From the NCBI GenBank assembly GCA_964523565.1, contig CAZGAK010000004.1, positions 12,933-76,932 of the forward strand: a stretch of DNA of 64,000 nucleotides. Reading direction: 5' to 3'. A program made the position numbers and the translations under genes. Source of the DNA: an uncultured Syntrophaceae bacterium (GTDB taxonomy: Bacteria; Desulfobacterota; Syntrophia; Syntrophales; UBA6807). Every line of letters starts with the position of its first letter. The stretch's first letter is position 1. Below, piece after piece: positions 1 through 64,000 of this stretch. The notes below the pieces were generated by a model, which saw only the letters and a program-made list of their open reading frames with translations, was not told the DNA's origin and made no database searches.

Positions 1-534
1 AAGATTTGCAAGGAGATCGATCACGGAAGAGCGAAGATCATTTATCCTTTTTGACAGGTTTCCCCTGAGGTGGGAAAGAGCAAGATCAAGTCCCCTGTCT
101 GTTTTAGCCAGGATAAGGTCGATTACCGCCTCAGCCTGTGACAGGTCAAGCCGGTTATTGAGGAAAGCCCTTTTAGTAAATTCTCCCGGGTCCGCGAGAC
201 GTGCACCAGTCTTTATGACCTCATTAAGGACTGCTTCAAGGACGACCCGCCCACCATGACAATTAATTTCCAGAGTATCCTCTCCCGTATAGGAGAGAGG
301 TTTTCTCATAACAGAAAGCAGAACCTCATCGAGAATGGTACCCGTCGTGGGTGATACAATATCTCCGTAGTAAAGGTGATGACTTTTGAAAAAACGGGGA
401 GGGGTTCCCCTTGGTTTAAACAGAAGATGTCCGATTTTCTCTGACTTCGGACCACTGACCCGTATGATCCCTATGCCGCCCACGCCACGAGGTGTGGCTA
501 TGGCTGCTATTGTATCTTCTTGTAATCGTTTCAA
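1..534 (-). CDS. mnmE: tRNA modification GTPase MnmE (TrmE), N-terminal part; continues past left edge
   Basis: Minus frame reads (M)KRLQEDTIAAIATPRGVGGIGIIRVSGPKS..., the canonical MnmE N-terminus. The only in-frame start is TTG at 534, with TGA two codons upstream. It follows jag, as in the conserved cluster. Confidence 0.9.
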   Translation of the reverse strand, partial: MKRLQEDTIAAIATPRGVGGIGIIRVSGPKSEKIGHLLFKPRGTPPRFFKSHHLYYGDIVSPTTGTILDEVLLSVMRKPLSYTGEDTLEINCHGGRVVLEAVLNEVIKTGARLADPGEFTKRAFLNNRLDLSQAEAVIDLILAKTDRGLDLALSHLRGNLSKRINDLRSSVIDLLANL

Positions 535-558
535 GTTTCAAGTTTCAAGTTTCAAGTT
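529..558. repeat. Heptad tandem repeat (TTTCAAG)x4
   Basis: Four perfect 7-nt units were read directly. They abut or overlap the mnmE TTG start. Confidence 0.9.
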
Positions 559-689
559 AGCCACGGACTTAAAAACTAATGTAGCGTTGACCCAGAGGAA
601 GAAGTCCATGTCAGCCTGTGTGCGTCTGTGGCTAAAAAAGTACACTTAAACCGGTGCAATCAAGTTCAAAAACTCAAATATCCAGCACC

Positions 690-1427
690 CTATCCCTTTT
701 TGACAGGTAATATAATAATCTTTCTGAAGGTTCCCTCTCCACGGCTCCTTGTGATTAGCTGCCTGTCATCTTGCAGGGCCATATGAACTATTCTGCGATC
801 ATGGGCATTTAAGGGGTTAACAGTAACGGGCTTTTTCGTTCTTTTTACTTTTTCTCCAAGTTTTTCTGCCAGTGCGATGAGGGTTTTTTCTCTTCTCTTT
901 CTATAATCTTCCGTATCCAGAATAATCCTTTTCCGTTCTTTCCCATTTTTATTTGTTGCCTTATTTACCAGATACTGCAGGGCGTCCAGTGTCTGCCCCC
1001 CTCTGCCTATGAGAAGACCACTGCCGTCCCCTTCAATTTCTAAAGTGATGGATTCCGATGTTTCCTCTACCTGCACCGGATAATCGAGTCCCATTCGTTT
1101 GAGTATGCCATCGAGTTTTTCTCTTGCTCTCATTGCAAGATTTTCTTCAGATTCCTTGATCCCCGGTGAATCTATCTTCTGCAAATCTGAATCTTTGACG
1201 GTTTGCTCCATCTTTTCTTTTAGGGAACTTTCTATGTCAAGATCGATGGACATGATACTGGCCTTGATACAAGCCTTTTTTGATCCTACCAGGCCGAAAA
1301 AGCCAGAGGAACCTTCTGACATGATTTCTATATTCAATTTTTCCCTTGGCAGATTAAATTCTTTGCATGCTTTTTCGATAGCATCATCAATAGTTTTTCC
1401 TTCTATCTTCACAGTTTTCGCATCCAT
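690..1427 (-). CDS. jag: Jag/KhpB RNA-binding protein (Jag_N, KH, R3H)
   Basis: 245 aa. N-terminus MDAKTVKIEGKTIDDAIEKACKEF and C-terminal R3H-like segment NAHDRRIVHMALQ. It lies immediately downstream of yidC. Confidence 0.85.
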   Translation of the reverse strand: MDAKTVKIEGKTIDDAIEKACKEFNLPREKLNIEIMSEGSSGFFGLVGSKKACIKASIMSIDLDIESSLKEKMEQTVKDSDLQKIDSPGIKESEENLAMRAREKLDGILKRMGLDYPVQVEETSESITLEIEGDGSGLLIGRGGQTLDALQYLVNKATNKNGKERKRIILDTEDYRKRREKTLIALAEKLGEKVKRTKKPVTVNPLNAHDRRIVHMALQDDRQLITRSRGEGTFRKIIILPVKKG

Positions 1428-1442
1428 ATTAGTTGCCTCGTT

Positions 1443-3071
1443 TTAGGTCGCGCGCTTATTGACATAGTACTGCTGGCCGATGCTCAAAATATTGTTAAAC
1501 AGCCAATAGATCACCAATCCCGATGGAAAGTTTAAAAACATGAATGTAAAGATGATGGGCATCCACTGCATGAGCTTTGCCTGCATTTGATCCCCTCCGG
1601 GCTGGGGAGTCATCTTTTGCTGCAGGAACATGGTTGCTCCCATGATAATTGGTGTAATATAATAAGGATCTTTGGCAGACAGATCCTGTATCCAGAAGAG
1701 AAAGGGTGCGTGGCGAAGTTCAATTGAGTAGAGAAGCGTCTTATAAAGGCCGAAAAACACGGGAATCTGGATCAACATGGGGAGGCATCCACTCATGGGA
1801 TTTACCTTATATGCTTTATATAGCGCCATGACTTCCTGATTTACTTTTTGTTTATCGCCCTTATGCTTTTCACGAATTTCATTGATCTTTGGCTGAAGTT
1901 TTTGCATTCCTTTCATGGATTTATAGCTTATATTGCCCAGGGGCCAGAAAATGATTTTTACCAATAATGTCACTATAATAATTGCGAGGCCATAATTATG
2001 AATGTATTGGTAAATAAATTTAAGACATGCCAAAAGCGGCAGGGCAAGCCACTTTATCCAGGAACCGAAGTTGATAGAATTTTCAAGCCCCACCCCTTCT
2101 ACTTTGAGAACATTGTAATCCTTGGGACCAAGGTATAAAGCATACTTAAACGTACCGGATTGTCCTGGCAAAATAATGTTTTTAGGACCTTCCAGATTTA
2201 CAGAAACGAGACTTCTTGAGTCTTTGGATATAACAAGATTCGTAAGCGTGGGTTGCTGAGGTATAGAGGAAGCTATAAAGTACTTGCTCTCGAACCCTCC
2301 CCACGACACATCAGGGCCGAAGACCTCTGGGGGGCCGAGTTTTTTGATTTTTTCGGTATGAATTTTATCCTTTAAATAAAATACAGGACCTTCATGACTG
2401 TAACTGTCTATTTTGATTTCAGGGTCAACATATTGATTCCAGCTGAGGAGTGCGCTTTCTTTGATGATGCCCTTAGACAAGTTTTCAACATTTACATCGA
2501 GGTCAAATAGGTACTTTTCCGGATAGAAGGTGTAAATCTTTTCAATCTTTATTTCTCCCGGAAATGACCGGGTAAAGATTAATTTTTTTTCATTCATTTT
2601 TTTAGTGAGATCCAGGGAGGTTTCATCTGTTCTGAAAATCATATTCGGATCGATATCTACACTTGATTTTGGAAACGATACCCCCAAAGGATAATCCGTG
2701 TCTTCATTAAGATTCACTAATTCAACGAGTTTAGAATCCTCACCAAGACTGTTACGGTAATTTTTTAATTTGAAAGATTTAAGGGCTCCGCCCTTTGTAT
2801 TGAAGATAGCCGAATAAAGGAGAGTTTCAACTTTTATATCTTTTCCAACAGCCCTGGCATCTTCCCCTCTTACTAATGATTTTTGGGGAGAAGAGGCCTT
2901 CTCTGTTATGACTTTCTCTTTCTTTATTTCCTCATTAGCGGTAATATCGCCCGATTCCTGCACAGATGTAAGTCCCTGTTGCTCGGGAACAGGTTTTTTC
3001 AAAAAAAAGTATTGATAGCCCATCACTAACAATAATGACAGGACTACAGCAAATATTGTCCTCTTGTCCAT
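1443..3071 (-). CDS. yidC: Membrane protein insertase YidC
   Basis: Long periplasmic domain plus the conserved C-terminal 60-kDa IMP region (GCLPMLIQIPVFFGLY). I chose the start at MDKRTIFAVVLSLLL (3071) rather than the ORF-track start at 3146, which overlaps yidD. Confidence 0.9.
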   Translation of the reverse strand: MDKRTIFAVVLSLLLVMGYQYFFLKKPVPEQQGLTSVQESGDITANEEIKKEKVITEKASSPQKSLVRGEDARAVGKDIKVETLLYSAIFNTKGGALKSFKLKNYRNSLGEDSKLVELVNLNEDTDYPLGVSFPKSSVDIDPNMIFRTDETSLDLTKKMNEKKLIFTRSFPGEIKIEKIYTFYPEKYLFDLDVNVENLSKGIIKESALLSWNQYVDPEIKIDSYSHEGPVFYLKDKIHTEKIKKLGPPEVFGPDVSWGGFESKYFIASSIPQQPTLTNLVISKDSRSLVSVNLEGPKNIILPGQSGTFKYALYLGPKDYNVLKVEGVGLENSINFGSWIKWLALPLLACLKFIYQYIHNYGLAIIIVTLLVKIIFWPLGNISYKSMKGMQKLQPKINEIREKHKGDKQKVNQEVMALYKAYKVNPMSGCLPMLIQIPVFFGLYKTLLYSIELRHAPFLFWIQDLSAKDPYYITPIIMGATMFLQQKMTPQPGGDQMQAKLMQWMPIIFTFMFLNFPSGLVIYWLFNNILSIGQQYYVNKRAT

Positions 3072-3103
3072 ATAGAGACCTCCGTTCTCGTAACCCGTTG
3101 CAA

Positions 3104-3328
3104 TTATTCTACGGGATCGTAACCACCGGGATTTAGGGGATGACACCGAAGTAGACGCTTCAGGCCAAGGGAAAAACCCTTGAAAGGGCCAAAACGTTTA
3201 ATGGCTGTTACCGTGTACTCGGAGCATGTTGGATAAAAACGGCAACTACGGGGGAAAAGGGGTGATATAGCTATCTGGTAAGATCTTATAAAAAAGATAA
3301 AAATCTTTTCCAAAATTTGTGCAATCAT
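3104..3328 (-). CDS. yidD: Membrane protein insertion efficiency factor YidD
   Basis: 74 aa with [10 protein letters not shown] and the GGYDPV motif. It sits between rnpA and yidC. Confidence 0.9.
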
Positions 3329-3332
3329 TATT

Positions 3333-3680
3333 TCAAATATCAGCTCTCTCTAAAAAGAGATCTTCCAGTTCCACACAAACGTCCTGATATTTGAGAAAAG
3401 GAATATCTTTCTTTACGATGATTACTATATCTTGTGAATCAGGCAACTTGTCTTTATTCAATCTGAAAAATTCTCTTAATAGACGCTTAATCCTGTTTCT
3501 CTTTACCGAATTCCCAACCTTCTTGGTAACCGTAATCCCCAGCCTTTTTGTTCCCGATTGGTTGCGACTCAAAATGATGATGAAGTTCTTCGAGTCAATC
3601 CTTGTCCCGTTTTGATATATTTCTAAGTAGTCTTTTCTCTTACGTATTCTCTCATCTTTGCCAAAAGAATATGTTTTCAT
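3333..3680 (-). CDS. rnpA: Ribonuclease P protein component
   Basis: 115 aa and basic, with an [21 protein letters not shown] motif. It is downstream of rpmH. Confidence 0.9.
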
Positions 3681-3745
3681 TCTATAACGGCAGGACTAAA
3701 CTCTAATTTTCGCTGGTCGCATTTACTTGTCTTTAACGTAACTGG

Positions 3746-3883
3746 TTAAACGGCAAGCCTTTTTCTACCCTTTGCTCTTCTTCTGTTAAGGACCGCTCTG
3801 CCGCCCTTCGTGGCCATCCTCGAACGAAATCCGTGAACCCTTTTTCTCTTGAGATTGCTTTTGTGCGTTAAATTCTTTTTCAT
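3746..3883 (-). CDS. rpmH: 50S ribosomal protein L34
   Basis: Not in the ORF track because it is under 60 aa. Hand translation gives [45 protein letters not shown] (45 aa). Confidence 0.9.
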
Positions 3884-3983
3884 AAAATGAACCCCACTCG
3901 AAATCTATAAGCAGAGTTTTAGATCATAGTTGAAATTATTTGTCAAGTTGTAATTATATTTGCTCATGCTTCTATAGAAGTTC

Positions 3984-4013
3984 TTGCCAATTCAGTTTAA
4001 ATGTTCTTATAAT
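3984..4013 (+). promoter_or_regulatory. Candidate sigma-70 promoter for uvrB
   Basis: TTGCCA, 18 nt, then TATAAT, about 47 nt upstream of the uvrB ATG. Confidence 0.35.
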
Positions 4014-4059
4014 TCCGCGGATAGCATAATCATTATTAGCAAAGAACACAAGAAATTAA

Positions 4060-6063
4060 ATGAACAAACTTAATATAGTTACAGATTTTGAACCCAGGGG
4101 CGACCAGCCGCGGGCAATCGGGAAGCTTGTTGAAGGTATTGCAAAGGGTTCTGAACACCAGGTGCTCCTTGGAGTCACCGGTTCAGGCAAGACGTTCACC
4201 ATAGCAAATGTCATCGAAAAAACACAGAGACCTGCCCTTGTCATAGCTCACAACAAGACTCTTGCAGCCCAGCTCTACGGCGAATTCAAAATTCTTTTTC
4301 CCGATAATGCTGTAGAGTATTTCGTCAGCTATTACGATTACTACCAGCCGGAGGCCTATCTGCCGAGCACCGACACATATATTGAAAAAGACGCATCCAT
4401 TAATGAAGAAATAGACAGGATGCGACATTCCGCCACCCGTTCCCTTTTTGAGAGAAGCGACGTCATAATTGTGGCCAGTGTATCCTGCATATACGGAATC
4501 GGCTCTCCCGATGAATATTACGGGATGCTCGTGTCGCTGAAAGAGGGGATGGAAATTGAGCGCAACGATTTTTTAAAAAGACTGGTAGAGATACAGTACA
4601 GGCGAAACGATACGGATTTTCACAGGGGTACCTTCCGCGTCCGGGGTGATGTTGTGGAGATCTTTCCCCCGTACGAGGATGAACAGGTTATCAGGGTGGA
4701 ATTTTTTGGAGATACCGTTGAATCCATATCGATCGTTGATCCGCTGCGGGGAAAGAGGATCGAAAAAGTCAGAAAAATTGCAGTGTATCCCGGCAGTCAT
4801 TATGTAACAACGAAAAATAATATGAAAAGGGCCATTACTGCAATAAGAGAAGAACTGGAAATACGACTTAAGGAGCTGGAAGCACAGAACAAGCTTCTTG
4901 AGGCCCAGCGGCTCGAACAGCGGACGAGATTCGATATTGAAATGATGGAGGAGATGGGATACTGTCAGGGTATCGAAAATTATTCCCGCCACCTGACCGG
5001 TCGAAAACCGGGGGAACCGCCACCGACACTTATGGAATATTTACATGAGAATGCCCTGGTTATCATTGATGAAAGTCATGCAACGGTTCCGCAACTGCGT
5101 GGAATGTATAACGGGGACAGATCCAGAAAGAACACTCTGGTGAATTACGGATTTCGACTCCCCTCGGCTTTGGATAACCGCCCCCTTGAGTTTTCCGAGT
5201 TTGAAGCATTTTTCTATCGAAAGATTTATGTATCGGCAACCCCCGCAGCCTACGAACTGGAAAAATCGGGGAGGAGGGTTGTTGAGCAGATTATCAGGCC
5301 GACCGGGCTGATTGACCCCGAGGTTGTCGTCAAACCTGCCAGTCACCAGGTTGACAACCTGCTCGGCCAAATCAAAAAACGGATCGAAGCAAAGGAACGT
5401 GTTCTCGTCACAACCATGACAAAGAGGATGGCCGAAAACCTCACAGAATATTACCGGGGACTGGGCATCAGAGTCCGGTATCTGCACTCTGATATTAAAA
5501 CACTGGAGCGTGTGAGTATTATCAGGGATCTGAGAAAAGGTGAATTTGATGTTCTCATCGGCGTCAATCTTTTAAGAGAAGGTCTGGATATTCCGGAGGT
5601 TTCTCTGGTAGCCATTCTGGATGCGGATAAAGAGGGTTTTTTACGTTCCGAACGGTCTCTGATACAGACCAGCGGTCGCGCTGCAAGGAATATAAATGGT
5701 CAGGTCATCATGTACGCCGATACGGTGACAAAGTCGATTCAGGCGTGTCTTGATGAAACGAAAAGACGCAGAAAAATACAGCAGGAATTTAACAGAAAAA
5801 ACGGGATCACACCTGAAACCATCAAAAAATCAATACACGATATCCTCGCTTCCGTGTATGAGACGGATTATCTGACCATTTCGACCGTAGCGGAGGAAAT
5901 GGAAGAGTACGTTTCAGAAAAAGATATTCCCGTCATGATCAAGAAACTGACCCGGCAAATGAAGGAAGCATCAAAGAATCTGGAATTTGAGGAAGCGGCA
6001 AGAATACGAGACAGAATCAAGGATCTCTCCGCACTGGATCTGGAAATAAGAGAGGTGATTTGA
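4060..6063 (+). CDS. uvrB: Excinuclease ABC subunit B
   Basis: 667 aa with Walker [10 protein letters not shown], helicase motifs and a C-terminal UVR domain ([13 protein letters not shown]). Confidence 0.97.
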
Positions 6064-6069
6064 ATTAGT

Positions 6070-6093
6070 GGTCATCCAGAAATGGCCTTTTTT
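6070..6093 (+). terminator. Weak rho-independent terminator after uvrB
   Basis: GGTCAT/ATGGCC stem (one G-U pair), 6-nt loop, then T6. Confidence 0.4.
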
Positions 6094-6142
6094 CACAATC
6101 TCTGCGTCAGATTCAGATTTTAATCCTCGAAATACTCAATTG
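6088..6142 (+). mobile_element. Truncated MITE-like element, family 2 (left half only)
   Basis: ccttttttcacaatctctgcgtcagattcagattttaatcctcgaaatactcaattg aligns with the left half of the 45922-46065 copy. It is interrupted at 6143 by a family-1 element. Confidence 0.55.
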
Positions 6143-6314
6143 ATGATTCTGTTGATTTATGAGGATTTTCGTTCAAGATCAAGGCATGCGAAAAAAATAA
6201 CCGCAGGTGCCCCGCAGGAAATGCCCTTGGGGTGCATATAGTTGATATTCCGAGGATTATTTTGTGAGCATAACGCAGAGATTGGGTGAAAAGACCATTA
6301 ATCAACAGAATCAT
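6143..6314 (-). mobile_element. MITE-like element, family 1 (172 bp)
   Basis: Terminal inverted repeats ATGATTCTGTTGAT...ATCAACAGAATCAT. It is near-identical (reverse orientation) to 48524-48668, apart from 5 substitutions and a 27-nt insertion. Confidence 0.75.
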
Positions 6315-6341
6315 TGATTACCAGATGGGGGGATAAGAACA

Positions 6342-7049
6342 TTGGATAAGAGTTCGAAGACAATACAGCGCATGTTTGACGAAATAGCTCCAACCTATGA
6401 TTCCGCGAACCAGCGCCTCTCCCTCTCTATAGACACCCTCTGGAGACTGAAAACCGTCAGGGCACTCGGAATTAAAAGCAAGGACGTGATTCTGGATATT
6501 GCCACCGGTACCGGCGGCCTGGCAATGCTGGCTTTGAAGAAAAACGCCGGTTGCCGAATCGTGGGAGTAGACCTGTCGGGGAAGATGCTTGGCCTGGCGG
6601 CAAACAAGCGAAACAAAGAAGGATGCCGCGACCGGTATGCCCTTTTGAAGGGTGATGCCTGCCACATGCCTTTCCAGGGGAGTGTTTTTGACCACGCCAT
6701 GATCGGTTTCGGACTCAGAAACGTAGCCCATATGGAAAATCTGTTCAAAGAGAGCAGCAGGGTCCTCAAGAAGGGGGGGAAACTGGCGGTTCTTGAATTT
6801 TCCCTGCCACAACAACATTTCATAAATCAATTATACCTTGTATACTTCAAAAGAATACTCCCCTTTCTGGGTGGAATCATTTCGGGAAAAAGAGAAGCTT
6901 ACCGTTATCTAAGGGATTCTGTAATGGCCTTCGATTCACCCGGTGAACTTGAATACAAAATGAGGAAGCTGGGGTTCAGAATCGTCGAATCGTTACCCCT
7001 GTGGTTCGGCATCTGTCATTTATACGTTGCAGAAAATACAGGCATGTGA
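6342..7049 (+). CDS. ubiE: Demethylmenaquinone/ubiquinone C-methyltransferase family (UbiE/MenG)
   Basis: MFDEIAPTYDSANQRLSLSIDTLWR and the SAM motif ILDIATGTGGLA. TTG start at 6342 with a G-rich SD; ATG at 6372 is an alternative. Confidence 0.85.
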   Translation: MDKSSKTIQRMFDEIAPTYDSANQRLSLSIDTLWRLKTVRALGIKSKDVILDIATGTGGLAMLALKKNAGCRIVGVDLSGKMLGLAANKRNKEGCRDRYALLKGDACHMPFQGSVFDHAMIGFGLRNVAHMENLFKESSRVLKKGGKLAVLEFSLPQQHFINQLYLVYFKRILPFLGGIISGKREAYRYLRDSVMAFDSPGELEYKMRKLGFRIVESLPLWFGICHLYVAENTGM

Positions 7050-7206
7050 GGGATATTACCGTGAGGGAAAATCGAGCGGTAATTGACGCTTCCAGAAAAG
7101 GAGTGGAAGATGGTCATCCGCGGCCCTGGCCGGAGGACATCGTGATGAGCCGGGAAATCAAAGAGAGAGTTACAGAGAGAATAGAAGAACCTGGTCTCTT
7201 ATAATC

Positions 7207-9045
7207 ATGACGGATACCTTGAAATACAAGATAAAAAACGCCCCCGGAATAACGGGGGTCTATCTCATGAAGGATGAACATAATAAGGTCATCTATGTGG
7301 GAAAGTCAAAAAATCTCAGGACGAGAATCCGTTCCTATTTCGGAGGGAAGGATTCAAGACCTATGATTCCTTTTCTTGTATCCAGAATTCATGATCTCGA
7401 ATTTATCGTTACGGATACGGAAAAAGAAGCGCTGATTCTGGAAAATACCCTGATCAAAAAATACAGGCCCCGCTACAACGTCAATTTCAGAGATGACAAG
7501 AACTATTTCAGCATAAAGATAGACTTCAAGGAAAAATTCCCCCCCTTTCAATTGGTGAGGCGCATAAAAAAAGACGGAGCGAAGTATTTTGGTCCCTATT
7601 CCTCCAGTGCCGCAGTAAAAGAAACCCTCCATTTTCTCCAGCAGATTTTCCCCCTTCGAACATGCAGGGATATGGAATTTAGCGCCAGAACAAGGCCCTG
7701 TATAGAATTTGAGATAAAAAGGTGCCTTGCTCCATGTTGCGATCTTGTTGAAAGCGAAGATTATCAGAAACTTGTAGAAGACGCCGTCCTCTTTATGGAA
7801 GGCCATGGGAAAAAACTGATCTCCGAACTGAAATCAAGAATGAAGACAACGGCAGACGATCTGAATTTTGAAGAGGCAACTGTAATAAGAGACAGAATCA
7901 GTGCCATCACGACAACCCTTGAAAAGCAGAGGGCCGTTTCCATGTCCTTCAGGGATCAGGATGTCTTTGGCGTTTACAGGTCAGGTAACCAGCTCCAGAT
8001 GTGCATTCTCTACATCAGAAACGGGAGTATTCTGGGTATAAAGAATTTTCCTCTCGTTAAAATAGGAGTCGATTCGTCGGAGGTTCTTTCTTCTCTTCTG
8101 AAGCAGTATTATGACGGAGAGGTATTTATCCCGCACGAGATCATTATCCCTGAGAATATTGAGGATAGAAAGGTCATTGAGGAATGGCTGACGGAAAAAA
8201 GAAAGGGTGGAAAGGTTTCTGTAATCGTTCCCAAAAGAGGAGAAAGGGTGAATCTTCTCACTATAGCTGCAAATAATGCCGAAAATGCCTTCAATATGGA
8301 GAGGATTCACGAAGCCGATGAAGAAAAAGCCCTTAAAGTTTTAGCGGAGCGGCTTCACTTGAAAAAGATGCCTCACCGGATCGAGTGTTTCGATATATCG
8401 AATGTGGGTGGCAGGTACGCCGTCGGATCAATGGTAACTTTTCTCGAAGGGAAGCCCGAAAAGTCAGGTTACAGACGTTTCAAAATTCAGACTGTAATCG
8501 GCGCGGATGATTACTCCATGATATATGAGGTTTTAAGAAGACGTTACCGGAATACAGAGAATCTTCCTGACCTCATTGTTGTTGACGGCGGGAAGGGTCA
8601 GCTTAATGTAGCGCTCAATGTTTTACGGGAACTGGAAATAAAAGAAATGGATGTCATTGGTCTGGCAAAGGAATCGCGTTCGATCTCCGGAAAGAATAAA
8701 ACCATTATCCACAAAGAAGAAGATCGGGTGTATCTGCCTGACAGAAAAAACCCCGTATATCTTTCACGGCATCCCATCGCACTCTTTCTCCTCCAGAGAG
8801 TAAGGGATGAGGCCCATCGCTTTGCCGTATCATACCATCGAAAATTGAAGGAAAAAATGGATTTTCGATCCATTGTTGATGAAATTCCGGGAATCGGCGA
8901 TTTCAGAAAAAAGGCGCTGCTCAGCTATTTCAAGGATGTAGAAAAAATCAAAAAGGCATCAAGGAAAGATTTAGAGAAAATTCCCGGAATCGGCGAAGAA
9001 ACAGCCGACAGGATTTTTAATCATTTTCACAAACAGTCCAGATAG
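7207..9045 (+). CDS. uvrC: Excinuclease ABC subunit C
   Basis: GIY-YIG N-terminus (GVYLMKDEHNKVIYVGKSKNLRTRIRSY), a UVR domain (FEEATVIRDRI) and a C-terminal HhH. Confidence 0.95.
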   Translation: MTDTLKYKIKNAPGITGVYLMKDEHNKVIYVGKSKNLRTRIRSYFGGKDSRPMIPFLVSRIHDLEFIVTDTEKEALILENTLIKKYRPRYNVNFRDDKNYFSIKIDFKEKFPPFQLVRRIKKDGAKYFGPYSSSAAVKETLHFLQQIFPLRTCRDMEFSARTRPCIEFEIKRCLAPCCDLVESEDYQKLVEDAVLFMEGHGKKLISELKSRMKTTADDLNFEEATVIRDRISAITTTLEKQRAVSMSFRDQDVFGVYRSGNQLQMCILYIRNGSILGIKNFPLVKIGVDSSEVLSSLLKQYYDGEVFIPHEIIIPENIEDRKVIEEWLTEKRKGGKVSVIVPKRGERVNLLTIAANNAENAFNMERIHEADEEKALKVLAERLHLKKMPHRIECFDISNVGGRYAVGSMVTFLEGKPEKSGYRRFKIQTVIGADDYSMIYEVLRRRYRNTENLPDLIVVDGGKGQLNVALNVLRELEIKEMDVIGLAKESRSISGKNKTIIHKEEDRVYLPDRKNPVYLSRHPIALFLLQRVRDEAHRFAVSYHRKLKEKMDFRSIVDEIPGIGDFRKKALLSYFKDVEKIKKASRKDLEKIPGIGEETADRIFNHFHKQSR

Positions 9046-9095
9046 TTTTGGATCAGGTGTTTTGGGTTTAGTATAAAGCGGAGAGCATATATTAA

Positions 9096-9656
9096 ATGAG
9101 TTTTCTGTCGATTTTATTCATTGCCGTCGGATTGGGGATGGATGCCTTTGCCGTAGCCATAGGCGCAGGGGTTGTCATCAGGAAACTTTCATTCGGTCAT
9201 GTCTTTCGACTTTCCTTTCATTTCGGCCTGTTCCAGTTTTTAATGCCCATCATCGGCTGGCTTGCCGGCAGGACTATCTCAGATTACATCATAAATTATG
9301 ATCATTGGATTGCATTCTTCCTCCTCGTATTTATCGGAGGAAAGATGATATGGGATGCTTTCAAGAAAGACGATGGCAAGATTGCGCAGGCAGATCCAAC
9401 AAAAGGGATTAGCCTTATCATTCTATCGATCGCCACCAGTATTGATGCCCTCGCCGTAGGGCTCAGCCTCGCCTTTTTAAACATCACGATTTTGTATCCG
9501 AGTATCGTAATCGGTATCGTTGCCGCCATAATGACGATAATTGGAATATTATTCGGGAAAGGCCTGGGTAGAATTGTGGGTAAAAAAGTCGGGATTCTCG
9601 GTGGTCTTATTCTGATCGGTATCGGGATAAAGATCCTGATAGAACATCTTGTTTGA
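9096..9656 (+). CDS. mntP: Manganese efflux pump MntP
   Basis: 186 aa and polytopic, with a duplicated DUF204-like motif (GMDAFAVAIG ... SIDALAVGLS). Confidence 0.85.
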   Translation: MSFLSILFIAVGLGMDAFAVAIGAGVVIRKLSFGHVFRLSFHFGLFQFLMPIIGWLAGRTISDYIINYDHWIAFFLLVFIGGKMIWDAFKKDDGKIAQADPTKGISLIILSIATSIDALAVGLSLAFLNITILYPSIVIGIVAAIMTIIGILFGKGLGRIVGKKVGILGGLILIGIGIKILIEHLV

Positions 9657-9737
9657 TGAGAGTGATCAATTATTCCGGAAAGATCAACTGCGATAGAAAA
9701 AGCCGAACCACCAGGTTCAATAAATAGGCAATAAATA

Positions 9738-9988
9738 GGGACTGCGACAATACTGTCCGGTATGAATATTGCGTTTGTTTCCCCCTTTACTTTAATCGGT
9801 AACATGGATCCCGCAAATGGTGGGATTTGTCCGCATCGTCATCATATGCACGGACAAACAAGTTTGTCCATGCCACCCAGCATTTGTAGGGGCCGATGCC
9901 CTCATCGGCCCGTTGATATCGGCCCGTTCGGGGAACGGGCCCTACAGGGGAAAGCAATATTCATACCGGACAGTATTGGGACTGCGAC
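9738..9988. mobile_element. Non-autonomous TIR element (229 bp) flanked by 11-bp direct repeats
   Basis: Perfect 24-bp TIRs AATACTGTCCGGTATGAATATTGC (9749-9772) and its reverse complement (9954-9977). Perfect direct repeats GGGACTGCGAC at 9738-9748 and 9978-9988. The interior is GC-rich with several hairpins and has no plausible ORF. Confidence 0.7.
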
Positions 9989-10282
9989 TTTTTTCAGCAG
10001 AAAATGGTCGCTGTCCCAATTTACTCAGACATTATTTCCTCCTTAAGATATTGTTTGGTGGCTTAATCTGTTTTAGTTGAACAATAATCAGTCTATAAGT
10101 ATCGGCTGCACACCATCCATCTGCCTCAGTTCCTTAAGTTTACTGTAAGGTCGTGTGTCCAGAAAATCATCAAAGGTTTCACAACCAATGATATAGGGGC
10201 GAAAAAATACACTTGTTGACAAAGTATCAGTGTCTCTCTATTGTGCTTTTGTGATCGTATAACTATACATTGCCATGAAGAT

Positions 10283-10432
10283 ATGAAGAAAAAAGATAAA
10301 GCACAGTATCCTGTTTCCACCCATAACTGGTCAGAAAGTGATCGGCCAGGAGAAAAATTGCTGAAGTATGGCGAGCATATCTTGAACAATGCGGAACTTC
10401 TCGCCATCCTGATCAGAACGTGTACGCCTTAA
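10283..10432 (+). pseudogene. radC: RadC N-terminal remnant
   Basis: MKKKDKAQYPVSTHNWSESDRPGEKLLKYGEHILNNAELLAILIRTCTP* matches the RadC N-terminal HhH region (ERPREKLL..G...LSDAELLAILLRTG). It stops before the JAB/MPN domain. Confidence 0.55.
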
Positions 10433-10698
10433 TTGCCGTTGTATCGTGCGACGCATTTGCTAAATTCGTGGACAGGAAGGAATTCCATTAGTTGTAAAAA
10501 TATTGTTTTCCCCGGGTTTATATGTCCTCTCCTGCTTAACTGATGCAGAAGTATGACATTCAGGAAAAGAAAATTTCAAATTGATTAATGACATTTTTCA
10601 CTAAATATTGTATGTTTTTACATTGTTATAACGTTTATCAACTATAACGTTGGGACAGTAGTAAACAATTACATATTTAGAGAAGGAAGGAGCATAAT

Positions 10699-11247
10699 AT
10701 GAGATCGTCAGTAAAGCATTACATTCTAGCAGTGGCTTGTATTTTCTTTGTAACCGCATGTGCCGTGAGAACACCTGTACAGGAAGTATCGGTCGCAGAC
10801 ATAAAGGCAAATCTCAAGTACGAAAACGTCATCTTCAGAAACTTTACGGCAAATCCCGGTGTTAAGGCCCCTGAGGGACCGATGATGGAATGCAGGCAGA
10901 GTGCAATCGATTATCTCCAGCTGAAACGTATCTATAATAAAATAGAGCGGGACAGCGGTAATTCATATACGGGACCGACCATGTATGTGGATGTGAATGT
11001 CACGAGTTTAAGAATTGTCGGCGGGGCGGCTCGCTTCTGGGCCGGGGCACTTGCAGGACGATCCAACATGAATATAGACGTTAAACTCACAGATGCTGAC
11101 GGTACGTTAATTGTACAAAAAGAATTGATAGGAGCACCGAATGCCTTCTCATCCGCATATAGCTTTGGGGGTGTCGACAGGTCACTTGCGCAAAAGGTGG
11201 GTTTTTTATTAGGTGATTTTATTCTGGCGAATTCAGCAGGAAAGTAA
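10699..11247 (+). CDS. Putative lipoprotein (tentatively DUF4410-like)
   Basis: Signal peptide with lipobox FFVTAC and a strong SD (GAAGGAAGGAG). The family assignment is from memory only. Confidence 0.65.
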   Translation: MRSSVKHYILAVACIFFVTACAVRTPVQEVSVADIKANLKYENVIFRNFTANPGVKAPEGPMMECRQSAIDYLQLKRIYNKIERDSGNSYTGPTMYVDVNVTSLRIVGGAARFWAGALAGRSNMNIDVKLTDADGTLIVQKELIGAPNAFSSAYSFGGVDRSLAQKVGFLLGDFILANSAGK

Positions 11248-11358
11248 AACGAAACCAGACGGAAGAAACCAGAGGTGCGACATGGTCTTGAATTGGTGAC
11301 ATTTCGGATTCCTCGTTTTCAAAATATATTTACAGATAAAAGCATAGAAGACAAATAG

Positions 11359-11838
11359 CTAAAAATCATCATCCTCATCATAATCGTCTTCATAATCTGG
11401 ATATTGTTCTGGCGAATCTCCAACTTTTTTTGTAATTTTGGGATATCCCTTTGAGCCAGATGCATCTTCAATTTTTAAAACACTTAATTCATGCCACCAA
11501 TCATCTCCAAAATCAAAGAGGTAGTAGAATTTACCCTTTTCATCTAAATCTAAATCCCGAATTTTCGTCTTTTCAGCGTTGTATCTTTTCTTGTGTGTGA
11601 AACCGGTAAGATCTTCCAAGTTCATCGGGTGACTTACTTCAGGAAAGTCGTAGATTTTTCGCGTACTTTTTATAGCTTTTCCCGTCAGAAAGAACGAATA
11701 GAGGTGTTCATCATACCTGTCAAATGCCTCAAAAATGGAATCATGCAAATCAGCTAAGCTTTGATTCTCAAGAATTTCGATATTTCTATAGATTCTTTTG
11801 TTATAAAAAAGAGCTGCTTTAATACAATAAACTTTCAA
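11359..11838 (-). CDS. pRiA4b ORF-3-like family protein
   Basis: 159 aa with YYLFDFGDDWWHELSVLKIE, resembling the YxYDFGDxWxHxI signature of that family. Acidic tail DYEDDYDEDDDF. Confidence 0.65.
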   Translation of the reverse strand: MKVYCIKAALFYNKRIYRNIEILENQSLADLHDSIFEAFDRYDEHLYSFFLTGKAIKSTRKIYDFPEVSHPMNLEDLTGFTHKKRYNAEKTKIRDLDLDEKGKFYYLFDFGDDWWHELSVLKIEDASGSKGYPKITKKVGDSPEQYPDYEDDYDEDDDF

Positions 11839-11930
11839 TCTGATATCCTTTCAAATCCGAATTCCGCTGCTGCTGTGGGGCGCACGGTCCTTTGCGCGTC
11901 CCTACCAACAGCATGTAACTGAAATGAATT

Positions 11931-12212
11931 TTATTGATTATCGATTTCTTTCTCAAGAATTCGAGTCAGTCTTTCAAATACCCTATCAAGTTTCTTACCG
12001 ATTTTTTTATCATCTGTATGATTTACCTCTGCAGCTATAAATCCTAACAAATCATCAAGATCATGAATTGAATATTTTGCAATTAGATGTTTTCCCTTGA
12101 TCTCTGCAATTTTTAGTCTTTTTGTAAGTCCTGGGTCTGCAAAGGTTTGATCAACGATCAAATCTCTTTCTTGAGGAGTAAATTTTATTTCAATTTCATT
12201 CATTTTTGGCAT
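11931..12212 (-). CDS. Hypothetical protein (93 aa)
   Basis: Clean ORF with coding-like composition and no recognised motif. Confidence 0.5.
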   Translation of the reverse strand: MPKMNEIEIKFTPQERDLIVDQTFADPGLTKRLKIAEIKGKHLIAKYSIHDLDDLLGFIAAEVNHTDDKKIGKKLDRVFERLTRILEKEIDNQ

Positions 12213-12322
12213 TAAAGGAACCCTTCCTATATTAATTTACAATTTTCTTTTTCGAACGTTTTGCACTTCTCGGTTTTTTGCAATCATTCAACAAAAATTC
12301 TTTAATAAAATAGGGGAAGTGT

Positions 12323-12354
12323 CCCCATATTTCCCATATTTCCCCCATATTTCC
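12323..12354. repeat. Three tandem CCCATATTT units
   Basis: ccccatatttcccatatttcccccatatttcc was read directly. It is adjacent to the GGGGAagtgTCCCC mini-hairpin and lies between two minus-strand ORFs. Confidence 0.85.
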
Positions 12355-12378
12355 GAGCGGTCCACCCTAACGATTTGG

Positions 12379-12546
12379 TCAGCGGCCGAGCGCTTGCGAG
12401 GTCCGCTGTACTAATTTATTGGCTGAATATTTTTTACGTATTTTTTTGCCCTCGCTGGAATCAGCTAAAGAAAGGCATACTAGTCTTAACTGATTCACCA
12501 TTTTTAATCGCATCGTAACAGCACGTGGACTCATCTCAATCTTCAT
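12379..12546 (-). CDS. Small basic protein coupled to the upstream nucleotidyltransferase-fold gene
   Basis: MKIEMSPRAVTMRLKMVNQLRLVCLSL.... The ATG at 12546 overlaps the upstream stop by 11 nt, and the ATG at 12534 lies 1 nt after it. The true start is uncertain. Confidence 0.45.
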   Translation of the reverse strand: MKIEMSPRAVTMRLKMVNQLRLVCLSLADSSEGKKIRKKYSANKLVQRTSQALGR

Positions 12547-13000
12547 AAGTAATACTCCTAAGATACTCAATATCGTCCTTATCCTGCCCGCTTCTACGAA
12601 GTGATTTTAGAAAAATCAACCCCTCTGGAGAAACAACCTTGAGCAGTCCTTCATCCCACTCCACCGTACGGCGACTTTCCCAGGCATTTCGGATAGCCGG
12701 GGTTACGATCAGTAAATCCAATACCAGCGTTTCTCCTGTATCTTTGTCGATTTTTGCAAGTCGATTAATTTTCACTTTACCATTTTGAAATTCCATTGGT
12801 GCGGCACGGATAGTGAAGCCCAAAGCAGTAGCTGCATCCTCAGCTTTTGATAAAGATTCAAATTCGATTAGAATGTCAATATCAAGCGTTGCCCTTGGGC
12901 GGGCATATATGGCTAAAGCCAGACCTCCACAAAGAGCATAATCAATCCCTACTTGATCAAATTTCGCAGTAAGTTTTTTTAGTTCCTCTAAAAGATCCAT
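12536..13000 (-). CDS. Minimal nucleotidyltransferase-fold protein
   Basis: 154 aa. CGGLALAIYARPRATLDIDILI fits the hG[GS]x9-13Dh[DE]h pol-beta NTase signature. Confidence 0.7.
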   Translation of the reverse strand: MDLLEELKKLTAKFDQVGIDYALCGGLALAIYARPRATLDIDILIEFESLSKAEDAATALGFTIRAAPMEFQNGKVKINRLAKIDKDTGETLVLDLLIVTPAIRNAWESRRTVEWDEGLLKVVSPEGLIFLKSLRRSGQDKDDIEYLRSITYED

Positions 13001-13038
13001 ATGAGTATCCTTATGCGATTATTCGCAGCCAATATTAT

Positions 13039-13101
13039 CAATAGACCGAAATAAATTCCGTGATATTGGTGTATATATACGGCATTATTTTCCGTCTATT
13101 G
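13039..13101. repeat. Imperfect inverted repeat upstream of the NTase gene
   Basis: CAATAGACCGAAATAA ... TTATTTTCCGTCTATTG, interleaved with CCAATAT (13029) and ATATTGG (13063). Confidence 0.6.
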
Positions 13102-13304
13102 CTATAATAAAGGCTTAATACAGAAAACATGATGGTCTCTCCGCCACCAGCGGGGTCATTTAGAGCGAAACGAGAAATCTTTAGGCCCAAACAGAATGAA
13201 AAAATAAGATTTCTCCCTAAGGTCGAAATGACAGAATCACCGAGTTTGGCTTTTTGCAAAATAATAAACTATGTAACTTATAAAAATCAGTACTAAATTC
13301 AATT

Positions 13305-13370
13305 ATGAACGTCAAGAACAAATTTAAGCCAAATTCCAATATACGTCTTATAGATCAGGTTCGTCCGTAA
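13305..13370 (+). pseudogene. Possible remnant of a tyrosine recombinase (integron-integrase-like) N-terminus
   Basis: MNVKNKFKPNSNIRLIDQVRP* resembles the (K/R)LLDQVR start of SAM-like-N-domain integrases. The +1 frame continues VIRDGFTSEQIAIG, to compare with VIRxxHYSxRTEQAY. Weak evidence. Confidence 0.3.
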
Positions 13371-13505
13371 TCAGGGACGGGTTCACATCGGAACAAATAG
13401 CGATAGGGCTGAAGATAACCAGTTGTTTCTTGCCCGTTATGATGCTAAAATTTGCACGTCAACTCGGCATTAGCACTTAACGAAAAATCAGGGGCGGGTT
13501 CACAT
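13369..13505 (+). repeat. 20-nt direct repeat pair AATCAGGGRCGGGTTCACAT
   Basis: Copies at 13369-13388 and 13486-13505 (19 of 20 identical), upstream of the VOC gene. Confidence 0.85.
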
Positions 13506-13534
13506 TTATTCATAGCACAGGGGGTGACTGAATC

Positions 13535-13993
13535 ATGATCAGTGCCGTTGACCATATCAACATCGTAGTTTCCGACCTGGAGAGGTCGGTCAAATTCTAT
13601 ACGGAATTGCTGGGATTCAGAGAAATTCGAAGGGCGCGTCTTGAAGGAAAATGGATTGAATCAGTTGTTGGCCTTCAGGATGTTAAGGCTGAGGTTGTTT
13701 TCATAGCAGCGCCTGCCGGAGAGCCCCGATTGGAGCTACTTTGTTATATTTCGCCTCACGGCAAAGTGTTTTCGGAAAACTCCACAGCAAACACAACAGG
13801 CTTGCGGCATATCGCCCTGCGTGTCGATGATATACACTCATCGGCAGAGCGCTTGAAAGAGGCGGGAGTAACAATGGTTAGCGAACCGGTTGCTGTGCCT
13901 TCAGATGTTGTAAGCCACGACTCCGGAAACAAAATACTCTGTTATTTCCTTGACCCGGACGGGACACTATTGGAATTAGCGGAGTACAGGTAA
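13535..13993 (+). CDS. VOC/glyoxalase family protein
   Basis: VDHINIVVSDLERSVKFYTELLGF N-terminal motif. 152 aa. Confidence 0.85.
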   Translation: MISAVDHINIVVSDLERSVKFYTELLGFREIRRARLEGKWIESVVGLQDVKAEVVFIAAPAGEPRLELLCYISPHGKVFSENSTANTTGLRHIALRVDDIHSSAERLKEAGVTMVSEPVAVPSDVVSHDSGNKILCYFLDPDGTLLELAEYR

Positions 13994-14036
13994 TTTTACG
14001 TGATCTTGGAGGATAATAGCTTTGCCTGAATGTTCC

Positions 14037-14594
14037 ATGAATATATCATTTTTCTACGAGTTAATACCGTCACCTCTTGGTGATGTGGGAATTGTCTGGG
14101 CTCGAAACAATGTTGCCCCGTCCGTTGTGCGCATTTTTCTTCCAAAAAAAGATGGGGCAATGGATGAAGTAATAAACAGTGAATATCCCGGTGCCGTAAA
14201 AGAGCCAAAAAATAATCCGGACAAGATTTGTTCCCAGATTCGGGAGTACCTGAAGGGACACACTGTCGAATTCTCGCTGGATTCTCTCGACATGGAACAA
14301 TGTTATGACTTTCAGAAGAGGGTTTTGCTTAAATTAAGCCAGGTCCCCAGGGGAAAGGTTGTCTCATACGGCCAACTGGCTGGTAAAATCGGCGCTCCCG
14401 GAGCAGCCCGGGCAGTAGGAACGGCCCTCGCCAGAAACCCCTTTCCCATTACCCTGCCCTGTCACCGTGTCGTGAAATCCACAGGACATCCGGGCAATTT
14501 CGGAGGCGGACGAGAGTTGAAAGAAGCTCTCCTGCGGTTAGAAGGGATTAAATTGAGCACTAAAGGGAAGATTGATCCACACTATTTCTGGTAG
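14037..14594 (+). CDS. ogt: Methylated-DNA-protein-cysteine methyltransferase
   Basis: Active-site PCHRVV with the preceding VSYGQLAGKIGAPGAARAVG. ATG at 14037 is preferred over TTG at 14022. Confidence 0.85.
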   Translation: MNISFFYELIPSPLGDVGIVWARNNVAPSVVRIFLPKKDGAMDEVINSEYPGAVKEPKNNPDKICSQIREYLKGHTVEFSLDSLDMEQCYDFQKRVLLKLSQVPRGKVVSYGQLAGKIGAPGAARAVGTALARNPFPITLPCHRVVKSTGHPGNFGGGRELKEALLRLEGIKLSTKGKIDPHYFW

Positions 14595-14617
14595 AGGAAA
14601 CACAACTTTCAATTATT

Positions 14618-14652
14618 AATTCAAAATTAAGCATTAAGAATTCAAAATTATT
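14618..14652. repeat. Heptad-periodic AT-rich tract (AATTCAA variant)
   Basis: AATTCAA AATTAAG CATTAAG AATTCAA AATTATT, between convergent ogt and proB. Confidence 0.6.
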
Positions 14653-14656
14653 ACTT

Positions 14657-15808
14657 TTACTCACGTCCTTTTTTCATCTGTTTTGACACGGCCATGTTAT
14701 CTCTGTGAATGATTTCATCGTAGGGATTGCTTCCAAGTACCTGTTTGATCTTGGATGTCTTCAATCCTCTTATCTTTTCTACATCCTCGAAATTGTAGTT
14801 TACCAATCCCTTTGCAATGATTGCTCCGCTTGTATCTATACAGGTCACGGGATCCCCGACGCAAAAATCCCCTTCAACCCTTAAAACACCGGAAGGCAGC
14901 AAACTTTTCCCCTGGAACATAACGGCATCTCTCGCACCGTCATCGATGTAGATTTTCCCTCGTGATCTTAAAGTAAAAGCTATCCAGTACTTTTTGCTTT
15001 TCAAATGCTCCGACATGGGGAGAAAGAGGGTGCCGATATTTTTGCCCGAAAATATATCGTGTATGACCCCTTTTCTTTTCCCCGGAGCAATGATGAAGGG
15101 AATACCGAAAGCGGTAACTTTTTTTGCGGCAATTACCTTGCTTTTCATTCCGCCCATTCCCACGGGGTCCGCCTCAGATGAAGCAGCAGCTTCAATTTCA
15201 TCCGTTATTTCCTTGACCAGAGAAATCAACTTTGGTTTATCTGCACTTTTGGGATCTCTATCGTACAGACCTTTGATATTAGTCAGATTAATCAGAAGGC
15301 CTGCATCCATAATATTGGCCATCATGGCGGCAAGATTATCATTATCTCCGAATTTTATTTCTTCTACAGCGACGGTATCATTCTCATTGATGATAGGAAT
15401 TACGCCCCATCCCATAAGCTCCGAGAGGGTGTTGCGCGTGTTGAGAAATCTTTTTCTGTCCGTTAGATCGCTCATATTAAGGAGAATCTGTGCTACCACC
15501 AATCCATGTTTACCAAAGGCGTTGGAGTAAACTCTCATCAACCTTCCCTGTCCGACGGCAGCCGCGGCCTGCTTCTGCGGGAGACTCTGGAGCTTATTCT
15601 TAAATCCCATCCTGTGCATACCGGAAGCGATGGCACCCGAAGACACAACAACGAACTGATAACCCTGTTTCGTAAGTTCTGCTATTTCATCGACCAACTG
15701 GTCTATGATCTCACGGTCAAGCCCATTCTTCCCCGTTAAGACACCGGTTCCGATTTTGACCAAAACCCTTTTGGCATCTTTTAATATTTCTTTTCTTTCT
15801 TTACCCAT
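14657..15808 (-). CDS. proB: Glutamate 5-kinase (with PUA domain)
   Basis: 383 aa with a RVLVKIGTGVLT N-terminus and a C-terminal PUA-like region. Confidence 0.95.
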   Translation of the reverse strand: MGKERKEILKDAKRVLVKIGTGVLTGKNGLDREIIDQLVDEIAELTKQGYQFVVVSSGAIASGMHRMGFKNKLQSLPQKQAAAAVGQGRLMRVYSNAFGKHGLVVAQILLNMSDLTDRKRFLNTRNTLSELMGWGVIPIINENDTVAVEEIKFGDNDNLAAMMANIMDAGLLINLTNIKGLYDRDPKSADKPKLISLVKEITDEIEAAASSEADPVGMGGMKSKVIAAKKVTAFGIPFIIAPGKRKGVIHDIFSGKNIGTLFLPMSEHLKSKKYWIAFTLRSRGKIYIDDGARDAVMFQGKSLLPSGVLRVEGDFCVGDPVTCIDTSGAIIAKGLVNYNFEDVEKIRGLKTSKIKQVLGSNPYDEIIHRDNMAVSKQMKKGRE

Positions 15809-16824
15809 TACGATCCCTGATCCTTATAAGACTTCATATTTCTTGCTATTTCCCATATCAAATCGTTTTTTCCTTCTCCGGTGACTGCTGAAATGGGAAA
15901 AATCTTTATACCCTTATTTTCGAAGAATTCTATTTCCGTATTTATTCTCTCCCTTGTTATGGGAAGGTCCATTTTATTAATGGCCACTATCTGCTTCTTT
16001 TCTGCCACAGACGGGCTGAAACGTACAAGCTCTTTATTTATAGTTTCAAAGTCTTCCCATGCACTGCTGTATGACTCTTTTGAAATATCTATCATGTGCA
16101 GCAGCAGGGACGTTCTTTCAATATGACGTAAAAATTTCGTGCCCAGCCCCATACCGAGGTGAGCCCCCTTTATCAGCCCGGGAATATCTGCAACGACGAA
16201 ATTCTCAAAATCGCCGTATTTGACAACCCCGAGATTTGGCGTCAGTGTAGTGAATGGATAGTCTGCAATTTTGGGTTTTGCTGCGGAGATTTTTGATATA
16301 AGAGTTGATTTCCCAACGTTGGGGAAGCCTATAATTCCAACATCTGCAAGTAGTTTTAATTCCAGATTAACCCATTTTTTTTCTCCCTCTACGCCATCCT
16401 GGGCGTAACGAGGCGCCTTGTTTGTCGAAGTTGCAAATCTGGCATTCCCCCGTCCTCCGATTCCTCCTTTTGCAACCAGATATGTCTGGCCATCTTCAGT
16501 AAGATCCGCCAGCACGGCGTCCGTGTCAATGTCTTTAACTATTGTCCCAACTGGAAGGACAACCTCCACACCCTTGCCGCCTCTGCCCGTCCGATCACTT
16601 CCTTCTCCATGACTCCCCCGTTTCGCGACATGATGTTGATTGAATTTTAAATGAAGAAGTGTTCTGTAGCCCCGGGACGCTTTGATGATAACATCTCCGC
16701 CTTTTCCGCCGTCTCCGCCATCGGGTCCCCCCCTGGGAATATTTTTTTCCCTTCTGAAGCTTACACAGCCTCTTCCGCCATCACCAGCCTTGACATAGAT
16801 TTTTGCTTCGTCGATAAATTTCAT
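15808..16824 (-). CDS. obg: GTPase Obg/CgtA
   Basis: MKFIDEAKIYVKAGDGGRGCVSFRREK, plus G1 motif GFPNVGKST. Confidence 0.95.
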   Translation of the reverse strand: MKFIDEAKIYVKAGDGGRGCVSFRREKNIPRGGPDGGDGGKGGDVIIKASRGYRTLLHLKFNQHHVAKRGSHGEGSDRTGRGGKGVEVVLPVGTIVKDIDTDAVLADLTEDGQTYLVAKGGIGGRGNARFATSTNKAPRYAQDGVEGEKKWVNLELKLLADVGIIGFPNVGKSTLISKISAAKPKIADYPFTTLTPNLGVVKYGDFENFVVADIPGLIKGAHLGMGLGTKFLRHIERTSLLLHMIDISKESYSSAWEDFETINKELVRFSPSVAEKKQIVAINKMDLPITRERINTEIEFFENKGIKIFPISAVTGEGKNDLIWEIARNMKSYKDQGS

Positions 16825-16944
16825 GATTTAAAACCAAAAAAGGTGTTAGTTATGAAATCGAACATCCAACTAACACCTTTTCATCTATTCGCTTAATTTT
16901 ATCAGTTCCAGGTACACAAAGAATAAAGAGGATTATTTATTCTT

Positions 16945-17199
16945 TTAGCAAGGGTATACACTGACCTTTTTTCTGGTTCTATCTTTCCTTTCAAATTTGA
17001 CCACTCCGTCAATCTTTGCAAAGATGGTGTAATCCTTTCCCATACCAACATTGTTACCGGGGTGTATTTTCGTTCCTAATTGACGCACAATGATAGAACC
17101 GGCAGGAATAGTTTGCCCACCGTATGCTTTAACGCCCCGTCTTTGTCCCTGACTATCTCTTCCGTTACGGGAACTTCCCTGTCCTTTTTTATGTGCCAT
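16945..17199 (-). CDS. rpmA: 50S ribosomal protein L27
   Basis: [24 protein letters not shown]. Confidence 0.97.
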
Positions 17200-17215
17200 C
17201 TTTATCTATCCTCCG

Positions 17216-17527
17216 TTACATGGAAATTTCCTTGATTTTCAGTACTGTTAATTTTTGGCGGTGTCCCGTCTTTCTGCGATAACCCTTCCTTCTTTTCATT
17301 TTGAACACGGTTATCTTCGGACTTTTCGTTTCGGTAACAATCTCACCGGTAACTTTCGCACCCTCGACAACTGGAGTTCCTACTTTTATATCACCGTCCC
17401 TGGAGACCATCAATACATTATCGAATAATACCGTGTCGCCCTTGTTTCCTTCAATTTTTTCAACTTTCAGGAGTTCGCCCTCGGAAACTCTATACTGCTT
17501 CCCCCCGGTTTTTATGACTGCGTACAT
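17216..17527 (-). CDS. rplU: 50S ribosomal protein L21
   Basis: [24 protein letters not shown]. Confidence 0.97.
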
Positions 17528-17562
17528 AATTAAATCCTTTTAGAATGAAGTTCGAATCGTCT

Positions 17563-17590
17563 ATTATAAAAATTTATTATCGTTTGTCAA
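17563..17590 (-). promoter_or_regulatory. Sigma-70 promoter of the rplU-rpmA-obg-proB operon
   Basis: On the minus strand: TTGACA (17590-17585), 16 nt, then TATAAT (17568-17563), 36 nt upstream of the rplU ATG. Confidence 0.6.
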
Positions 17591-17796
17591 TAGTTAATTG
17601 CTTGAAAGATGACCAATAATGATTTTAAATTAAAAAATACTGATAGATTTCGATATCAGGCATGAAACAATTTATTGCCCTCCTCAAATCCTGGTTTTAA
17701 GATGCCTGATATTTATCTTTACTACAAAATACAATCGATATATTATAATTTCCGATTGAATGATTACAGAAAATATCCGGGACATAAGAGGGCTTT

Positions 17797-17961
17797 ATGA
17801 TAGACAAAATTACAGATTTTTTCAACCAATATTATTCTCAATTTATGGAGTGGTACAATGGATTAGAACAGGCGTCTCAATATGGTGTTATTGTTGTGTC
17901 CTTTCTCGTAATATTTACGGTGATTGTATTTTTCATGTTGTCAATAATAGCGAAAAGATAA
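17797..17961 (+). CDS. Possible small membrane protein (54 aa)
   Basis: Hand-translated as MIDKITDFFNQYYSQFMEWYNGLEQASQYGVIVVSFLVIFTVIVFFMLSIIAKR. It has one clear TM helix and is more plausible than the overlapping track ORF 17760..17993. Confidence 0.3.
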   Translation: MIDKITDFFNQYYSQFMEWYNGLEQASQYGVIVVSFLVIFTVIVFFMLSIIAKR

Positions 17962-17991
17962 AGAAAATTCGGTGTTGTGGCGGCAAAGCGT

Positions 17992-18032
17992 GAGTTCGAA
18001 GAAGAAACATTGAACATTCTGCAAAGGTCTCA
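17992..18032 (+). mobile_element. Solo terminal fragment of MITE family 2
   Basis: ATTGAACATTCTGCAAAGGTCTCA is identical to the right end of the 45922-46065 copy. Confidence 0.55.
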
Positions 18033-18038
18033 AATTCA

Positions 18039-18257
18039 TTAGATGCCTTCATCTTCTATGTCCGGGAAGCTGGGGTCCTCTTTTGATAAAAAAGCCGATA
18101 TGCCATGATAGCATTCCCCGGATGTAATGAGAGTAACAGCTCTCTCTGTTTCCAATTCGAGGGTCTCCTGTAAGGGCATATCGCCGGTTGACCGAATTAC
18201 TTCCAAGTGGTATTGTAAGATCTGACCCCCAGCAGGTAACCCCGATAGAACAATTGG
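18039..18257 (-). pseudogene. Enoyl-CoA hydratase (crotonase) C-terminal remnant
   Basis: Minus frame reads ...LSGLPAGGQILQ...ETLELETERAVTLITSGECYHGISAFLSKEDPSFPD*, which resembles the crotonase C-terminus (T.D..EG..AFleKR.P.F). It has no start, an upstream in-frame stop and an apparent internal deletion. Confidence 0.45.
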
Positions 18258-18479
18258 ATTTTCCTTGATTTTCTAATTTTCACTGGTATATATATGCGAT
18301 AAAAGAGGAAAGGGCAAAGAGGGATAATATTCAAGTTCACTTCTGATCCGGTTTTCACAACCACAGTGCGCCTATAATCAGGACAAAACACAAAAAAAGG
18401 GTGTCGTCGTACGGCTGTCCCTGTTTTTCCAGTATATCCGTAAAAACAAGCAGGATTTTATGTTGTTGAAAGGCACAAG

Positions 18480-20897
18480 ATGAAGGACGAAAACAGGTCC
18501 AAAGAACAGATTGTAAACGAACTTGTTGAATTGCGCCAGAAGATTGTTGAACTGGAAGCATCGGAAACCGGGATTGAGGAGGCTGAAGATCTTTACCAGA
18601 CACTTGCAGAAAAATCCTTCGCCGGCGTCTACGTGGTACAGGACGGCATATTCCAATTCCTCAATTCCAATGCCGCGGCCTATGCCGGCTATACACCGGC
18701 GGAGCTGATCGGTAAAACATCTATAAGCATCGTCCACCCCGAAGACAGAGAAACAGCACGGAAGAATGCCGGGAAGATGCTAAAAGGTGAGCGCACTTTT
18801 CCCTACAAATTCAGGATCATCACCAAAGATGATTCTACAAGATGGATCATGGAGACAGTCACATCCATCAATTATAATGACAAACCTGCCGTCCTTGGGA
18901 ACTCCATGGACATAACGGAAAAGATAGCAACCCAGGAGTCCCTCCGTAGATCGGAACAACTATATGCCGACATCATTAACTTTCTTCCCGATGCCACCTT
19001 TGTCATTGATCTTGAAGGCAAGGTAGTTGCCTGGAACAGAGCGATTGAGGAGATGAGCGGAGTAAAGGCCAAAGACATGCTGGGCAAGGGAAACTATGAA
19101 TATGCTATCCCGTTTTATGGTGTTAGAAGGCCCATATTGATTGATCTCGTGTTTAAATCCGACGAAGAAATAGAGAAAAAGTATCACTTTATCAGTAAGG
19201 AAAAAGACTGTCTCATTGTCGAAACGGATGTTCCTTTAGTGAAAGGACACAATCTGTTTCTTTGGGGCAAGGCAAGTCCCATATATGATTACCAGGGGAA
19301 TGTAATTGGTGCCATCGAATCTATCCGCGACCTCACCGACCGCAAGCGGGTGGAGGAGGCGGTGCAACTGAGTGAGGAAAAATACCGTACACTCATTGAA
19401 TCGACATTAGATCTTGTCTTCATAGTGGACAGGAGGGGAATATATTCTTATGTTAACCCAACGCTTGAAAAGGTTACGGGTTATGCTGCTTCTGAATTAA
19501 TAGGACGTCCTTTTACATATATTGTTGCCCCTGAACAGGTAAAATCAACTATTAACCGTTTCAAAAAAGGGATTAAAGGTGAAGCTGCTCCGGCCTATGA
19601 AGCCGACCTTGTCCACAAAAATGGAGAAAGAATCCCCGTAGAATTCCTGGTGACCACATTATCTGATACGAAGGGGCAACCAACAGGCAGGTTTGGCATC
19701 GCCCGTGACATCACCGAACGCAAGCTGGCAGAAGAAGAAAAGCTGGAGTTGGAGACCAAGCTTCATCAGGCCCGGAAGATGGAATCCATCGGCATATTAG
19801 CAGGTGGCATCGCCCATGATTTTAACAATCTCCTCATGGGCATGCAGGGAAACGTCTCTCTCATGCTTTTAGGTATCGATCCAGGCCATCCACATTATGA
19901 AAAGCTGAAAACCATCGAACAACACGTCCAGAGCGGGGCAGAACTCACAAGCCAGTTACTGGGTTTTGCCAGGGGCGGGAAATACGAAGTCAAGCCAACC
20001 GATCTGAACAGTCTTATAAGGAAAACCTCTGAGATCTTGGGTCGCACAAAGAAGGAGGTTACGATTCACGAAAAATATCAGAAAGACATCTGGACGGTGG
20101 AAGCGGATCAGGGACAGATGGAACAGGTACTTTTGAACCTTTATCTAAATGCCTCACAGGCCATGCCCGGTGGTGGTGAACTGTATCTTCAGACGGAGAA
20201 TGTCACAATCGACAAGAAATACACTAAACCGCATAACATTGAACCGGGCAATTATGCGAAGATATCCGTTACAGATACAGGGACAGGCATGGATGAAGCC
20301 ACAAGGCAAAAGATATTCGATCCATTCTTTACCTCTAAGAAAATGGGAAGTGTCAAGGGTACAGGCCTGGGCCTTGCCTCTGCCTATGGAATCATAAAAA
20401 ATCACGGCGGCATTATAGATGTCTACAGCGAAAAGGGCGCGGGAAGCACCTTCAACATCTACCTGCCAGCATCTGAAGCGGTGATCGGCGATCAGGAAGC
20501 AGAGATCAGAGAGGAAAAGATTCCGACAGGACATGAGACGGTTCTTTTTGTAGATGATGAGGAGATGATTATCGATGTCAGTAAAGAGATGTTGAAGACA
20601 CTGGGCTACGAGGTATTAACGGCTCGAAACGGAAGAGAAGCAATAGAGGTCTACAAAGAAAACCGGGACAGGATTGACATAGTCATCATGGACATGATCA
20701 TGCCGGAGATGGGCGGAGGTGAAGCTTACGATCGGCTGAAAGAGATCAACCCGGATATAAAGGTTCTCCTTTCAAGCGGATACAGCATAACTGGTCAGGC
20801 TACCGAGATATTGAACCGTGGCTGCAATGGTTTTATCCAGAAGCCATTCAACCTGAAAGACCTGTCTCAGAATATAATAGAGATTCTTGCAAAATAA
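18480..20897 (+). CDS. Hybrid sensor histidine kinase/response regulator with multiple PAS domains
   Basis: 805 aa with a coiled-coil N-terminus and about 3 PAS repeats (DITERK/DLTDRK linkers). H-box GGIAHDFNNLL, HATPase G-boxes, and a C-terminal REC domain (VLFVDDEE...IVIMDMIMPEMGG). Confidence 0.9.
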   Translation: MKDENRSKEQIVNELVELRQKIVELEASETGIEEAEDLYQTLAEKSFAGVYVVQDGIFQFLNSNAAAYAGYTPAELIGKTSISIVHPEDRETARKNAGKMLKGERTFPYKFRIITKDDSTRWIMETVTSINYNDKPAVLGNSMDITEKIATQESLRRSEQLYADIINFLPDATFVIDLEGKVVAWNRAIEEMSGVKAKDMLGKGNYEYAIPFYGVRRPILIDLVFKSDEEIEKKYHFISKEKDCLIVETDVPLVKGHNLFLWGKASPIYDYQGNVIGAIESIRDLTDRKRVEEAVQLSEEKYRTLIESTLDLVFIVDRRGIYSYVNPTLEKVTGYAASELIGRPFTYIVAPEQVKSTINRFKKGIKGEAAPAYEADLVHKNGERIPVEFLVTTLSDTKGQPTGRFGIARDITERKLAEEEKLELETKLHQARKMESIGILAGGIAHDFNNLLMGMQGNVSLMLLGIDPGHPHYEKLKTIEQHVQSGAELTSQLLGFARGGKYEVKPTDLNSLIRKTSEILGRTKKEVTIHEKYQKDIWTVEADQGQMEQVLLNLYLNASQAMPGGGELYLQTENVTIDKKYTKPHNIEPGNYAKISVTDTGTGMDEATRQKIFDPFFTSKKMGSVKGTGLGLASAYGIIKNHGGIIDVYSEKGAGSTFNIYLPASEAVIGDQEAEIREEKIPTGHETVLFVDDEEMIIDVSKEMLKTLGYEVLTARNGREAIEVYKENRDRIDIVIMDMIMPEMGGGEAYDRLKEINPDIKVLLSSGYSITGQATEILNRGCNGFIQKPFNLKDLSQNIIEILAK

Positions 20898-20919
20898 ACA
20901 GGGTTGTTTTGCTTACGAA

Positions 20920-21110
20920 TTATGAATGCACTATAAGGTTTTCTTCAATGAATGCTGTGCCCGGACTTTCATGGATATGACCACAGATTACCAGCCTCGG
21001 CTGGTGAGTTGAGATGATTTCATGAAGACTCCGGCAGTCTGCATGAAATCTGCCCAGTACTTCGTCCAGGCTTCCCTATGGTGGCGGATGGACAACCAGC
21101 ACGGGACTTC
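20920..21110 (-). pseudogene. Metallophosphoesterase C-terminal remnant with in-frame stop
   Basis: Minus frame reads RSPVLVVHPPP*GSLDEVLGRFHADCRSLHEIISTHQPRLVICGHIHESPGTAFIEENLIVHS*. It carries the GHIHE motif, has TAG at 21075-21077, and lacks the N-terminal part. Confidence 0.5.
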
Positions 21111-21193
21111 TTTTTTGCTATTTATGTTATTCTCTGTCTGTTGTAATCTTAAACTTAATTTTTACCCTTTATTAATTCAACAGGAGATCAAAT

Positions 21194-21673
21194 TTGACGG
21201 TCGCATTGATAATCTTAGGACTAATTGTTGCCTTGGTCGGTTTAATCGGGTGCATCTTTCCCGTCATCCCGGGGCCTTCTCTCAGTTTTTTATCCTTAAT
21301 TATTCTCTCCTATGCCAAGGACTGGGAAGTATTCAGTGTTACATTCTTGATTATTATGGGAATCTTAACGATAGTAGTTACCGCTCTGGACTATATAGTT
21401 CCCGCCGGCGGGGCAAAAAAATACGGGGCATCAAAATATGGTGTGGGGGGATCGATTATCGGAATGCTCACAGGTTTTTTCTTCTTCCCGCCCCTGGGAT
21501 TGTTCGTCGGTGCATTTGCGGGAGCATTAGCCGGGGAACTCCTGGCAAGAAAGGGGGGAAAGGAGGCATTGCGAGCCGGCTGGGGTGTATTCGCAGGAAT
21601 CATGGTGGGCATTGGATTGAAACTGGCCTTTTCCGGAGTCGTACTTTTCTTTTATATTAAAGAATTGTTCTGA
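21194..21673 (+). CDS. DUF456-like membrane protein
   Basis: 159 aa with four hydrophobic segments and FPVIPGPSLSFL near the N-terminus. TTG start. Confidence 0.7.
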   Translation: MTVALIILGLIVALVGLIGCIFPVIPGPSLSFLSLIILSYAKDWEVFSVTFLIIMGILTIVVTALDYIVPAGGAKKYGASKYGVGGSIIGMLTGFFFFPPLGLFVGAFAGALAGELLARKGGKEALRAGWGVFAGIMVGIGLKLAFSGVVLFFYIKELF

Positions 21674-21816
21674 TTGTATGAGGTGGTGGAACAGAAAATG
21701 TAAGTCTTTCAGTTGCTTTTTCTCCTATTGTGCTTTATGGATATAAGCAGTAATGTTTGTTCTGATAGAAATATCGGTTTTTCTTTGATTAAACGAAAAT
21801 ACGGGGGGATCAAAAA

Positions 21817-22545
21817 ATGCGTAAAAACATTTTTCTCAGAAAAAAGTGGTGGGTTATCTGCTTTGTAATTCTGGCACTTTTATTCAGTTGGACAACATGC
21901 GGATACTGCGCAAAAATAAAAAGCTTTTCCGCTGATCAGGTATCCATCGACCCGAGCGGTAAGGCGCTTAATGTCGGCAAATTATACATGACTCCTGACA
22001 AAATCCGGATGGATATGCAATCTCCGAAAGATGAGGGGAATATGATTATGATTTTCCGAAGAGACCTCAAGGTCCACTGGATGCTCAACCCGAAAGACAA
22101 GAAGTACTTCGAGAGGCCGATTAATGAAGAAGAGATGAAGAAGGCCTTGAATCAGAGCGTTAGTCAGCATGAGGAAATTTTGGGTACCGAGACGGTAAAC
22201 GGCTTCAAGTGCCGTAAAAAGCGTATTGAAACCACCGTATCGTTTATGGGCATCAAGAGAAAAAGCCACTCCACTATATGGGTTTCAAATAAACTGGAAA
22301 TGCCTATTAGAACAAAAAGCAAAGATGGAGATATCACGGAATTGCGGAATATTAAACCGGGTCGCCAGTCTGCCAGGCTTTTCAAAATCCCTGACGGTTA
22401 CCAAAAGGTTGCAAGTATCATTGCGCTGTATGGTAATCTTCCGGCAGGTGAAAAAGCCGAGGGCTCAGATAAAGAATCTTTGTTTAAACTTCCAAAGGGT
22501 ATCAAGTGGCCATTTGGCGATAAAAAAGAAGCTGGTACCGAGTGA
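21817..22545 (+). CDS. Secreted protein (tentatively DUF4412-like)
   Basis: N-terminal signal peptide (WWVICFVILALLFSWTTCGYC). The family guess is from memory. Confidence 0.6.
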   Translation: MRKNIFLRKKWWVICFVILALLFSWTTCGYCAKIKSFSADQVSIDPSGKALNVGKLYMTPDKIRMDMQSPKDEGNMIMIFRRDLKVHWMLNPKDKKYFERPINEEEMKKALNQSVSQHEEILGTETVNGFKCRKKRIETTVSFMGIKRKSHSTIWVSNKLEMPIRTKSKDGDITELRNIKPGRQSARLFKIPDGYQKVASIIALYGNLPAGEKAEGSDKESLFKLPKGIKWPFGDKKEAGTE

Positions 22546-22661
22546 TACTTAACCCAACGGACAGGTAAACTCAAGTCTCGATCCGGCAACTTCATAAGAA
22601 AGACTGCCGGCAGCGGATAGAACGATAGTAAAAAATGAACAATTCTTGATTTTAAGGGAGG

Positions 22662-23102
22662 ATGACAATGTTTGAGAAAATTTTGTATCCGACGGACTTT
22701 TCAGATGAGGCCCTGAAGGCCCTGGAATTTATCAAGCAGTTAAAAGGTGCCGGAGCAAGAGAGGTAATTGTTCTCCATGTTATTGACAGAAGAGGCCTCA
22801 ATGATCTGGCCCGGTTTGCCAAGAAAGATCTCCCGGGAATCATGAAAGATCTGGAGAAAAAAACAAAAGGCGAAATGAGTCATGCAATGAATGAACTGAA
22901 AGAAGTTGGTCTTGAAGTCAAATTGAGGATCGAGAAAGGCGGACCATATAACGAAATATTGAAGGTGGCAGATGAGGAAAATGTTTCGCTAATTGTTATT
23001 GGGTCTCATGGGAAAGGTAATATTGACAAAATGTTACTGGGATCTGTTTCGTATAAACTGGTAAAAAGCGTTAAAAGACCTATACTTGTCATAAAGAGCT
23101 GA
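22662..23102 (+). CDS. Universal stress protein
   Basis: 146 aa with KILYPTDFSDEA at the N-terminus and GSHGKGNIDKMLLGSVS (ATP-binding G-2x-G-9x-G(S/T)). Confidence 0.85.
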   Translation: MTMFEKILYPTDFSDEALKALEFIKQLKGAGAREVIVLHVIDRRGLNDLARFAKKDLPGIMKDLEKKTKGEMSHAMNELKEVGLEVKLRIEKGGPYNEILKVADEENVSLIVIGSHGKGNIDKMLLGSVSYKLVKSVKRPILVIKS

Positions 23103-23181
23103 TTCATAAACACACTATAGGGTTACACCAGTAGATCAGGAAGAAAATCCAAAAAAGATAATTGAAATTTAAACAGTAATT

Positions 23182-24411
23182 ATGAAAGATCAATACGATG
23201 TAGTGGTCGGTATCCCCTCATATAACGAGTCGAAGACCATCGGTCATGTAGTCTCGATGGCTGGGCTGGGCCTTGCAAAGTATTTCCCGAATTCAAGATG
23301 TATTATTGTTAATTGTGATAACAACAGTCCTGACGATACAAAAGGGGCTTTCTTTGCTGCCAGGGTTCCTTCTGAAATAAAGAAAAAATATATTTCCACA
23401 TCGGAAGGGGTAAAAGGTAAGGGAAATAATTTCTGGAATCTCTTTCACTTTTGTAAGAAAGCAGGGGCCAGGATTACTATTGTTGTCGATGCAGATATTC
23501 GGTCCATCACCCCGGAATGGATAAAATATCTCGGCTATCCTGTCAAAGAAGGATATGATCTGGTTACTCCTCTGTATTCGAGGCATCAATTTGACGGAAC
23601 CATCACGAATCACTTTTGTTATCCCCTTGTTTTTTCCCTCACAGGCTTTAATATCCGCCAGCCCATCGGAGGAGATTTCGCCTTTTCTCCGGGGTTATGT
23701 TCATACTGGCTTGAGCAGTCATGGGATGATATGGTGCGACAGTACGGCATCGATGTTTTTATGTCACTGAATGCACTGTTTGGTGACTTCAAAATCTGTC
23801 AGGCGGGATTGGGGACCAAGATCCACAATGCCAGCAATCCTAAACTCGGCAGGATGTTTGAAGAGGTTGTATACACCCTCTTTTCGACTTTAATTAAGTA
23901 TCGATGTGAATGGCTGGATGCCAGGCTAAAAGAGAGCTCGAATATCTTTTGGCAAACCACTGTCCGAAGAATAGAGTGCTATGGTTCAGAGAAACTGATG
24001 GAGACCCAGTCACTCGATATTGATATTCTGAAACTAAAGCAGGACTGTCGTAAGGAGTATAAAAAATATCACAAATTGGTGAACGAGTATTTGAGTCCAT
24101 ATGCCTATAAGAAAATTGACAACATGTTTAACATGGATAATTACGATGTGGACATCATGCTCTGGTCTCAGATGGTTTACGGACTCCTCTTTCTTTTCGA
24201 TGGAGCTTCAGAAAAGATAAAGGGTGAAATTATTAACGCACTGAAACCTCTCTATTTTGCTCGCAGCCTGACCTTTGACTATCAGACCTGGCGTTATAGT
24301 ATAGCTTTTGCTGAAGAAGAAGTGGAGAGTGAAGCCATGGCTTTTCTCTCTCAGAAGCCATATTTATTCGGGCTTTATCTGGGAGAAGGAAAGTGCTCTT
24401 ACAGGGATTAA
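23182..24411 (+). CDS. GT-A fold glycosyltransferase (GT2-like)
   Basis: VVVGIPSYNESKTIGHVV...VNCDNNSPDDT...VVDADIRS (a DxD-like motif). 409 aa. Confidence 0.7.
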   Translation: MKDQYDVVVGIPSYNESKTIGHVVSMAGLGLAKYFPNSRCIIVNCDNNSPDDTKGAFFAARVPSEIKKKYISTSEGVKGKGNNFWNLFHFCKKAGARITIVVDADIRSITPEWIKYLGYPVKEGYDLVTPLYSRHQFDGTITNHFCYPLVFSLTGFNIRQPIGGDFAFSPGLCSYWLEQSWDDMVRQYGIDVFMSLNALFGDFKICQAGLGTKIHNASNPKLGRMFEEVVYTLFSTLIKYRCEWLDARLKESSNIFWQTTVRRIECYGSEKLMETQSLDIDILKLKQDCRKEYKKYHKLVNEYLSPYAYKKIDNMFNMDNYDVDIMLWSQMVYGLLFLFDGASEKIKGEIINALKPLYFARSLTFDYQTWRYSIAFAEEEVESEAMAFLSQKPYLFGLYLGEGKCSYRD

Positions 24412-24582
24412 AAATCAGGAGCTTGAATATCCGATTCTGGTTTAAGTGCCTATGATAATTGCTTCAAGCTTGACACATAACATGATTTTGTCTATGTTGG
24501 GTTGCTATGGATTGGTTTCCTTTAACAGCATGATAGTGGTCTGAAAAATGAAAATATCATTACAAGAGAGGAGAACAGGTAA

Positions 24583-25338
24583 ATGGGTAAGAAAATTCTA
24601 TGGTGTTTGGCTTTACTGTTAACAATGTTTTTTTTAACAAATGTAACGGATACACTCGCAAAGGAGAAAGTTTATATCAACGGCATCGATGCTAATTTCC
24701 CTCCATTTGCATATGTAGACAAAAACGGTGTTCCTGATGGATTTGATGTAAAATCTGTAGATTGGATCGCCAAACAAATGGGCTTCAAAGTAATACACAA
24801 GCCTATGGATTGGGATGGCATTATCCCAAGTCTGAAGGCAAAGAAGATTGACATGATCGCATCCGGAATGAGCGTAACGGAAAAAAGGCAGAAACAGGTG
24901 AATTTTACCATCCCCTATTGGGTTATTGCCCAGGTGCTTGTGACCCCCAAGGATTGCAACAAATCTGTGGATGAACTTTTGTCCAATGGAAATAAAGTTG
25001 GTGTCCAGAGAGGAACGTCGGAAGCCAAATGGATGAAAGAAAACCTGATTAAAAAGGGAAAGAATTTCAAGCTCGTCGAATATGATTCAGCCCCCCTCGC
25101 CGTTGAGGATGTGCTAAACGGACGTATCGTTGCCGCCGCCATGGACGATGCACCGGCTAAAGATGCAATGCGGAAAAAACCCGTCAAAATTGTCGGAACC
25201 TTTGGTATGCCGAATGAAGATTTCGCATATGCCGTCCGCAAGGAGGACAAGGAACTTCTTAAAACTATGAATGAAGGACTGCGCCGTCTGATGGCTTCTC
25301 CTTACTGGGATGAGCTAATAAAGAAATATGAACCCTGA
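24583..25338 (+). CDS. Polar amino-acid ABC transporter substrate-binding protein
   Basis: Signal peptide plus the family-3 SBP pattern (GIDANFPPFAY...GFDV...DMIASGMSVTEKR). Confidence 0.9.
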   Translation: MGKKILWCLALLLTMFFLTNVTDTLAKEKVYINGIDANFPPFAYVDKNGVPDGFDVKSVDWIAKQMGFKVIHKPMDWDGIIPSLKAKKIDMIASGMSVTEKRQKQVNFTIPYWVIAQVLVTPKDCNKSVDELLSNGNKVGVQRGTSEAKWMKENLIKKGKNFKLVEYDSAPLAVEDVLNGRIVAAAMDDAPAKDAMRKKPVKIVGTFGMPNEDFAYAVRKEDKELLKTMNEGLRRLMASPYWDELIKKYEP

Positions 25339-25369
25339 TACTCTGCTCATTTGAATCATTTTTCCATTA

Positions 25370-25412
25370 CTGGAAGGCATCAGGATACATTCCTGATGCC
25401 TTCCAGGTTTTA
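25370..25412 (+). terminator. Strong hairpin after the SBP gene
   Basis: Perfect 16-bp stem CTGGAAGGCATCAGGA/TCCTGATGCCTTCCAG with a 5-nt loop, followed by GTTTTA. Confidence 0.7.
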
Positions 25413-25640
25413 TACAATCGATATGACAGGGGAAATGAAGGCTCCACCGCCTGCAAGGCGCCAGCTCCTGGTTTACTGCTGAAACACGGCTGAAGATTAT
25501 AAAACCCGAAGCTCGCAATTCGTAAAACGTTATCCGGTTTTCGATTTTCGCTATCCGAAACCCGAATTTAACAAACTGATGTCTTCGCCTGAAGGCGAGG
25601 ATTTTTTCTCACAGTCCCCGAGAGGGACAATAATATCAGG

Positions 25641-26309
25641 ATGACAGAAGGCTTACTTGCAATCTATGAGGCTTTGCCGTACCTGCTCGAGGGATCACTC
25701 GTGACGATGGCACTGGTTTGCGGAGCCCTGGGACTGGGCTTGACCATTGGCATTATCCTGGCTGTTGGTCAGGTTTATGGCAACTCCTATATTCGATATC
25801 TGATTGGAATCTACGTATGGTTTTTTCGTGGTGTACCTCTTCTCGTCCTTCTGTTCCTTTTTTACTTTGGACTTTTTTCTTTGCTGGGAATTAATCTTTC
25901 TGCTTTCTCTGTAGCTACCATCGTTCTCGGTCTCATCAGTTCTGCCTATCAGTCTCAAATATTTCGGGGAGCCATTTTATCCTTACCTGAAGGACAGCTC
26001 AAGGCAGCCAGATCCCTCGGCATGAGTGATGGGAAATCAATCTTATTTATCATTTTGCCACAGGCATTACGGTTGTCTATTCCAGGCTGGTCCAATGAAT
26101 ATTCCATAATTTTAAAAGATTCTGCCGTTGCCTATGCCCTGGGCGTTATGGAGATGATGGCGCGTGCTCATTTTGTTGCTTCGAGGACATACGAGCATTT
26201 ACCCCTTTATTTTGCAGCCGGATTAATCTTCTTGATTTTAACATACATGGGAACCAAAGCTCTCAGAATGCTGGAAGAAAGAGTGAGAATCCCGGGCTAT
26301 ACTCAATAA
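25641..26309 (+). CDS. Amino-acid ABC transporter permease
   Basis: 222 aa, HisM/GlnP-type, with an EAA-like loop (AARSLGMSDGKSILFIILPQALR). Confidence 0.9.
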   Translation: MTEGLLAIYEALPYLLEGSLVTMALVCGALGLGLTIGIILAVGQVYGNSYIRYLIGIYVWFFRGVPLLVLLFLFYFGLFSLLGINLSAFSVATIVLGLISSAYQSQIFRGAILSLPEGQLKAARSLGMSDGKSILFIILPQALRLSIPGWSNEYSIILKDSAVAYALGVMEMMARAHFVASRTYEHLPLYFAAGLIFLILTYMGTKALRMLEERVRIPGYTQ

Positions 26310-26323
26310 GGAAGTTTACCGCC

Positions 26324-27088
26324 ATGACAATGGAAAGCCCTGTTTTAAGGGTTGAAAATATGACAAAAAGATATGACCAGAAAGAGGTTTTGAAAGATGC
26401 CTCTTTGTCTGTAAATAAAGGAGAATTAAAAATCCTTATCGGTCCATCCGGCGGGGGAAAAAGTACATTCCTCCAATGTATGAATTTTCTGGTTATACCC
26501 GATAAGGGTCGCGTCTGGCTGGATGGGAAAGAGATAATTCGTACCAGGAAGCAAGACCTTTATGCATACCGCCAGAAGGTGGGTATGATATTCCAGGATT
26601 TTAACCTGTTTGATCATCTGACCGCTCTTGGAAATGTCAAGATTGGCCTGGTGCGGGTTAAAGGTATGAGCAAAGAAGAAGCACGCTACAAGGCTTTGGC
26701 CGAATTAGGGAAAGTAGGTCTCATGGAACATATTTATAAGTATCCGGCTCAGCTTTCAGGAGGGCAAAAACAGCGGGTTTCCATTGCCAGAGCACTGGCC
26801 ATGGATCCAAAAGTTCTGTTGCTCGATGAACCGACATCGGCCCTCGATCCTGAACTTATCACAGAAGTTCTGGCCGCGATTAAGGATTTGAGAGATAATG
26901 GTATGACCATGGTCATGTCCACACATCAGATCGGATTTGCAAGTGAGATGGCAGATGAAGTCGTTTTTTTAGAAAACGGAGTTATTTTGGAGACAGGCTC
27001 TCCGGAAAAGATATTTTCTCAGGCAGAATATAAAAGAACCAGAGAATTTTGTTCCACGATTATAGAACTCTACGGGGATACTCGTTAA
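26324..27088 (+). CDS. Amino-acid ABC transporter ATP-binding protein
   Basis: Walker A GPSGGGKST, signature LSGGQKQRV and Walker B LLLDEPTSALD. Confidence 0.95.
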   Translation: MTMESPVLRVENMTKRYDQKEVLKDASLSVNKGELKILIGPSGGGKSTFLQCMNFLVIPDKGRVWLDGKEIIRTRKQDLYAYRQKVGMIFQDFNLFDHLTALGNVKIGLVRVKGMSKEEARYKALAELGKVGLMEHIYKYPAQLSGGQKQRVSIARALAMDPKVLLLDEPTSALDPELITEVLAAIKDLRDNGMTMVMSTHQIGFASEMADEVVFLENGVILETGSPEKIFSQAEYKRTREFCSTIIELYGDTR

Positions 27089-27089
27089 T

Positions 27090-27764
27090 ATGGAAGAATT
27101 GTTGTTTATCCAACAGGAAGTATTACCGTTTCTGTTCAAGGGATTGATTGTTAGTATCGAATTGATTATCCCGTCTGCATTGTTTGGCTTCCTTATTGGT
27201 ATAATTGTCGGTGTTTTGAGGGTTTTTGGAAATCCTTTTGCCATAATGATAGCTAATACGTATGTAGCCATATTCAGAGGATTTCCTCTTGTCATTCAAC
27301 TCTTTATTTGGTATTTCGGATTGCCTCATCTGGGAATATATCTGAACCCCTTTCTGGCATCTGTTATCGGCTTTTCCCTCTGTAGCGGTGCTTATCAATC
27401 TGAATATATTCGGGGAGCACTCCTCTCTATCAAAAAAGGTCAATTGCTGGCAGCCGAGTCTCTTGGTTTCACAAAGGTACAAATGATATTTTCGGTTATC
27501 TTTCCTCAGGCATTTCGCCGGGCCCTCCCCGGTTGCGGGAATGAGATTATTTATCTTATAAAGTATTCATCTCTGGCTTATATGATTACCTGTATCGAAC
27601 TGACCGGTCAGGGGAAAATTATTGCCTCTGAAACTTTCAAGTACACGGAAATCTTCTTTATTATAGGAATTTTTTACCTTGCCTTAACGTCTGCCGCAAG
27701 CTGGCTTCTCCACAACCTGGAGAATCGTCTCCGTCTTCCCGGCTTTGATCATTACAGTGTTTGA
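27090..27764 (+). CDS. Amino-acid ABC transporter permease (second)
   Basis: 224 aa with an EAA-like loop (AAESLGFTKVQMIFSVIFPQAFR). Confidence 0.9.
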   Translation: MEELLFIQQEVLPFLFKGLIVSIELIIPSALFGFLIGIIVGVLRVFGNPFAIMIANTYVAIFRGFPLVIQLFIWYFGLPHLGIYLNPFLASVIGFSLCSGAYQSEYIRGALLSIKKGQLLAAESLGFTKVQMIFSVIFPQAFRRALPGCGNEIIYLIKYSSLAYMITCIELTGQGKIIASETFKYTEIFFIIGIFYLALTSAASWLLHNLENRLRLPGFDHYSV

Positions 27765-27772
27765 TTAAAAAT

Positions 27773-29170
27773 ATGTTAACCTTTTCACCCATCACCCACG
27801 AAATTTTAAATCATATTCGGGAAGCCGTCGGCGCGGAATGTGTTATTCAGGATCCGGAAAAGCTGATGGAATTCGGAAAAGATGCGGGTGAATATGTTCA
27901 TGTTCCCGATCTTGTCGTAGAGGCAACTAATTCAGATCAAGTACAGACGCTGTTACGTTTGGCCAATCAATATCGTTTTCCCGTAACACCTCGAGGTCTC
28001 GGCACGGGACTGGCCGGAGGAGCGGTTCCACTGTTCGGGGGGGTGGTATTGTCTTTAGCCAGAATGAATCGTATTGTCTCTGTCGAAAGGAAAAACATGA
28101 TTGCTGTCGTTGAGCCGGGGGTCATTAACCTGGACCTGAAAAATGCTGTCCTCGATAAAGGGCTTTTTTATCCCCCTGATCCCGCGAGTCTGGATACCTG
28201 TTCTATTGGAGGAAATGTCGCGACTAACGCCGGTGGACCCTCTTGCGTGAAATATGGAACCACCAGAGATTACGTGCTCGGTCTGGAAGCAGTTTTACCT
28301 TCCGGAGAAATAATCAAAGCGGGTGTACAAACCCGAAAGGGAGTGGTCGGTTACAGCCTGCTTCACTTGCTGATAGGTTCGGAAGGGACCCTGGGGATTA
28401 TTACAAAGCTGATTCTCAAAATTATCCCCCGTTCAAAATCCTTAATGACACTGGTTGCCTTCTTCCCTCAACTTACTTCAGCCATGGATGCAGTTACCAA
28501 CGTTTTAATTCGGGGTCATATACCCTGTGCCATAGAATTCCTGGATAAGGAGTGTCTTAATTTGGTAGGGGATCTCCTTCCTTTCGAAGATGCAAAAAAT
28601 GCAGGGGCTTTTCTGCTGATTGAAACGGATGGCCTTCCAGGAGTAATTGAAAAAGAGATAGAAACCATAGGGGAAATCTGCCTCGAGAGTGGGGCATCTA
28701 ACGTTCTTTTGGCCCCGGATTCACGTAAGCGAGCTAAAATGTGGGAAATACGAAGAGAAATTGCTTTGCGGATTGAGCACAATTCCCCTCTGTACATTCC
28801 TGAAGATGTGGTTGTTCCGATAGAGCGTATTGCAGATTTTGTAGCCTGCCTTCCTGAATTTGAAAGAGAGTATGAAATGAAGATTTATTCCTTCGGTCAT
28901 GCCGGAGACGGGAATATACATTTGAACATCACCGCGGAAGATAAAGAGTCGAGGAAAAGTGTCGATGATGGAATTCAAAAGATTTTAACACTGGTCCTTT
29001 CCATGGGTGGTACTATCTCCGGAGAGCATGGAATAGGAGCGGCCAAGAGGCGCTTTTTGCCATTAGAACTTTCGTCGGAGAGCATCCGCCTGCAAAGGGA
29101 GATCAAACGTCTTTTCGATCCACAACTTATACTGAACCCGGGAAAAATTTTCGAGATGGATGAACGCTGA
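27773..29170 (+). CDS. FAD-linked oxidase (GlcD/D-lactate dehydrogenase family)
   Basis: FAD_binding_4 region FPVTPRGLGTGLAGGAVP and C-terminal GEHGIG. TTG at 27761, overlapping the permease stop, is an alternative start. Confidence 0.85.
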   Translation: MLTFSPITHEILNHIREAVGAECVIQDPEKLMEFGKDAGEYVHVPDLVVEATNSDQVQTLLRLANQYRFPVTPRGLGTGLAGGAVPLFGGVVLSLARMNRIVSVERKNMIAVVEPGVINLDLKNAVLDKGLFYPPDPASLDTCSIGGNVATNAGGPSCVKYGTTRDYVLGLEAVLPSGEIIKAGVQTRKGVVGYSLLHLLIGSEGTLGIITKLILKIIPRSKSLMTLVAFFPQLTSAMDAVTNVLIRGHIPCAIEFLDKECLNLVGDLLPFEDAKNAGAFLLIETDGLPGVIEKEIETIGEICLESGASNVLLAPDSRKRAKMWEIRREIALRIEHNSPLYIPEDVVVPIERIADFVACLPEFEREYEMKIYSFGHAGDGNIHLNITAEDKESRKSVDDGIQKILTLVLSMGGTISGEHGIGAAKRRFLPLELSSESIRLQREIKRLFDPQLILNPGKIFEMDER

Positions 29171-29264
29171 CAGTTGGTCGCTCATCGATCCAAAATCATC
29201 GATTGATATTTCCAGGAAAGTTTTGTACTGATAAACAAATACAGCTTTTCAAACACAACGAACG

Positions 29265-30686
29265 ATGAAATTCAGTGATACGGAAATTGCAAAGGCATAT
29301 AAAGGAAAGGCGCTGATTGCCGATCCTATCTACCAGTATATCTGGTTTACTGTCTCATCTTCTGATTTTCCGGAAGAAACAACAGAAAAAGACCTTATTG
29401 ACTCACCCTGGGTACAGAGACTAAGACGTATACATCAACTCCAAAGTGCCCGATGGGTGTATCCGGCCGCCGAGCATACCCGATTTCAGCACTCCCTGGG
29501 AACCCTGCACATGGCAGGTGAGTTTGGCAGGCATCTATATCCGGGCCTTAAGGAAATGTTTCCCCATATTCCGTCCATAAACTTTATTGAGGAACTCCTC
29601 AGGGTGGGAGGACTGCTTCACGATGTGGGGCACGGTCCCTATGGACATTTTTTTGATGATAATTTTCTGGACCAATATGATCTCACCCACGAGATCCTGG
29701 GACAACAAATTATAGTAAAGAAACTGGGAAGGTTAATTAGAAAAATAAAGAGAAGCCCCACAGGTAATTTTGAAGAAGGGGAATCTCTGGATCCAAATCA
29801 AATCGCCTTTCTCATCAAAAAACCGGAAAATGGGGACAGGGGAAAACAGCCCGAATGGATGAAATATTTACAACAGCTTTTTTCAGGCATATATACCGTA
29901 GATAACCTTGACTATGTTCAAAGAGATGCCTACACGACGGGATTTTCCATTGACATTGTCGACATCAAAAGACTTTGTTTCTATACTTTTTTTACCAGGG
30001 ACGGACTTACCCTTCATCAGGCCGGAACTTCGGCCCTAAGCAGATTTTTGAACGCAAGACTCAATCTCTATTCCAATGTCTATTACCACAGGACAACAAG
30101 AGCTCTTGATCTTCACCTCCAGGAGATATTCAGAGATACGATGAATATTATCCTGCCTAATGACCCTTCCGATGATTTGGACGAATATCTCGATTGTGAT
30201 GAATGGAGATTGTATCAAGAGGTGAAAAACTGGGTGAGGGAAAAGGATAGAAGGAAAAAGAGACTGGGAAAAGAATGGGAAAAAATTTATTTGAGACAGG
30301 TTAAATGGAAGATGTCTTATTCTGCTGAGCTTTCAGTGGACCAGATTCAAAAAGGTGTCAGGTTTTCGGATGCACAGGATTATGAAAGACAAATAAGAAG
30401 GTGCCTTCCCAGGCCTCTGAAAAATATAAAATTTCGCGTCGATCTTGCTACTCAGGACCCGCGACCAATCAACCCAATGGTCGAGGGCAACAAGAGGGTC
30501 AACATTTTCAACCCGGCTACAGAATCTACATCTTTGGAACCTCTGAGAGATATTTACCGATTTATTCCTGCCAGAGTAGTCCATTTTAGAGTGTTTTCAC
30601 TGAGTCATGATCATGATAAAGACTTAACCGTAGCGTCTGAAAAGGTTCTCGGATCGATGGGCGAAGGCATAACCACGAATATTTAA
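29265..30686 (+). CDS. HD-domain dNTP triphosphohydrolase-like protein (SAMHD1/dGTPase-like)
   Basis: RFQHSLGTLHMAG, LLHDVGHGPYGHFFD and DNLDYVQRDAYTTG. Confidence 0.8.
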   Translation: MKFSDTEIAKAYKGKALIADPIYQYIWFTVSSSDFPEETTEKDLIDSPWVQRLRRIHQLQSARWVYPAAEHTRFQHSLGTLHMAGEFGRHLYPGLKEMFPHIPSINFIEELLRVGGLLHDVGHGPYGHFFDDNFLDQYDLTHEILGQQIIVKKLGRLIRKIKRSPTGNFEEGESLDPNQIAFLIKKPENGDRGKQPEWMKYLQQLFSGIYTVDNLDYVQRDAYTTGFSIDIVDIKRLCFYTFFTRDGLTLHQAGTSALSRFLNARLNLYSNVYYHRTTRALDLHLQEIFRDTMNIILPNDPSDDLDEYLDCDEWRLYQEVKNWVREKDRRKKRLGKEWEKIYLRQVKWKMSYSAELSVDQIQKGVRFSDAQDYERQIRRCLPRPLKNIKFRVDLATQDPRPINPMVEGNKRVNIFNPATESTSLEPLRDIYRFIPARVVHFRVFSLSHDHDKDLTVASEKVLGSMGEGITTNI

Positions 30687-30726
30687 ATAAAGGCGGCAGG
30701 AGTCAGAATAGAGTGGAGCATTTTCT

Positions 30727-32802
30727 ATGATTACCACTGAAACAACAGATATTGCCCTTTTCGTTAGGACATCAAGGGAAGATATTGTCAACTGGGACAG
30801 GCGCAAGATAGTCGATGCCTTGATTTTAGAGACAGATGTGGATGTTAGTACGGCGGATGAGATCAGCAAAGAGGTAGAAAAGCAGATTATTTCATCGGGG
30901 ATGAGCTTACTTACGGCCCCCCTGATCAGAGAACTTGTCAATGCAAAATTGATTGAAAGGGGGCTGGAAAAGGCTACAACGATGCACGCCCGCCTCGGGT
31001 TCCCTTTGTATGATGTGGGGCAGTTAATCCTGTATCATAATAAAGAAAATGCTAATGTTCCCCACAGTCCGGAGGGAACAAATCTGACTCTGGCAGAAGG
31101 TGTTAAAAAAGAATACGCCATATTGAATGTTTTTTCAGAGGATGTTGGATATGCTCATATGACAGGAGATATCCATGTCCATAACCTGGGCTATATTGAC
31201 AGGCCCTATTGTTCGTGTCAGTCCCTTGAATACATTAAAAAGTTTGGCCTGAATCTTCCCAATTCCCTCGCTGCCGCTGCACCGGCAAAACACGCAGAGA
31301 CACTCGTAGCCCACATGGTCAGATTTGCTGCGGCACTTCAGGGAAATTTCGCCGGGGCAATTGTGTGGGACGCCGTTAATCTTTTTTTTGCCCCTTATCT
31401 GCAGGGATTGAGTGACAGGGAAATAAAGCAATGCGCCCAGATGCTGATCTATGAATTTGCCCAGCAGGCTGTGGCCAGGGGGGGGCAAACCATATTTACC
31501 GATATAAATCTTTACTGGGAAGTACCAAAACATTTTGAAAATGTTTCTGCCATAGGGCCAGGAGGTAAATATACAGGTAAGACCTATGGTGAATATGTAA
31601 AGGATGCCCAGAGATTTGTCCGGGCTATTTTTGATGTATTCAAAGAGGGAGACTCCTCAGGTAAACCCTTTGTCTTTCCCAGACCTAAAGTACACATAAC
31701 GGAAAAGTTTTTTCAAACACCAGGCTATAAGGATTTTCTTCTTCATGTCTGCGATGTGGCGGGTGAAAAGGGGAACACATATTTCGTTTTCGATCGGGAT
31801 GATACCTTCAGTATATCAGAGTGCGGTCGCTTGAACTTCAGGTTAGAAAAAGAGGAGTTTGAATATACCAAAACACCCTGGAAAATGAGATATGCAGCTA
31901 TTCAGAATATCACGATCAATCTCCCAAGGTTGGGGTATAAGGCCGATGGAAATGAGGAGATGTTGTTTTCCCTCATTTCCGATATTATGAAACTTGCGGC
32001 AAAGGCTCATTTGCAGAAGAAGGATTTCATAGAAAGACTGCTATCATATGGTGACGAAGGCCCCCTGTCGCTTCTTACTATGAATTGCGATGGAACTTCT
32101 TATCTCAGAATGCAGCGGGTCACATACCTAATAGGAATGGTTGGCCTCAATGAACTGGTCAGAATACAAAAAGGATCACACCTTCACGAGTCGGCAGATG
32201 CCCAGGAGTTTGGTCTGAAAGTAATCAGTCACATGAGGAATCTGGCTGACCAATTAACAAAAAAACATGGCATAAGGTTTGTCCTGGTACAAACACCTGC
32301 CGAGAGCACGGCATATCGCTTTGCACGATTAGACCTGAAACATTTTTCTCCAAAAGCGGGCCACTTTGTAAAAGGGGATATTTCAGAGGGAGAGGTGTAT
32401 TATACCAATTCGACTCTACTTGATGTGTCATCACCAACCAGTCCTATCGACAGGGTAAGGATTGAAGGCTCCTACCATCCACTCATAGAGGGGGGGGCGG
32501 TAACCCATGTGTGGCTTGGTGAGGTGAGGCCGTCAAAGGAGTCTTTAGCTGATTTTGTCGAAAAAGTGTTCAAAGATACAGCCAATTGCCGGCTTACATT
32601 TTCTCCGGAGTTCACCACCTGCCTGAACTGCGGCAGAACATCCAGGGGGCTTCACGAACAGTGCGTGTACTGCCAGTCAGAAGATGTAGAGGGAATCTCA
32701 AAAATTACGGGATATTTTTCCAGAATATCAAGCTGGAACAAAGGAAAATTAGCCGAGTTAAGGGATAGAAAAAGAAACGGAAAATTTCTTAAGGAGAAAT
32801 GA
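30727..32802 (+). CDS. nrdD: Anaerobic ribonucleoside-triphosphate reductase (class III)
   Basis: 691 aa with an ATP-cone-like N-terminus, a C-terminal Zn ribbon (CLNCG...CVYCQ) and a glycyl-radical motif (KITGYFSRISSWNKGK). Confidence 0.9.
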   Translation: MITTETTDIALFVRTSREDIVNWDRRKIVDALILETDVDVSTADEISKEVEKQIISSGMSLLTAPLIRELVNAKLIERGLEKATTMHARLGFPLYDVGQLILYHNKENANVPHSPEGTNLTLAEGVKKEYAILNVFSEDVGYAHMTGDIHVHNLGYIDRPYCSCQSLEYIKKFGLNLPNSLAAAAPAKHAETLVAHMVRFAAALQGNFAGAIVWDAVNLFFAPYLQGLSDREIKQCAQMLIYEFAQQAVARGGQTIFTDINLYWEVPKHFENVSAIGPGGKYTGKTYGEYVKDAQRFVRAIFDVFKEGDSSGKPFVFPRPKVHITEKFFQTPGYKDFLLHVCDVAGEKGNTYFVFDRDDTFSISECGRLNFRLEKEEFEYTKTPWKMRYAAIQNITINLPRLGYKADGNEEMLFSLISDIMKLAAKAHLQKKDFIERLLSYGDEGPLSLLTMNCDGTSYLRMQRVTYLIGMVGLNELVRIQKGSHLHESADAQEFGLKVISHMRNLADQLTKKHGIRFVLVQTPAESTAYRFARLDLKHFSPKAGHFVKGDISEGEVYYTNSTLLDVSSPTSPIDRVRIEGSYHPLIEGGAVTHVWLGEVRPSKESLADFVEKVFKDTANCRLTFSPEFTTCLNCGRTSRGLHEQCVYCQSEDVEGISKITGYFSRISSWNKGKLAELRDRKRNGKFLKEK

Positions 32803-32940
32803 TCATCAGCCGAAACCCCAACGACCTCCCTGTCTTTATTAAAACAATCATTGATACTTTAACTATTATTCACCCTTCATTTCTTGACATATGGAAGGTC
32901 GATTCTTATATTATTTTCAAAACCAGCAGGCAGGACAAGA

Positions 32941-33531
32941 ATGCAAGATATTGAAGACATTATATTAAGGATATTTAAAGAGAGTTGTCATCTAAAAGAG
33001 GTTTTTGTTAACGAAAACGTAGTCAGGATTGCAAAGATCGTTGACGTCATTACAGAAGCCTTAAAGGGCGGGAAAAAGATACTGCTGTTCGGAAACGGAG
33101 GGAGCGCGGCAGATGCCCAGCATCTGGCAGCAGAATTTGTAAACAGATTCATTATAGAAAGGCCTCCCCTTCCCGCAATTGCGCTCAGCACGGATACCTC
33201 GGTAATAACGAGTATCGGTAACGATTATGGTTTTTCAGAAATCTTTGCCAAACAGATAAGAGCGATAGGCCATGCCGGTGATGTGGCATGGGGAATAAGC
33301 ACCAGCGGTTCCTCGCCCAATGTGATAAAAGCTTTCGAGGCTGCCAAAAAGCTGGACATGGTCACAGTTGCCCTAACCGGAAAAGACGGGGGAGACGCAG
33401 AAAAGATAGCAGATTACGCACTCAATGTGCAGTCCAACAGCGTTCCCCGCATTCAGGAGGTTCATATTACGGCGGGACATACAATATGTCAGATGGTGGA
33501 TTACAAACTTTTCCAAAAACCGGGAGAATAG
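32941..33531 (+). CDS. gmhA: Phosphoheptose isomerase / SIS-domain protein
   Basis: LLFGNGGSAADAQHLAAEF and GISTSGSSPNV. ATG at 32941 is preferred over TTG at 32884. Confidence 0.85.
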   Translation: MQDIEDIILRIFKESCHLKEVFVNENVVRIAKIVDVITEALKGGKKILLFGNGGSAADAQHLAAEFVNRFIIERPPLPAIALSTDTSVITSIGNDYGFSEIFAKQIRAIGHAGDVAWGISTSGSSPNVIKAFEAAKKLDMVTVALTGKDGGDAEKIADYALNVQSNSVPRIQEVHITAGHTICQMVDYKLFQKPGE

Positions 33532-33538
33532 GGGTTGA

Positions 33539-33566
33539 GTTTCGAGTTTCGGGTTTAAAGTTAGAA
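33539..33566. repeat. Heptad tract GTTTCGA GTTTCGG GTTTAAA GTTAGAA
   Basis: Read directly, 24 nt upstream of the grpE ATG. Confidence 0.7.
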
Positions 33567-33589
33567 GAAATAGAGGTTATTAAGTTGGT

Positions 33590-34156
33590 ATGGCGAAAAA
33601 ACACAGCAGGAAGAGGGAGCCTAAAGAGGAAGTCAGTGCATCGTATATAGAGGAGGAATTAACTGAATCCAAAGAAGAACTTGTTGGGGAATTAGAAAAA
33701 ACCAAAAAGGAAGCTGCGGAGAGTTACGATAAATATTTACGCACATCAGCAGAGTTTGAAAATTACAAAAGGCGCGCCATAAAAGAACGTGCAGATGCTA
33801 TCAATTATGGAAATGAAAGGTTACTCAAAGACATATTACCGATTGTGGACAGCCTGGAGAGGGCATTAGATCATGCTTACAATTCGGAAGATTTTGACGC
33901 ATTTGTGGAAGGGCTGAGACTGATATACGATAAGCTTCTCGTTTCCCTGGAAAAACATGGCGTTGAGAGAATATATGCAGCAGGTAAGGATTTTGATCCC
34001 AACTTCCACGAAGCCATGTTGCAGGTAGAAACTGAAGAATATGAAAATAACAAAATTGTTGAAGAGCTTGAAAAGGGATATTTGTTAAACGGTCGATTAT
34101 TAAGGCCCGTTAAGGCAGCCATTTCAAAGAATATATCGAAAGAAAAACAGACATAA
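33590..34156 (+). CDS. grpE: Nucleotide exchange factor GrpE
   Basis: YLRTSAEFENYKRRAIKE and the conserved C-terminal beta domain. It lies upstream of dnaK. Confidence 0.95.
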   Translation: MAKKHSRKREPKEEVSASYIEEELTESKEELVGELEKTKKEAAESYDKYLRTSAEFENYKRRAIKERADAINYGNERLLKDILPIVDSLERALDHAYNSEDFDAFVEGLRLIYDKLLVSLEKHGVERIYAAGKDFDPNFHEAMLQVETEEYENNKIVEELEKGYLLNGRLLRPVKAAISKNISKEKQT

Positions 34157-34185
34157 TAGTATAGACATCAGGAGGTTTAATAAAG

Positions 34186-36111
34186 ATGGGAAAAATAATA
34201 GGAATAGATTTAGGGACGACGAATTCGTGTGTCGCCGTAATGGAAGGAGGCGACCCGGTCGTTATAACCAACCAGGAAGGAAGCAGAACCACTCCATCCG
34301 TGGTTGCATTTACGGAAAGCGGTGAACGGTTAGTTGGGCAGGTTGCCAAAAGACAGGCGGTTACCAACTCTGAAAACACTGTTTATGCAATAAAACGGCT
34401 CATAGGCAGGAAGTATTCTTCCAAAGAGGTTCAGCATGATATCACCATCAGCCCTTTCAAGATTACGGAAGCAGCGAACGGCGATGCACAGGTGACTGTA
34501 CGGGACAACAACTACAGCACACCGGAGATGTCATCGATGGTTCTGGCAAAGATGAAACAGACTGCCGAGGATTATCTGGGAGAAACGGTGACCGATGCAG
34601 TTATTACGGTTCCCGCATATTTCAATGACTCCCAGAGACAGGCAACGAAGGATGCGGGGAAGATTGCAGGGTTGAATGTCCTGAGAATCATTAACGAACC
34701 GACAGCGGCATCACTTGCTTATGGTCTTGATAAGAAAGCGGATGAGAAGATTGCAGTCTTTGATCTTGGTGGAGGAACCTTTGATATTTCTGTTCTTGAA
34801 TTAGGTGATGGTGTCTTCGAGGTTAAGTCCACCAATGGCGATACTCATCTGGGAGGAGAAGATTTCGATCAGAAGTTGATTGATTATATAGCGGATGAAT
34901 TCAAAAAGGATCAGGGAATTGATCTGAGAAACGACAAAATGGCTCTACAGAGGATTAAAGAAGCGGCTGAAAAGGCAAAAATGGAACTTTCCACCTCCAT
35001 GGAAACTGACATCAACCTGCCTTTCGTTACGGCTGATGCCTCGGGACCCAAGCACTTGAATATGAAACTTACCAGGGCCAAGCTTGAAATGCTCGTGGAA
35101 GATCTTATTGATAAAATTGAAACTCCCTGCAGGATCGCTCTCAAGGATTCCGGGCTGTCACCCAATGATATTAACGAGGTTATTCTCGTCGGGGGAATGA
35201 CGCGCATGCCCCGTGTACAGCAGAAGGTCAAAGAGATCTTCGGGAAAGAACCCCACAAGGGAGTAAATCCGGATGAAGTGGTTGCTGTTGGGGCAGCCAT
35301 TCAGGCGGGAGTGTTAGCGGGAGATGTAAAGGATGTTCTTCTCCTGGACGTAACCCCTCTCTCTTTAGGAATTGAAACCCTGGGTGGCGTTTTGACAAAG
35401 CTTATTGAAAAGAACACCACTATTCCGACAAAGAAAAGTCAGACATTCTCCACAGCGGCGGATAATCAGCCTGCTGTGAGTATTCATGTGCTTCAGGGTG
35501 AACGTCCCATGGCAGTGGACAACAGAACTCTGGGTAGATTTGAATTGTCAGGTATTCCTCCCGCACCGAGGGGGCTCCCTCAGATTGATGTTGCCTTTGA
35601 TATTGATGCCAATGGTATTGTCCATGTTTCCGCCAAAGACCTCGGCACCGGAAAAGAACAGAGTATCAAGATCACTTCTTCAAGCGGTTTATCTGAAGAA
35701 GAAATAAAAAACCTGGTCAAAGAAGCGGAGTCTCACGCAGAAGACGATAAAAAGAAGAGAGATTTGATCGAAGCAAGAAACCAGGCAGACTCTCTTATTT
35801 ACAGCATTGAGAAAAACATGAAGGAAATGGGAGACAAGATAGATGCTGGAGATAAGTCAAGGATAGAAGAAGCCATCTCTAAACTTAAAAAAGCGGTGGA
35901 AGACGACGATACGGGTGCCATCAATACCGCCCAGGAAGAACTGACCCAGGCATCGCATAAACTGGCTGAAGCCATGTATGCCAAGGCGTCCGCACAACAA
36001 GAGGGCGCGGGAGCAGGCACCGGGGCCTCTGCAGGTGCAGGAGAGCAACCCGGCGGAGCAGAAAAAAACGAAGATGATGTGGTAGATGCCGACTTTGAAG
36101 AGGTAAAATAA
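34186..36111 (+). CDS. dnaK: Chaperone DnaK (Hsp70)
   Basis: [28 protein letters not shown] and [11 protein letters not shown]. Confidence 0.98.
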
Positions 36112-36144
36112 ATATAAAACGGTTAGCTTAAAGCTCCATTTAGA

Positions 36145-36172
36145 GTCTCAAGTGTAATGTTTCAAGTTTAGA
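36145..36172. repeat. Degenerate heptad tract GTCTCAA GTGTAAT GTTTCAA GTTTAGA
   Basis: Read directly, between the dnaK stop and its terminator. Confidence 0.5.
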
Positions 36173-36182
36173 GATAAAGTAA

Positions 36183-36213
36183 GGGCGGGTTTTATCCCCG
36201 CCCTTTTCTTTTT
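36183..36213 (+). terminator. Rho-independent terminator of dnaK
   Basis: GGGCGGG/CCCGCCC stem with a 7-nt loop, followed by TTTTCTTTTT. Confidence 0.8.
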
Positions 36214-36401
36214 AGTTTCTGTAAGAGATTTTAGTAACTGGCGATATTCAGATCATAAATAAATATCAAATTTAAAGACACTTAACAAGTACCTAATTTC
36301 CTAACGCCCTGGAATTATACTCGTTGATTTCCGGGCATTTTTATGGCAGTTTATTAAGTTACAATATCAATACAGTGCAAAAAAGAAAGTTGCCATCAAA
36401 A

Positions 36402-37019
36402 ATGGTTAGTCAAAAATTTATAAGCCTGCGACTTCTTAAAACTATTATCGTTTCCCTTTTCTTCTCCTCTTTGTTCTTTCTGTCTGATCCCTGCTTACTT
36501 TATGGTTCGTCTTCTTATTCTCATTCAAAGGATAAACTACCATACGGACTGCGAGACTGTCGTGTCAGATTGCTGGAAGACAGAAGTTATTTCCCTGCCC
36601 TCATAAATATGATAGATAATGCAAAACGTGAGATCGTCATGTCGTTTTTTTTGTTCAAGACAAACGGTTACAGGAGCAGTTATTCTGATAAAATCCTTAA
36701 CCATCTGATTCAGGCGGCCAAAAGAGGTGTTTCGATAAAAGTTCTTCTTGAAACAGGGAAAGACCCTGAGTCAAATGTGAACAAGAATAATAGGGATACG
36801 GCAAAGAGGTTGAGAAAAGAGGGTGTTCGTGTCTATTTTGATTCTCCGCACATCACAACTCACACAAAAGTGATGGTGATTGATAGAAGATATACTATTA
36901 TGGGAAGTCACAATCTTACTAACTCTGCATTGAAATATAATCATGAAATTTCTATTTTTGTTGATTCTCCGGCAGTGGCGGAAGAAACTTTACGCTATAT
37001 CAATTCGTTATATAAATAA
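36402..37019 (+). CDS. Secreted PLD-family (single HKD, Nuc-like) protein
   Basis: HKD motif HTKVMVIDRRYTIMGSHNLT with an N-terminal hydrophobic signal. ATG at 36402 is preferred. Confidence 0.8.
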   Translation: MVSQKFISLRLLKTIIVSLFFSSLFFLSDPCLLYGSSSYSHSKDKLPYGLRDCRVRLLEDRSYFPALINMIDNAKREIVMSFFLFKTNGYRSSYSDKILNHLIQAAKRGVSIKVLLETGKDPESNVNKNNRDTAKRLRKEGVRVYFDSPHITTHTKVMVIDRRYTIMGSHNLTNSALKYNHEISIFVDSPAVAEETLRYINSLYK

Positions 37020-37031
37020 GGATATAACCTT

Positions 37032-38951
37032 ATGATAAACAGATGGCAGAAAATATCAGGCATTTGTAGTCTAACCTTATTATTACTAATTGCCGGGTGT
37101 GCCGGCATACCGATTTTTGTAAAAGAAAAACCTCTCATTAGTCCCGATGAGATTCCTCGGGAGGTTCAATTACTATACAGCAGTGCGGAGAGGGCATTTG
37201 AGACAAAACGGATGGATGAGGCCCTTGATCTTTACGGAAAAATACTGGAACAGGTTCCAACGGGAGCAGTGGCGGTATTTTCACATATAAGGAGAGGCGA
37301 AATATTTGCGGCGAAAGGAGATTACAATAAGACGGTCCTGGAGTTACGTCACATCACCAAAAGGTTTGAAGATGATCCTCTATACAATGAGGCCCGGTTT
37401 CAACTTGTACGCTCCTATTCCAAATTGGGAAAATACGATCTATCAGAAAAGCTTGCCGAAGAACTTTTACGGGAGAAAATTCCATCGTATCGTGAGTCCG
37501 AGCTACAATCAATCATGGGGGACAATCTGATAGGAAGAGATAATGCCTTTGATGCCCTTTCGAGATATATGAGTGCTCTGAAAGAGAAACCGGACAAGGA
37601 GCTTACAAGCTATATAAAAACTAAAGTTGAAGATATTATCGGTCGACGTTTATCCCTCGAACAGCTTGAAACATTGAAGGAGAAATATAGATCCGGCTAT
37701 CCTTCGGGATATATACTTTATGCCTTGACTCGATCTTGCTACGAAACGAATGATATGACAAAGGCGAAAAAATCTTTAAAAAAATTCCTTACATATTACA
37801 GCGGACATCCTTATTATGAGGAGGGCATGAAGCTCCATCAACGGTTTACTGAAATGGAAGTGGTAGATCGCTACGCTGTAGGATGTTTACTGCCCTTAAC
37901 CGGAAAATTTGCCAACTATGGAAATATGGCGTTAGAATCTATTATCCTGGCCAGCGGTGTGTTTAATCCTGAAAGTAGTACTCCCATAAAGCTGATTGTT
38001 AAAGATACGAAAAGTAATCCGGAAACAGCCAGTGAAGCTGTTATTGAATTATTTACGGAGGATAGGGTTATCGGCATCATAGGACCAATGGGCAGCACCA
38101 CTGCTCTTGAGGCTGCAAAGGAAGCACAGAAATTAGGGCTTCCGATTCTCACGCTCACCCAGAGAGACGGGATAACGGAGGCAGGTGATTACGTTTTCCG
38201 AAATTTCCTCACCGCACTTATGCAGATAAAGGCACTGGTAAAATATTCTATCCGGAATCTCGGGATGACCAGTTTCGCTATTCTCTATCCGGAAGATAAT
38301 TATGGCATTGAAATGATGAATATATTCTGGAACGAAGTGCTGCTTTTGGGTGGAGAAATTCGGGGAGTGGAATCGTACAGCACCAAAAAGACTGATTTCG
38401 GAGACGAAATTAAATCGTTGACAGGCCTCAATTTTCAGGAGGGAGAGGGAGAAACAGAAGGGAAAGAACCAAAACCTGTCATTGACTTCGACGCTCTATT
38501 TATCCCCGATTCCTATAAAAGAGTATCTATGATCGCACCCCAACTGGCCTTTTATGATGCGACAGGTATTCAACTGCTTGGCACTAATGCCTGGAATTCA
38601 CCGGAGCTTCTCAAGATGGACACTGAACATCTGGAAGGGTCTATCTTCGTTGACGGTTTCTTCAGCAATAGCTATCTCCCTGCTGTGAGAAGTTTCATTG
38701 ATCATTTTTATGTCGCCTATGGCAGAGAGCCATCTGATATGGAAGCACTGGCGTATGACGCGGCAAGCATAGTTGCAGGTATTCTTAGAGATAATAATAT
38801 TGAAGTGAGAGACGATCTCAGGGATAACATGTTACAAATTAAAGATTATCCTGGGATAACGGGAAAAACCTCTTTTCTGAAAGAAGGGGATGTCCAGAAG
38901 TCTCTCTATGTTCTCATGGTAAAGAATAATGAGATTATTCAAATCAATTGA
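37032..38951 (+). CDS. Lipoprotein with TPR repeats fused to a type-I periplasmic binding domain (LpoA-like)
   Basis: Lipobox LLIAGC, a TPR-like N-terminal half, and a C-terminal half resembling Leu/Ile/Val-binding proteins (IGIIGPMGSTTALEAAK). Confidence 0.7.
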   Translation: MINRWQKISGICSLTLLLLIAGCAGIPIFVKEKPLISPDEIPREVQLLYSSAERAFETKRMDEALDLYGKILEQVPTGAVAVFSHIRRGEIFAAKGDYNKTVLELRHITKRFEDDPLYNEARFQLVRSYSKLGKYDLSEKLAEELLREKIPSYRESELQSIMGDNLIGRDNAFDALSRYMSALKEKPDKELTSYIKTKVEDIIGRRLSLEQLETLKEKYRSGYPSGYILYALTRSCYETNDMTKAKKSLKKFLTYYSGHPYYEEGMKLHQRFTEMEVVDRYAVGCLLPLTGKFANYGNMALESIILASGVFNPESSTPIKLIVKDTKSNPETASEAVIELFTEDRVIGIIGPMGSTTALEAAKEAQKLGLPILTLTQRDGITEAGDYVFRNFLTALMQIKALVKYSIRNLGMTSFAILYPEDNYGIEMMNIFWNEVLLLGGEIRGVESYSTKKTDFGDEIKSLTGLNFQEGEGETEGKEPKPVIDFDALFIPDSYKRVSMIAPQLAFYDATGIQLLGTNAWNSPELLKMDTEHLEGSIFVDGFFSNSYLPAVRSFIDHFYVAYGREPSDMEALAYDAASIVAGILRDNNIEVRDDLRDNMLQIKDYPGITGKTSFLKEGDVQKSLYVLMVKNNEIIQIN

Positions 38952-38968
38952 CGATCGGCACATTGTAT

Positions 38969-39742
38969 ATGAGACTTCTTCTTACGAATGATGATGGAAT
39001 ATATGCCAGAGGCTTGAATGCCCTCAATGAGGCACTATCCAGGGATGCAGAATGCTTAATTGTAGCACCTGAAAGAGAACAGAGCGCTGTGGGTCATGCG
39101 ATCACTCTTGCACGCCCGCTGATGATAAAGAAAGTTAGAAAAAACGGTGATTTTTTCGGGTATGCCGTTGACGGAACACCGGCGGATTGCGTAAAAATCG
39201 GGATTAAGGAATTGGTGAACAACCCTATAGATCTGGTTGTATCGGGGATCAATCTTGGGCCAAATGTGGGAATAGATGTGATTTATTCGGGAACGGTATC
39301 GGCAGCAACAGAAGCTGCTATTCTGGGCGTTCCATCTCTGGCTGTTTCTCTGGATACCCGGAGCGATAATGCAGACTTCTCCTTTGCGGCGAGGGTTGCC
39401 AGGAAACTGGCGTTATTCGTATTGAAGAACCACCTTTTGCTGAAGGGAGTTCCCTTAAATGTAAATATTCCTGCGATACCGGAAGATCAGATAAAAGGTG
39501 TTGTTGTTGCCAAACAGGGAAGTGCTCAATTGATAGAAACTTTTGAAAAAAGAGTAGATCCCAGAGAGAATGTATACTACTGGCTGACAGGAGAGACCCT
39601 CGTGACTGATATGGGAGAAACAACCGATTCTGATACTGTTGCTCTTAAGAGAGGGCTGATCACTATTACACCGATCCAGTATGATTTGACCAGGTATGAT
39701 GTGATGGCGGGTTTAACTGAAACAATAAAGGATCTTTTTTAA
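38969..39742 (+). CDS. surE: 5'/3'-nucleotidase SurE
   Basis: MRLLLTNDDGIYARG and GINLGPN motifs. Confidence 0.92.
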   Translation: MRLLLTNDDGIYARGLNALNEALSRDAECLIVAPEREQSAVGHAITLARPLMIKKVRKNGDFFGYAVDGTPADCVKIGIKELVNNPIDLVVSGINLGPNVGIDVIYSGTVSAATEAAILGVPSLAVSLDTRSDNADFSFAARVARKLALFVLKNHLLLKGVPLNVNIPAIPEDQIKGVVVAKQGSAQLIETFEKRVDPRENVYYWLTGETLVTDMGETTDSDTVALKRGLITITPIQYDLTRYDVMAGLTETIKDLF

Positions 39743-40578
39743 CGTATGAGGAGTACGGGAATATTACTTTTCCTTATCACATAGGATGTGGTGCTGCCTA
39801 ATATAAGCTCCCTGAGTCTGCCATGACCATACGCTCCCATGACCATTAATTCTACAGAGCCCTCCTGTATAAACCGAAGAATCTCCTGTTCTTCTCTCCC
39901 CTCCCTTACGATGAAACTACTTTCAATGTCATACGGCTTGAGGAATGAATCTATTTTCTCGCTCACCCCTGCAACACGAACAGGATCATCGGTAATGAGA
40001 AGAATAGACAGGGGCCAGTGCGTTTTACTGGATAGTTCAACAGCCAATTGTAAAGCGTTCTCAGACGGTTTACTTCCATCGTAGGCCAGTCCCATCCTGT
40101 TGATTTCCTGATAGTCGATGGGAGTAATCATGACAGGTTTTCCCGATTTGCGAACGACTGCTTCCGAAGTTGAGCCGAGAAGACCAACTCCCGTTAAGGG
40201 ATAGTGCTCACCTCTCTGGGCCAGAATAATCAAGTCCGTTTTTTTCCCCTCTTCAATGATCGTCTCGTCTATGAGTCCTGTTACTTTTTTCAATTCAGGC
40301 CGCAACCCAGCCTTTTCACACCTGCTTTGAAAGTCTTGAAGGATTGATTCAGCTCTTTCATCCAGACCGGTTTCTATAAGTGGAGTAAATTCCTGATAAG
40401 GGGACAAATCTATAAAGCCTGATATGTCGTTAAACATAGGCCCCTGAATTATCTTAATGTCCAGGACGCAGAGACCTGTCAGCCGGGCGCCCAGCCTTTT
40501 CGTGAAGTAGATTCCGTATTCAAGAGAAGTTTTGCTATAATCAGAACCATCTGTGGGAATTAATATACTTCCGAACAT
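39739..40578 (-). CDS. Tandem universal stress protein (two Usp domains)
   Basis: MFGSILIPTDGSDYSK start. It has two Usp halves, each ending G..G...LLGS(T/V). The track start at 40659 falls inside the MITE and was rejected. Confidence 0.85.
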   Translation of the reverse strand: MFGSILIPTDGSDYSKTSLEYGIYFTKRLGARLTGLCVLDIKIIQGPMFNDISGFIDLSPYQEFTPLIETGLDERAESILQDFQSRCEKAGLRPELKKVTGLIDETIIEEGKKTDLIILAQRGEHYPLTGVGLLGSTSEAVVRKSGKPVMITPIDYQEINRMGLAYDGSKPSENALQLAVELSSKTHWPLSILLITDDPVRVAGVSEKIDSFLKPYDIESSFIVREGREEQEILRFIQEGSVELMVMGAYGHGRLRELILGSTTSYVIRKSNIPVLLIR

Positions 40579-40636
40579 TACAACACCTTTGAATCTAATG
40601 AAAATATCTGTTGACAGGTCATCTGTTTTATCATTT

Positions 40637-40780
40637 TGAGACCTTTGAGAAATGTTCAATTTCGTTCAAGTTCAAGGAAGGCGACAATTTTAACCGCAGG
40701 AATACATTGAGTATTTTGAGGATTAAAATTTGAGCCTGACGCCGAAATTGAGCGAAAGGGGGCGTTTTGCAAAGGTCTCA
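40637..40780 (-). mobile_element. MITE-like element, family 2 (144 bp)
   Basis: TIRs TGAGACCTTTGAGAA...TTTGCAAAGGTCTCA. The reverse complement aligns along the full length with 45922-46065. Confidence 0.75.
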
Positions 40781-40823
40781 TTTTTTTATCGCTATCCCGG
40801 CACATATATTGAAGATAAATCTT

Positions 40824-41183
40824 TCATTGAACATTCTGCGCTTCTGTTTCTTTTACACCAGTTGGAATAAGACATATGAAACGAAAGATATCTTCGCTCT
40901 TGTTGACCAGGCAGTGTTTTTCGTTGGCAGGAATAAAAATAGTATCGCCTTCCCTGATGGGGGTTTCCCCGTCTGTATCATCTTTAATGACAGCCTTTCC
41001 ATTTAAGACAAATACTTCGTGTTCCCAAGGATGAGTATGATACGGGCTCGATGCCCCCGGATTAAGATCAAAAATTCTCATAATGAAATTAGGTGCACCT
41101 TCATTGTCACCTATAACAACTCTTTTTTTGACACCCTCCATCAACTCTACGGCTTCTATGTCTTCATAATTGCGGACAATCAC
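40824..41183 (-). CDS. Cupin-domain protein
   Basis: 119 aa with cupin motifs SSPYHTHPWEHEVFVLNG and GDTIFIPANEKH. Confidence 0.8.
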   Translation of the reverse strand: MIVRNYEDIEAVELMEGVKKRVVIGDNEGAPNFIMRIFDLNPGASSPYHTHPWEHEVFVLNGKAVIKDDTDGETPIREGDTIFIPANEKHCLVNKSEDIFRFICLIPTGVKETEAQNVQ

Positions 41184-41303
41184 AGGAAAACTCCTTTTTT
41201 TTGTAAAGTTATCTCATTTTTCGGTTCAAGTCGAGGAAAAAGTAAATAAAGGACAGGAACTTTAAGCTGAAAGTGTTCTTTTTAAAGCGCATGATCATAC
41301 AGA

Positions 41304-41340
41304 CAAAAAAAAGGGTAGCGGTTTGTTCCGTTACCCTTTT
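41304..41340 (-). terminator. Rho-independent terminator after the MopB gene
   Basis: Minus sense: GGGTAACGG-loop-CCGCTACCC followed by T8. Confidence 0.7.
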
Positions 41341-41366
41341 ATCTTAAGTCATGGCAGTAGTGAAAA

Positions 41367-43448
41367 TTACTCTTTCAGGCCTATTCTGCAGCCAATCCCC
41401 TTCAAGTTGGGTGTGCCGTATTCTTTACCAAGTTTTTCCGTAGAGGTAAGCATATTAAGGTTCGATTTTTCCCATCCATATTGAGATTCCGGTGACTCCT
41501 CAGGAAACCACCACCCATGAGATGCATTAATAATCCTGGGATCAACAGTATCAGTCAGATTTGCAACTTGCATAATCTTGCCGTTCCTGGTTTCAATAAC
41601 TACCTCATCACCATCCTTGATACCATACTTCCCGGCCGTTTCAGGATGAATCTCAACTTTCGGGTGCGGTCTCATCTTCCTTAATTTTTCGACCCACCTG
41701 TAAGATGAATGGAGATAATAGCGACTCTTGGAACTCGTTAACAAGAGAGGATATTCAGGATCATCATCTTCCGGAAGACCGCTGAATTCAGGTAAGGGCT
41801 TTAATCTGAATTTCTCAGCCGTACTCAACCTTAACTCTACCTTGCCGGTAGGAGTTCGAAATCCCTTTTCTTCGTAAAGTTTGAATCTGTCAGGACCTTT
41901 CAAATAACCCTTTTCAACGAACTGGCTGTATGTCAGACCGGCCGGCTTGACAATGTCTTCCAGGAATTCTTCGTAATCGTCATGCCATAATTCCGGTGGA
42001 CTAACGAGCTTGCCCAGTTCATTCATGATTTTCATATCCGGCCAGCATTCTTCCGGGGGATCAACTACTTTAGGCCGGGCGACGATAAAACCGTGGCCGA
42101 TACCGTAATGGCCGATGTCGTTAATTTCGAACTGGCTTGCAACAGGCAGAACAATATCTGCCATGGCCGCCGTAGGGGTCATAAACAAATCGGCAATTGC
42201 TATGAAATCAAGATTCATGAATGCCTCATAGGTCTGGCGGCTGTCGGCATAAGACAACATAGGATTAGCACACATGGCATAGAATCCCTTAACCGGATAA
42301 GGAACACCTTCGAGAATGGCCTTTTTAAAGAACGACGGCGCAATGGTCATCAGTCGGGGAATGATGCGATGATAAGCACTGATCATTTCCTTTCTCTTGT
42401 CGGGGATAAGATCGGCACGGACAAACGGTCCCAATCCCATGATCTTCGGGTCATGGGCTGCAACATTTCCACCCGCAACATCAAGATTACCCGTTATCGC
42501 CATTAAACAGATAAGTGCTCTTACTGTATCGAAGGTATGGATATTGTGTTCAACCGGATTCCCCCACTGGATAACAGCCGGCTTTGATGTGGCATAAAGT
42601 CTTGCCGTCTCTCTGATGAGATCTGCTGGAACCCAGGTTATCCCGGAGACTTTTTCCGGTGTATATTGTTTGACGTGCTCTGCGAGATCCTCAAAACCAT
42701 AAGTCCATTTTTCAACAAACTCCTTGTCGTACAAGGATTCTTCGATGATGACGTTTAAGAGTGCCAGGGCAAGCGCGTGATCCGTTCCCGGTCTTATTTG
42801 AAGCCACTTCTTTGCCTTACCGACCATATCAATCTTTCTCGGATCAATGACAACCAGCTCTGTTCCCTGTTTTAGCTGCTCCAGCAGCAAGCTGCATATT
42901 TCCCCCTCTTCATTTGTAGAAGTAATATTGCTTGCCCACAGGATAACCAGTTTGCTTTTTTGATGAAAATCCGCCACAGGATAAAAACCGCAGGTATGGA
43001 TACCTGTTATCTCACGAGGGGCATGACATACGTCCTGGGATGCGATAACGTTGGGAGAACCGAAAAGGTTGGCGAGACGGATCAGGACAAAGTGTTCCAG
43101 GCCTTTGGGCATACCAACACCAAAAGCAACGCCCCTTGCACCGTATTCTTCTTTTATTTTATTCAGGTTCTCAGCTGTGTATTGAAGGGCCTCTTCCCAG
43201 GAAATCCTTTCCCATTTCCCTTCGCCTCGTTTTCCTGCTCTTTTCAAAGGATACTTGAGACGATCAGGGTGTGTGAGACGATCGGGTGATGCCACTCCCT
43301 TGGGACATATATATCCCTTGTTTAAAAATCCGTCCGGATCTCCTTTGACTTTTACAATTTCATTGTCCTTCACACCAACCAATAAACCACATCCGCCGTG
43401 GTCCATTCGCGCGCAGTGGGTTTTCACCCAGCGTATATCATCTCCCAT
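41367..43448 (-). CDS. Molybdopterin (bis-MGD) oxidoreductase, cytoplasmic, MopB superfamily
   Basis: 693 aa. The N-terminal Fe-S-like segment is HCARMDHGGCG...CPKG, followed by MopB core motifs and a C-terminal beta-barrel (EVVIETRNGKI). No Tat signal. Confidence 0.85.
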   Translation of the reverse strand: MGDDIRWVKTHCARMDHGGCGLLVGVKDNEIVKVKGDPDGFLNKGYICPKGVASPDRLTHPDRLKYPLKRAGKRGEGKWERISWEEALQYTAENLNKIKEEYGARGVAFGVGMPKGLEHFVLIRLANLFGSPNVIASQDVCHAPREITGIHTCGFYPVADFHQKSKLVILWASNITSTNEEGEICSLLLEQLKQGTELVVIDPRKIDMVGKAKKWLQIRPGTDHALALALLNVIIEESLYDKEFVEKWTYGFEDLAEHVKQYTPEKVSGITWVPADLIRETARLYATSKPAVIQWGNPVEHNIHTFDTVRALICLMAITGNLDVAGGNVAAHDPKIMGLGPFVRADLIPDKRKEMISAYHRIIPRLMTIAPSFFKKAILEGVPYPVKGFYAMCANPMLSYADSRQTYEAFMNLDFIAIADLFMTPTAAMADIVLPVASQFEINDIGHYGIGHGFIVARPKVVDPPEECWPDMKIMNELGKLVSPPELWHDDYEEFLEDIVKPAGLTYSQFVEKGYLKGPDRFKLYEEKGFRTPTGKVELRLSTAEKFRLKPLPEFSGLPEDDDPEYPLLLTSSKSRYYLHSSYRWVEKLRKMRPHPKVEIHPETAGKYGIKDGDEVVIETRNGKIMQVANLTDTVDPRIINASHGWWFPEESPESQYGWEKSNLNMLTSTEKLGKEYGTPNLKGIGCRIGLKE

Positions 43449-43664
43449 TTAAAACTCTCTCCTTATTTTAATTGAACTACTCCGATGTTGCCAGTTCGTA
43501 TAATCATTCAATGTACACTAAATCCTCTTTATAAAGACTGTAGATTAAGCATTTGAAACCTGAAAAGGATATTTTGACCTTCCAGTGCAACTAAATTAAA
43601 ATATTTCCATATGAACAGATAATTACCGAAAATACAACATAGTCACCTTTGTCTGATCCAGACC

Positions 43665-44372
43665 TTACTGATCCTCCGGTTTCGAGTCAAACCGCCGCCT
43701 CGCGGGAAGTTTTTTATCCTTTAACGAGCCCTTTATAAGATTGATGATCTTGTCAGCCTCTAAATATTGGGTATTTATCACCAAGTCGTAATAACAGGAA
43801 TCATCTATATCAACATGGAAATTCTTTCTTATAAAAGCCTTTCTATCCGATTCTTCTTTAATAATTTGCTGTTTGGCTTTCTCTGTAGAAATATTGAGTT
43901 CCTTTGCCAAATTCTGGACTCTGACATCCATTGGAGCTATGAACCGCACTCTTAATGTCTCTTCGGGTGGAAGGACCATATTAGCGCCTCTCCCTAAAAT
44001 GACCGCACCACCATGTTTTCCTATTGTACCGATAACCCTTGTAAGATGGTGCATATATTCATCTGTCGAGAACCAGCGAACTACTTTCAGGAACTGTATC
44101 CAGTTATCGAGAATACTACGTTCCTTTTCATCCAGAGATGAGACAACCTTCTCACTCATACTGGAACTCTGGGCAACTTCCTGGATAATCTGACGGTCGA
44201 ACAGATCAATTTTTAGCTCTTCTGCAATCCGCCTGGCCAAAGCATGGCCTTCACAGCCAGGCTCTCTCGAAATCGTAATAACCGGTCCTGGTGGTTCTTG
44301 TTTTTTCCTTCTCCTGTCAGTCGCTTGCTGCCACTTACGCGCCTGTTCGTCAATCATACGTTCTAAAGTCAT
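43665..44372 (-). CDS. Cytidylate kinase-like family protein
   Basis: VITISREPGCEGHALARRIAEEL P-loop-like N-terminus, typical of the CMP-kinase-like family. Confidence 0.65.
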   Translation of the reverse strand: MTLERMIDEQARKWQQATDRRRKKQEPPGPVITISREPGCEGHALARRIAEELKIDLFDRQIIQEVAQSSSMSEKVVSSLDEKERSILDNWIQFLKVVRWFSTDEYMHHLTRVIGTIGKHGGAVILGRGANMVLPPEETLRVRFIAPMDVRVQNLAKELNISTEKAKQQIIKEESDRKAFIRKNFHVDIDDSCYYDLVINTQYLEADKIINLIKGSLKDKKLPARRRFDSKPEDQ

Positions 44373-44581
44373 TGTGCCTCCTCGCTCTTTTATTTTCCAG
44401 CGGGTTCAGATTGGTAAAATCTTTCCCTAAGAACAATCATACGAATTGCTTAACGGCAAATCATTTATTTAATTTTCAAGGCTTTGTCAAGATTAAAGGT
44501 ATAAATTCTATTGGAAAGTAGCCTGTATATCAAGTGAAAAAAGTGATCTTGACATAAATTGTGCTTTGATAACGAGTGGCT

Positions 44582-45529
44582 TCACGCCCGGTATTTATCG
44601 AGGAATAAATGCCACAGGGTGAGCAGTCGAACCGCAACTATGGCCACTAACAGGCGCGGTATCCAGAGCCAGAGCGGACTGATGCCGAGAGGCAAAAAGA
44701 GAGAAGGGTCTTCAATCATTGCATGGTTAATGCCTATGGAAAGGTGCAACTCTTCCAGTTCTTCCTTGGTCAGTTCTCCGTTTCTTACTTCCTCGACAAT
44801 GACGGCCCCTCCGTAAGCCAAACCGAAAATGACAGCTGTCACCCATAGAACACCGACTCTGTGACTCAGCCCCATGGCTTTCAAAAGAGGTGAAAGAAAC
44901 CGGACTATATGGTCGACCCACCCAAAGGATTTCATTATTTCCAACATCGTTAAAATAAACATTATAATGAAAAAGATTTTAATGATCAGATTTATTGTAA
45001 TTATAGCCCAATCTTTCAGCATTGTTGAAAAAGGCTGAGAAGCAGGGGAAGATGGTCCGTCTATTGACATTTGAGCTGTGGGGCTCACATCGAGAAGTTG
45101 TGCTACGATCATTATGGTAATGGTGGCGACAACAAGACGGAAAAGAGTGGCTTTCAAGGGATGAATGCCTGATTTTCCCTGTATTACACCCTCCTGTATA
45201 AGGTTATGGGCGATGAGGAGAAAAATGGCTATCAGGGTCATTTGTTCTATAGAAAGGGGAAGAACAGCCATAGAGGCAACACCACCGTAAATTCCCGTGA
45301 GCATCCCGATAATGAGCGGCAACGCCGCCATAGCCGGCAGTCCGAAAATATCCATAACAGGTTGAACAAGGAAGTTGACCTTTTGAATCAAACCACTCCA
45401 CGCCAGGAGGGCCGTTAAAAAAGAAATTGGGATAATGATTTTCATCATCCAGATATATCCACGCCACCCCTTATTCACACCTGTCATAATGGCTGTTTTT
45501 AATTGATTGCTTTTAATAGTGTTTTTCAT
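44582..45529 (-). CDS. Nucleoside-recognition (Gate) domain membrane protein
   Basis: Polytopic, with FeoB-C/Gate-like segments. ATG at 45529 is preferred over the alternative start at 45550. Confidence 0.65.
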   Translation of the reverse strand: MKNTIKSNQLKTAIMTGVNKGWRGYIWMMKIIIPISFLTALLAWSGLIQKVNFLVQPVMDIFGLPAMAALPLIIGMLTGIYGGVASMAVLPLSIEQMTLIAIFLLIAHNLIQEGVIQGKSGIHPLKATLFRLVVATITIMIVAQLLDVSPTAQMSIDGPSSPASQPFSTMLKDWAIITINLIIKIFFIIMFILTMLEIMKSFGWVDHIVRFLSPLLKAMGLSHRVGVLWVTAVIFGLAYGGAVIVEEVRNGELTKEELEELHLSIGINHAMIEDPSLFLPLGISPLWLWIPRLLVAIVAVRLLTLWHLFLDKYRA

Positions 45530-45746
45530 GGAAGGGTGTATATCAAACAAAAGGGGAGAATGGCAATGGGAAAGAGAAAGTACGGTACAACCATTTCACA
45601 AGGAAAATTACAATGGATATATCCACACATAGAGACATCAGCAGTATGGTATGTTCACTGCTGATCACCAGATCAGCCAAATGACTCCGGCAGTTTTCGT
45701 CCTTGTTAAAATACGTTAAACATGTATGTCGTTTTGATTAAAACGC

Positions 45747-45872
45747 TTATGAGGCCTTGTCAGGATTGGCGGGAGGCAACAAGCCCTTTCCCCGAAGCTT
45801 CAATCTTTTTTTGCGGCGCCGTCGTCTTCTATCTATTTCTTTTGCACGTTCCTGTTTTTTATGTTTTGCCAT
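45747..45872 (-). CDS. Possible small arginine-rich protein (41 aa)
   Basis: Hand-translated as MAKHKKQERAKEIDRRRRRRKKRLKLRGKGLLPPANPDKAS. The SD AGAGGTG lies 5 nt upstream of the ATG. Confidence 0.35.
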   Translation of the reverse strand: MAKHKKQERAKEIDRRRRRRKKRLKLRGKGLLPPANPDKAS

Positions 45873-45921
45873 GGACACCTCTTTTTTTATTGTCGTGATG
45901 TCTTCCTTTACTTACACACTC

Positions 45922-46065
45922 TGAGACCTTTGCATAACGTCCCCTTTTGCCCAATTTCTGCGTCAGACTCAAATTTTAATCCTCGAAATATCCAATATAT
46001 TCCTGTGGTTAAAATCTTCACCTTCCTTGAACTTGAACAAAATTGAACATTCTGCAAAGGTCTCA
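45922..46065 (+). mobile_element. MITE-like element, family 2 (144 bp)
   Basis: TIRs TGAGACCTTTGCA...TGCAAAGGTCTCA, flanked by CTC on both sides. Confidence 0.75.
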
Positions 46066-46230
46066 CTCTATGGATGACAGCTTATACACCATTGCGGAAA
46101 ATTATCAAAGAGATATGTGAATTTTTAAAAAATTATGTTTAGGATGTGAAATGCAGGGTTGTAAAAATTTATAATATCCCGTAATAAAAATATTATTCTC
46201 TGTATACTTGTGTCACGGGGTTTTTCTAAA

Positions 46231-47382
46231 ATGTATGATTTGCTTATTGTGGGAGGCGGACCTTCCGGATCATCGGCAGGCAGGTTGGCCGGACAAAAGG
46301 GATTAAAGACACTTTTAATCGAAAAAGAAACATTCCCGCGGTATAAACCCTGTGGGGGGGCGCTCTCGGAACAGGCATTATCCTGCCTCGACTTTCCCCT
46401 CCCTGAATCCATTCGGGAAAGGGAGGTATTCGGGGTAAGGATGCATTTTAAGGGGACTGTAATAGAAAGTTATAAAAAATCCCGAATGGCAACAATGGTA
46501 ACGAGGAGTGCCCTGGATAGTTATCTCCTCGAAAAGGGGAAGGAAGCGGGGATAGAGGTAAAAACAGGAGAAAAAGTTCTTGATTATAGGGAAAAGGACT
46601 CCTTTGTGGAGATTTACACTAACGAGCAGATTTACAGGGCAAAGTTCGTCATTATCGGAGAAGGTTCTCAGGGAAAACTAAAAAGCAAGATAAGAAAGAT
46701 AGACGCAAAGGGTGAATATGGTATCTGTATCGTAACAGAAGTGGAAGAAGAGAATGAAAAGATTGACAAATATATGCCCGGAGCTATTGAGATTCATTTT
46801 GATGTAATGGATATGGGCTATGGGTGGATATTCCCCCACGAAAATTATTATTCAGTCGGAATTGGTGCATTTGCGAACAAATTGTCCGATCCAAAAAGAG
46901 TAATGAGAGAATTTTTGAAGAAAAACGGATTCAATGGCAACTATCGATTAAGGGGGCATACCATTCCTGCAGGTGGTATAAAGCGGAACGTTATTGGTTC
47001 ACGGGTTGTCCTGATTGGTGACGCGGCAGGATTCGTGGATCCATTCGCCGGAGAAGGGATAGCTTATGCCATCAGGTCGGGGCAGATTGCGGTAGAGGTA
47101 ATCGCTGAAATCGTACATCAAAATATAGGGCTGGAGAAACTGAGAAATTACGAAAATATCTGTCAGCGTGAATTTGTAAATAATTTTAAATATGCCTTGA
47201 TAACGGTGAAAATGATGTATCGTTTCCCCGATTTTTTCTTTAAAATCCTGACCGGCAACTATGAAGTATTTGAAAAATTTACTGATATTCCTACTTTAAA
47301 AAGGCAATATCGCAGCTACCTTGAATGGCTGGTCCCGAGATTGCCTAAATATCTTCTCTCCATGATGGTTTCTCGTCGCTAA
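46231..47382 (+). CDS. Geranylgeranyl reductase family FAD-dependent oxidoreductase
   Basis: MYDLLIVGGGPSGSSAGRLAG Rossmann motif, and GDAAGFVDPFAGEGI. Confidence 0.8.
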   Translation: MYDLLIVGGGPSGSSAGRLAGQKGLKTLLIEKETFPRYKPCGGALSEQALSCLDFPLPESIREREVFGVRMHFKGTVIESYKKSRMATMVTRSALDSYLLEKGKEAGIEVKTGEKVLDYREKDSFVEIYTNEQIYRAKFVIIGEGSQGKLKSKIRKIDAKGEYGICIVTEVEEENEKIDKYMPGAIEIHFDVMDMGYGWIFPHENYYSVGIGAFANKLSDPKRVMREFLKKNGFNGNYRLRGHTIPAGGIKRNVIGSRVVLIGDAAGFVDPFAGEGIAYAIRSGQIAVEVIAEIVHQNIGLEKLRNYENICQREFVNNFKYALITVKMMYRFPDFFFKILTGNYEVFEKFTDIPTLKRQYRSYLEWLVPRLPKYLLSMMVSRR

Positions 47383-47547
47383 ACTCACAAAGAATCCTTA
47401 TAGCCCCCGGGCAGTCGTTCATATGTCAACTATAACTACAATCCAGGTTGACAATGAAAAAAGGGGGTGGTAATAAGACCATGCCTTAGGGGAAGACCTT
47501 AACTTTTGGCAGGTTTCGGCAGACCCCGGAAGTCCAGAGGACGAATC

Positions 47548-48540
47548 ATGTCGACAAAAGATCAGCTTTTATCTTATCTCAAAGAAAAAAAGGGGGCCTG
47601 GGTTTCCGGTGAATTATTAAGCAACAAAATGACGATCAGCCGGTCGGCCGTATGGAAACATGTTCGCAAATTAAAGGAAGAGGGTTACCTTATCGAATCC
47701 TCTCCGAAAAAAGGTTATTTGTTTCGAAAGTCATCCGACTTGCTTTTGGCGGAAGAAATCCGTGAGGGGCTGGACACAAAACTTTTTGGCAGGGAGAACA
47801 TAGTTTATCTCAAAGAAACGGACTCTACTAATCTCAGGGCACGCGATTTGGCAGCCGGGGGTGCCCCTGAAGGAACAATCGTCATATCGGAAAAACAATT
47901 GTCGGGAAAGGGAAGACGGGGAAGAAGCTGGTTCTCACCTTCAGGAAAAGGGATTTATACATCCTTTATATTAAGACCAGCCATACCGCCAAGTGAAGCA
48001 CCCGGTATCGTGTTAATGACATCTGTCGCAGTAGCTGAAGCCCTTCTTGCGCAGATACAATTAAAAACTACAATTAAATGGCCGAACGATATTCTTGTTA
48101 ACAGGAAAAAAATAGCGGGTATCCTCATCGAGATCGGCACAGAAATGGATGTAGTCAATTATGTTGTTGTGGGTCTCGGGCTCAATGTGAACATCCCTTA
48201 TGAATGTTTTCCTGATGAGATCAGGGAAGAGGCTACATCCGTCCTCATTGAAACGGGGAAAATAATTCCACGAATAAATTTGATTCACGGTTACCTAAAG
48301 TGGTTTGAAAAATATTATAATATGTTTAACGAGGGACGGTTTGAAGAAATTGTAAGTCGGTGGAAGAAATTTTCAGATATTATTGGGCGTCGGGTTATGG
48401 TCGATCTGTCCGGCAGAACATATATCGGAGAAGTTTCCCATATAGATCAAGACGGTGTATTGGTAATCAAAGACTCAAACGGGGAAACTCACAGGATGTT
48501 TTCTGGAGATGTAACGCTTATCCATGATTCTGTTGATTAA
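47548..48540 (+). CDS. birA: Bifunctional biotin-[acetyl-CoA-carboxylase] ligase / biotin operon repressor
   Basis: N-terminal wHTH (ISRSAVWKHVRKLKEEGY) and ligase motif GKGRRGRSW. The last 5 sense codons and the stop lie inside the MITE TIR. Confidence 0.9.
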   Translation: MSTKDQLLSYLKEKKGAWVSGELLSNKMTISRSAVWKHVRKLKEEGYLIESSPKKGYLFRKSSDLLLAEEIREGLDTKLFGRENIVYLKETDSTNLRARDLAAGGAPEGTIVISEKQLSGKGRRGRSWFSPSGKGIYTSFILRPAIPPSEAPGIVLMTSVAVAEALLAQIQLKTTIKWPNDILVNRKKIAGILIEIGTEMDVVNYVVVGLGLNVNIPYECFPDEIREEATSVLIETGKIIPRINLIHGYLKWFEKYYNMFNEGRFEEIVSRWKKFSDIIGRRVMVDLSGRTYIGEVSHIDQDGVLVIKDSNGETHRMFSGDVTLIHDSVD

Positions 48541-48668
48541 TGGTCTTTTCGCCCAATCTCTGCGTTATGCTCAAAAAATAATCCTCGGAATATCAACTAT
48601 ATGCCTGCGGTTATTTTTTGCGCATGCCTTGATCTTGAACGAAAATCTTCATAAGTCAACAGAATCAT
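48524..48668 (+). mobile_element. MITE-like element, family 1 (145 bp)
   Basis: TIRs ATGATTCTGTTGAT...GTCAACAGAATCAT. The core is about 70% identical to the family-2 core. Confidence 0.75.
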
Positions 48669-48690
48669 TCATGAATAATCATTCATGAAT
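48667..48690. promoter_or_regulatory. Two perfect 10-bp palindromes ATTCATGAAT spaced by 4 bp (candidate operator)
   Basis: ATTCATGAAT-AATC-ATTCATGAAT, equivalent to a 14-bp tandem duplication AATCATTCATGAAT x2. It lies 25 nt upstream of the symporter ATG. Confidence 0.35.
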
Positions 48691-48714
48691 AGAAAAAAGG
48701 AGAATTTTCACTAA

Positions 48715-50100
48715 ATGAACATTGCTATTGTGGGAATATTTTTTACAGGACTGATTTTTATCGGCATTCTCAGTATGAAAAAGATCAAGACCACTTCAAG
48801 CTATTTCGTGGCGGATCGAAATGGCAGCACCGTGGCTATAACGGGTTCTCTTCTGGCCACTATAATTGGCGGTTCAAGCACTATAGGTATTGCCGGCTTG
48901 GGATATTCGAAAGGGCTTGTTGGCGCATGGTGGATGCTCGTAGGAGCAATCGGTTTGTTGATTCTCTCTTGCTGGCTTGCCAAAAAGGTTAGAAATTATG
49001 CTGTCTTTACCCTCCCCGAGATCCTGGAAAGGCAATATGGAGGGAATACGATAAAAATAATAGCTTCAATCGTGATTGCAACGGCATGGCTCGGAATCAT
49101 TGCTGGACAAATTATTGCAGCAGGAAAGATTTTATCCGTTTTATGGCCGGGACAATTAGATCTGTTAATGATCACGGCAACCTCAGTTTTTATTCTTTAC
49201 ACCGTCCTTGGGGGTCAATATTCCATACTAAAGACCGATCTTATCCAGTCCATTATCATTCTTGCGGGATTGCTCATATGCCTGATCCTCAGCATATCCG
49301 CAGCAGGCGGACTGACAACAATGGCCGGACAACTCCCCGAATCTTATCTCTCTTTTCCCGTTTCCTCCGCTTTTGGCTGGACTGACCTCCTGACATTTCT
49401 TCTGTTTGTAGGTGCGGCCTATCTTGTAGGCCCCGATATCTATTCCAGGATATTCTGTTCCAAAAGCCCCGACATTGCTAAAAAATCAACCATGCTGGCA
49501 GCAATTGCAATGATTCCCATAGCTTTTTCCATTACCTTGATAGGAATAACAGCACGGGTAATGCTTCCGGGGATTCCGCCGGAAAGTGCTCTGCCCGCCC
49601 TTGTTATGAATGCAATTCCCGTCGGACTTAACGGATTGGTAATAGCAGCTCTTCTGGCGGCAGTAATGTCTTCGGCAGATACATGCCTTTTGACGACAAG
49701 TACCATTATTGCAGCGGATATCATCAATCCCGTTTTTAAATCAACAATCAATGAAAAAACTCTTCTTATGATAACGAGAATCGGAGTAATCATAATAGGA
49801 ATCATTTCACTTCTGATTGCCTTAAAATTAAAAGGCATCATTGCTTCGCTGCTTTTAGGATATACGGTATACACGAGCGGTCTGGTGATTCCTGTTCTTC
49901 TTGGATTTTACGCAAAGAGCTTGAAATTGAATGCCGTCGGTGTTATAGCAGCCATCGCAGGGGGTGGTGGAATGGGACTGTTTTTAAAATTATCAGGACA
50001 CAACAATCTTGCACTCCTTACTCTTCCTGTTTCCGCTTTTCTCCTTTTTGCGGGAAGTTATTCCGCACACTTTCTGAAAGGTAAAGAGTCTGCCAGCTGA
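48715..50100 (+). CDS. Sodium:solute symporter family transporter
   Basis: 461 aa with about 12-13 TM segments and an SSF-like organisation. Substrate unknown. Confidence 0.8.
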   Translation: MNIAIVGIFFTGLIFIGILSMKKIKTTSSYFVADRNGSTVAITGSLLATIIGGSSTIGIAGLGYSKGLVGAWWMLVGAIGLLILSCWLAKKVRNYAVFTLPEILERQYGGNTIKIIASIVIATAWLGIIAGQIIAAGKILSVLWPGQLDLLMITATSVFILYTVLGGQYSILKTDLIQSIIILAGLLICLILSISAAGGLTTMAGQLPESYLSFPVSSAFGWTDLLTFLLFVGAAYLVGPDIYSRIFCSKSPDIAKKSTMLAAIAMIPIAFSITLIGITARVMLPGIPPESALPALVMNAIPVGLNGLVIAALLAAVMSSADTCLLTTSTIIAADIINPVFKSTINEKTLLMITRIGVIIIGIISLLIALKLKGIIASLLLGYTVYTSGLVIPVLLGFYAKSLKLNAVGVIAAIAGGGGMGLFLKLSGHNNLALLTLPVSAFLLFAGSYSAHFLKGKESAS

Positions 50101-50163
50101 TCTGCCGGGGAAATTATGCGAGCACAGACTTTTCCAAAATAATATGAGGAAAGATTTTACATT

Positions 50164-51039
50164 ATGAATTGCGATTGGGTTTGGGTTGACAATCAGAAAA
50201 AACTGGAAAGCGCCAGAAGTGATATACAAAACTCTCCCTTTACTGGTGTCGACACGGAGTATGATTCCTTCAGATATTTTAGAGAGAAACTCTGTCTCAT
50301 TCAAATAGTCGGTGGATCAAAAACATACCTTTTTGATCCGTTTGAAGACCTTGACATTTCTTTTTTAGGAACTGTTTTTTCCGATTCTGAAACTCTGAAG
50401 ATTATACATGCCGGAGACAATGACATACGAATTTTAAACAGAGATTACGGCTTCGTGTTTAAGAATATCTTCGACACACACAGGGCAGCCTCAATTCTGG
50501 GCTGTAATCATCTTTCTCTTTCGAATGTTGTTAACAACTATTTGGGAGTAACATTGAATAAATCAAAAAAGATGCAGAGATCACAATGGGAAACGAGACC
50601 CCTCACAGATGAACAGTTGCATTATGCGGTCCAGGATACCAGTTACCTGCTGGAGCTATACCGCACGCTTAAAGATATGTTAAAAATAAATGGGCTGGAA
50701 GAAAAGGCATATGAAGCTTTCGTTATAGTTGAGGCTGCACGATGGAGTGCAAAAACCCTTGATCCCAATGGATACATGAAAATCAATGGATGCCAGGACT
50801 TGAACGAACATCAGAAAAAATGTTTAAAAGCTCTCTGTCGCTGGCGTTTCGAAAAAGCAAGAGAAACTAATAAGGCTCGTTTTATGATTCTGTCTGACCA
50901 GAACTTGATCGATCTCTCAAGAGAAAAAATCGACACCATTACCTCTCTCAATGAGACAGGGGTACTTTCCCCTCGAAAAATCAGAAATTTCGGTCCGGAA
51001 ATTATTAAAACGTTAGATAAGGATCTTCTTAACTTTTAG
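50164..51039 (+). CDS. rnd: Ribonuclease D-like 3'-5' exonuclease with HRDC domain
   Basis: DEDD motifs (GVDTEYD, HAGDNDIRIL, YAVQDTSYL) and a C-terminal HRDC-like region. Confidence 0.85.
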   Translation: MNCDWVWVDNQKKLESARSDIQNSPFTGVDTEYDSFRYFREKLCLIQIVGGSKTYLFDPFEDLDISFLGTVFSDSETLKIIHAGDNDIRILNRDYGFVFKNIFDTHRAASILGCNHLSLSNVVNNYLGVTLNKSKKMQRSQWETRPLTDEQLHYAVQDTSYLLELYRTLKDMLKINGLEEKAYEAFVIVEAARWSAKTLDPNGYMKINGCQDLNEHQKKCLKALCRWRFEKARETNKARFMILSDQNLIDLSREKIDTITSLNETGVLSPRKIRNFGPEIIKTLDKDLLNF

Positions 51040-51128
51040 ATCTCTTTTTCGGTTTTCACCATAACCCATACAATATTCTGCCCCACAGAATCTCTGAGGG
51101 GCAGTGTTTAACCCTGATATTTTTTCCT

Positions 51129-51344
51129 TTACTCTAAAATTAACAGAACCGTATCCTCTTCTACTTGGTCATCCTGTTTCACCTTGATTTCTTTCACGAC
51201 CCCTGATGAATCGGCATAAATGGGGTTTTGCATCTTCATTGCTTCTATATTTAAAAGCTCCTCATCTTCATTTACCTGGTCACCAACCTGAACGTAAATT
51301 TCAAGAATCTTTCCTGATATTGGAGACATCACTTCTACACTCAC
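51129..51344 (-). CDS. Biotin carboxyl-carrier (biotinyl domain) protein
   Basis: 71 aa with the EAMKM biotinylation motif. Confidence 0.85.
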   Translation of the reverse strand: MSVEVMSPISGKILEIYVQVGDQVNEDEELLNIEAMKMQNPIYADSSGVVKEIKVKQDDQVEEDTVLLILE

Positions 51345-51421
51345 TTTATTTACCTCCCCTAAATTTATCTTTGTGAAAACATTAAAATAAAACTATAAAA
51401 AAGTTTAGCATAATTATTATC

Positions 51422-52546
51422 TTACTTCAAAAGCATACTCAGGAACAATCCCGCCGCAGTAGCCGTTCCAATTGTACCCGCCACATTCGGTCCCATCGCA
51501 TGCATAAGAATAAAATTTTTCTTGTCTTCTTCTCTTGCTACCACCTGGGCCACACGTGCGGCCATGGGTACGGCCGACACACCTGCTGCACCGATCAGGG
51601 GATTTATCTTATCCTTTAAAAACAGGTTCATAAACTTGGCTAAAAGAAGACCTGCAGCCGTACTGAAGCAAAAGGCAAACAATCCAAGAAAAAAGATATA
51701 TAGAGAGCCCGGTTTCAAAAAGACCTGTGCGGGCATGGTAGCACCGATGCACAGGCCCAGGAATATCGTTACAATATTAATTAACTCGTTTTGAGCAGTT
51801 TTGGATAGACGCTCCACAACACCGCACTCCCTGAACAGATTGCCCACCATAAACATCCCGACAAGTGGCGCGGAAGCAGGAACGAGAAGGCAGATGATTA
51901 CTGTTGCCAACAGGGGAAAGCCTATTTTTTCCAGATTACTGACCTTCCGTAATCTTGGCATCCTGATTTTTCGCTCCTCTTTCGTCGTTAACAACCTCAT
52001 AATGGGTGGCTGGATTATCGGCACCAGGGCCATATACGAATAAGCGGCGACTGCTGTTGCGCCGAGAAGATGAGGAGCAAGTTGCGAAGTTAAAAATATC
52101 GTTGTAGGTCCGTCGGCCCCCCCTATGATTCCTATAGAGGCAGCTTCATTTAGGTTAAATCCCAGCAAGAGGGAACCAAAGAAAGTCGCATAAACTCCGA
52201 ATTGTGCCGCCGCACCGAGAAGCAGCGTTTTTGGGTTGGCTATTACCGGCCCAAAATCGGTCATAGCACCTATACCCATAAAGATGAGCGGAGGTAAGAT
52301 ATCCCACCTGTCAATGGCAAAATGATAGAATACCCATAGTAAATGTCCTTCTTTCATGAGATCAGTAAGGGGAAGGTTGACCACCAGGATTCCAAAACCG
52401 ATAGGCACCAGAAGCAATGGTTCATACTGCTTTGTTATGCCAAGTGTAATGAGGATAATCCCAATCATCCACATCAGGATATTGCCCAATGTTAAATGGT
52501 AAAAACCCATCTTTGAAACCAACTGATAAAAAAGACCGGCATCCAT
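51422..52546 (-). CDS. Sodium ion-translocating decarboxylase beta subunit (OadB/GcdB/MmdB family)
   Basis: 374 aa and polytopic, with the [20 protein letters not shown]-terminal motif. Confidence 0.9.
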
Positions 52547-52616
52547 TATTCTCTACCTTGCGGATTGATTTTTTGACTTGGATTATTTTCTCTATGTTTA
52601 AGGAGCAACAATATTT

Positions 52617-52775
52617 TTATTCCTTTCCCTTGCTTTGCTTCACTATCTTCTCGATTTGATGGGTGATTTTCGAAAAAAGATTGATAGAGAGCTGCAAGAC
52701 AATCAGACAGCCAAAAACTCCGCCAAATCCAACGAAAAACACCTCAAACGCTTTTCCCCATGGAATGGATTCCAT
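52617..52775 (-). CDS. Small decarboxylase membrane subunit (OadG-like)
   Basis: Hand-translated as MESIPWGKAFEVFFVGFGGVFGCLIVLQLSINLFSKITHQIEKIVKQSKGKE. It has a single TM helix and sits directly upstream of the beta subunit. Confidence 0.5.
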   Translation of the reverse strand: MESIPWGKAFEVFFVGFGGVFGCLIVLQLSINLFSKITHQIEKIVKQSKGKE

Positions 52776-52934
52776 GTCACTTCCTCTTAACTTTTAATTT
52801 CTTGCAATAAAGCAATTTATCATTTCGTAAAAATTAACGCACAGAGATACCATATTTTCTTTCCAAATCATACAGAAAAATCCTGATATTTTATATTGTA
52901 GATTACAGAGAAAAACAGAGAATGCCTGTATCAA

Positions 52935-53585
52935 TCATGACAAGAATGCATAAGACACAAAATTCCCGTCATGACTTAAGCTGATATCAACTAACGCCTT
53001 ATTGCCCTTGATGGACACCATTGGAGATCCTAAACCATGAGGACCTTTAAGGCGAAGGATATCAATATCTTCAACATTTTGTTTAAGATGTGAAGAAATT
53101 CTTCTTTTTGCCAATCTCCTTACCACTAAGGATGCAGCGTCCGGTGAATAACGAATCTCCTCTCCCTGCATCTTCCTGATTTTCTGTACCCCACAGACGA
53201 CTGAATTAATCTCTTCTGATCTACCTGCGATTCCTACACAATGGATGTAACCGTTACCTGCAAAAATTCTGACAAACACAGGACCATGAGGTGTTTCAAC
53301 CACTCCCGACATAAAAGATCTGTTTTCCTTTACGATTTTCTCCGACGTATTCAGTCTTACTTCATATCTCCGGGGTGCAGCGGTTACATCGGCATTTGCT
53401 TTGCAAATTGCCTTATATCCCGTCTCTTTTCCTGCCCACAGGCTCCAGAGAAGGAAATCCGGCTCACTGCAATTCAAAATCTGTTGTCTCTCACATTCAC
53501 TGAAAACCCGATCAATGAAGCGCGTATCCCGGCTTTTTCCCCTCGCTTGAGGATCGGTCAAATCCACAATATCGTTGCCTATCAA
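52935..53585 (-). CDS. 4'-phosphopantetheinyl transferase
   Basis: MIGNDIVDL start and the WAGKETGYKA motif (W..KE...K). 216 aa. Confidence 0.75.
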   Translation of the reverse strand: MIGNDIVDLTDPQARGKSRDTRFIDRVFSECERQQILNCSEPDFLLWSLWAGKETGYKAICKANADVTAAPRRYEVRLNTSEKIVKENRSFMSGVVETPHGPVFVRIFAGNGYIHCVGIAGRSEEINSVVCGVQKIRKMQGEEIRYSPDAASLVVRRLAKRRISSHLKQNVEDIDILRLKGPHGLGSPMVSIKGNKALVDISLSHDGNFVSYAFLS

Positions 53586-54306
53586 AATAATCTTTCTCCA
53601 TTCGGGCCAGCTCTTTTACAATCTGTTCCGCACAGTCTCTTTGCGCTTTCAGGCCCTTACTCTCGGTATAAGGTTTAAATGTTTCTACTTTCATGGTGAA
53701 AAGTTCACCAAACCGGGGAATGTTACTGTATGTATCCTGTCCATCACCACGCAGGTAGATGCACATAACATGGCAATCGGAATTACTATTTATCAAACGG
53801 CCGACTCCATAGGAAAAGTTTTCTGTATCGACCCGGCCTGTCCGGGAACGTCTGCCCTCCGGGAAAATGAGTAAGCTCTCCCCTTTTTCCAGGAGATAAG
53901 TACACTTGTCCATGGTGGATTTCATCTTCTTTCGATTTCCGCCGCGACTTACGGGAATACACTTTGCCAGGTAACAGATAACTGCCAGAAAAATATTGCT
54001 CTGAAAATTTGCACTCTCCGGAAGGTTCCAGGGAAGTATCCTGTAATTAAGCATATAACGATGCAGGGGCGCCATGGCATAAGCCAGAACCACTGAATCT
54101 ATCATGGTCAGGTGATTGGGGCATATCATCCAGGAACCCCTGTGTTTCACAAGCAGGTCTCTGACCGTTTTCCTCGTTTTGTTCAGGTCTCTTACCCTGT
54201 ACCTCATAAGCTTTATCGCAAGAAACACAAGGGGACCAACAACGAAAACCAACAGGCTTCCCATGATGAACTGCAGGGACAGGAGATATTTTGTTGTCCT
54301 TTTCAT
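53512..54306 (-). CDS. PlsC-type (lysophospholipid) acyltransferase
   Basis: N-terminal TM helix, HX4D block CPNHLTMIDS and an FPEGRRSRTG block. Confidence 0.8.
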   Translation of the reverse strand: MKRTTKYLLSLQFIMGSLLVFVVGPLVFLAIKLMRYRVRDLNKTRKTVRDLLVKHRGSWMICPNHLTMIDSVVLAYAMAPLHRYMLNYRILPWNLPESANFQSNIFLAVICYLAKCIPVSRGGNRKKMKSTMDKCTYLLEKGESLLIFPEGRRSRTGRVDTENFSYGVGRLINSNSDCHVMCIYLRGDGQDTYSNIPRFGELFTMKVETFKPYTESKGLKAQRDCAEQIVKELARMEKDYFDRQRYCGFDRSSSEGKKPGYALH

Positions 54307-54314
54307 GGATTGCC

Positions 54315-54563
54315 TTAATTCAGCTTATTCAGTATGACATCCACAGCATCCCCGATGGTCCTGATCTGATCGGCATCATCATCATCGATTTCAATATCAA
54401 ATACATCTTCACACTTGATGATCACGTCTACCAGACGTGCGGAATTGACCTTGAGGTCATCAAGTATATGGGTATCTTTTGTCGCGTTTTCCAGCAAAGC
54501 CGGATCTTTTACATAGGGTTTGAGGATATTAACCATCTCTTGAAAAATTTGTTTTTCGTCCAT
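54315..54563 (-). CDS. Acyl carrier protein (non-AcpP type)
   Basis: 82 aa and acidic. The putative Ppant site is LDDLKVNSARLVDVI, with NSA in place of the canonical DSL. SD is AAGGAG. Confidence 0.8.
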   Translation of the reverse strand: MDEKQIFQEMVNILKPYVKDPALLENATKDTHILDDLKVNSARLVDVIIKCEDVFDIEIDDDDADQIRTIGDAVDVILNKLN

Positions 54564-54586
54564 TCTTTTTCTCCTTAATTAAAATA

Positions 54587-54621
54587 GTTTAAAGTTCCAT
54601 GTTTAAAGTTTAAAGTTCCGG
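54587..54621. repeat. Heptad tract GTTTAAA GTTCCAT GTTTAAA GTTTAAA GTTCCGG
   Basis: Read directly, just upstream of the ACP gene (minus strand). Confidence 0.8.
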
Positions 54622-54722
54622 ATCTTTCAAATCCATCGAACAATCCCAAGTTTTTGGTTAACGACCCATGATTCGACATTATGTGGCCTTCGCAGAAGGT
54701 CTCTCGGGGGTGAACCACCCAC

Positions 54723-54750
54723 AACTTGAAACTCGTAACTTGAAACTGAT
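54723..54750. repeat. Heptad tract AACTTGA AACTCGT AACTTGA AACTGAT (inverse orientation)
   Basis: Read directly, ending 1 nt from the KS stop codon. Confidence 0.8.
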
Positions 54751-54751
54751 T

Positions 54752-56038
54752 TCATCCTTCCCACTTTTTGAAAATCAAACAGCTGTTCACATCCCCAAAA
54801 CCGAAACAGGCCTTGGCAATGATTTTCAAGTCAGTGTATTCCATGACTTTGTGAGGAATCTTGTCCGCAAACACCTCAATTTCAGGATGTAAATCATCAC
54901 AATTAATCGATGGGTGCAAGAACCCTTTATATAACTGCAAGACAACGGCAACACTTTCAATTGCTCCAGCTGCTCCCAGGCAGTGACCGATCATCGATTT
55001 GGTAGAGTTTATATACGGAAAGTCCTGAGGATCTCTATTGAGAGCTCGCGACCAGTTGTTTACCTCAGATGGATCGGCAAACGTTGCCGTCAGGTGACCG
55101 TTGATTGCATCGATCTCATCAGGGGTAGTATCTGCATCAACCAAAGCGCTTCTTATACAGCGTTGCACACCATCCGGATTCGGCGCCGTCATGGAACCAC
55201 CGTTGCGCTGACCGCCGCTATTAACATACCCTCCAAGTATTTCCGCATAAATCCTCGCACCCCTGGACAGTGCCGTTTCCAATTCCTCAAGGACCAGAAC
55301 CGCTCCCCCCGCACCGGGCACAAAACCGTTTGCCGAGGCGCTCATCGGGCGGGAGCCTTTTTCCGGGTGATCGTTGAACTTGCGTGCAATAACACGCATG
55401 GAATCAAATCCGGCCCAAATATAAGGAGATGCCCCTTCAGACCCTCCTGCCAGCATCCGCTTTGCCAGTCCCGTTCGTATCCTCCACATTGCATCTACAA
55501 TGGCCTCTGTCCCGGTGCTGCAGGCGGCGGAGTTCGATGTTACCTGGTTCCCTAAAGCCAGCAAGCCTCCTACACGGGCGCTTGTTCCGCTGTTCATGAC
55601 CTGCTCGACAATCCTGCTTCCCATACGGCGCGTCCTGCCTTCATTGACCATGGGAACGACTCTTTCCGCAATCGTATCCATGCCACCGACCCCACAGCCA
55701 AGGATCGCACCCGTGTCCCAGTTTACCTGACCGTCATCATCACCAGATAATGCAAATCCCGCATCACGCCACGCATCGACGGCAGACACGGATATATATC
55801 CGATATTATCGTTCAGGGAGAGTAGCTTTTCGTGGTCGAAATAGCTCTTGCGAATCTCATCAAAATTCTCCGGCATGCCACCAATCTGGCAGGAAAACTT
55901 TAGTTCCTTCAGTCTGGGAAAGAATCGGATTCCTGACCGGCCCTCGCGCAGGGCCTGTTCAAAATTGTTCAACCCGTGTCCGTTCGGCGCCACAACGCCC
56001 ATTCCTGTTATAACAACTCTATTTTTCATTAAAATCAA
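54752..56038 (-). CDS. Beta-ketoacyl-ACP synthase (KAS I/II-like, divergent)
   Basis: Active-site Cys SNSAACSTG, and His residues in NGHLTAT and GHCLGAAG. Confidence 0.9.
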   Translation of the reverse strand: MILMKNRVVITGMGVVAPNGHGLNNFEQALREGRSGIRFFPRLKELKFSCQIGGMPENFDEIRKSYFDHEKLLSLNDNIGYISVSAVDAWRDAGFALSGDDDGQVNWDTGAILGCGVGGMDTIAERVVPMVNEGRTRRMGSRIVEQVMNSGTSARVGGLLALGNQVTSNSAACSTGTEAIVDAMWRIRTGLAKRMLAGGSEGASPYIWAGFDSMRVIARKFNDHPEKGSRPMSASANGFVPGAGGAVLVLEELETALSRGARIYAEILGGYVNSGGQRNGGSMTAPNPDGVQRCIRSALVDADTTPDEIDAINGHLTATFADPSEVNNWSRALNRDPQDFPYINSTKSMIGHCLGAAGAIESVAVVLQLYKGFLHPSINCDDLHPEIEVFADKIPHKVMEYTDLKIIAKACFGFGDVNSCLIFKKWEG

Positions 56039-56495
56039 CTCCCCTGCCGGTCAGTATACCGTAACAGACAAATTCTCCATTTTCCCTTTCCATACTGACC
56101 TTCGTTTTTAAATTTCCTCTGCGAAGATAGATTTTTTTACCCTTAATAATAACCCTTTCTCCCGGGCTTACGATACCGTTAAACTCGCAATCATCAACCA
56201 TGGTGAAAAGGGTAACTAATCGCTTAATTCGATCTGATGATAAACCTTGATGCATGAGCTGATATATACCGAAGGCAACAACGCCTGTCTGGGCCATTGT
56301 TTCAATTAAAATAACTCCGGGTGTAATCGGCTGGCCGGGGAAATGTCCCTTATAGAAGTACTCATCGTCCCGGAAGCGGTATGTTCCGATAATATGATCC
56401 TCATCCATTTCCAGTATGTCATCGATAAAACGGAACGGTTGCTGTTGAGGAACCAGAAGAAGCACATCTTCAATAGTTTTTTTATCAGCCTCCAT
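56019..56495 (-). CDS. FabZ-like 3-hydroxyacyl-ACP dehydratase
   Basis: PFRFIDDILE...YFYKGHFPGQPITPGVILIETMAQTG. The start at MEADKK (56495) overlaps the fabG stop by 11 nt. Confidence 0.8.
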   Translation of the reverse strand: MEADKKTIEDVLLLVPQQQPFRFIDDILEMDEDHIIGTYRFRDDEYFYKGHFPGQPITPGVILIETMAQTGVVAFGIYQLMHQGLSSDRIKRLVTLFTMVDDCEFNGIVSPGERVIIKGKKIYLRRGNLKTKVSMERENGEFVCYGILTGRGVDFNEK

Positions 56496-57243
56496 AAAGC
56501 CCCCCGTTAACGTGAATGACACCTCCCGTAATGTAGTTGCCCCGGCTGGCAAGAAAGGCCACAACATCGGCCACTTCTTCAGGATGCCCCATCCGTCCCA
56601 GGGGAATATTCTCAAGAATCTTTTGCTGTACGTCATCTGGAAGACTCTTCGTCATAGCCGTATCAATAAATCCCGGGGCTACCGAATTGACGAGAATGTT
56701 CCGCCCCCATAATTCCTTGGCAAGAGATTTGGTAAAAGCATCGAGAGCCGCCTTTTCCATAGTGTATGGGATCTGTCCGCCGTTGCCGGTATGTCCTACC
56801 ACACTGGAAATATTGATGATCCTGCCGCTGTCCCTGCGGAGCATGAAAAGACGCAATATCCGTTTGGTCAGGTACCAGGTACCGCGCAGCATTGTCCGCT
56901 GTGAGTCAAATTCGCCGATTTTCATCGAATTAATATCGCTGTTAATCGATATTCCGGCATTGTTGACCAACACATCCACGCAGCCTGCTATACTCTTGAT
57001 AGACTTTGCCATTTCTTCCACTTCATCCACATCGGCCAGATCCGCTTTCAGAAGAAATCCGTCTTCTATTTGAGACAGGACATCCTTCGCCTGATCCTCA
57101 CTTCTTCGATAATGAATACCTATTTTAAATCCTTCAGCGGAAAGGGCTTTGCAACACGCAGCGCCTATTCCTGTTCCACCGCCGGTAACAATGGCAACAG
57201 GTTTTAATTCTGAATTTTGAATTTTGAATTTTGAATTATTCAT
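56485..57243 (-). CDS. fabG: 3-oxoacyl-ACP reductase (SDR)
   Basis: TGGGTGIG cofactor motif and the catalytic YTMEK. The start overlaps the fabA stop (ATGA). Confidence 0.9.
   Translation of the reverse strand: MNNSKFKIQNSELKPVAIVTGGGTGIGAACCKALSAEGFKIGIHYRRSEDQAKDVLSQIEDGFLLKADLADVDEVEEMAKSIKSIAGCVDVLVNNAGISINSDINSMKIGEFDSQRTMLRGTWYLTKRILRLFMLRRDSGRIINISSVVGHTGNGGQIPYTMEKAALDAFTKSLAKELWGRNILVNSVAPGFIDTAMTKSLPDDVQQKILENIPLGRMGHPEEVADVVAFLASRGNYITGGVIHVNGGLYGG
57202..57243. repeat. Heptad tract (TTTGAAT)x3 with flanking degenerate units, inside the fabG 5' end
   Basis: TTTTAAT TCTGAAT TTTGAAT TTTGAAT TTTGAAT TATTCAT, which encodes MNNSKFKIQNSELK on the minus strand. Confidence 0.85.
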
Positions 57244-57881
57244 ATGTCTCTCTTTATAATTCCCCCCTTGGAATTGGGTGACATCTTCGGATAATCGGGA
57301 TAGACAATTCCCTTGAAGATTCCCGTACGGGCCTTTTGAATGGTCATTATCATTTCATCATCCACGAATACTTTGCCATCCCCTATGACAATACTTGAAC
57401 CTGAATCCTTAAGATGAGAAAACCGCCTGACATCAATTTCATAACGGACCGTTTGATTATAGGGTCGTATCTGTCCATTGAAGGAAATTTCCTCGCATCC
57501 CAATGCCCTGCCGCCGCCTAATCCTCCCTTCCAGGTGCAGTAAAAACCCAACAATTGCCAAATTGCGTCCACGCAAAGGCAACCCGGCTGTACGGGATCT
57601 CCCGGCATGTGGCACTGAAAATACCATGCGTCCATCCTTATATCCTGCTCGGCGATAATAGACCCCTTCCTGCCGTCACTCTTTATTGAAAGGATGCGAT
57701 CCGCCATGAGGAAGGGGGGTGCGGGTAAACGGGCATCGAAACCTTCAGGCGCATCATCAACCAATCGTCCGTAAGCAAAAGCAATCAGGTCGTTCAGTTC
57801 AAAACTTTCTTTTTTCATAAATTCAGAGTATTTCACTGTTTCCTCACATCCGGTTTTTAACTTGAAACTCGAAACTTTCAT
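57240..57881 (-). CDS. fabA: FabA-type 3-hydroxyacyl-ACP dehydratase/isomerase
   Basis: LPAPPFLMADRI and FQCHMPGDPVQPGCLCVDAIWQLLGFY...GGGRALG. The start is either ATG at 57881 (ATGA overlap with the KAS III stop) or ATG at 57818 (MKKESFEL). Confidence 0.85.
   Translation of the reverse strand: MKVSSFKLKTGCEETVKYSEFMKKESFELNDLIAFAYGRLVDDAPEGFDARLPAPPFLMADRILSIKSDGRKGSIIAEQDIRMDAWYFQCHMPGDPVQPGCLCVDAIWQLLGFYCTWKGGLGGGRALGCEEISFNGQIRPYNQTVRYEIDVRRFSHLKDSGSSIVIGDGKVFVDDEMIMTIQKARTGIFKGIVYPDYPKMSPNSKGGIIKRDI
57859..57879. repeat. Heptad tract AACTTGA AACTCGA AACTTTC
   Basis: Read directly, at the KAS III/fabA junction. Confidence 0.75.
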
Positions 57882-58864
57882 TCCAGGATCTTCAGCATCG
57901 TTCGGACCCACGTAAGCCCCGAACCAACCATGATTAATGCTATATGGTCTCCCGGTCGAAGTCTGTCCCAATTCTGACTCAGGACACACGGAGCGCTTGA
58001 GCATCCCGTATTGCCGTAATCCACAACATTGTACCAGTGATCTTCTTCAGATACATCGCACCTCTCGCATACAGTCTTCAGCATTCCCAAATTTGCCTGA
58101 TGCCCCACAAACTTGAACCGGCCTGAGTTTATGGGAAAATCTTCCTGTAACTTCCTGAGCGATTCTGTCGTTTTACGGATGGCAAAACCCTGAACGGCGC
58201 TTCCATTTTGCCTGAAGTGTCCCAGTCGGGGAACACAAACCTTGTCCCACGACAACGGATTTGAATCACAAAAAAACGCCTCAAATACCATTTTTGAAGA
58301 AACGGAAGCGGACACAACGGCGGCGCTGCTTCCATCACCAAACAGCGGTACCGACCTCCGGTCGGAATAGTCTATCGTACGGGTGAGGTTTTCCGGATTC
58401 ACGACCAGGATATAAGGTGGAAGTGTTTCAGGCTTCATATCGGACAAAAACTTGAGATCCATGCCAAAGCTGGAACATGCAGAATTAAGATCGAAACAGG
58501 GAACATCAATCCCCAGTTCCGCCGCCACGGTGGACGCTTCAGCCGGGGTAACGTAATCCGGCGCCGAACTTCCTGATACAACCATTCCCACATCTTCAGG
58601 CTTCAGCGCGGCGCGCTTCAGGGCCAGACGTGCTGCAAGAGCCCCCGTTTGCGCATTCGTGTACAGACTCGCCTCAAATGCTGCCCGCGTATCCTGATTT
58701 TTTGTCGTTTTTATATAATCCAGGGGCAGGCTCGTGCGGCGGGTACGGATACCCACACGCTCCAGAATCCACTCCTCGCTGCTTCCTATATCCAGTTCTT
58801 CCAAAAACCGGTTGGTAATTACATTTTCCGGGTGGAAATGGCCCACCCCATGAAGATACAGCAT
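57878..58864 (-). CDS. KAS III-like (FabH family) condensing enzyme
   Basis: Cys-His-Asn triad contexts LNSACSSF, VGHQAN and YGNTG. Confidence 0.85.
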   Translation of the reverse strand: MLYLHGVGHFHPENVITNRFLEELDIGSSEEWILERVGIRTRRTSLPLDYIKTTKNQDTRAAFEASLYTNAQTGALAARLALKRAALKPEDVGMVVSGSSAPDYVTPAEASTVAAELGIDVPCFDLNSACSSFGMDLKFLSDMKPETLPPYILVVNPENLTRTIDYSDRRSVPLFGDGSSAAVVSASVSSKMVFEAFFCDSNPLSWDKVCVPRLGHFRQNGSAVQGFAIRKTTESLRKLQEDFPINSGRFKFVGHQANLGMLKTVCERCDVSEEDHWYNVVDYGNTGCSSAPCVLSQNWDRLRPGDHIALIMVGSGLTWVRTMLKILE

Positions 58865-58867
58865 TTT

Positions 58868-60067
58868 TTATACTAACTCCCGTCCTATAATCATATCCTG
58901 AACTTCTCTTACCCCTTCATATATGTCGATAATATGAGCATCCCGTGCCAGCTTGGAGATCTCATATTCCGACATGAAACCGTAACCGCCATGGAGATGA
59001 AGACCCTCTTTGGTACAGAAAAGGGCCGCTTCCGCCGCAGTATTTTTCGCCAGAGAGGCATAAATCCCTCTGTCTTCGGCCTGTTCCTGAACTTTGAATG
59101 CCGCCTTCATCAGAGCCAGATCGGCCAGTTCCACTTTTTTCCACATCTTGACCAGTGTGTCTCTCGCTACGGGCATATCACAAATCCTCTGCCCGAACTG
59201 CTTGCGCTCCTTCGTATATTCTAAAGTTACATCGAAGGCCCTCTTAGCCAGACCGACGCCGATTGCCGCAACCATGGGTCTTGCATAATCAAGCACCTCA
59301 ATGGCATATTTGAAACCGAGTCTCCTGTTACCTATGATCTGGTGATCTTCGATAACTACGTCCTCAAACTTTACCGTTGCCGTATTCGACAGGCGCTGTC
59401 CGAGTTTGTCTTCCGGTTTGCCCGTTATTACCGTACCTCCTCCGGGCACGGTGATCTCCCTGGCATCGAAAGGCTGAGAAGTAACTATTCCATTATGAAT
59501 AGAATCCGAGGGGATAATTACACAGGCCACCATAAGGCTACCCGGTTTTCCCACCTTGCAAAAGACGGTAAATTGGGAGGCGTATGAAGCATTGGTAATA
59601 AAACACTTTTCCCCGTTTAAAATATACTTTCCATCATCTCTTTTTTTAATAAATGTAGTCATGGCCAGGTTATCAGAACCTGCACCCGGTTCCGTCAGAC
59701 AGAAAGATGAAATTATGGGGGCTTCAACAAAGGGACGGAGAAAGGCCTCTTTTTGTTCCTCCGTTCCATTCTGTGCAATGACGACATTGGCAAGATCGTT
59801 ACACATGGCCGATGTTGAAACTCCTGAGTCGCCATAGGACAGTTCTCTAACGATCAACGCGCTGGATACTATATCTATTTCGTATCCCTTTACAGATTCC
59901 GGAATGCTCAAGTTTAACAAACCGATCTCCCAGGCCTTATCTATTATATGCTGTGGAAAAGCATGTTCCTGTTCCAACCTCATAACATCTGGCAGTATTT
60001 CGCCTTTGACAAACTTTCGAACCGTATCCACATACATCTGCTGACTATCAGTCAGGTTGAAATCCAT
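58868..60067 (-). CDS. Acyl-CoA dehydrogenase family flavoprotein
   Basis: 399 aa with CLTEPGAGSD and the C-terminal catalytic region IYEGVREVQ. Confidence 0.9.
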   Translation of the reverse strand: MDFNLTDSQQMYVDTVRKFVKGEILPDVMRLEQEHAFPQHIIDKAWEIGLLNLSIPESVKGYEIDIVSSALIVRELSYGDSGVSTSAMCNDLANVVIAQNGTEEQKEAFLRPFVEAPIISSFCLTEPGAGSDNLAMTTFIKKRDDGKYILNGEKCFITNASYASQFTVFCKVGKPGSLMVACVIIPSDSIHNGIVTSQPFDAREITVPGGGTVITGKPEDKLGQRLSNTATVKFEDVVIEDHQIIGNRRLGFKYAIEVLDYARPMVAAIGVGLAKRAFDVTLEYTKERKQFGQRICDMPVARDTLVKMWKKVELADLALMKAAFKVQEQAEDRGIYASLAKNTAAEAALFCTKEGLHLHGGYGFMSEYEISKLARDAHIIDIYEGVREVQDMIIGRELV

Positions 60068-60108
60068 AATTATTCTCCCTTTGTGATTCGTTTAAACCCG
60101 AATCGATT

Positions 60109-61059
60109 TCATAGACGATTTTTTTCAAACAGCCGGCTTGCTGCCGAAAGGGTGGTAATGGACAGGCATGGCACACCTGCAGTTTTGAAGAATTCCCTGA
60201 GGGGGCGGCTCGGTCCTATTTCAACAATCGAGTTTGCCACGGAAGCCATGGCTTCCATATTTTGTCTCCACTGGACCGTGCTGCTTAATTGAGATGCCAG
60301 TTGATCAATAATTTCACTGCAATGGTCTGAATAAAAACGACCGGTGAAATTTGAGGTAACTTTTTCTGCGTTTTTCGGTGTCAACTTCAAGATGAGAGCC
60401 CGTAAGGCCTCTTTAAAAGCTTCCATCACGGCATTCATAAAACGGCTGTGGAAGGGTGCGCTTACGTTGAGAGGTACGAAACGAAATGATTGCTTTCCGC
60501 TGAAAGCTTCCTCAAGACGATCCTTCGCTTCGGGCATTGCACTCGATTTACCGCTTATAACGACCTGATTGGCAGAGTTGTCATTCGCCAAATCAATTGG
60601 CAGTTCACTTAATGTCTGTCGGACCATGTTTAAGTCCAGATCATCTGATATAACAGCCGCCATCCCTCCCATTCCCGCGGGTGTTGCTTCCTGCATGAGT
60701 TGGCCGCGAATACTCACGACTTTCAGGGCTTCGGAAAAAGGTAAAACACCGGCAGCAACCAGGGCGGTGTATTCGCCCAGGCTATGGCCACCAAAATATT
60801 GAGGGGTAAAATTATATAGGGAATGGAGTCCACGCAGCATGGCAATTTCCGTTGCAAGAATACATGGTTGGGCATATTTTGTCAGATTCAGTCTTTCGTC
60901 CTCTCCAAAACACATAGTCGCAACATCCCAACCCAGGATGTCGGATGCTTCATGATATGTGTCTCTGCTCACGGGAATATTCTCATAAAAGTCCTTCCCC
61001 ATGCCGGGACGTTGAGCCCCCTGTCCGGGAAAGGCAACAGCTATAATCGATCCATTCAT
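60109..61059 (-). CDS. fabD: Malonyl-CoA:ACP transacylase
   Basis: FPGQGAQ and GHSLGEY motifs. Confidence 0.9.
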   Translation of the reverse strand: MNGSIIAVAFPGQGAQRPGMGKDFYENIPVSRDTYHEASDILGWDVATMCFGEDERLNLTKYAQPCILATEIAMLRGLHSLYNFTPQYFGGHSLGEYTALVAAGVLPFSEALKVVSIRGQLMQEATPAGMGGMAAVISDDLDLNMVRQTLSELPIDLANDNSANQVVISGKSSAMPEAKDRLEEAFSGKQSFRFVPLNVSAPFHSRFMNAVMEAFKEALRALILKLTPKNAEKVTSNFTGRFYSDHCSEIIDQLASQLSSTVQWRQNMEAMASVANSIVEIGPSRPLREFFKTAGVPCLSITTLSAASRLFEKNRL

Positions 61060-61189
61060 TATGGACAGTCTCTCCTTGTTTTCGATTCATTAAGTACAAT
61101 ATTACGGCTTTCATTCTCTTTGCATGATTCATGCCAGCAACAATTACCCAGTTGTTTCTATGCCTAACATGCCGATATTACTGAGCATA

Positions 61190-61205
61190 TGGAACATTAT
61201 CTGCT
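61190..61205 (+). promoter_or_regulatory. Candidate sigma-54 promoter element
   Basis: TGGAACATTATCTGCT has GG and GC at the consensus spacing of TGGCAC-N5-TTGC. It lies about 295 nt upstream of the kinase ATG. Confidence 0.25.
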
Positions 61206-61498
61206 CATGGTTTGTCATGTGAATAGCGTTGCAAGGTGTGTAATTTCCTTCGCAGCCGGAAGGATACTACGCAACATTCAAGTTAAGCCTGGGGATGGGG
61301 AATTTGGAAGCATGAAACGAATTGAAGATTTTTATGTTTTTTGATAGTGTACAATCCTGTTTTTTAAGGTGTTGCAAAATCTATTGAAATAATAATATAT
61401 GAAATGCTTCTTTTTCTTGAACAGAATAAAGTGGTAAGAAAAAAATAACTCAGTGGAGTTCCCCGCCCCATCACAATCCCCGAACGGGACAATAAAGT

Positions 61499-63001
61499 AT
61501 GGAAACTTTTGTAGCAGCAACGATTAGCCTGACCATATCGACGGCTCTTATCATCAAAGGAAAGAAAAATCCTCTTTATCTTTCCTTTGCTGTTTTATGT
61601 TTCGCCTTATTTTCTCAGAAAATAGGCATTTTTTTGTATGGGATTTTGCATACCGATTATTGGAAAGCTGTATATTACCTGGGTATCCTTTCTATACCAC
61701 CCCTTGCCATTACATTCAGTCGTTATTTGCTGCACCACCACACGTTCTTATCCAGACGAGACACTATCTTGACAGGTTTTGTAAGTCTTCTGATTGTTGC
61801 AGCCCTTTTTACCCCTTTATTCCGATGGCATTACCTTAATATCTTATTGTACATATATTGCGGTCTTGTCCTGATTTACTGTTTCACAGCCCTTATCCGC
61901 CAAATTATGGAAGAGCCTCCGGGTGCTGAAAAAAAAAGGCTGGTCTATGTGGCAAGTGCCTGTATCGTGGCCGCTGTCTTCAGCCTTTCCGATGTATTGA
62001 ATAGCTATGGATTACCTCCACTGTCCGACATAGCCCTTGTCGCTCTCATCTACTTCCTCTTCATTATTATCACCCACACGGATATTCCGGAATTGTATGA
62101 AATCATGCTGAGGACTATCCTGATTTTTTTCGTTATATTGTTTGCGACCGCTGTAATTTACGTAGTTACCGATTTGTTTGATGAGAGGCAAAAGCTTTCG
62201 TTTACAAGTGTCTTTATGGCATCCTTCCTCATCGTAATCCTGATAGACCCTCTCAAAATGATTTTGAGAAAAACTTTCAGTTATTTCTTTTTTGATAAAA
62301 AAGACCTTTCAGCTTCTCTTTATTCGATTGACGACGAGTTGGAGAAAAAGAATTTTGCCCTTCTCGAAGAGACGGCAACGGGCCTTGCCCATGAGATACG
62401 AAACCCCCTTGGTTCTATAAAAGGTGCAGCCGAGTACCTTAAAGAAGTGGATACGACGGAAAACCCCAAACTTCTTGACATCATTATAGAAGAAACAGAC
62501 AGACTGAATACCGTCGTATCTCAATTCCTGAATTATGCAAAACCTTACGTAATGAATGCGGAAAAACAGGACATAAACAATATCATCAAGAAGGTTATCT
62601 CCCTGATTAAAGCTACAAATCTTCCGGAGAATATTACAATCGAAGAAAATCTTGACCCTGATTTGCCGGATGTTAAGATGGATGGGGAACAAATGATCCA
62701 GGTTATTCTGAACATGGCATTGAACGGAATAGATGCCATGCACGATGGCGGCACTTTAAGTTTTGCAACATCAAGGATAAAAAATGACGGGGGGAAAAGA
62801 GTGGAAATTACCGTTCGTGACACAGGTCGTGGGATCAATAAAGAAGACTTGAAAACGATTTTCAAGCCTTTTTTTACAACGAAGAAAAAAGGTACCGGCC
62901 TTGGTCTCCCAATATGTCAAAGGATCGTCAAAAACCATGGTGGTCATATTTATGTAGAATCGACTCCCGGCAAGGGAACGGCATTTTTTGTAAGGCTTTG
63001 A
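61499..63001 (+). CDS. Membrane sensor histidine kinase
   Basis: About 7 N-terminal TM segments, H-box LAHEIRNPL and HATPase boxes (DTGRGI, GTGLGL). Confidence 0.85.
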   Translation: METFVAATISLTISTALIIKGKKNPLYLSFAVLCFALFSQKIGIFLYGILHTDYWKAVYYLGILSIPPLAITFSRYLLHHHTFLSRRDTILTGFVSLLIVAALFTPLFRWHYLNILLYIYCGLVLIYCFTALIRQIMEEPPGAEKKRLVYVASACIVAAVFSLSDVLNSYGLPPLSDIALVALIYFLFIIITHTDIPELYEIMLRTILIFFVILFATAVIYVVTDLFDERQKLSFTSVFMASFLIVILIDPLKMILRKTFSYFFFDKKDLSASLYSIDDELEKKNFALLEETATGLAHEIRNPLGSIKGAAEYLKEVDTTENPKLLDIIIEETDRLNTVVSQFLNYAKPYVMNAEKQDINNIIKKVISLIKATNLPENITIEENLDPDLPDVKMDGEQMIQVILNMALNGIDAMHDGGTLSFATSRIKNDGGKRVEITVRDTGRGINKEDLKTIFKPFFTTKKKGTGLGLPICQRIVKNHGGHIYVESTPGKGTAFFVRL

Positions 63002-63109
63002 CTGCGTCATATGCTCAATTGACTTGACAGCAGCTATAACCCATAATAGTTATCTATTTTAAAGGGTATAAAGGGAGAGGGAGCATTTTTGACTTTCAAC
63101 GAAACCATC

Positions 63110-63137
63110 AAACTTTAAACCTGAAACTTGAAACTTA
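63110..63137. repeat. Heptad tract AAACTTT AAACCTG AAACTTG AAACTTA
   Basis: Read directly, ending 7 nt before the regulator ATG. No SD is visible. Confidence 0.8.
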
Positions 63138-63144
63138 GATTATT

Positions 63145-64000
63145 ATGAAGAAGATTTTAGTAGTTGATGACGAATCAAATATGCTCCTCGTTTTAGAGGC
63201 TATGCTCAAAAAAGAGGGCTATCAGGTCGCTACGGCATCTGATGGACTTGAAGCTCTTGATGTTCTGCGTGATGATGACGATGTGGCCGTTGTCGTCACC
63301 GATCTGAAAATGCCGAACCTCGATGGCCTTGGTCTTTTGGCCGAGGTAGTCAAGAATTATCCTTCCATACCTGTCATCATAATTACCGCACACGGTACAG
63401 TAGAAACAGCGGTGGGAGCCCTGAAAAAGGGAGCATTTGACTATATTACCAAGCCATTTGAACAGGAGGACCTGAAAAGCATCACACATAAGGCCTTTAA
63501 GACCCGGATTTTAAGCGAAGACGAATTGGTCCTGGCTCCTGAGGAAATAGATCATTATAATATCATAGGCACCAGCCAAGAGATGTTGAAGATATATGAT
63601 ATTATAAGAAAAGTAGCACCTACGATGACTACCATACTCATTACGGGAGAGACAGGTACGGGAAAGGAGCTCATTGCCAACGCAATTCATAGAAACAGTC
63701 CTCGCAAGGATAATCCCTTTATAAAAATCAACTGTGCTGCCATTGCGGAAAACCTGCTGGAAAGTGAGCTTTTCGGATATGAAAAGGGGGCTTTTACCGG
63801 CGCTATCAACAGAAAACCGGGGAGATTTGAACTGGCCCATAAGGGCACCCTTTTTCTCGATGAAGTAGGAGAACTGCCAAAAGATATGCAGGTAAAGCTG
63901 CTCCGTGTTATCCAGGATCAGGAATTTGAAAGGGTAGGTGGTCTCCGCACCATCAAGGTCGATGTCAGGCTAATTACGGCAACAAACAGAGATCTCTTCA
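63145..64000 (+). CDS. Sigma-54-dependent response regulator (NtrC family), N-terminal 285 aa; continues past right edge
   Basis: REC domain (ILVVDDE...VVTDLKMP), AAA+ Walker A GETGTGKE and the GAFTGA loop (YEKGAFTGA). Confidence 0.92.

Follow-up and report, generated by a model that had tools for sequence, protein, structure and literature searches.

What are the phased seven-nucleotide repeats that recur along this DNA, and is anything in the cell likely to read them? The window, by which we mean the whole 64,000-nucleotide stretch analysed from an uncultured Syntrophaceae bacterium, had been described in a first-pass annotation as carrying such tracts at ten or more sites, in spacers or at the first codons of genes. 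To our knowledge, such arrays of heptanucleotides (STRR, LSSR, TAACTGA) have been described for 35 years with no agreed origin or function. We conclude that the tracts of the window are best explained as a fast-changing microsatellite of an already described bacterial kind, not as a new regulatory element.

Composition and placement of the heptad tracts

Tracts were detected using Tandem Repeats Finder and a consensus scan (three units, at most four mismatches). All nine coordinate ranges reported by the first-pass annotation contain phased tandem 7-nt tracts, and our count of sites is likewise nine, not ten or more (Table 1). At least three head-to-tail 7-nt units were detected by Tandem Repeats Finder at seven sites (period 7, at 528-558, with 4.4 perfect GTTTCAA copies, and at 14618, 33537, 54586, 54723, 57202 and 63101/63110) and by the consensus scan at all nine, which recovered the more degenerate tracts at 36145 and 57859. 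The GTTTCAA/TTGAAAC family accounts for 7/9 tracts and the AATTCAA family for 2/9 (14619, 57202), with TTCAA common to both units. The dominance of a single unit family, in those seven of the nine window tracts, speaks against a microsatellite reading. A shared pattern AA-N-TT-N-A, proposed earlier, is matched by GTTTAAA and AATTCAA but fails for GTTTCAA, the main unit. The family consensus over 28 units is G(.96) T(1.0) T(.93) T(.82) C(.61) A(.75) A(.79). The GTT is nearly invariant and positions 5-7 are loose (chi-square on the 28-unit counts, roughly p = 0.0005), which is not expected under pure neutral decay; amplification of variant units could be the source of such uneven decay within the unit.

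Table 1 Heptad tracts of the window, with their units and surroundings.
Tract	Position	Strand	Units	Surroundings	Detection
mnmE	528..562	+	(GTTTCAA)4.4, perfect	On the gene strand (-) reads (AACTTGA)4AAC, terminating in the TTG start codon (complement of 532-534); no SD	Tandem Repeats Finder, consensus scan
Degenerate AATTCAA-family	14612..14653	+	AATTCAA AATTAAG CATTAAG AATTCAA AATTATT	Flanked by convergent genes, methyltransferase-like (end 14594) and glutamate-kinase-like (end 14657)	
grpE	33532..33566	+	GGGTTGA GTTTCGA GTTTCGG GTTTAAA GTTAGAA	Spans SIS-domain gene stop (33531) to grpE (33590); sense, upstream of the grpE ribosome-binding region	
dnaK 3'	36140..36174	+	GTCTCAA GTGTAAT GTTTCAA GTTTAGA and flanking units, degenerate	Between dnaK stop (36111) and dnaK terminator hairpin (~36183-36215); exactly 35 nt (5x7)	
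ACP	54587..54621	+	GTTTAAA GTTCCAT GTTTAAA GTTTAAA GTTCCGG	On the gene strand (-), TTTAAAC-type units just 5' of AAGGAG SD and ATG (acyl-carrier-protein gene 54315-54563); inverted partner of 54719-54753	
Ketosynthase	54719..54753	-	GTTTCAA GTTACGA GTTTCAA GTTGTGG on gene strand	Directly 3' of stop (54752)	
fabG	57202..57243	-	ATG AAT + (AATTCAA)3 AATTCAG AATTAAA	Array within the first 13 codons, encoding MNNSKFKIQNSELK; ATG overlaps fabA stop (ATGA)	
fabA	57855..57882	-	GTTTCGA GTTTCAA GTTAAAA on gene strand	Between FabH-like stop (57878-57880) and SD/GTG start of FabA-like gene (~57845)	
NtrC-like	63100..63141	-	On the + (gene) strand: CGAAACC ATCAAAC TTTAAAC CTGAAAC TTGAAAC TTAGATT	Stops 3 nt before ATG (63145) of sigma-54-dependent response regulator; no SD	Tandem Repeats Finder, consensus scan

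Chance is excluded as the source of the GTTTCAA-family tracts. Comparison with composition-matched shuffles, as the first-pass annotation had suggested, gave 0.04 such tracts expected in dinucleotide shuffles of the window against the seven observed, and shuffling the AT-rich intergenic DNA alone gave 0.022 (maximum 1 in 1000). All seven lie in non-coding DNA, which makes up 13.8% of the window. Period 7 is enriched compared with periods 5, 8 and 10, and is the sole enriched period that is not a multiple of 3; tracts of this period are non-coding in 8/9 cases, fabG being the only coding one, and those of periods 6, 9 and 12 are located in genes.

We agree that the tracts form a real, non-random family of phased heptads, limited to spacers and gene starts and present in both orientations. 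The absence of an SD where the tract stands in mnmE and the NtrC-like gene was likewise seen again. Placement at gene starts holds for several tracts, but not for those at 36145 (dnaK stop to terminator), 54723 (after the ketosynthase stop) and 14618 (convergent genes), and the fabA tract precedes the SD instead of occupying the first codons. With 5'-proximal, 3'-UTR, intra-operon and convergent sites in both orientations, the context fits intergenic DNA without a positional rule.

Folding and MITE-like elements

As RNA, the direct arrays are unstructured (MFE 0 kcal/mol), in keeping with the earlier view that they are not terminator hairpins. Shuffled versions of the tract regions fold equally well (z from -0.1 to +0.7), and the window has no Rfam matches; together these results rule out an intrinsic terminator or structured RNA. 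The first-pass annotation also placed a related sequence inside MITE cores and allowed that all tracts might be MITE fragments. The sequence CTTGAACTTGAAC is indeed present there (46026; reverse strand 40664), but it has period 6 and other copies of the element are without it. The MITE-like families D1 and D3, defined by repeat search, include no tract, and identity with a MITE or MITE fragment is ruled out on these two grounds.

Turnover among relatives

The comparison set consisted of close relatives (uncultured 'Deltaproteobacteria'/Syntrophales-like), and the Jag and FabG homologues are named Deltaproteobacteria, Syntrophales, Syntrophobacterales or Thermodesulfobacteriota. The mnmE start is placed within the last unit by the gene caller, and the product has a TrmE_N Pfam match. 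At this site, relatives with 92-95% identical Jag (L264, L265) have a single ATTGAAAC containing the TTG start; L263 has four units, CTGAAAC twice and TTGAAAC twice, and the window has four perfect ones. Set side by side, these genomes show that the mnmE tract arose when a single TTGAAAC, the unit containing the TTG start codon, was amplified from one copy to four. The single-unit relatives are also without an SD at mnmE, and the SD-less start is, on this comparison, older than the array expansion. A second heptad family, GGATRCT, lies 3' of the jag stop and ranges from ~2 to ~4 units among relatives.

Similar changes are seen elsewhere. The dnaK 3' tract is missing from the close relative L133 as a clean 35-nt indel between flanks that are 91% identical. 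In relatives at 90% GrpE identity (L133, L134), the grpE tract has reshuffled units and unchanged length, with one unit lost and another gained in L134; at <=74% identity the tract is absent and the spacer short. That total length of the grpE tract is equal in three lineages is a point against a microsatellite reading. FabG homologues (85-97% identity) show several N-terminal tail lengths, from 245 to 263 aa, and tails of one type differ by 7 or 14 aa (245 vs 252, 256 vs 263). The step between 252 and 245 aa is exactly three AATTCAA units (21 nt) in the relatives' DNA, and the FabG tail of L266, MKPETRNPKPETPDD, is encoded by (CYGAAAC)5 with the in-frame TGA mutated away.

The ketosynthase tract is orthologous to a GTTTCGA GTTTAA GTTGTAA tract in the 53-nt spacer of L266 and L267, and the fabA tract is kept, with substitutions, in L269. 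In L266, L267 and L268 the FabH-FabA spacer holds a hairpin of GAACAGT/GGTCAGT heptads in place of the GTTTCAA tract. Overall, GTTTCAA arrays occupy the FabH-FabA and KS-ACP spacers of the window and of L269, where sister lineages have GAACAGT/GGTCAGT or xxxTCAG arrays. With unrelated heptad families occupying these spacers across sister lineages, there is no sequence constraint at a given spacer. The same few spacers carry arrays in every relative, an observation that runs counter to a microsatellite reading and could mean that some array is needed there.

Among conspecifics we found no copy-number change, the tracts being identical in 6+6 contigs from different samples, compared as consensus assemblies. 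All six conspecific assemblies have the same (TTGAAAC)4 array; at four units slippage is therefore not fast, which counts against a microsatellite reading.

Heptad arrays in other genomes

GTTTCAA/TTGAAAC arrays also occur in Flavobacterium, Acidobacteriota, the PVC group and Desulfonema, often as GTTTCAA...TTGAAAC hairpins, and in Desulfonema and other Desulfobacterales GTTTCAA arrays often stand directly 5' of SD and ATG. Placement was assessed for 130 arrays from other phyla, 22 of which were at a locus edge. The 108 that could be placed comprise 60 between co-directional genes (39 vs 21 by orientation), 19 between divergent and 13 between convergent genes, and 16 inside ORFs; a long ORF spans 15% of 122 arrays, compared to 64% of random positions. 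An inverted partner lies within 150 nt downstream of 28% of arrays from other genomes and upstream of 11%, against 2.4% for control windows. Slippage alone is insufficient for this excess, which weighs against a microsatellite reading. No recurrent neighbouring gene family was found among 120 loci from other genomes. In viral contigs (GTTTCAA)3 gave 24 stretches, and two composition-matched permutations gave 14 and 12; on these counts the GTTTCAA unit is not special.

Origin and likely effects of the arrays

Overall, we favour, with a probability of about 0.6, the interpretation that the tracts are slippage-driven heptanucleotide microsatellites of the STRR/LSSR type, filtered by selection and with incidental effects on expression. 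Between related genomes, lengths differ by multiples of 7 nt: a 35-nt indel (dnaK), one unit against four (mnmE), a unit swap (grpE) and 21 nt (fabG). This uncultured deltaproteobacterial lineage would generate and remodel heptad arrays unusually often. Comparison among relatives shows an array beginning as a resident single heptamer amplified in place, its units later being gained, lost and mutated in 7-nt steps. The molecular cause would be slipped-strand mispairing in replication or repair, as proposed for heptanucleotide LSSR generally. Seven is not divisible by 3, and TGA occurs in every frame of the TTGAAAC strand, so that arrays survive only in spacers or, within a gene, only by changing three units (21 nt) at a time in a tolerant N-terminal tail. 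Effects are probably mostly incidental. Direct arrays would lengthen spacers with A/U-rich, structure-free RNA, inverted pairs may form hairpins, and the mnmE array would simply duplicate, out of frame, the surroundings of an already SD-less TTG start.

We do not think that a dedicated heptad-reading factor binds the arrays. The first-pass annotation had proposed a repeat-reading protein or an RNA-level signal, for which we find no support: tracts come and go in 7-nt multiples among close relatives, unrelated heptads stand at the same spacer in sister lineages, and orientation and context are mixed. One form of the idea would make the arrays cis-acting elements in leaders and operon spacers, where A/U-rich unstructured repeats recruit a single-strand RNA-binding factor (candidates being ribosomal protein S1, a cold-shock protein or a CsrA-like protein) that sets translation or mRNA stability. 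Three tracts adjoin start codons, two of them in genes without an SD (mnmE, NtrC-like), and the AACUUUAA units before the ACP gene presumably resemble the T7 gene-10 'epsilon' translational enhancer, UUAACUUUA. The lack of RNA structure, the retention of GTT within units and the Desulfobacterales arrays immediately before SD and ATG are consistent with such a role, and the same argument has been made for the TAACTGA repeats of Beggiatoaceae (PMC4679880). However, the sense strand in the window reads GTTTCAA at four sites and TTGAAAC at three, and thus there is no single RNA motif in common; convergent genes or a 3' UTR are the setting of some tracts, close relatives gain and lose tracts or have unrelated heptads at the same spacer, and the SD-less mnmE start occurs without an array. 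We consider this role unlikely. 

We regard it as very unlikely that the arrays are DNA operators for a protein reading contiguous 7-bp units in either orientation, for which the ribbon-helix-helix omega repressor on WATCACW heptads and the Box A heptamers (ATTTCAA/C) of P1 parS provide models. The strict 7-bp phasing, the occurrence of both orientations and of direct and inverted arrangements, and the G-T-T conserved in each unit would suit an operator, and heptanucleotide x5 arrays in Geobacter metallireducens are annotated as 'predicted global regulator binding sites' (Aklujkar et al., PMC2700814). Against this, most sites are not promoter regions: the tracts lie in coupled-gene intra-operon spacers, in a 3' UTR ahead of a terminator, in the gap between convergent genes and in a coding N-terminus. 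The arrays also turn over rapidly among relatives, no neighbouring gene family recurs among the 120 loci, and no candidate protein was identified. It is hardly credible that heptad-rich DNA arrived ready-made with a mobile element (a MITE or similar), of which the tracts would be fragments or terminal repeats. Such an origin would account for the clean presence or absence of the dnaK tract, whose units diverge from each other more than the flanks do between genomes, and for the KS-ACP spacer, where two inverted tracts surround a ~100-nt core missing in relatives, with a similar inverted pair around ~130 nt in L133. Those two cores are unrelated by eye, though; no flanking sequence is common to any two tracts or to the MITE-like elements of the window, whose internal motif has period 6, no target-site duplications were seen, and the mnmE and fabG arrays grew in situ from resident sequence. 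Finally, a sequence-specific system that phyla share or have exchanged might generate the arrays or use them as cis-sites, in the form of either a dedicated heptad-generating activity or a heptad-reading RNA- or DNA-binding regulator. This seems to us improbable; if true, it would also account for GTT conservation and the inverted-pair excess.

On the microsatellite interpretation, the window and its close relatives offer an unusually clear natural history of heptad arrays: an array born from one start-codon-containing heptamer, whole-array indels in exact 7-nt multiples, unit replacement at fixed spacers, and in-frame 21-nt steps building a variable FabG N-terminal tail. This history supports a mutation-driven origin with selection as a filter and cautions annotators against taking such tracts as regulatory motifs. 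It also adds an uncultured anaerobic deltaproteobacterial lineage, and the unit GTTTCAA, to the known range of heptad arrays.

Comparison with known heptanucleotide repeats

The first-pass annotation was mistaken in knowing of no described element class, as intergenic tandem heptanucleotide arrays are documented (PMC2670836, PMC4679880, PMC2700814), although the searchable literature yielded no mention of the GTTTCAA unit itself. Phase-variable contingency SSRs of host-adapted pathogens are similar in being short tandem repeats near gene starts that change by slippage. They differ in their higher copy number, 1-5 nt units and on/off switching of surface genes, whereas the window tracts flank housekeeping genes in 3-5 copies; identity of the tracts across the 6+6 conspecific contigs, as consensus assemblies, sets them apart from this class. 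A similar dispersal of tandem heptads, four or five at a time and over tens of sites, is seen in the deltaproteobacterium Geobacter metallireducens, with GGACCGG x4 at 49 sites and MTYCTGA x5 at 15 (PMC2700814). There, however, the main unit is GC-rich and also found within genes, and the annotation of the arrays as putative regulatory RNA or binding sites drew on no comparative evidence.

Closer likenesses are found with the TAACTGA heptamer direct repeats of marine Beggiatoaceae, some Cyanobacteria and Bacteroidetes (MacGregor 2015, PMC4679880), for which 7-nt indels between strains and repeat-free relatives with shorter spacers are described. Both consist of 7-nt units in tandem, with 2-6 copies per set and many intergenic sites per genome, and both have predicted structure-free RNA and stop codons in all frames of one strand, the other being open; 7-nt indels and shorter spacers in relatives without repeats are likewise common to both. 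TAACTGA repeats often stand directly 5' of SD-less start codons; in our sample of only nine tracts, placement just 5' of a start with no RBS holds for mnmE and the NtrC-like gene, the ACP tract precedes an SD, and four others are in opposite orientation or 3' of genes. The window differs in its deltaproteobacterial anaerobic host, in much more degenerate units, and in mixed orientation to the downstream gene where the Beggiatoa genome is mostly 'forward'. GTTTCAA/TTGAAAC matches TAACTGA at <=4/7 positions in any register or strand, compared by hand, which places it outside that family.

STRR are 7-bp tandem repeats of filamentous cyanobacteria, with suggested roles in transcript stability or translational coupling (PMC2670836). 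As in the window, tandem 7-bp units occupy intergenic and intra-operon spacers, and hairpins are possible when both orientations are present, e.g. between hupS and hupL. STRR units are CCCCAGT, TTGGTCA and CAACAGT, and the GAACAGT/GGTCAGT hairpins of the window's relatives resemble CAACAGT and TTGGTCA. The window host is non-cyanobacterial and its copy numbers are lower; with homologues of deltaproteobacterial type and GTTTCAA not an STRR unit, the tracts are not STRR in the strict sense. The LSSR survey (5-11-nt units; Mrazek et al. 2007, via PMC4679880), as far as it is represented there, reports heptanucleotides as most abundant, with a sporadic taxonomic distribution and polymerase slippage as the proposed cause; it is statistical and, to the same extent, without the GTTTCAA unit or the window's lineage. 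LSSR whose units are not a multiple of 3 are, by the same account, kept out of coding DNA because of that unit length, and coding exclusion of the LSSR/STRR type is what we see in the window, where the GTTTCAA family is non-coding in 7/7 tracts and the sole coding tract moves in 21-nt steps.

Distribution and character of the heptad tracts

Direct reading of the sequence confirmed phased 7-nt tandem tracts at all nine sites listed in the first-pass annotation. A consensus scan (three units, ≤4 mismatches) gave seven GTTTCAA-family tracts, and two further tracts are built from an AATTCAA unit that has TTCAA in common with this family. Dinucleotide-preserving shuffles of the whole window predict 0.04 GTTTCAA-family tracts, and shuffles of the intergenic DNA alone (8.9 kb, 37% G+C) predict 0.022 (maximum 1 in 1000), versus the seven observed. 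The tracts are thus a real family, as had been proposed, and the alternative that they are no more than AT-rich low-complexity sequence fails. Non-coding DNA makes up 13.8% of the window but holds 7/7 of the GTTTCAA-family tracts. Among periods that are not a multiple of 3, only period 7 is enriched; eight of the nine period-7 tracts are non-coding, whereas tracts of period 6, 9 and 12 lie in genes.

Tract contexts comprise 5' leaders, a 3' UTR, intra-operon spacers, a gap between convergent genes and one coding N-terminus. No array was found in the FabD-ACAD spacer, so arrays do not occupy every spacer. Orientation is mixed: on the sense strand four sites read GTTTCAA and the other three TTGAAAC. 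Across 28 in-register units of the GTTTCAA family, the consensus is G.96, T 1.0, T.93, T.82, C.61, A.75, A.79, with GTT hardly varying and the 3' half much less constrained. A chi-square test on these counts gives roughly p = 0.0005 for uneven conservation, although amplified variant units are not independent.

Features of the window and of homologous loci in close relatives (L133, L266–L268, named where they apply). Gene context is from Pfam matches and sequence reading. SD, Shine-Dalgarno site; KS, ketosynthase; ACP, acyl-carrier protein; TRF, Tandem Repeats Finder at period 7.
Feature	Position (strand)	TRF	Context	Remarks
GTTTCAA tract	528 (+)	528-558, GTTTCAA, 4.4 perfect copies	jag to mnmE spacer, - strand	Gene strand (AACTTGA)4AAC runs into mnmE TTG start; no SD
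(TTGAAAC)n	528-562 (-)			TTG start and TGA stop overlap as TTGA every 7 nt
AATTCAA tract	14619 (+)	14618	Gap between convergent genes	
GTTTCAA tract	33539 (+)	33537	SIS-domain gene/grpE spacer	Sense strand GTTTCGA
GTTTCAA tract	36145 (+)		Between dnaK stop and dnaK terminator	
GTTTCAA tract	54587 (+)	54586	KS to ACP spacer	Opposite to 54726; then AAGGAG and ATG
GTTTCAA tract	54726 (-)	54723	KS to ACP spacer	Opposite to 54587
AATTCAA tract	57202 (-)	57202	fabG codons 2-13	Encodes MNNSKFKIQNSELK
GTTTCAA tract	57855 (-)		Between FabH-like stop and SD + GTG start of FabA-like gene	
GTTTCAA tract	63107 (-)	63101/63110	Ends 3 nt 5' of ATG, sigma-54 response regulator	No SD
FabG	56485-57243 (-)			Hypervariable N-terminal tail built from heptad arrays
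Lipid-type operon, ten genes	52935-61059 (-)			Acyltransferase, acyl-CoA dehydrogenase, FabH-like, FabA-like, FabG, second dehydratase, ketosynthase, ACP, acyltransferase, PPTase
GAACAGT/GGTCAGT hairpin	L266 2758-2848; L267 2819-2908; L268 2845-2908		Between FabH-like and FabA-like genes	
Insertion, ~250 nt	L133 6390-6580		5' of PLD-like gene	With GAAATTC/GTTTCGA/TTCGAAA heptad tracts in inverted arrangement
Window segment compared with L133	36290-36330			None of the L133 insertion or inverted heptad tracts
MITE-like elements (D1, D3)	40640-40781; 45931-46066			Terminal inverted repeats TGAGACCTTTGCA / TGCAAAGGTCTCA; shared core ~55 nt
Related cores (D1, D3)	6086-6300; 48544-48640			
Perfect 14-nt tandem	48663-48691		~25 nt 5' of gene starting at 48715	AATCATTCATGAAT x2.1, two palindromic ATTCATGAAT boxes; putative operator

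RNA folding of (GUUUCAA)6 and (UUGAAAC)6 gives 0 kcal/mol in both cases, which agrees with the earlier view that these direct arrays are something other than hairpin terminators. The folding energy of the tract regions is no better than that of shuffles, and the mnmE and NtrC leaders are unremarkable. In the KS-ACP spacer the minimum free energy structure does pair the two inverted tracts with each other, again with an energy no better than shuffles (z = -0.05). An Rfam scan of the window gave no match and a tRNA scan found nothing. In the repeat at mnmE, three TTGAAAC units make up a mini-ORF of 5 codons (MKLET*), and its stop overlaps the TTG at which mnmE begins.

An origin of the tracts as MITE fragments was also considered and rejected: the MITE-like families D1 and D3 have nothing in common with the tracts, and the CTTGAACTTGAAC motif of these elements repeats every 6 nt.

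Comparison with close relatives

The comparison with close relatives is the decisive sequence evidence on how the tracts behave. Among relatives with Jag 92-95% identical, two (L264, L265) carry one ATTGAAAC only, the TTG of which is the mnmE start (MKLSQEDTIAA...), while L263 has CTGAAAC x2 plus TTGAAAC x2 and the window has four perfect units. This range from a single unit to four indicates that the mnmE array expanded on the spot out of one heptamer that was already there, and the absence of an SD is older than the array. Directly 3' of the jag stop, another heptad, GGATRCT, varies from ~2 to ~4 units across the same relatives.

The grpE tract is kept, with its units reshuffled, in relatives at 90% GrpE identity; L134 is without GTTTCGA and has one additional GTTAGxx, leaving the total length unchanged. 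Relatives at ≤74% GrpE identity have a short spacer and no tract. The tract 3' of dnaK, compared with L133, is a clean 35-nt (5x7) indel between flanks that are 91% identical, and L133 has its own heptad tracts further 3' of dnaK that are absent from the window.

At fabG, where the tract is coding, N-terminal tails vary among close homologues of 85-97% identity (245, 252, 256, 260 and 263 aa). Within one tail type the difference is 7 or 14 aa, as in MNNS[KFKIQNS]ELKPVA versus MNNSELKPVA (252 versus 245 aa) and in the KPETRN-type tails (256 versus 263 aa). In the DNA, five versus two AATTCAA-type units make a 21-nt step, the only step size that keeps the frame. L266 has (CYGAAAC)5 in place of AATTCAA; this array encodes MKPETRNPKPETPDD and has lost its in-frame TGA by mutation. 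Over a wider set of close FabG homologues (P0121-P0234; 242-286 aa) we also see that the peptide repeat varies with the heptad family, NSKFKIQ versus KPETRNP.

Unit replacement is also seen in the spacers of this operon. The FabH-FabA spacer reads GTTTCGA GTTTCAA in the window and L269, and holds a hairpin of GAACAGT/GGTCAGT heptads in L266, L267 and L268. These units resemble the cyanobacterial STRR units CAACAGT and TTGGTCA. The KS-ACP spacer in L266 and L267 is 53 nt long (GTTTCGA GTTTAA GTTGTAA); in the window the spacer has that tract and continues for another ~130 nt up to the end of the inverted tract, and L268 and L269 have xxxTCAG heptads. As the dehydratases of relatives match ApeI/ApeP-like families, the operon may encode a pathway of aryl-polyene type and not one for housekeeping fatty-acid synthesis.

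Jag and FabG homologues carry the names Deltaproteobacteria, Syntrophales, Syntrophobacterales or Thermodesulfobacteriota, which places the window in an uncultured member of this group, met in several lake or sediment metagenomes. Among six identical-GrpE and six identical-Jag contigs, all consensus assemblies, every tract matched the window exactly, the perfect (TTGAAAC)4 included, and there was no copy-number polymorphism. At the level of consensus assemblies, a fast phase-variation locus was therefore rejected.

GTTTCAA arrays in other genomes

Searching one genome per species for exact copies of (GTTTCAA)3 gave at least 120 stretches. By record titles, the matches listed include ~43 Bacteroidota (22 Flavobacterium), ~22 Acidobacteriota, ~18 Desulfobacterota-like (7 of them Desulfonema magnum), ~17 from the PVC group and scattered others. 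This spread is no mark of GTTTCAA, because any heptad triple is common: among viral contigs the count was 24 stretches for (GTTTCAA)3, and 14 and 12, or about half as many, for two permutations of matched composition. Period-7 arrays number 396 in 887 kb of (GTTTCAA)3 loci versus 20 weak ones in 389 kb of unselected grpE loci.

Only 15% of arrays lie within long ORFs, versus 64% of random positions. Gene context was assigned to 108 of 130 arrays (60 co-directional, 19 divergent, 13 convergent, 16 in ORFs), and the remaining 22 were at a locus edge. The 60 between co-directional genes are oriented 39 v 21; this bias is weak, the ORF calling behind it is crude, and no conclusion is built on it. 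No neighbouring gene family recurs around the arrays in 120 loci, and the largest apparent family seems to consist of ORFs that run through the repeats. An inverted partner lies within 150 nt downstream of 28% of (GTTTCAA)≥3 arrays and upstream of 11%, versus 2.4% in control windows, and such an inverted pair folds at -23.6 kcal/mol. In Flavobacterium, Acidobacteriota and the PVC group the predominant order is GTTTCAA..loop..TTGAAAC; in Desulfonema magnum and other Desulfobacterales it is the reverse.

Interpretation and relation to published repeats

The relatives show that arrays arise by in-place amplification, change in 7-nt steps and give way to unrelated heptads at a given site, and that only changes of 21 nt are tolerated within reading frames. 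The evidence points to microsatellite dynamics rather than the repeat-reading system suggested by the first-pass annotation. The cause would be slipped-strand mispairing, with steps of 7 nt favoured in this lineage, and any effects of arrays on expression would be incidental.

Some of our data keep other explanations alive, namely the dominance of a single unit family, the conservation of GTT within units, the recurrence of arrays at the same spacers and the excess of inverted pairs. These could reflect a role of the arrays at the RNA level, recognition by a DNA-binding factor or a mobile origin. An RNA-level role seems unlikely, a DNA-binding role considerably less probable than that, and a mobile origin slightly less probable still. 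The value of the locus rests mainly on a clean comparative view of array birth and filtering, and on a FabG tail made from arrays.

The tandem GTTTCAA unit itself was not found in a bacterial context in the searchable literature. The earlier claim that no described element class has this architecture does not hold, as heptanucleotide arrays are published (PMC4679880, PMC2670836, PMC2700814). TAACTGA heptamer repeats were described at 169 sites of a Beggiatoa genome, and some Cyanobacteria and Bacteroidetes have them too (MacGregor, PMC4679880); they lie mostly just 5' of SD-less start codons, are predicted to be unstructured and show 7-nt indels between strains, and repeat-free relatives have shorter spacers. 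In that paper's account of Mrazek, no class of long SSR is commoner than the heptanucleotides, and polymerase slippage is a possible cause of them. The 7-bp STRR repeats, which make hairpins within operon spacers of cyanobacteria, are not known to have a function (PMC2670836), and in Geobacter metallireducens there are heptanucleotide elements of x4 type at 49 sites and of x5 type at 15 (PMC2700814). In short, the architecture of the tracts is that of a described class, and what is new here is the unit GTTTCAA and the lineage.

Follow-up and report, generated by a model that had tools for sequence, protein, structure and literature searches.

The window, the whole 64,000-nucleotide stretch of DNA that we analyzed, comes from a bacterium of the Syntrophales and carries ten minus-strand open reading frames at 52935-61059. 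Their translations give, in order of transcription, FabD, an ACAD-family flavoprotein, KAS III, FabA, FabG, a FabZ-like protein, a beta-ketoacyl-ACP synthase (KS), an ACP, a PlsC-type acyltransferase, and a 4'-phosphopantetheinyl transferase (PPTase); the genes, coordinates, and order listed in a preliminary description of this DNA are all present. Each of the ten proteins matched its expected family in Pfam and NCBIfam profile searches, and the catalytic motifs read from the translations are intact across the operon. Only FabA passed an NCBIfam curated cut-off for a housekeeping enzyme. The other nine proteins fell below these cut-offs, in agreement with the preliminary description, which had set the locus apart from the plsX-fabH-fabD-fabG-acpP-fabF layout. 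Also supported is its claim that the operon is type II FAS-like and self-contained and that it encodes a non-canonical ACP, a dedicated PPTase, and an acyltransferase of the PlsC type.

The first gene (60109-61059, minus strand like the other nine) encodes a FabD-like malonyl-CoA:ACP transacylase (Acyl_transf_1, 1e-30) with a GHSLGE active-site motif, scoring 249 bits against the TIGR00128 cut-off of 261. The ACAD-family flavoprotein at 58868-60067, a candidate enoyl-ACP reductase, matched three ACAD Pfam domains (1e-18 to 5e-36). It is followed at 57878-58864 by a KAS III (FabH-like) initiating condensing enzyme with ACP_syn_III and ACP_syn_III_C domains, a Cys/His/Asn triad, and scores below the NCBIfam fabH cut-offs. 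The FabA-type 3-hydroxyacyl-ACP dehydratase/trans-2,cis-3 isomerase at 57240-57881 (8e-39) has the His/Asp active-site motif and passes NF003509 with 200 bits against a cut-off of 124; E. coli FabA (1mka) matched it in a PDB search at E=1e-36. The FabG-like 3-oxoacyl-ACP reductase at 56485-57243 (adh_short_C2, 2e-52) has the Ser and YxxxK residues and scored 241 bits against the TIGR01830 cut-off of 298. The 158-aa FabZ-like 3-hydroxyacyl-ACP dehydratase at 56019-56495 contains a FabA-like domain (about 1e-15 to 2.6e-15) with His/Glu in GHFPGxPxxPGV...E, and reached 74-81 bits with FabZ models, below their cut-offs. The sole KS of the operon (54752-56029), an elongating FabF/FabB-like enzyme, has both KS domains (1e-33 and 5e-28) and the Cys/His/His residues. 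Its top-scoring PDB entry is FabF 4jga (4e-62), and its scores of 297 bits for fabF (cut-off 494) and 257 bits for FabB (cut-off 630) bear out the earlier view that it is divergent. It does not fall clearly with either FabB or FabF.

The dedicated ACP (54315-54563; PP-binding, 2e-5) fell below all NCBIfam AcpP cut-offs. Its phosphopantetheine site lies in LKVNSARLVD, a motif that is invariant across related loci and in which the canonical DSLD is absent, so the NSA site was correctly described as non-canonical. The ACP has 1839 homologues, the best 120 of which are 73-95% identical. The membrane-anchored PlsC/LPLAT-family acyltransferase (53512-54306; PF01553, 2e-15) carries NHxxxxD and FPEG motifs, and its NHLTMIDS (HX4D) and FPEG sequences are invariant in related loci. 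Its best NCBIfam match, an acyl-ACP--phospholipid O-acyltransferase domain, is well below cut-off, and the PlsC cut-off was also missed. An AF2 model (pLDDT 78) shows residues 3-34 as an N-terminal membrane helix and residues 247-264 as a disordered tail; Foldseek matched this model only to the generic GPAT1/PatA fold. The last gene (52935-53585) encodes a dedicated AcpS-like PPTase of 216 aa (ACPS Pfam, 1e-10 over residues 2-78). No other protein of the operon evolves as fast (30-60% identity for the PPTase), and its IGNDIVDL, WxxKExxYKA, and DISLSHDG motifs are kept in 81 loci.

Most of the gene overlaps reported earlier stand. The 4-nt overlaps at 57878-57881 and 57240-57243 and the 11-nt overlap at 56485-56495 coincide with independent gene calls on identical metagenome contigs, one of which (L001) has the same ATGA overlap at the FabA start. 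The 74-nt overlap between the acyltransferase and PPTase genes also stands: the long TTG at 53585 is the better predicted PPTase start because IGNDIVDL, the N-terminal motif encoded from it, is kept in 81 of 81 loci. The exception is a 20-nt overlap at 56019-56038, as the likely start of the KS is the ATG at 56029, giving an 11-nt overlap with the FabZ-like gene, and not the TTG at 56038.

A sigma-54 (-24/-12) promoter candidate, TGGCATGAATCATGCA, lies on the minus strand at 61121-61136 and starts 78 nt upstream of the fabD ATG. Of 57 loci, 46 have the pattern TGGYAY-N5-NTGCN ahead of their first operon gene, among them loci that begin with the ACAD gene instead of fabD; by background alone the pattern matches 0.043 times per kb per strand. 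Divergent from the operon, on the plus strand, are a histidine kinase with an N-terminal 7TM sensor domain at 61499-63001 (Pfam HisKA, HATPase_c, HisKA_7TM, and 7TMR-DISM_7TM) and an NtrC-type sigma-54 activator response regulator at 63145-64000. The latter is partial, running past the window end, and is 76% identical to the regulator of locus L038 over residues 1-284 (tblastn); its full-length orthologue on the identical contig L001 has Response_reg, Sigma54_activat, and HTH_8 domains. These two genes are the only conserved neighbors of the operon, the kinase most often (27 loci) and the activator upstream in 24 loci. The operon may be transcribed from the candidate sigma-54 promoter, probably under the control of the adjacent kinase and activator.

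The gene arrangement is far beyond chance because the identical order ACAD-KAS III-FabA-FabG-FabZ-KS-ACP-acyltransferase-PPTase recurs in 43 of the 80 related genome loci that we inspected. A relative of the acyltransferase is encoded by 473 species genomes from the Syntrophales and Desulfobacterales. This is a real operon, conserved widely among syntrophic deltaproteobacteria. Its composition does vary. At least 14 related loci have no fabD in the operon and 5 have no fabA, and the lost functions must then be supplied by partners encoded in another part of the genome.

How would this operon reduce enoyl intermediates? Profile and homology searches found no homologues of FabI, FabK, FabL, or FabV in the operon or in the rest of the 64-kb window, extending an absence that had already been reported. 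The preliminary description took the operon to have no enoyl reductase and to make a possibly unsaturated or polyene-like product. The step from a missing reductase to a polyene-like product is not borne out, since a FabL-like reductase fills the ACAD slot in the operon of a sister clade. In the Desulfobacteraceae version, a 312-aa SDR occupies exactly this slot, translationally coupled on both sides. It has the Y-x6-K signature, and its best matches are FabL in NCBIfam and B. subtilis FabL (3oic) in the PDB. In locus L070, the SDR gene sits between fabD and the orthologous KAS III gene, overlapping one of these genes by 4 nt and directly abutting the other. ACAD and SDR were found together in no locus that we examined. 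In the KS tree, the swap from ACAD to FabL falls on one split only; it is one evolutionary event, not repeated independent support. The Desulfobacteraceae variant lacks both the sigma-54 promoter and the two-component system.

Because a FabL-like enoyl-ACP reductase takes the place of the ACAD in the sister clade, and because only with a reductive ACAD does every operon variant encode a full cycle, the ACAD is probably the enoyl reductase that completes the FAS cycle. The protein keeps the catalytic Glu (IYEGVREVQ) and forms one tight, isolated orthogroup whose members are at least 69% identical. Among 1.84 billion representatives, its full-length relatives comprise one representative at 72% identity and then none above 40%. 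As to the choice between ACP and CoA thioesters, no sequence feature of the ACAD points to ACP. No member of the ACAD family is known to be an enoyl-ACP reductase. A 2022 review lists only FabI, FabK, FabV, FabL, FabL2, FabI2, and FabMG as enoyl-ACP reductases, and the ACAD family is not among them (PMC9260719).

Family membership and conserved motifs suggest the first three steps of a pathway. The AcpS-like PPTase would convert the non-canonical ACP to its holo form, FabD would load malonate on it and KAS III would start the chain, and the single KS, FabG, and FabZ/FabA would run the elongation cycle. We infer two further steps. The ACAD-family flavoprotein would reduce the enoyl-thioester in place of FabI/FabK/FabL/FabV, probably with electrons from an electron-transfer flavoprotein (ETF), while through FabA some chains would escape reduction as cis-3 intermediates and yield cis-monounsaturated products. 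The membrane-anchored acyltransferase would then move the acyl group from the dedicated ACP to a membrane lipid acceptor, most likely a lysophospholipid or glycerol phosphate. On this pathway, the product would look like an ordinary chain, saturated or monounsaturated, that enters a specific lipid under specific conditions, and would not be a polyene. The logic proposed earlier, of a dedicated ACP, chain building, and transfer to a lipid, is still the most sensible reading.

We give about an even chance to the reading in which the operon is a regulated type II FAS of accessory function, supplying a membrane lipid with saturated or cis-monounsaturated chains and using the ACAD as enoyl reductase. 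The basis for accessory status is indirect: nine of ten proteins score below curated cut-offs, the ACP has NSAR instead of DSLD at its site, the PPTase is the operon's own and fast-evolving, fabD or fabA is sometimes missing, the sigma-54 promoter recurs in 46 of 57 loci, and two-component genes adjoin. The scores, the NSAR site, and the many lineages without fabD or fabA in the operon also weigh against the idea that Syntrophales use this operon as their housekeeping FAS II, in which case it would be a divergent, lineage-specific substitute for the canonical fab cluster and the ACAD the sole enoyl-ACP reductase of the cell. Moreover, an essential pathway would not be expected to depend on a sigma-54 promoter that needs an activator, and the Desulfobacteraceae that host the sister operon are part of a group that generally carries canonical fab clusters. 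We therefore find the housekeeping role quite improbable, although the operon is very widespread, as the 473 genomes with acyltransferase relatives attest, and strongly conserved across the order (ACP, KS, and ACAD 70-95% identical), encodes all functions for fatty acid synthesis, and is accompanied by no canonical AcpP in the window or about 1.1 Mb of related loci, an absence that is expected by chance.

Other explanations concern the ACAD itself. With KAS III, it could handle the primer and not the elongation cycle: the ACAD would interconvert acyl-CoA and enoyl-CoA from beta-oxidation or crotonate metabolism, KAS III would pass this CoA thioester to the dedicated ACP pathway, and a housekeeping reductase would act on enoyl-ACP in trans. 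Syntrophales live on acyl-CoA metabolism, the sequence of the ACAD is that of an ordinary MCAD/Bcd-type enzyme (its top PDB matches are solved MCADs, at 1.6e-69 over a full-length alignment), the ACAD and KAS III genes are adjacent in every case, and an extra KAS III in the Desulfobacteraceae variant passes the NF005703 equivalog cut-off. Primer supply is nonetheless unlikely in our view. With FabG, FabZ, and usually FabD encoded in the operon, outsourcing the reductase alone is less parsimonious; the protein that replaces the ACAD in situ is FabL-like and bears the enoyl-ACP reductase signature; and L070 keeps KAS III while the ACAD is swapped, which makes the two genes separable. The original proposal, in which the cycle truly lacks enoyl reduction and the ACAD adds or shifts double bonds in a polyene-like or polyunsaturated chain of the sort that aryl-polyene clusters build, draws on the missing known reductase families, the two dehydratases, and weak ApeI-like and ApeP-like matches among precomputed Pfam marks. 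A direct scan of the FabZ-like protein, however, gave an ApeI-like match of only E=0.027, scoring 15 bits where the cut-off is 28.5. The operon has a single KS, and neither the operon nor its conserved neighbors include a gene for a CLF, an adenylation enzyme, an ammonia-lyase, LolA, or MMPL. FabA passes the model for the bifunctional enzyme of ordinary unsaturated fatty acid synthesis, and the FabL-like reductase sits at the ACAD position in the sister operon. We regard this proposal as very unlikely.

The accessory FAS that we favor resembles several known systems in part. It shares FabD, FabH, FabG, FabZ, FabA, an elongating KS, and ACP with E. coli-type FAS II and its FabA/FabB anaerobic branch, including a FabA that passes the curated bifunctional model. 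It differs in that its other proteins are divergent paralogues, its KS cannot be assigned clearly to FabB or FabF, NSAR replaces DSLD and an ACAD replaces FabI, and an acyltransferase, a PPTase, and a candidate sigma-54 promoter belong to the operon. The rhizobial acpXL-fabZXL-fabF2XL-fabF1XL-lpxXL cluster, for the very-long-chain fatty acid of lipid A, follows the same logic, in which a dedicated ACP and FAS II paralogues work with an acyltransferase devoted to one lipid. However, it has two KS genes to the operon's one, and the operon acyltransferase is of the PlsC/LPLAT type (PF01553), not the LpxXL type. The operon adds FabD, KAS III, FabA, FabG, ACAD, and PPTase, and so could build chains de novo rather than extend housekeeping products. 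Aryl-polyene clusters likewise combine a dedicated ACP, KS, KR, two dehydratases, and an LPLAT-type acyltransferase in one operon without a classical enoyl reductase. Identity with these clusters is ruled out by the single KS and the poor ApeI-like match, as the preliminary description had anticipated. The operon also lacks their KS-CLF pair, adenylating/ammonia-lyase starter enzyme, LolA/MMPL export genes, thioesterase, and methyltransferase, its dehydratases are of FabA and FabZ type, and its sister operon has an enoyl reductase.

For the ACAD, the FabL/FabI SDRs are functional counterparts, in that a FabL-like SDR holds its position in Desulfobacteraceae and the ACAD is a candidate for the same step. 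Its fold is unrelated to theirs, however, and its cofactor is FAD, so that ETF or another donor would be needed instead of NAD(P)H directly. Bcd-EtfAB and CarC-type ACADs are enoyl-CoA reductases and set a precedent for the reductive direction, and MbtN and PigA/RedW are ACADs that accept carrier-protein-bound substrates. The operon ACAD shares the fold and catalytic Glu of these enzymes in NCBIfam and PDB matches, but it scores well below the NCBIfam cut-offs for their families, has an insertion of about 20 aa at about residues 175-207, and has no etfAB genes adjoining the operon in our survey of conserved neighbors. None of these known ACADs belongs to the elongation cycle of a fatty acid synthase. 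If our reading is correct, the ACAD would be a new kind of enzyme for enoyl-ACP reduction, a beta-oxidation-type flavoprotein that replaces the usual reductase.

A dedicated type II FAS cluster with hitherto unrecognised regulation and a wide distribution lies on the minus strand at window 52935-61059. Ten open reading frames (ORFs) occupy this interval. Pfam and NCBIfam assign them, in order of transcription, to FabD, a three-domain acyl-CoA dehydrogenase-family flavoprotein (ACAD), KAS III, FabA, FabG, a FabZ-like dehydratase, one FabF/FabB-like ketosynthase (KS), an ACP, a PlsC-type acyltransferase and an ACPS-domain PPTase. Catalytic motifs are complete in all ten proteins. The preliminary description had proposed a ten-gene operon with stop/start overlaps, and both claims are borne out: the ORFs and family assignments match, and the overlaps are real, agreeing with independent gene calls on identical ENA/JGI metagenome contigs (L001-L004).

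Two start codons deserve comment. The KS more likely begins at the ATG at 56029; the 428-aa protein from the longer start has no exact database entry, and gene callers take the ATG. The PPTase start is the long one at 53585, because the IGNDIVDL motif that it encodes is kept in 81 of 81 related loci. At window 53512-53585, the last 24 acyltransferase codons overlap the conserved PPTase N-terminus in another reading frame, an arrangement that persists at ~70 nt across Syntrophales loci and ~20 nt in Desulfobacteraceae. The largest intergenic spacer of the operon (188 nt; 54564-54751, minus strand) separates the KS and ACP genes; GGAACTTTAAAC and GTTTCAAGTT each occur twice in it, at ~54587-54619. 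Spacer length varies among the other loci, and neither the fold statistic (z = -0.26) nor Rfam, which gave no match even at E<=1, pointed to a structured RNA in this spacer.

How widely is the operon distributed? A scan of one genome per species with the acyltransferase alignment gave 473 species genomes with a relative; the 80 best of these all belong to Syntrophales (Syntrophaceae, Smithella, Syntrophus) or to Desulfobacteraceae, Desulfococcus and Desulfonema, and the closest relative among these 80 is Syntrophaceae bacterium UBA3084. ACAD homologues with 76-100% identity likewise come from Syntrophales and "Deltaproteobacteria" MAGs. When the ten proteins were compared with these loci by tblastn, the order ACAD-KAS III-FabA-FabG-FabZ-KS-ACP-acyltransferase-PPTase was identical in 43 loci; the loci outside this set are mostly interrupted by contig ends. 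Identity across loci is 70-95% for ACP, KS and ACAD, 51-89% for the acyltransferase and 30-60% for the PPTase. In a KS tree the loci fall into two clades, one of Syntrophales and one of Desulfobacteraceae. In one MAG locus (L053, 3500-6300), the OadA-like and ACAD genes are split into several short ORFs, which may reflect assembly frameshift errors rather than pseudogenes.

The remainder of the window is ordinary chromosome (yidC, uvrB, uvrC, obg, nrdD, grpE, dnaK); searches for tRNA genes and Rfam families gave no hit across the whole window. Syntrophales, among them Smithella and Syntrophus, have a key part in methanogenic degradation, and the operon is found throughout this order as well as in Desulfobacterales. 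We found neither a literature description of the operon nor a curated family that covers it; it thus represents a regulated part of Syntrophales membrane lipid biology that has yet to be characterised.

The only conserved neighbours of the operon are the genes of a two-component system: a 7TM histidine kinase (61499-63001), divergent from the operon, and an NtrC-type sigma-54 activator that starts at 63145 and runs past the window end. A -24/-12 element, TGGCATGAATCATGCA (61121-61136), starts 78 nt before the fabD ATG. It was located by a relaxed sigma-54 pattern, after the strict form TGGCAC-N5-TTGC had given no match. The element has its GG at -24 and GC at -12 with correct spacing upstream of the first gene, and the linked activator carries a Sigma54_activat domain. 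Of 57 related loci, 46 have the motif ahead of the operon's first gene, including loci that lack fabD and in which ACAD comes first, against a background of 0.043 matches per kb per strand. The conserved element and the adjacent two-component system together argue that the operon is very probably a sigma-54 unit under control of that system. Terminator and sigma-70 scans gave matches no commoner than chance. In the whole window, the only zero-mismatch match to the sigma-54 pattern TGGYAYR-N4-YTGCW is TGGTATGTTCACTGCT (45647-45662, plus strand), which lies ~550 nt ahead of the gene (46210-47382) for a geranylgeranyl-reductase-like flavoprotein.

Is this operon an accessory system or simply the housekeeping FAS of its host? 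Nine of the ten proteins score under NCBIfam/TIGRFAM curated cut-offs. The ACP scores 41 against AcpP (TIGR00517, cut-off 70), the KS 297 against FabF (TIGR03150, cut-off 494) and 257 against FabB (cut-off 630), KAS III 152 against FabH (TIGR00747, cut-off 292), FabD 249 against TIGR00128 (cut-off 261), FabG 241 against TIGR01830 (cut-off 298) and the FabZ-like dehydratase 74 against TIGR01750 (cut-off 155). Moreover, the ACP phosphopantetheine site reads LKVNSARLVD instead of containing DSLD, and this NSAR site is invariant in related loci. The claim in the preliminary description that the operon is not canonical thus holds.

The operon also encodes its own, fast-evolving PPTase; at least 14 loci have no fabD in the operon, and the Smithella-like clade has no fabA there; and the predicted sigma-54 promoter would be activator-driven. 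All these features speak against a housekeeping role. On this indirect evidence we consider it unlikely that the operon is the housekeeping FAS, and an accessory system is the favoured reading. A tblastn search with E. coli and B. subtilis AcpP queries returned only the cluster ACP from the window and 84 loci, which cover so little of each genome that the result bears on neither reading.

The operon resembles known lipid clusters to different degrees. The preliminary description had likened its logic to both the rhizobial acpXL very-long-chain fatty acid cluster and aryl-polyene clusters, and the first of these makes a good analogy at that level. The acpXL clusters, however, use an LpxXL-type lipid A acyltransferase, whereas that of the operon belongs to another family (PF01553, PlsC type). 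They also comprise fewer enzymes, and have two FabF paralogues where the operon has a single KS. Membership of the aryl-polyene clusters was rejected on all features tested. Those clusters have a KS/CLF pair rather than one KS, and ApeI/ApeP dehydratases, for which the operon gave an ApeI-like match at E=0.027 and no ApeP match. They also encode an aryl starter-activating enzyme and LolA/MMPL export, none of which is present in the operon or its conserved neighbours.

Among the steps of bacterial fatty acid synthesis, that of enoyl-ACP reductase (ENR) varies most, and the enzyme is a drug target. We found no FabI, FabK, FabL or FabV homologue within the 64-kb window, and no known ENR class (an SDR with Y-x6-8-K, or the FMN TIM-barrel FabK) in the operon itself. 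What, then, reduces the enoyl intermediate? Operons of the Desulfobacteraceae clade lack ACAD, and a 312-aa SDR occupies its slot. In L070, a locus of this clade, the order is fabD-SDR-KAS III-fabA-fabG-fabZ-KS-ACP-acyltransferase-PPTase; the SDR gene shares 4 nt with fabD and directly adjoins the gene of a KAS III with 60% identity to that of the window. The best matches of the SDR are FabL in NCBIfam and B. subtilis FabL (3oic) in the PDB, and it carries the Y-x6-K enoyl-ACP reductase signature as YAAVAAAK. This FabL-like SDR is limited to the sister-clade operons. The exchange of ACAD and SDR, a single evolutionary event, amounts to a non-orthologous displacement at one fixed position.

With a FabL-like SDR in the ACAD slot, the simplest reading of these sequences is that ACAD would perform enoyl reduction in the Syntrophales operon. 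If ACAD is the reductase, the elongation cycle is complete in each variant of the operon. The earlier argument that the operon has no enoyl reductase and so makes a polyene-like product is not supported, since the FabL-like SDR fills this slot in the sister clade.

The ACAD itself has the N-terminal, middle and C-terminal Pfam ACAD domains. Its best PDB matches are solved MCADs (1.6e-69, full-length alignment), and the catalytic Glu is retained (IYEG in the alignment to MCAD 3mdd). An insertion of ~20 aa is the only variable region of the protein. Among 1.84 billion representatives, its whole orthogroup is collapsed into one full-length sequence, at 72% identity, and the next full-length ACADs are at <=40%. 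A 2022 review (PMC9260719) recognises FabI, FabL, FabL2, FabI2, FabV, FabMG and FabK as ENR classes, which comprise SDR types and FabK only, and makes no mention of acyl-CoA dehydrogenases. We found no description of an ACAD-type ENR in the literature.

That ACAD acts on ACP thioesters, and from which donor it takes electrons, is our inference; what bears on its substrate and direction is genomic context, namely its replacement in place by a FabL-like ENR. A more ambitious proposal, which we advance tentatively and regard as somewhat doubtful, is that ACAD founds a flavin-dependent ENR class unrelated to the SDR enzymes FabI/L/V and to FabK, and receives electrons from ETF or an ETF-based bifurcating complex. 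Were this so, the known ENR classes would gain one in which an ACAD-family enzyme serves the FAS II cycle and ties fatty acid synthesis to the ETF pool, a link that would matter for organisms at the thermodynamic limit. In fatty-acid- or benzoate-oxidising syntrophs, lipid synthesis could serve as a sink for the hard-to-dispose electrons of acyl-CoA oxidation. Alternatively, the benefit could be energy conserved at the enoyl-reduction step. In either case the operon, with its sigma-54 control, would give the cell a second and energy-saving route to acyl chains for its membrane. The in-situ swap predicts that ACAD, given its electron donor, should rescue an enoyl-reductase deficiency. The case that the operon makes for a new ACAD-family enoyl-ACP reductase is credible and can be tested.

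FabA passes the NF003509 dehydratase/isomerase model (200 bits, cut-off 124) and aligns with E. coli FabA (1mka, 1e-36), with its His/Asp motif visible. Saturated and cis-monounsaturated chains are thus the expected products. The FabA/FabB route to unsaturated chains also calls for a FabB-type KS that elongates cis-3-decenoyl-ACP; the operon KS lies under the cut-offs of both the FabB and the FabF model.

The reading of the operon as a dedicated ACP-to-lipid pathway is also supported. The HX4D/FPEG motifs of the acyltransferase (NHLTMID and FPEGxRSR) are invariant in 14 homologues, and it scores 57 bits against PF01553 (cut-off 23) and 37 bits against the housekeeping 1-acyl-G3P acyltransferase TIGR00530, under the cut-off of 103. 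Its best NCBIfam match, far under cut-off, is an acyl-ACP--phospholipid O-acyltransferase domain. In the structural model (pLDDT 78), a membrane helix stands at the N-terminus and the C-terminal tail (residues 247-264) is predicted to be disordered. There was no PDB match by sequence, and Foldseek returned a generic GPAT1/PatA fold only (TM ~0.45), a result that does not point to any acceptor; our default guess is a lysophospholipid or glycerol phosphate. The 216-aa PPTase, with ~90 extra residues between its conserved motifs, scores 42 against the ACPS Pfam (cut-off 25) and 17.5 against TIGR00516 acpS (cut-off 59.8). It had no meaningful PDB sequence match, and its single-sequence model (pLDDT 35) was unusable.

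Parts of a biotin-dependent Na+-decarboxylase/transcarboxylase recur beside the operon, at positions that differ by locus. Directly downstream in the window (51129-52775, minus strand) are OadG (52617-52775), OadB (51422-52546) and a 71-aa biotin carrier (51129-51344), and the same three genes lie directly downstream in three related loci (L013, L014 and L048). An OadA-like 5S carboxyltransferase immediately follows the PPTase gene in two others (L058, ~11566; L072, ~8387), and in a Smithella-like locus (L078, 3516-4967) it sits inside the operon, between fabD and ACAD. These recurring parts may represent a link to malonyl-CoA supply.

In the Desulfobacteraceae variant, a different KAS III, which passes the NF005703 equivalog cut-off, follows the PPTase. 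It is followed in turn by PqiA-PqiA-PqiB (MlaD) lipid-transport genes in one locus (L029, 11655-16168), the only one with Pqi/MlaD genes downstream, and in another (L049, ~9762) by a second KS with 61% identity to that of the cluster.

At 47506-50100 (plus strand), close to both the FAS operon and the biotin-carrier genes, the gene for a BirA biotin ligase/repressor precedes one of the sodium:solute symporter family, a pairing that suggests a vitamin (biotin or pantothenate) uptake unit. Finally, a yidC-jag pair lies at the window start (690-3146, minus strand), and a local minimum of the cumulative GC skew falls near 4 kb; the chromosomal replication origin may lie close to the window.
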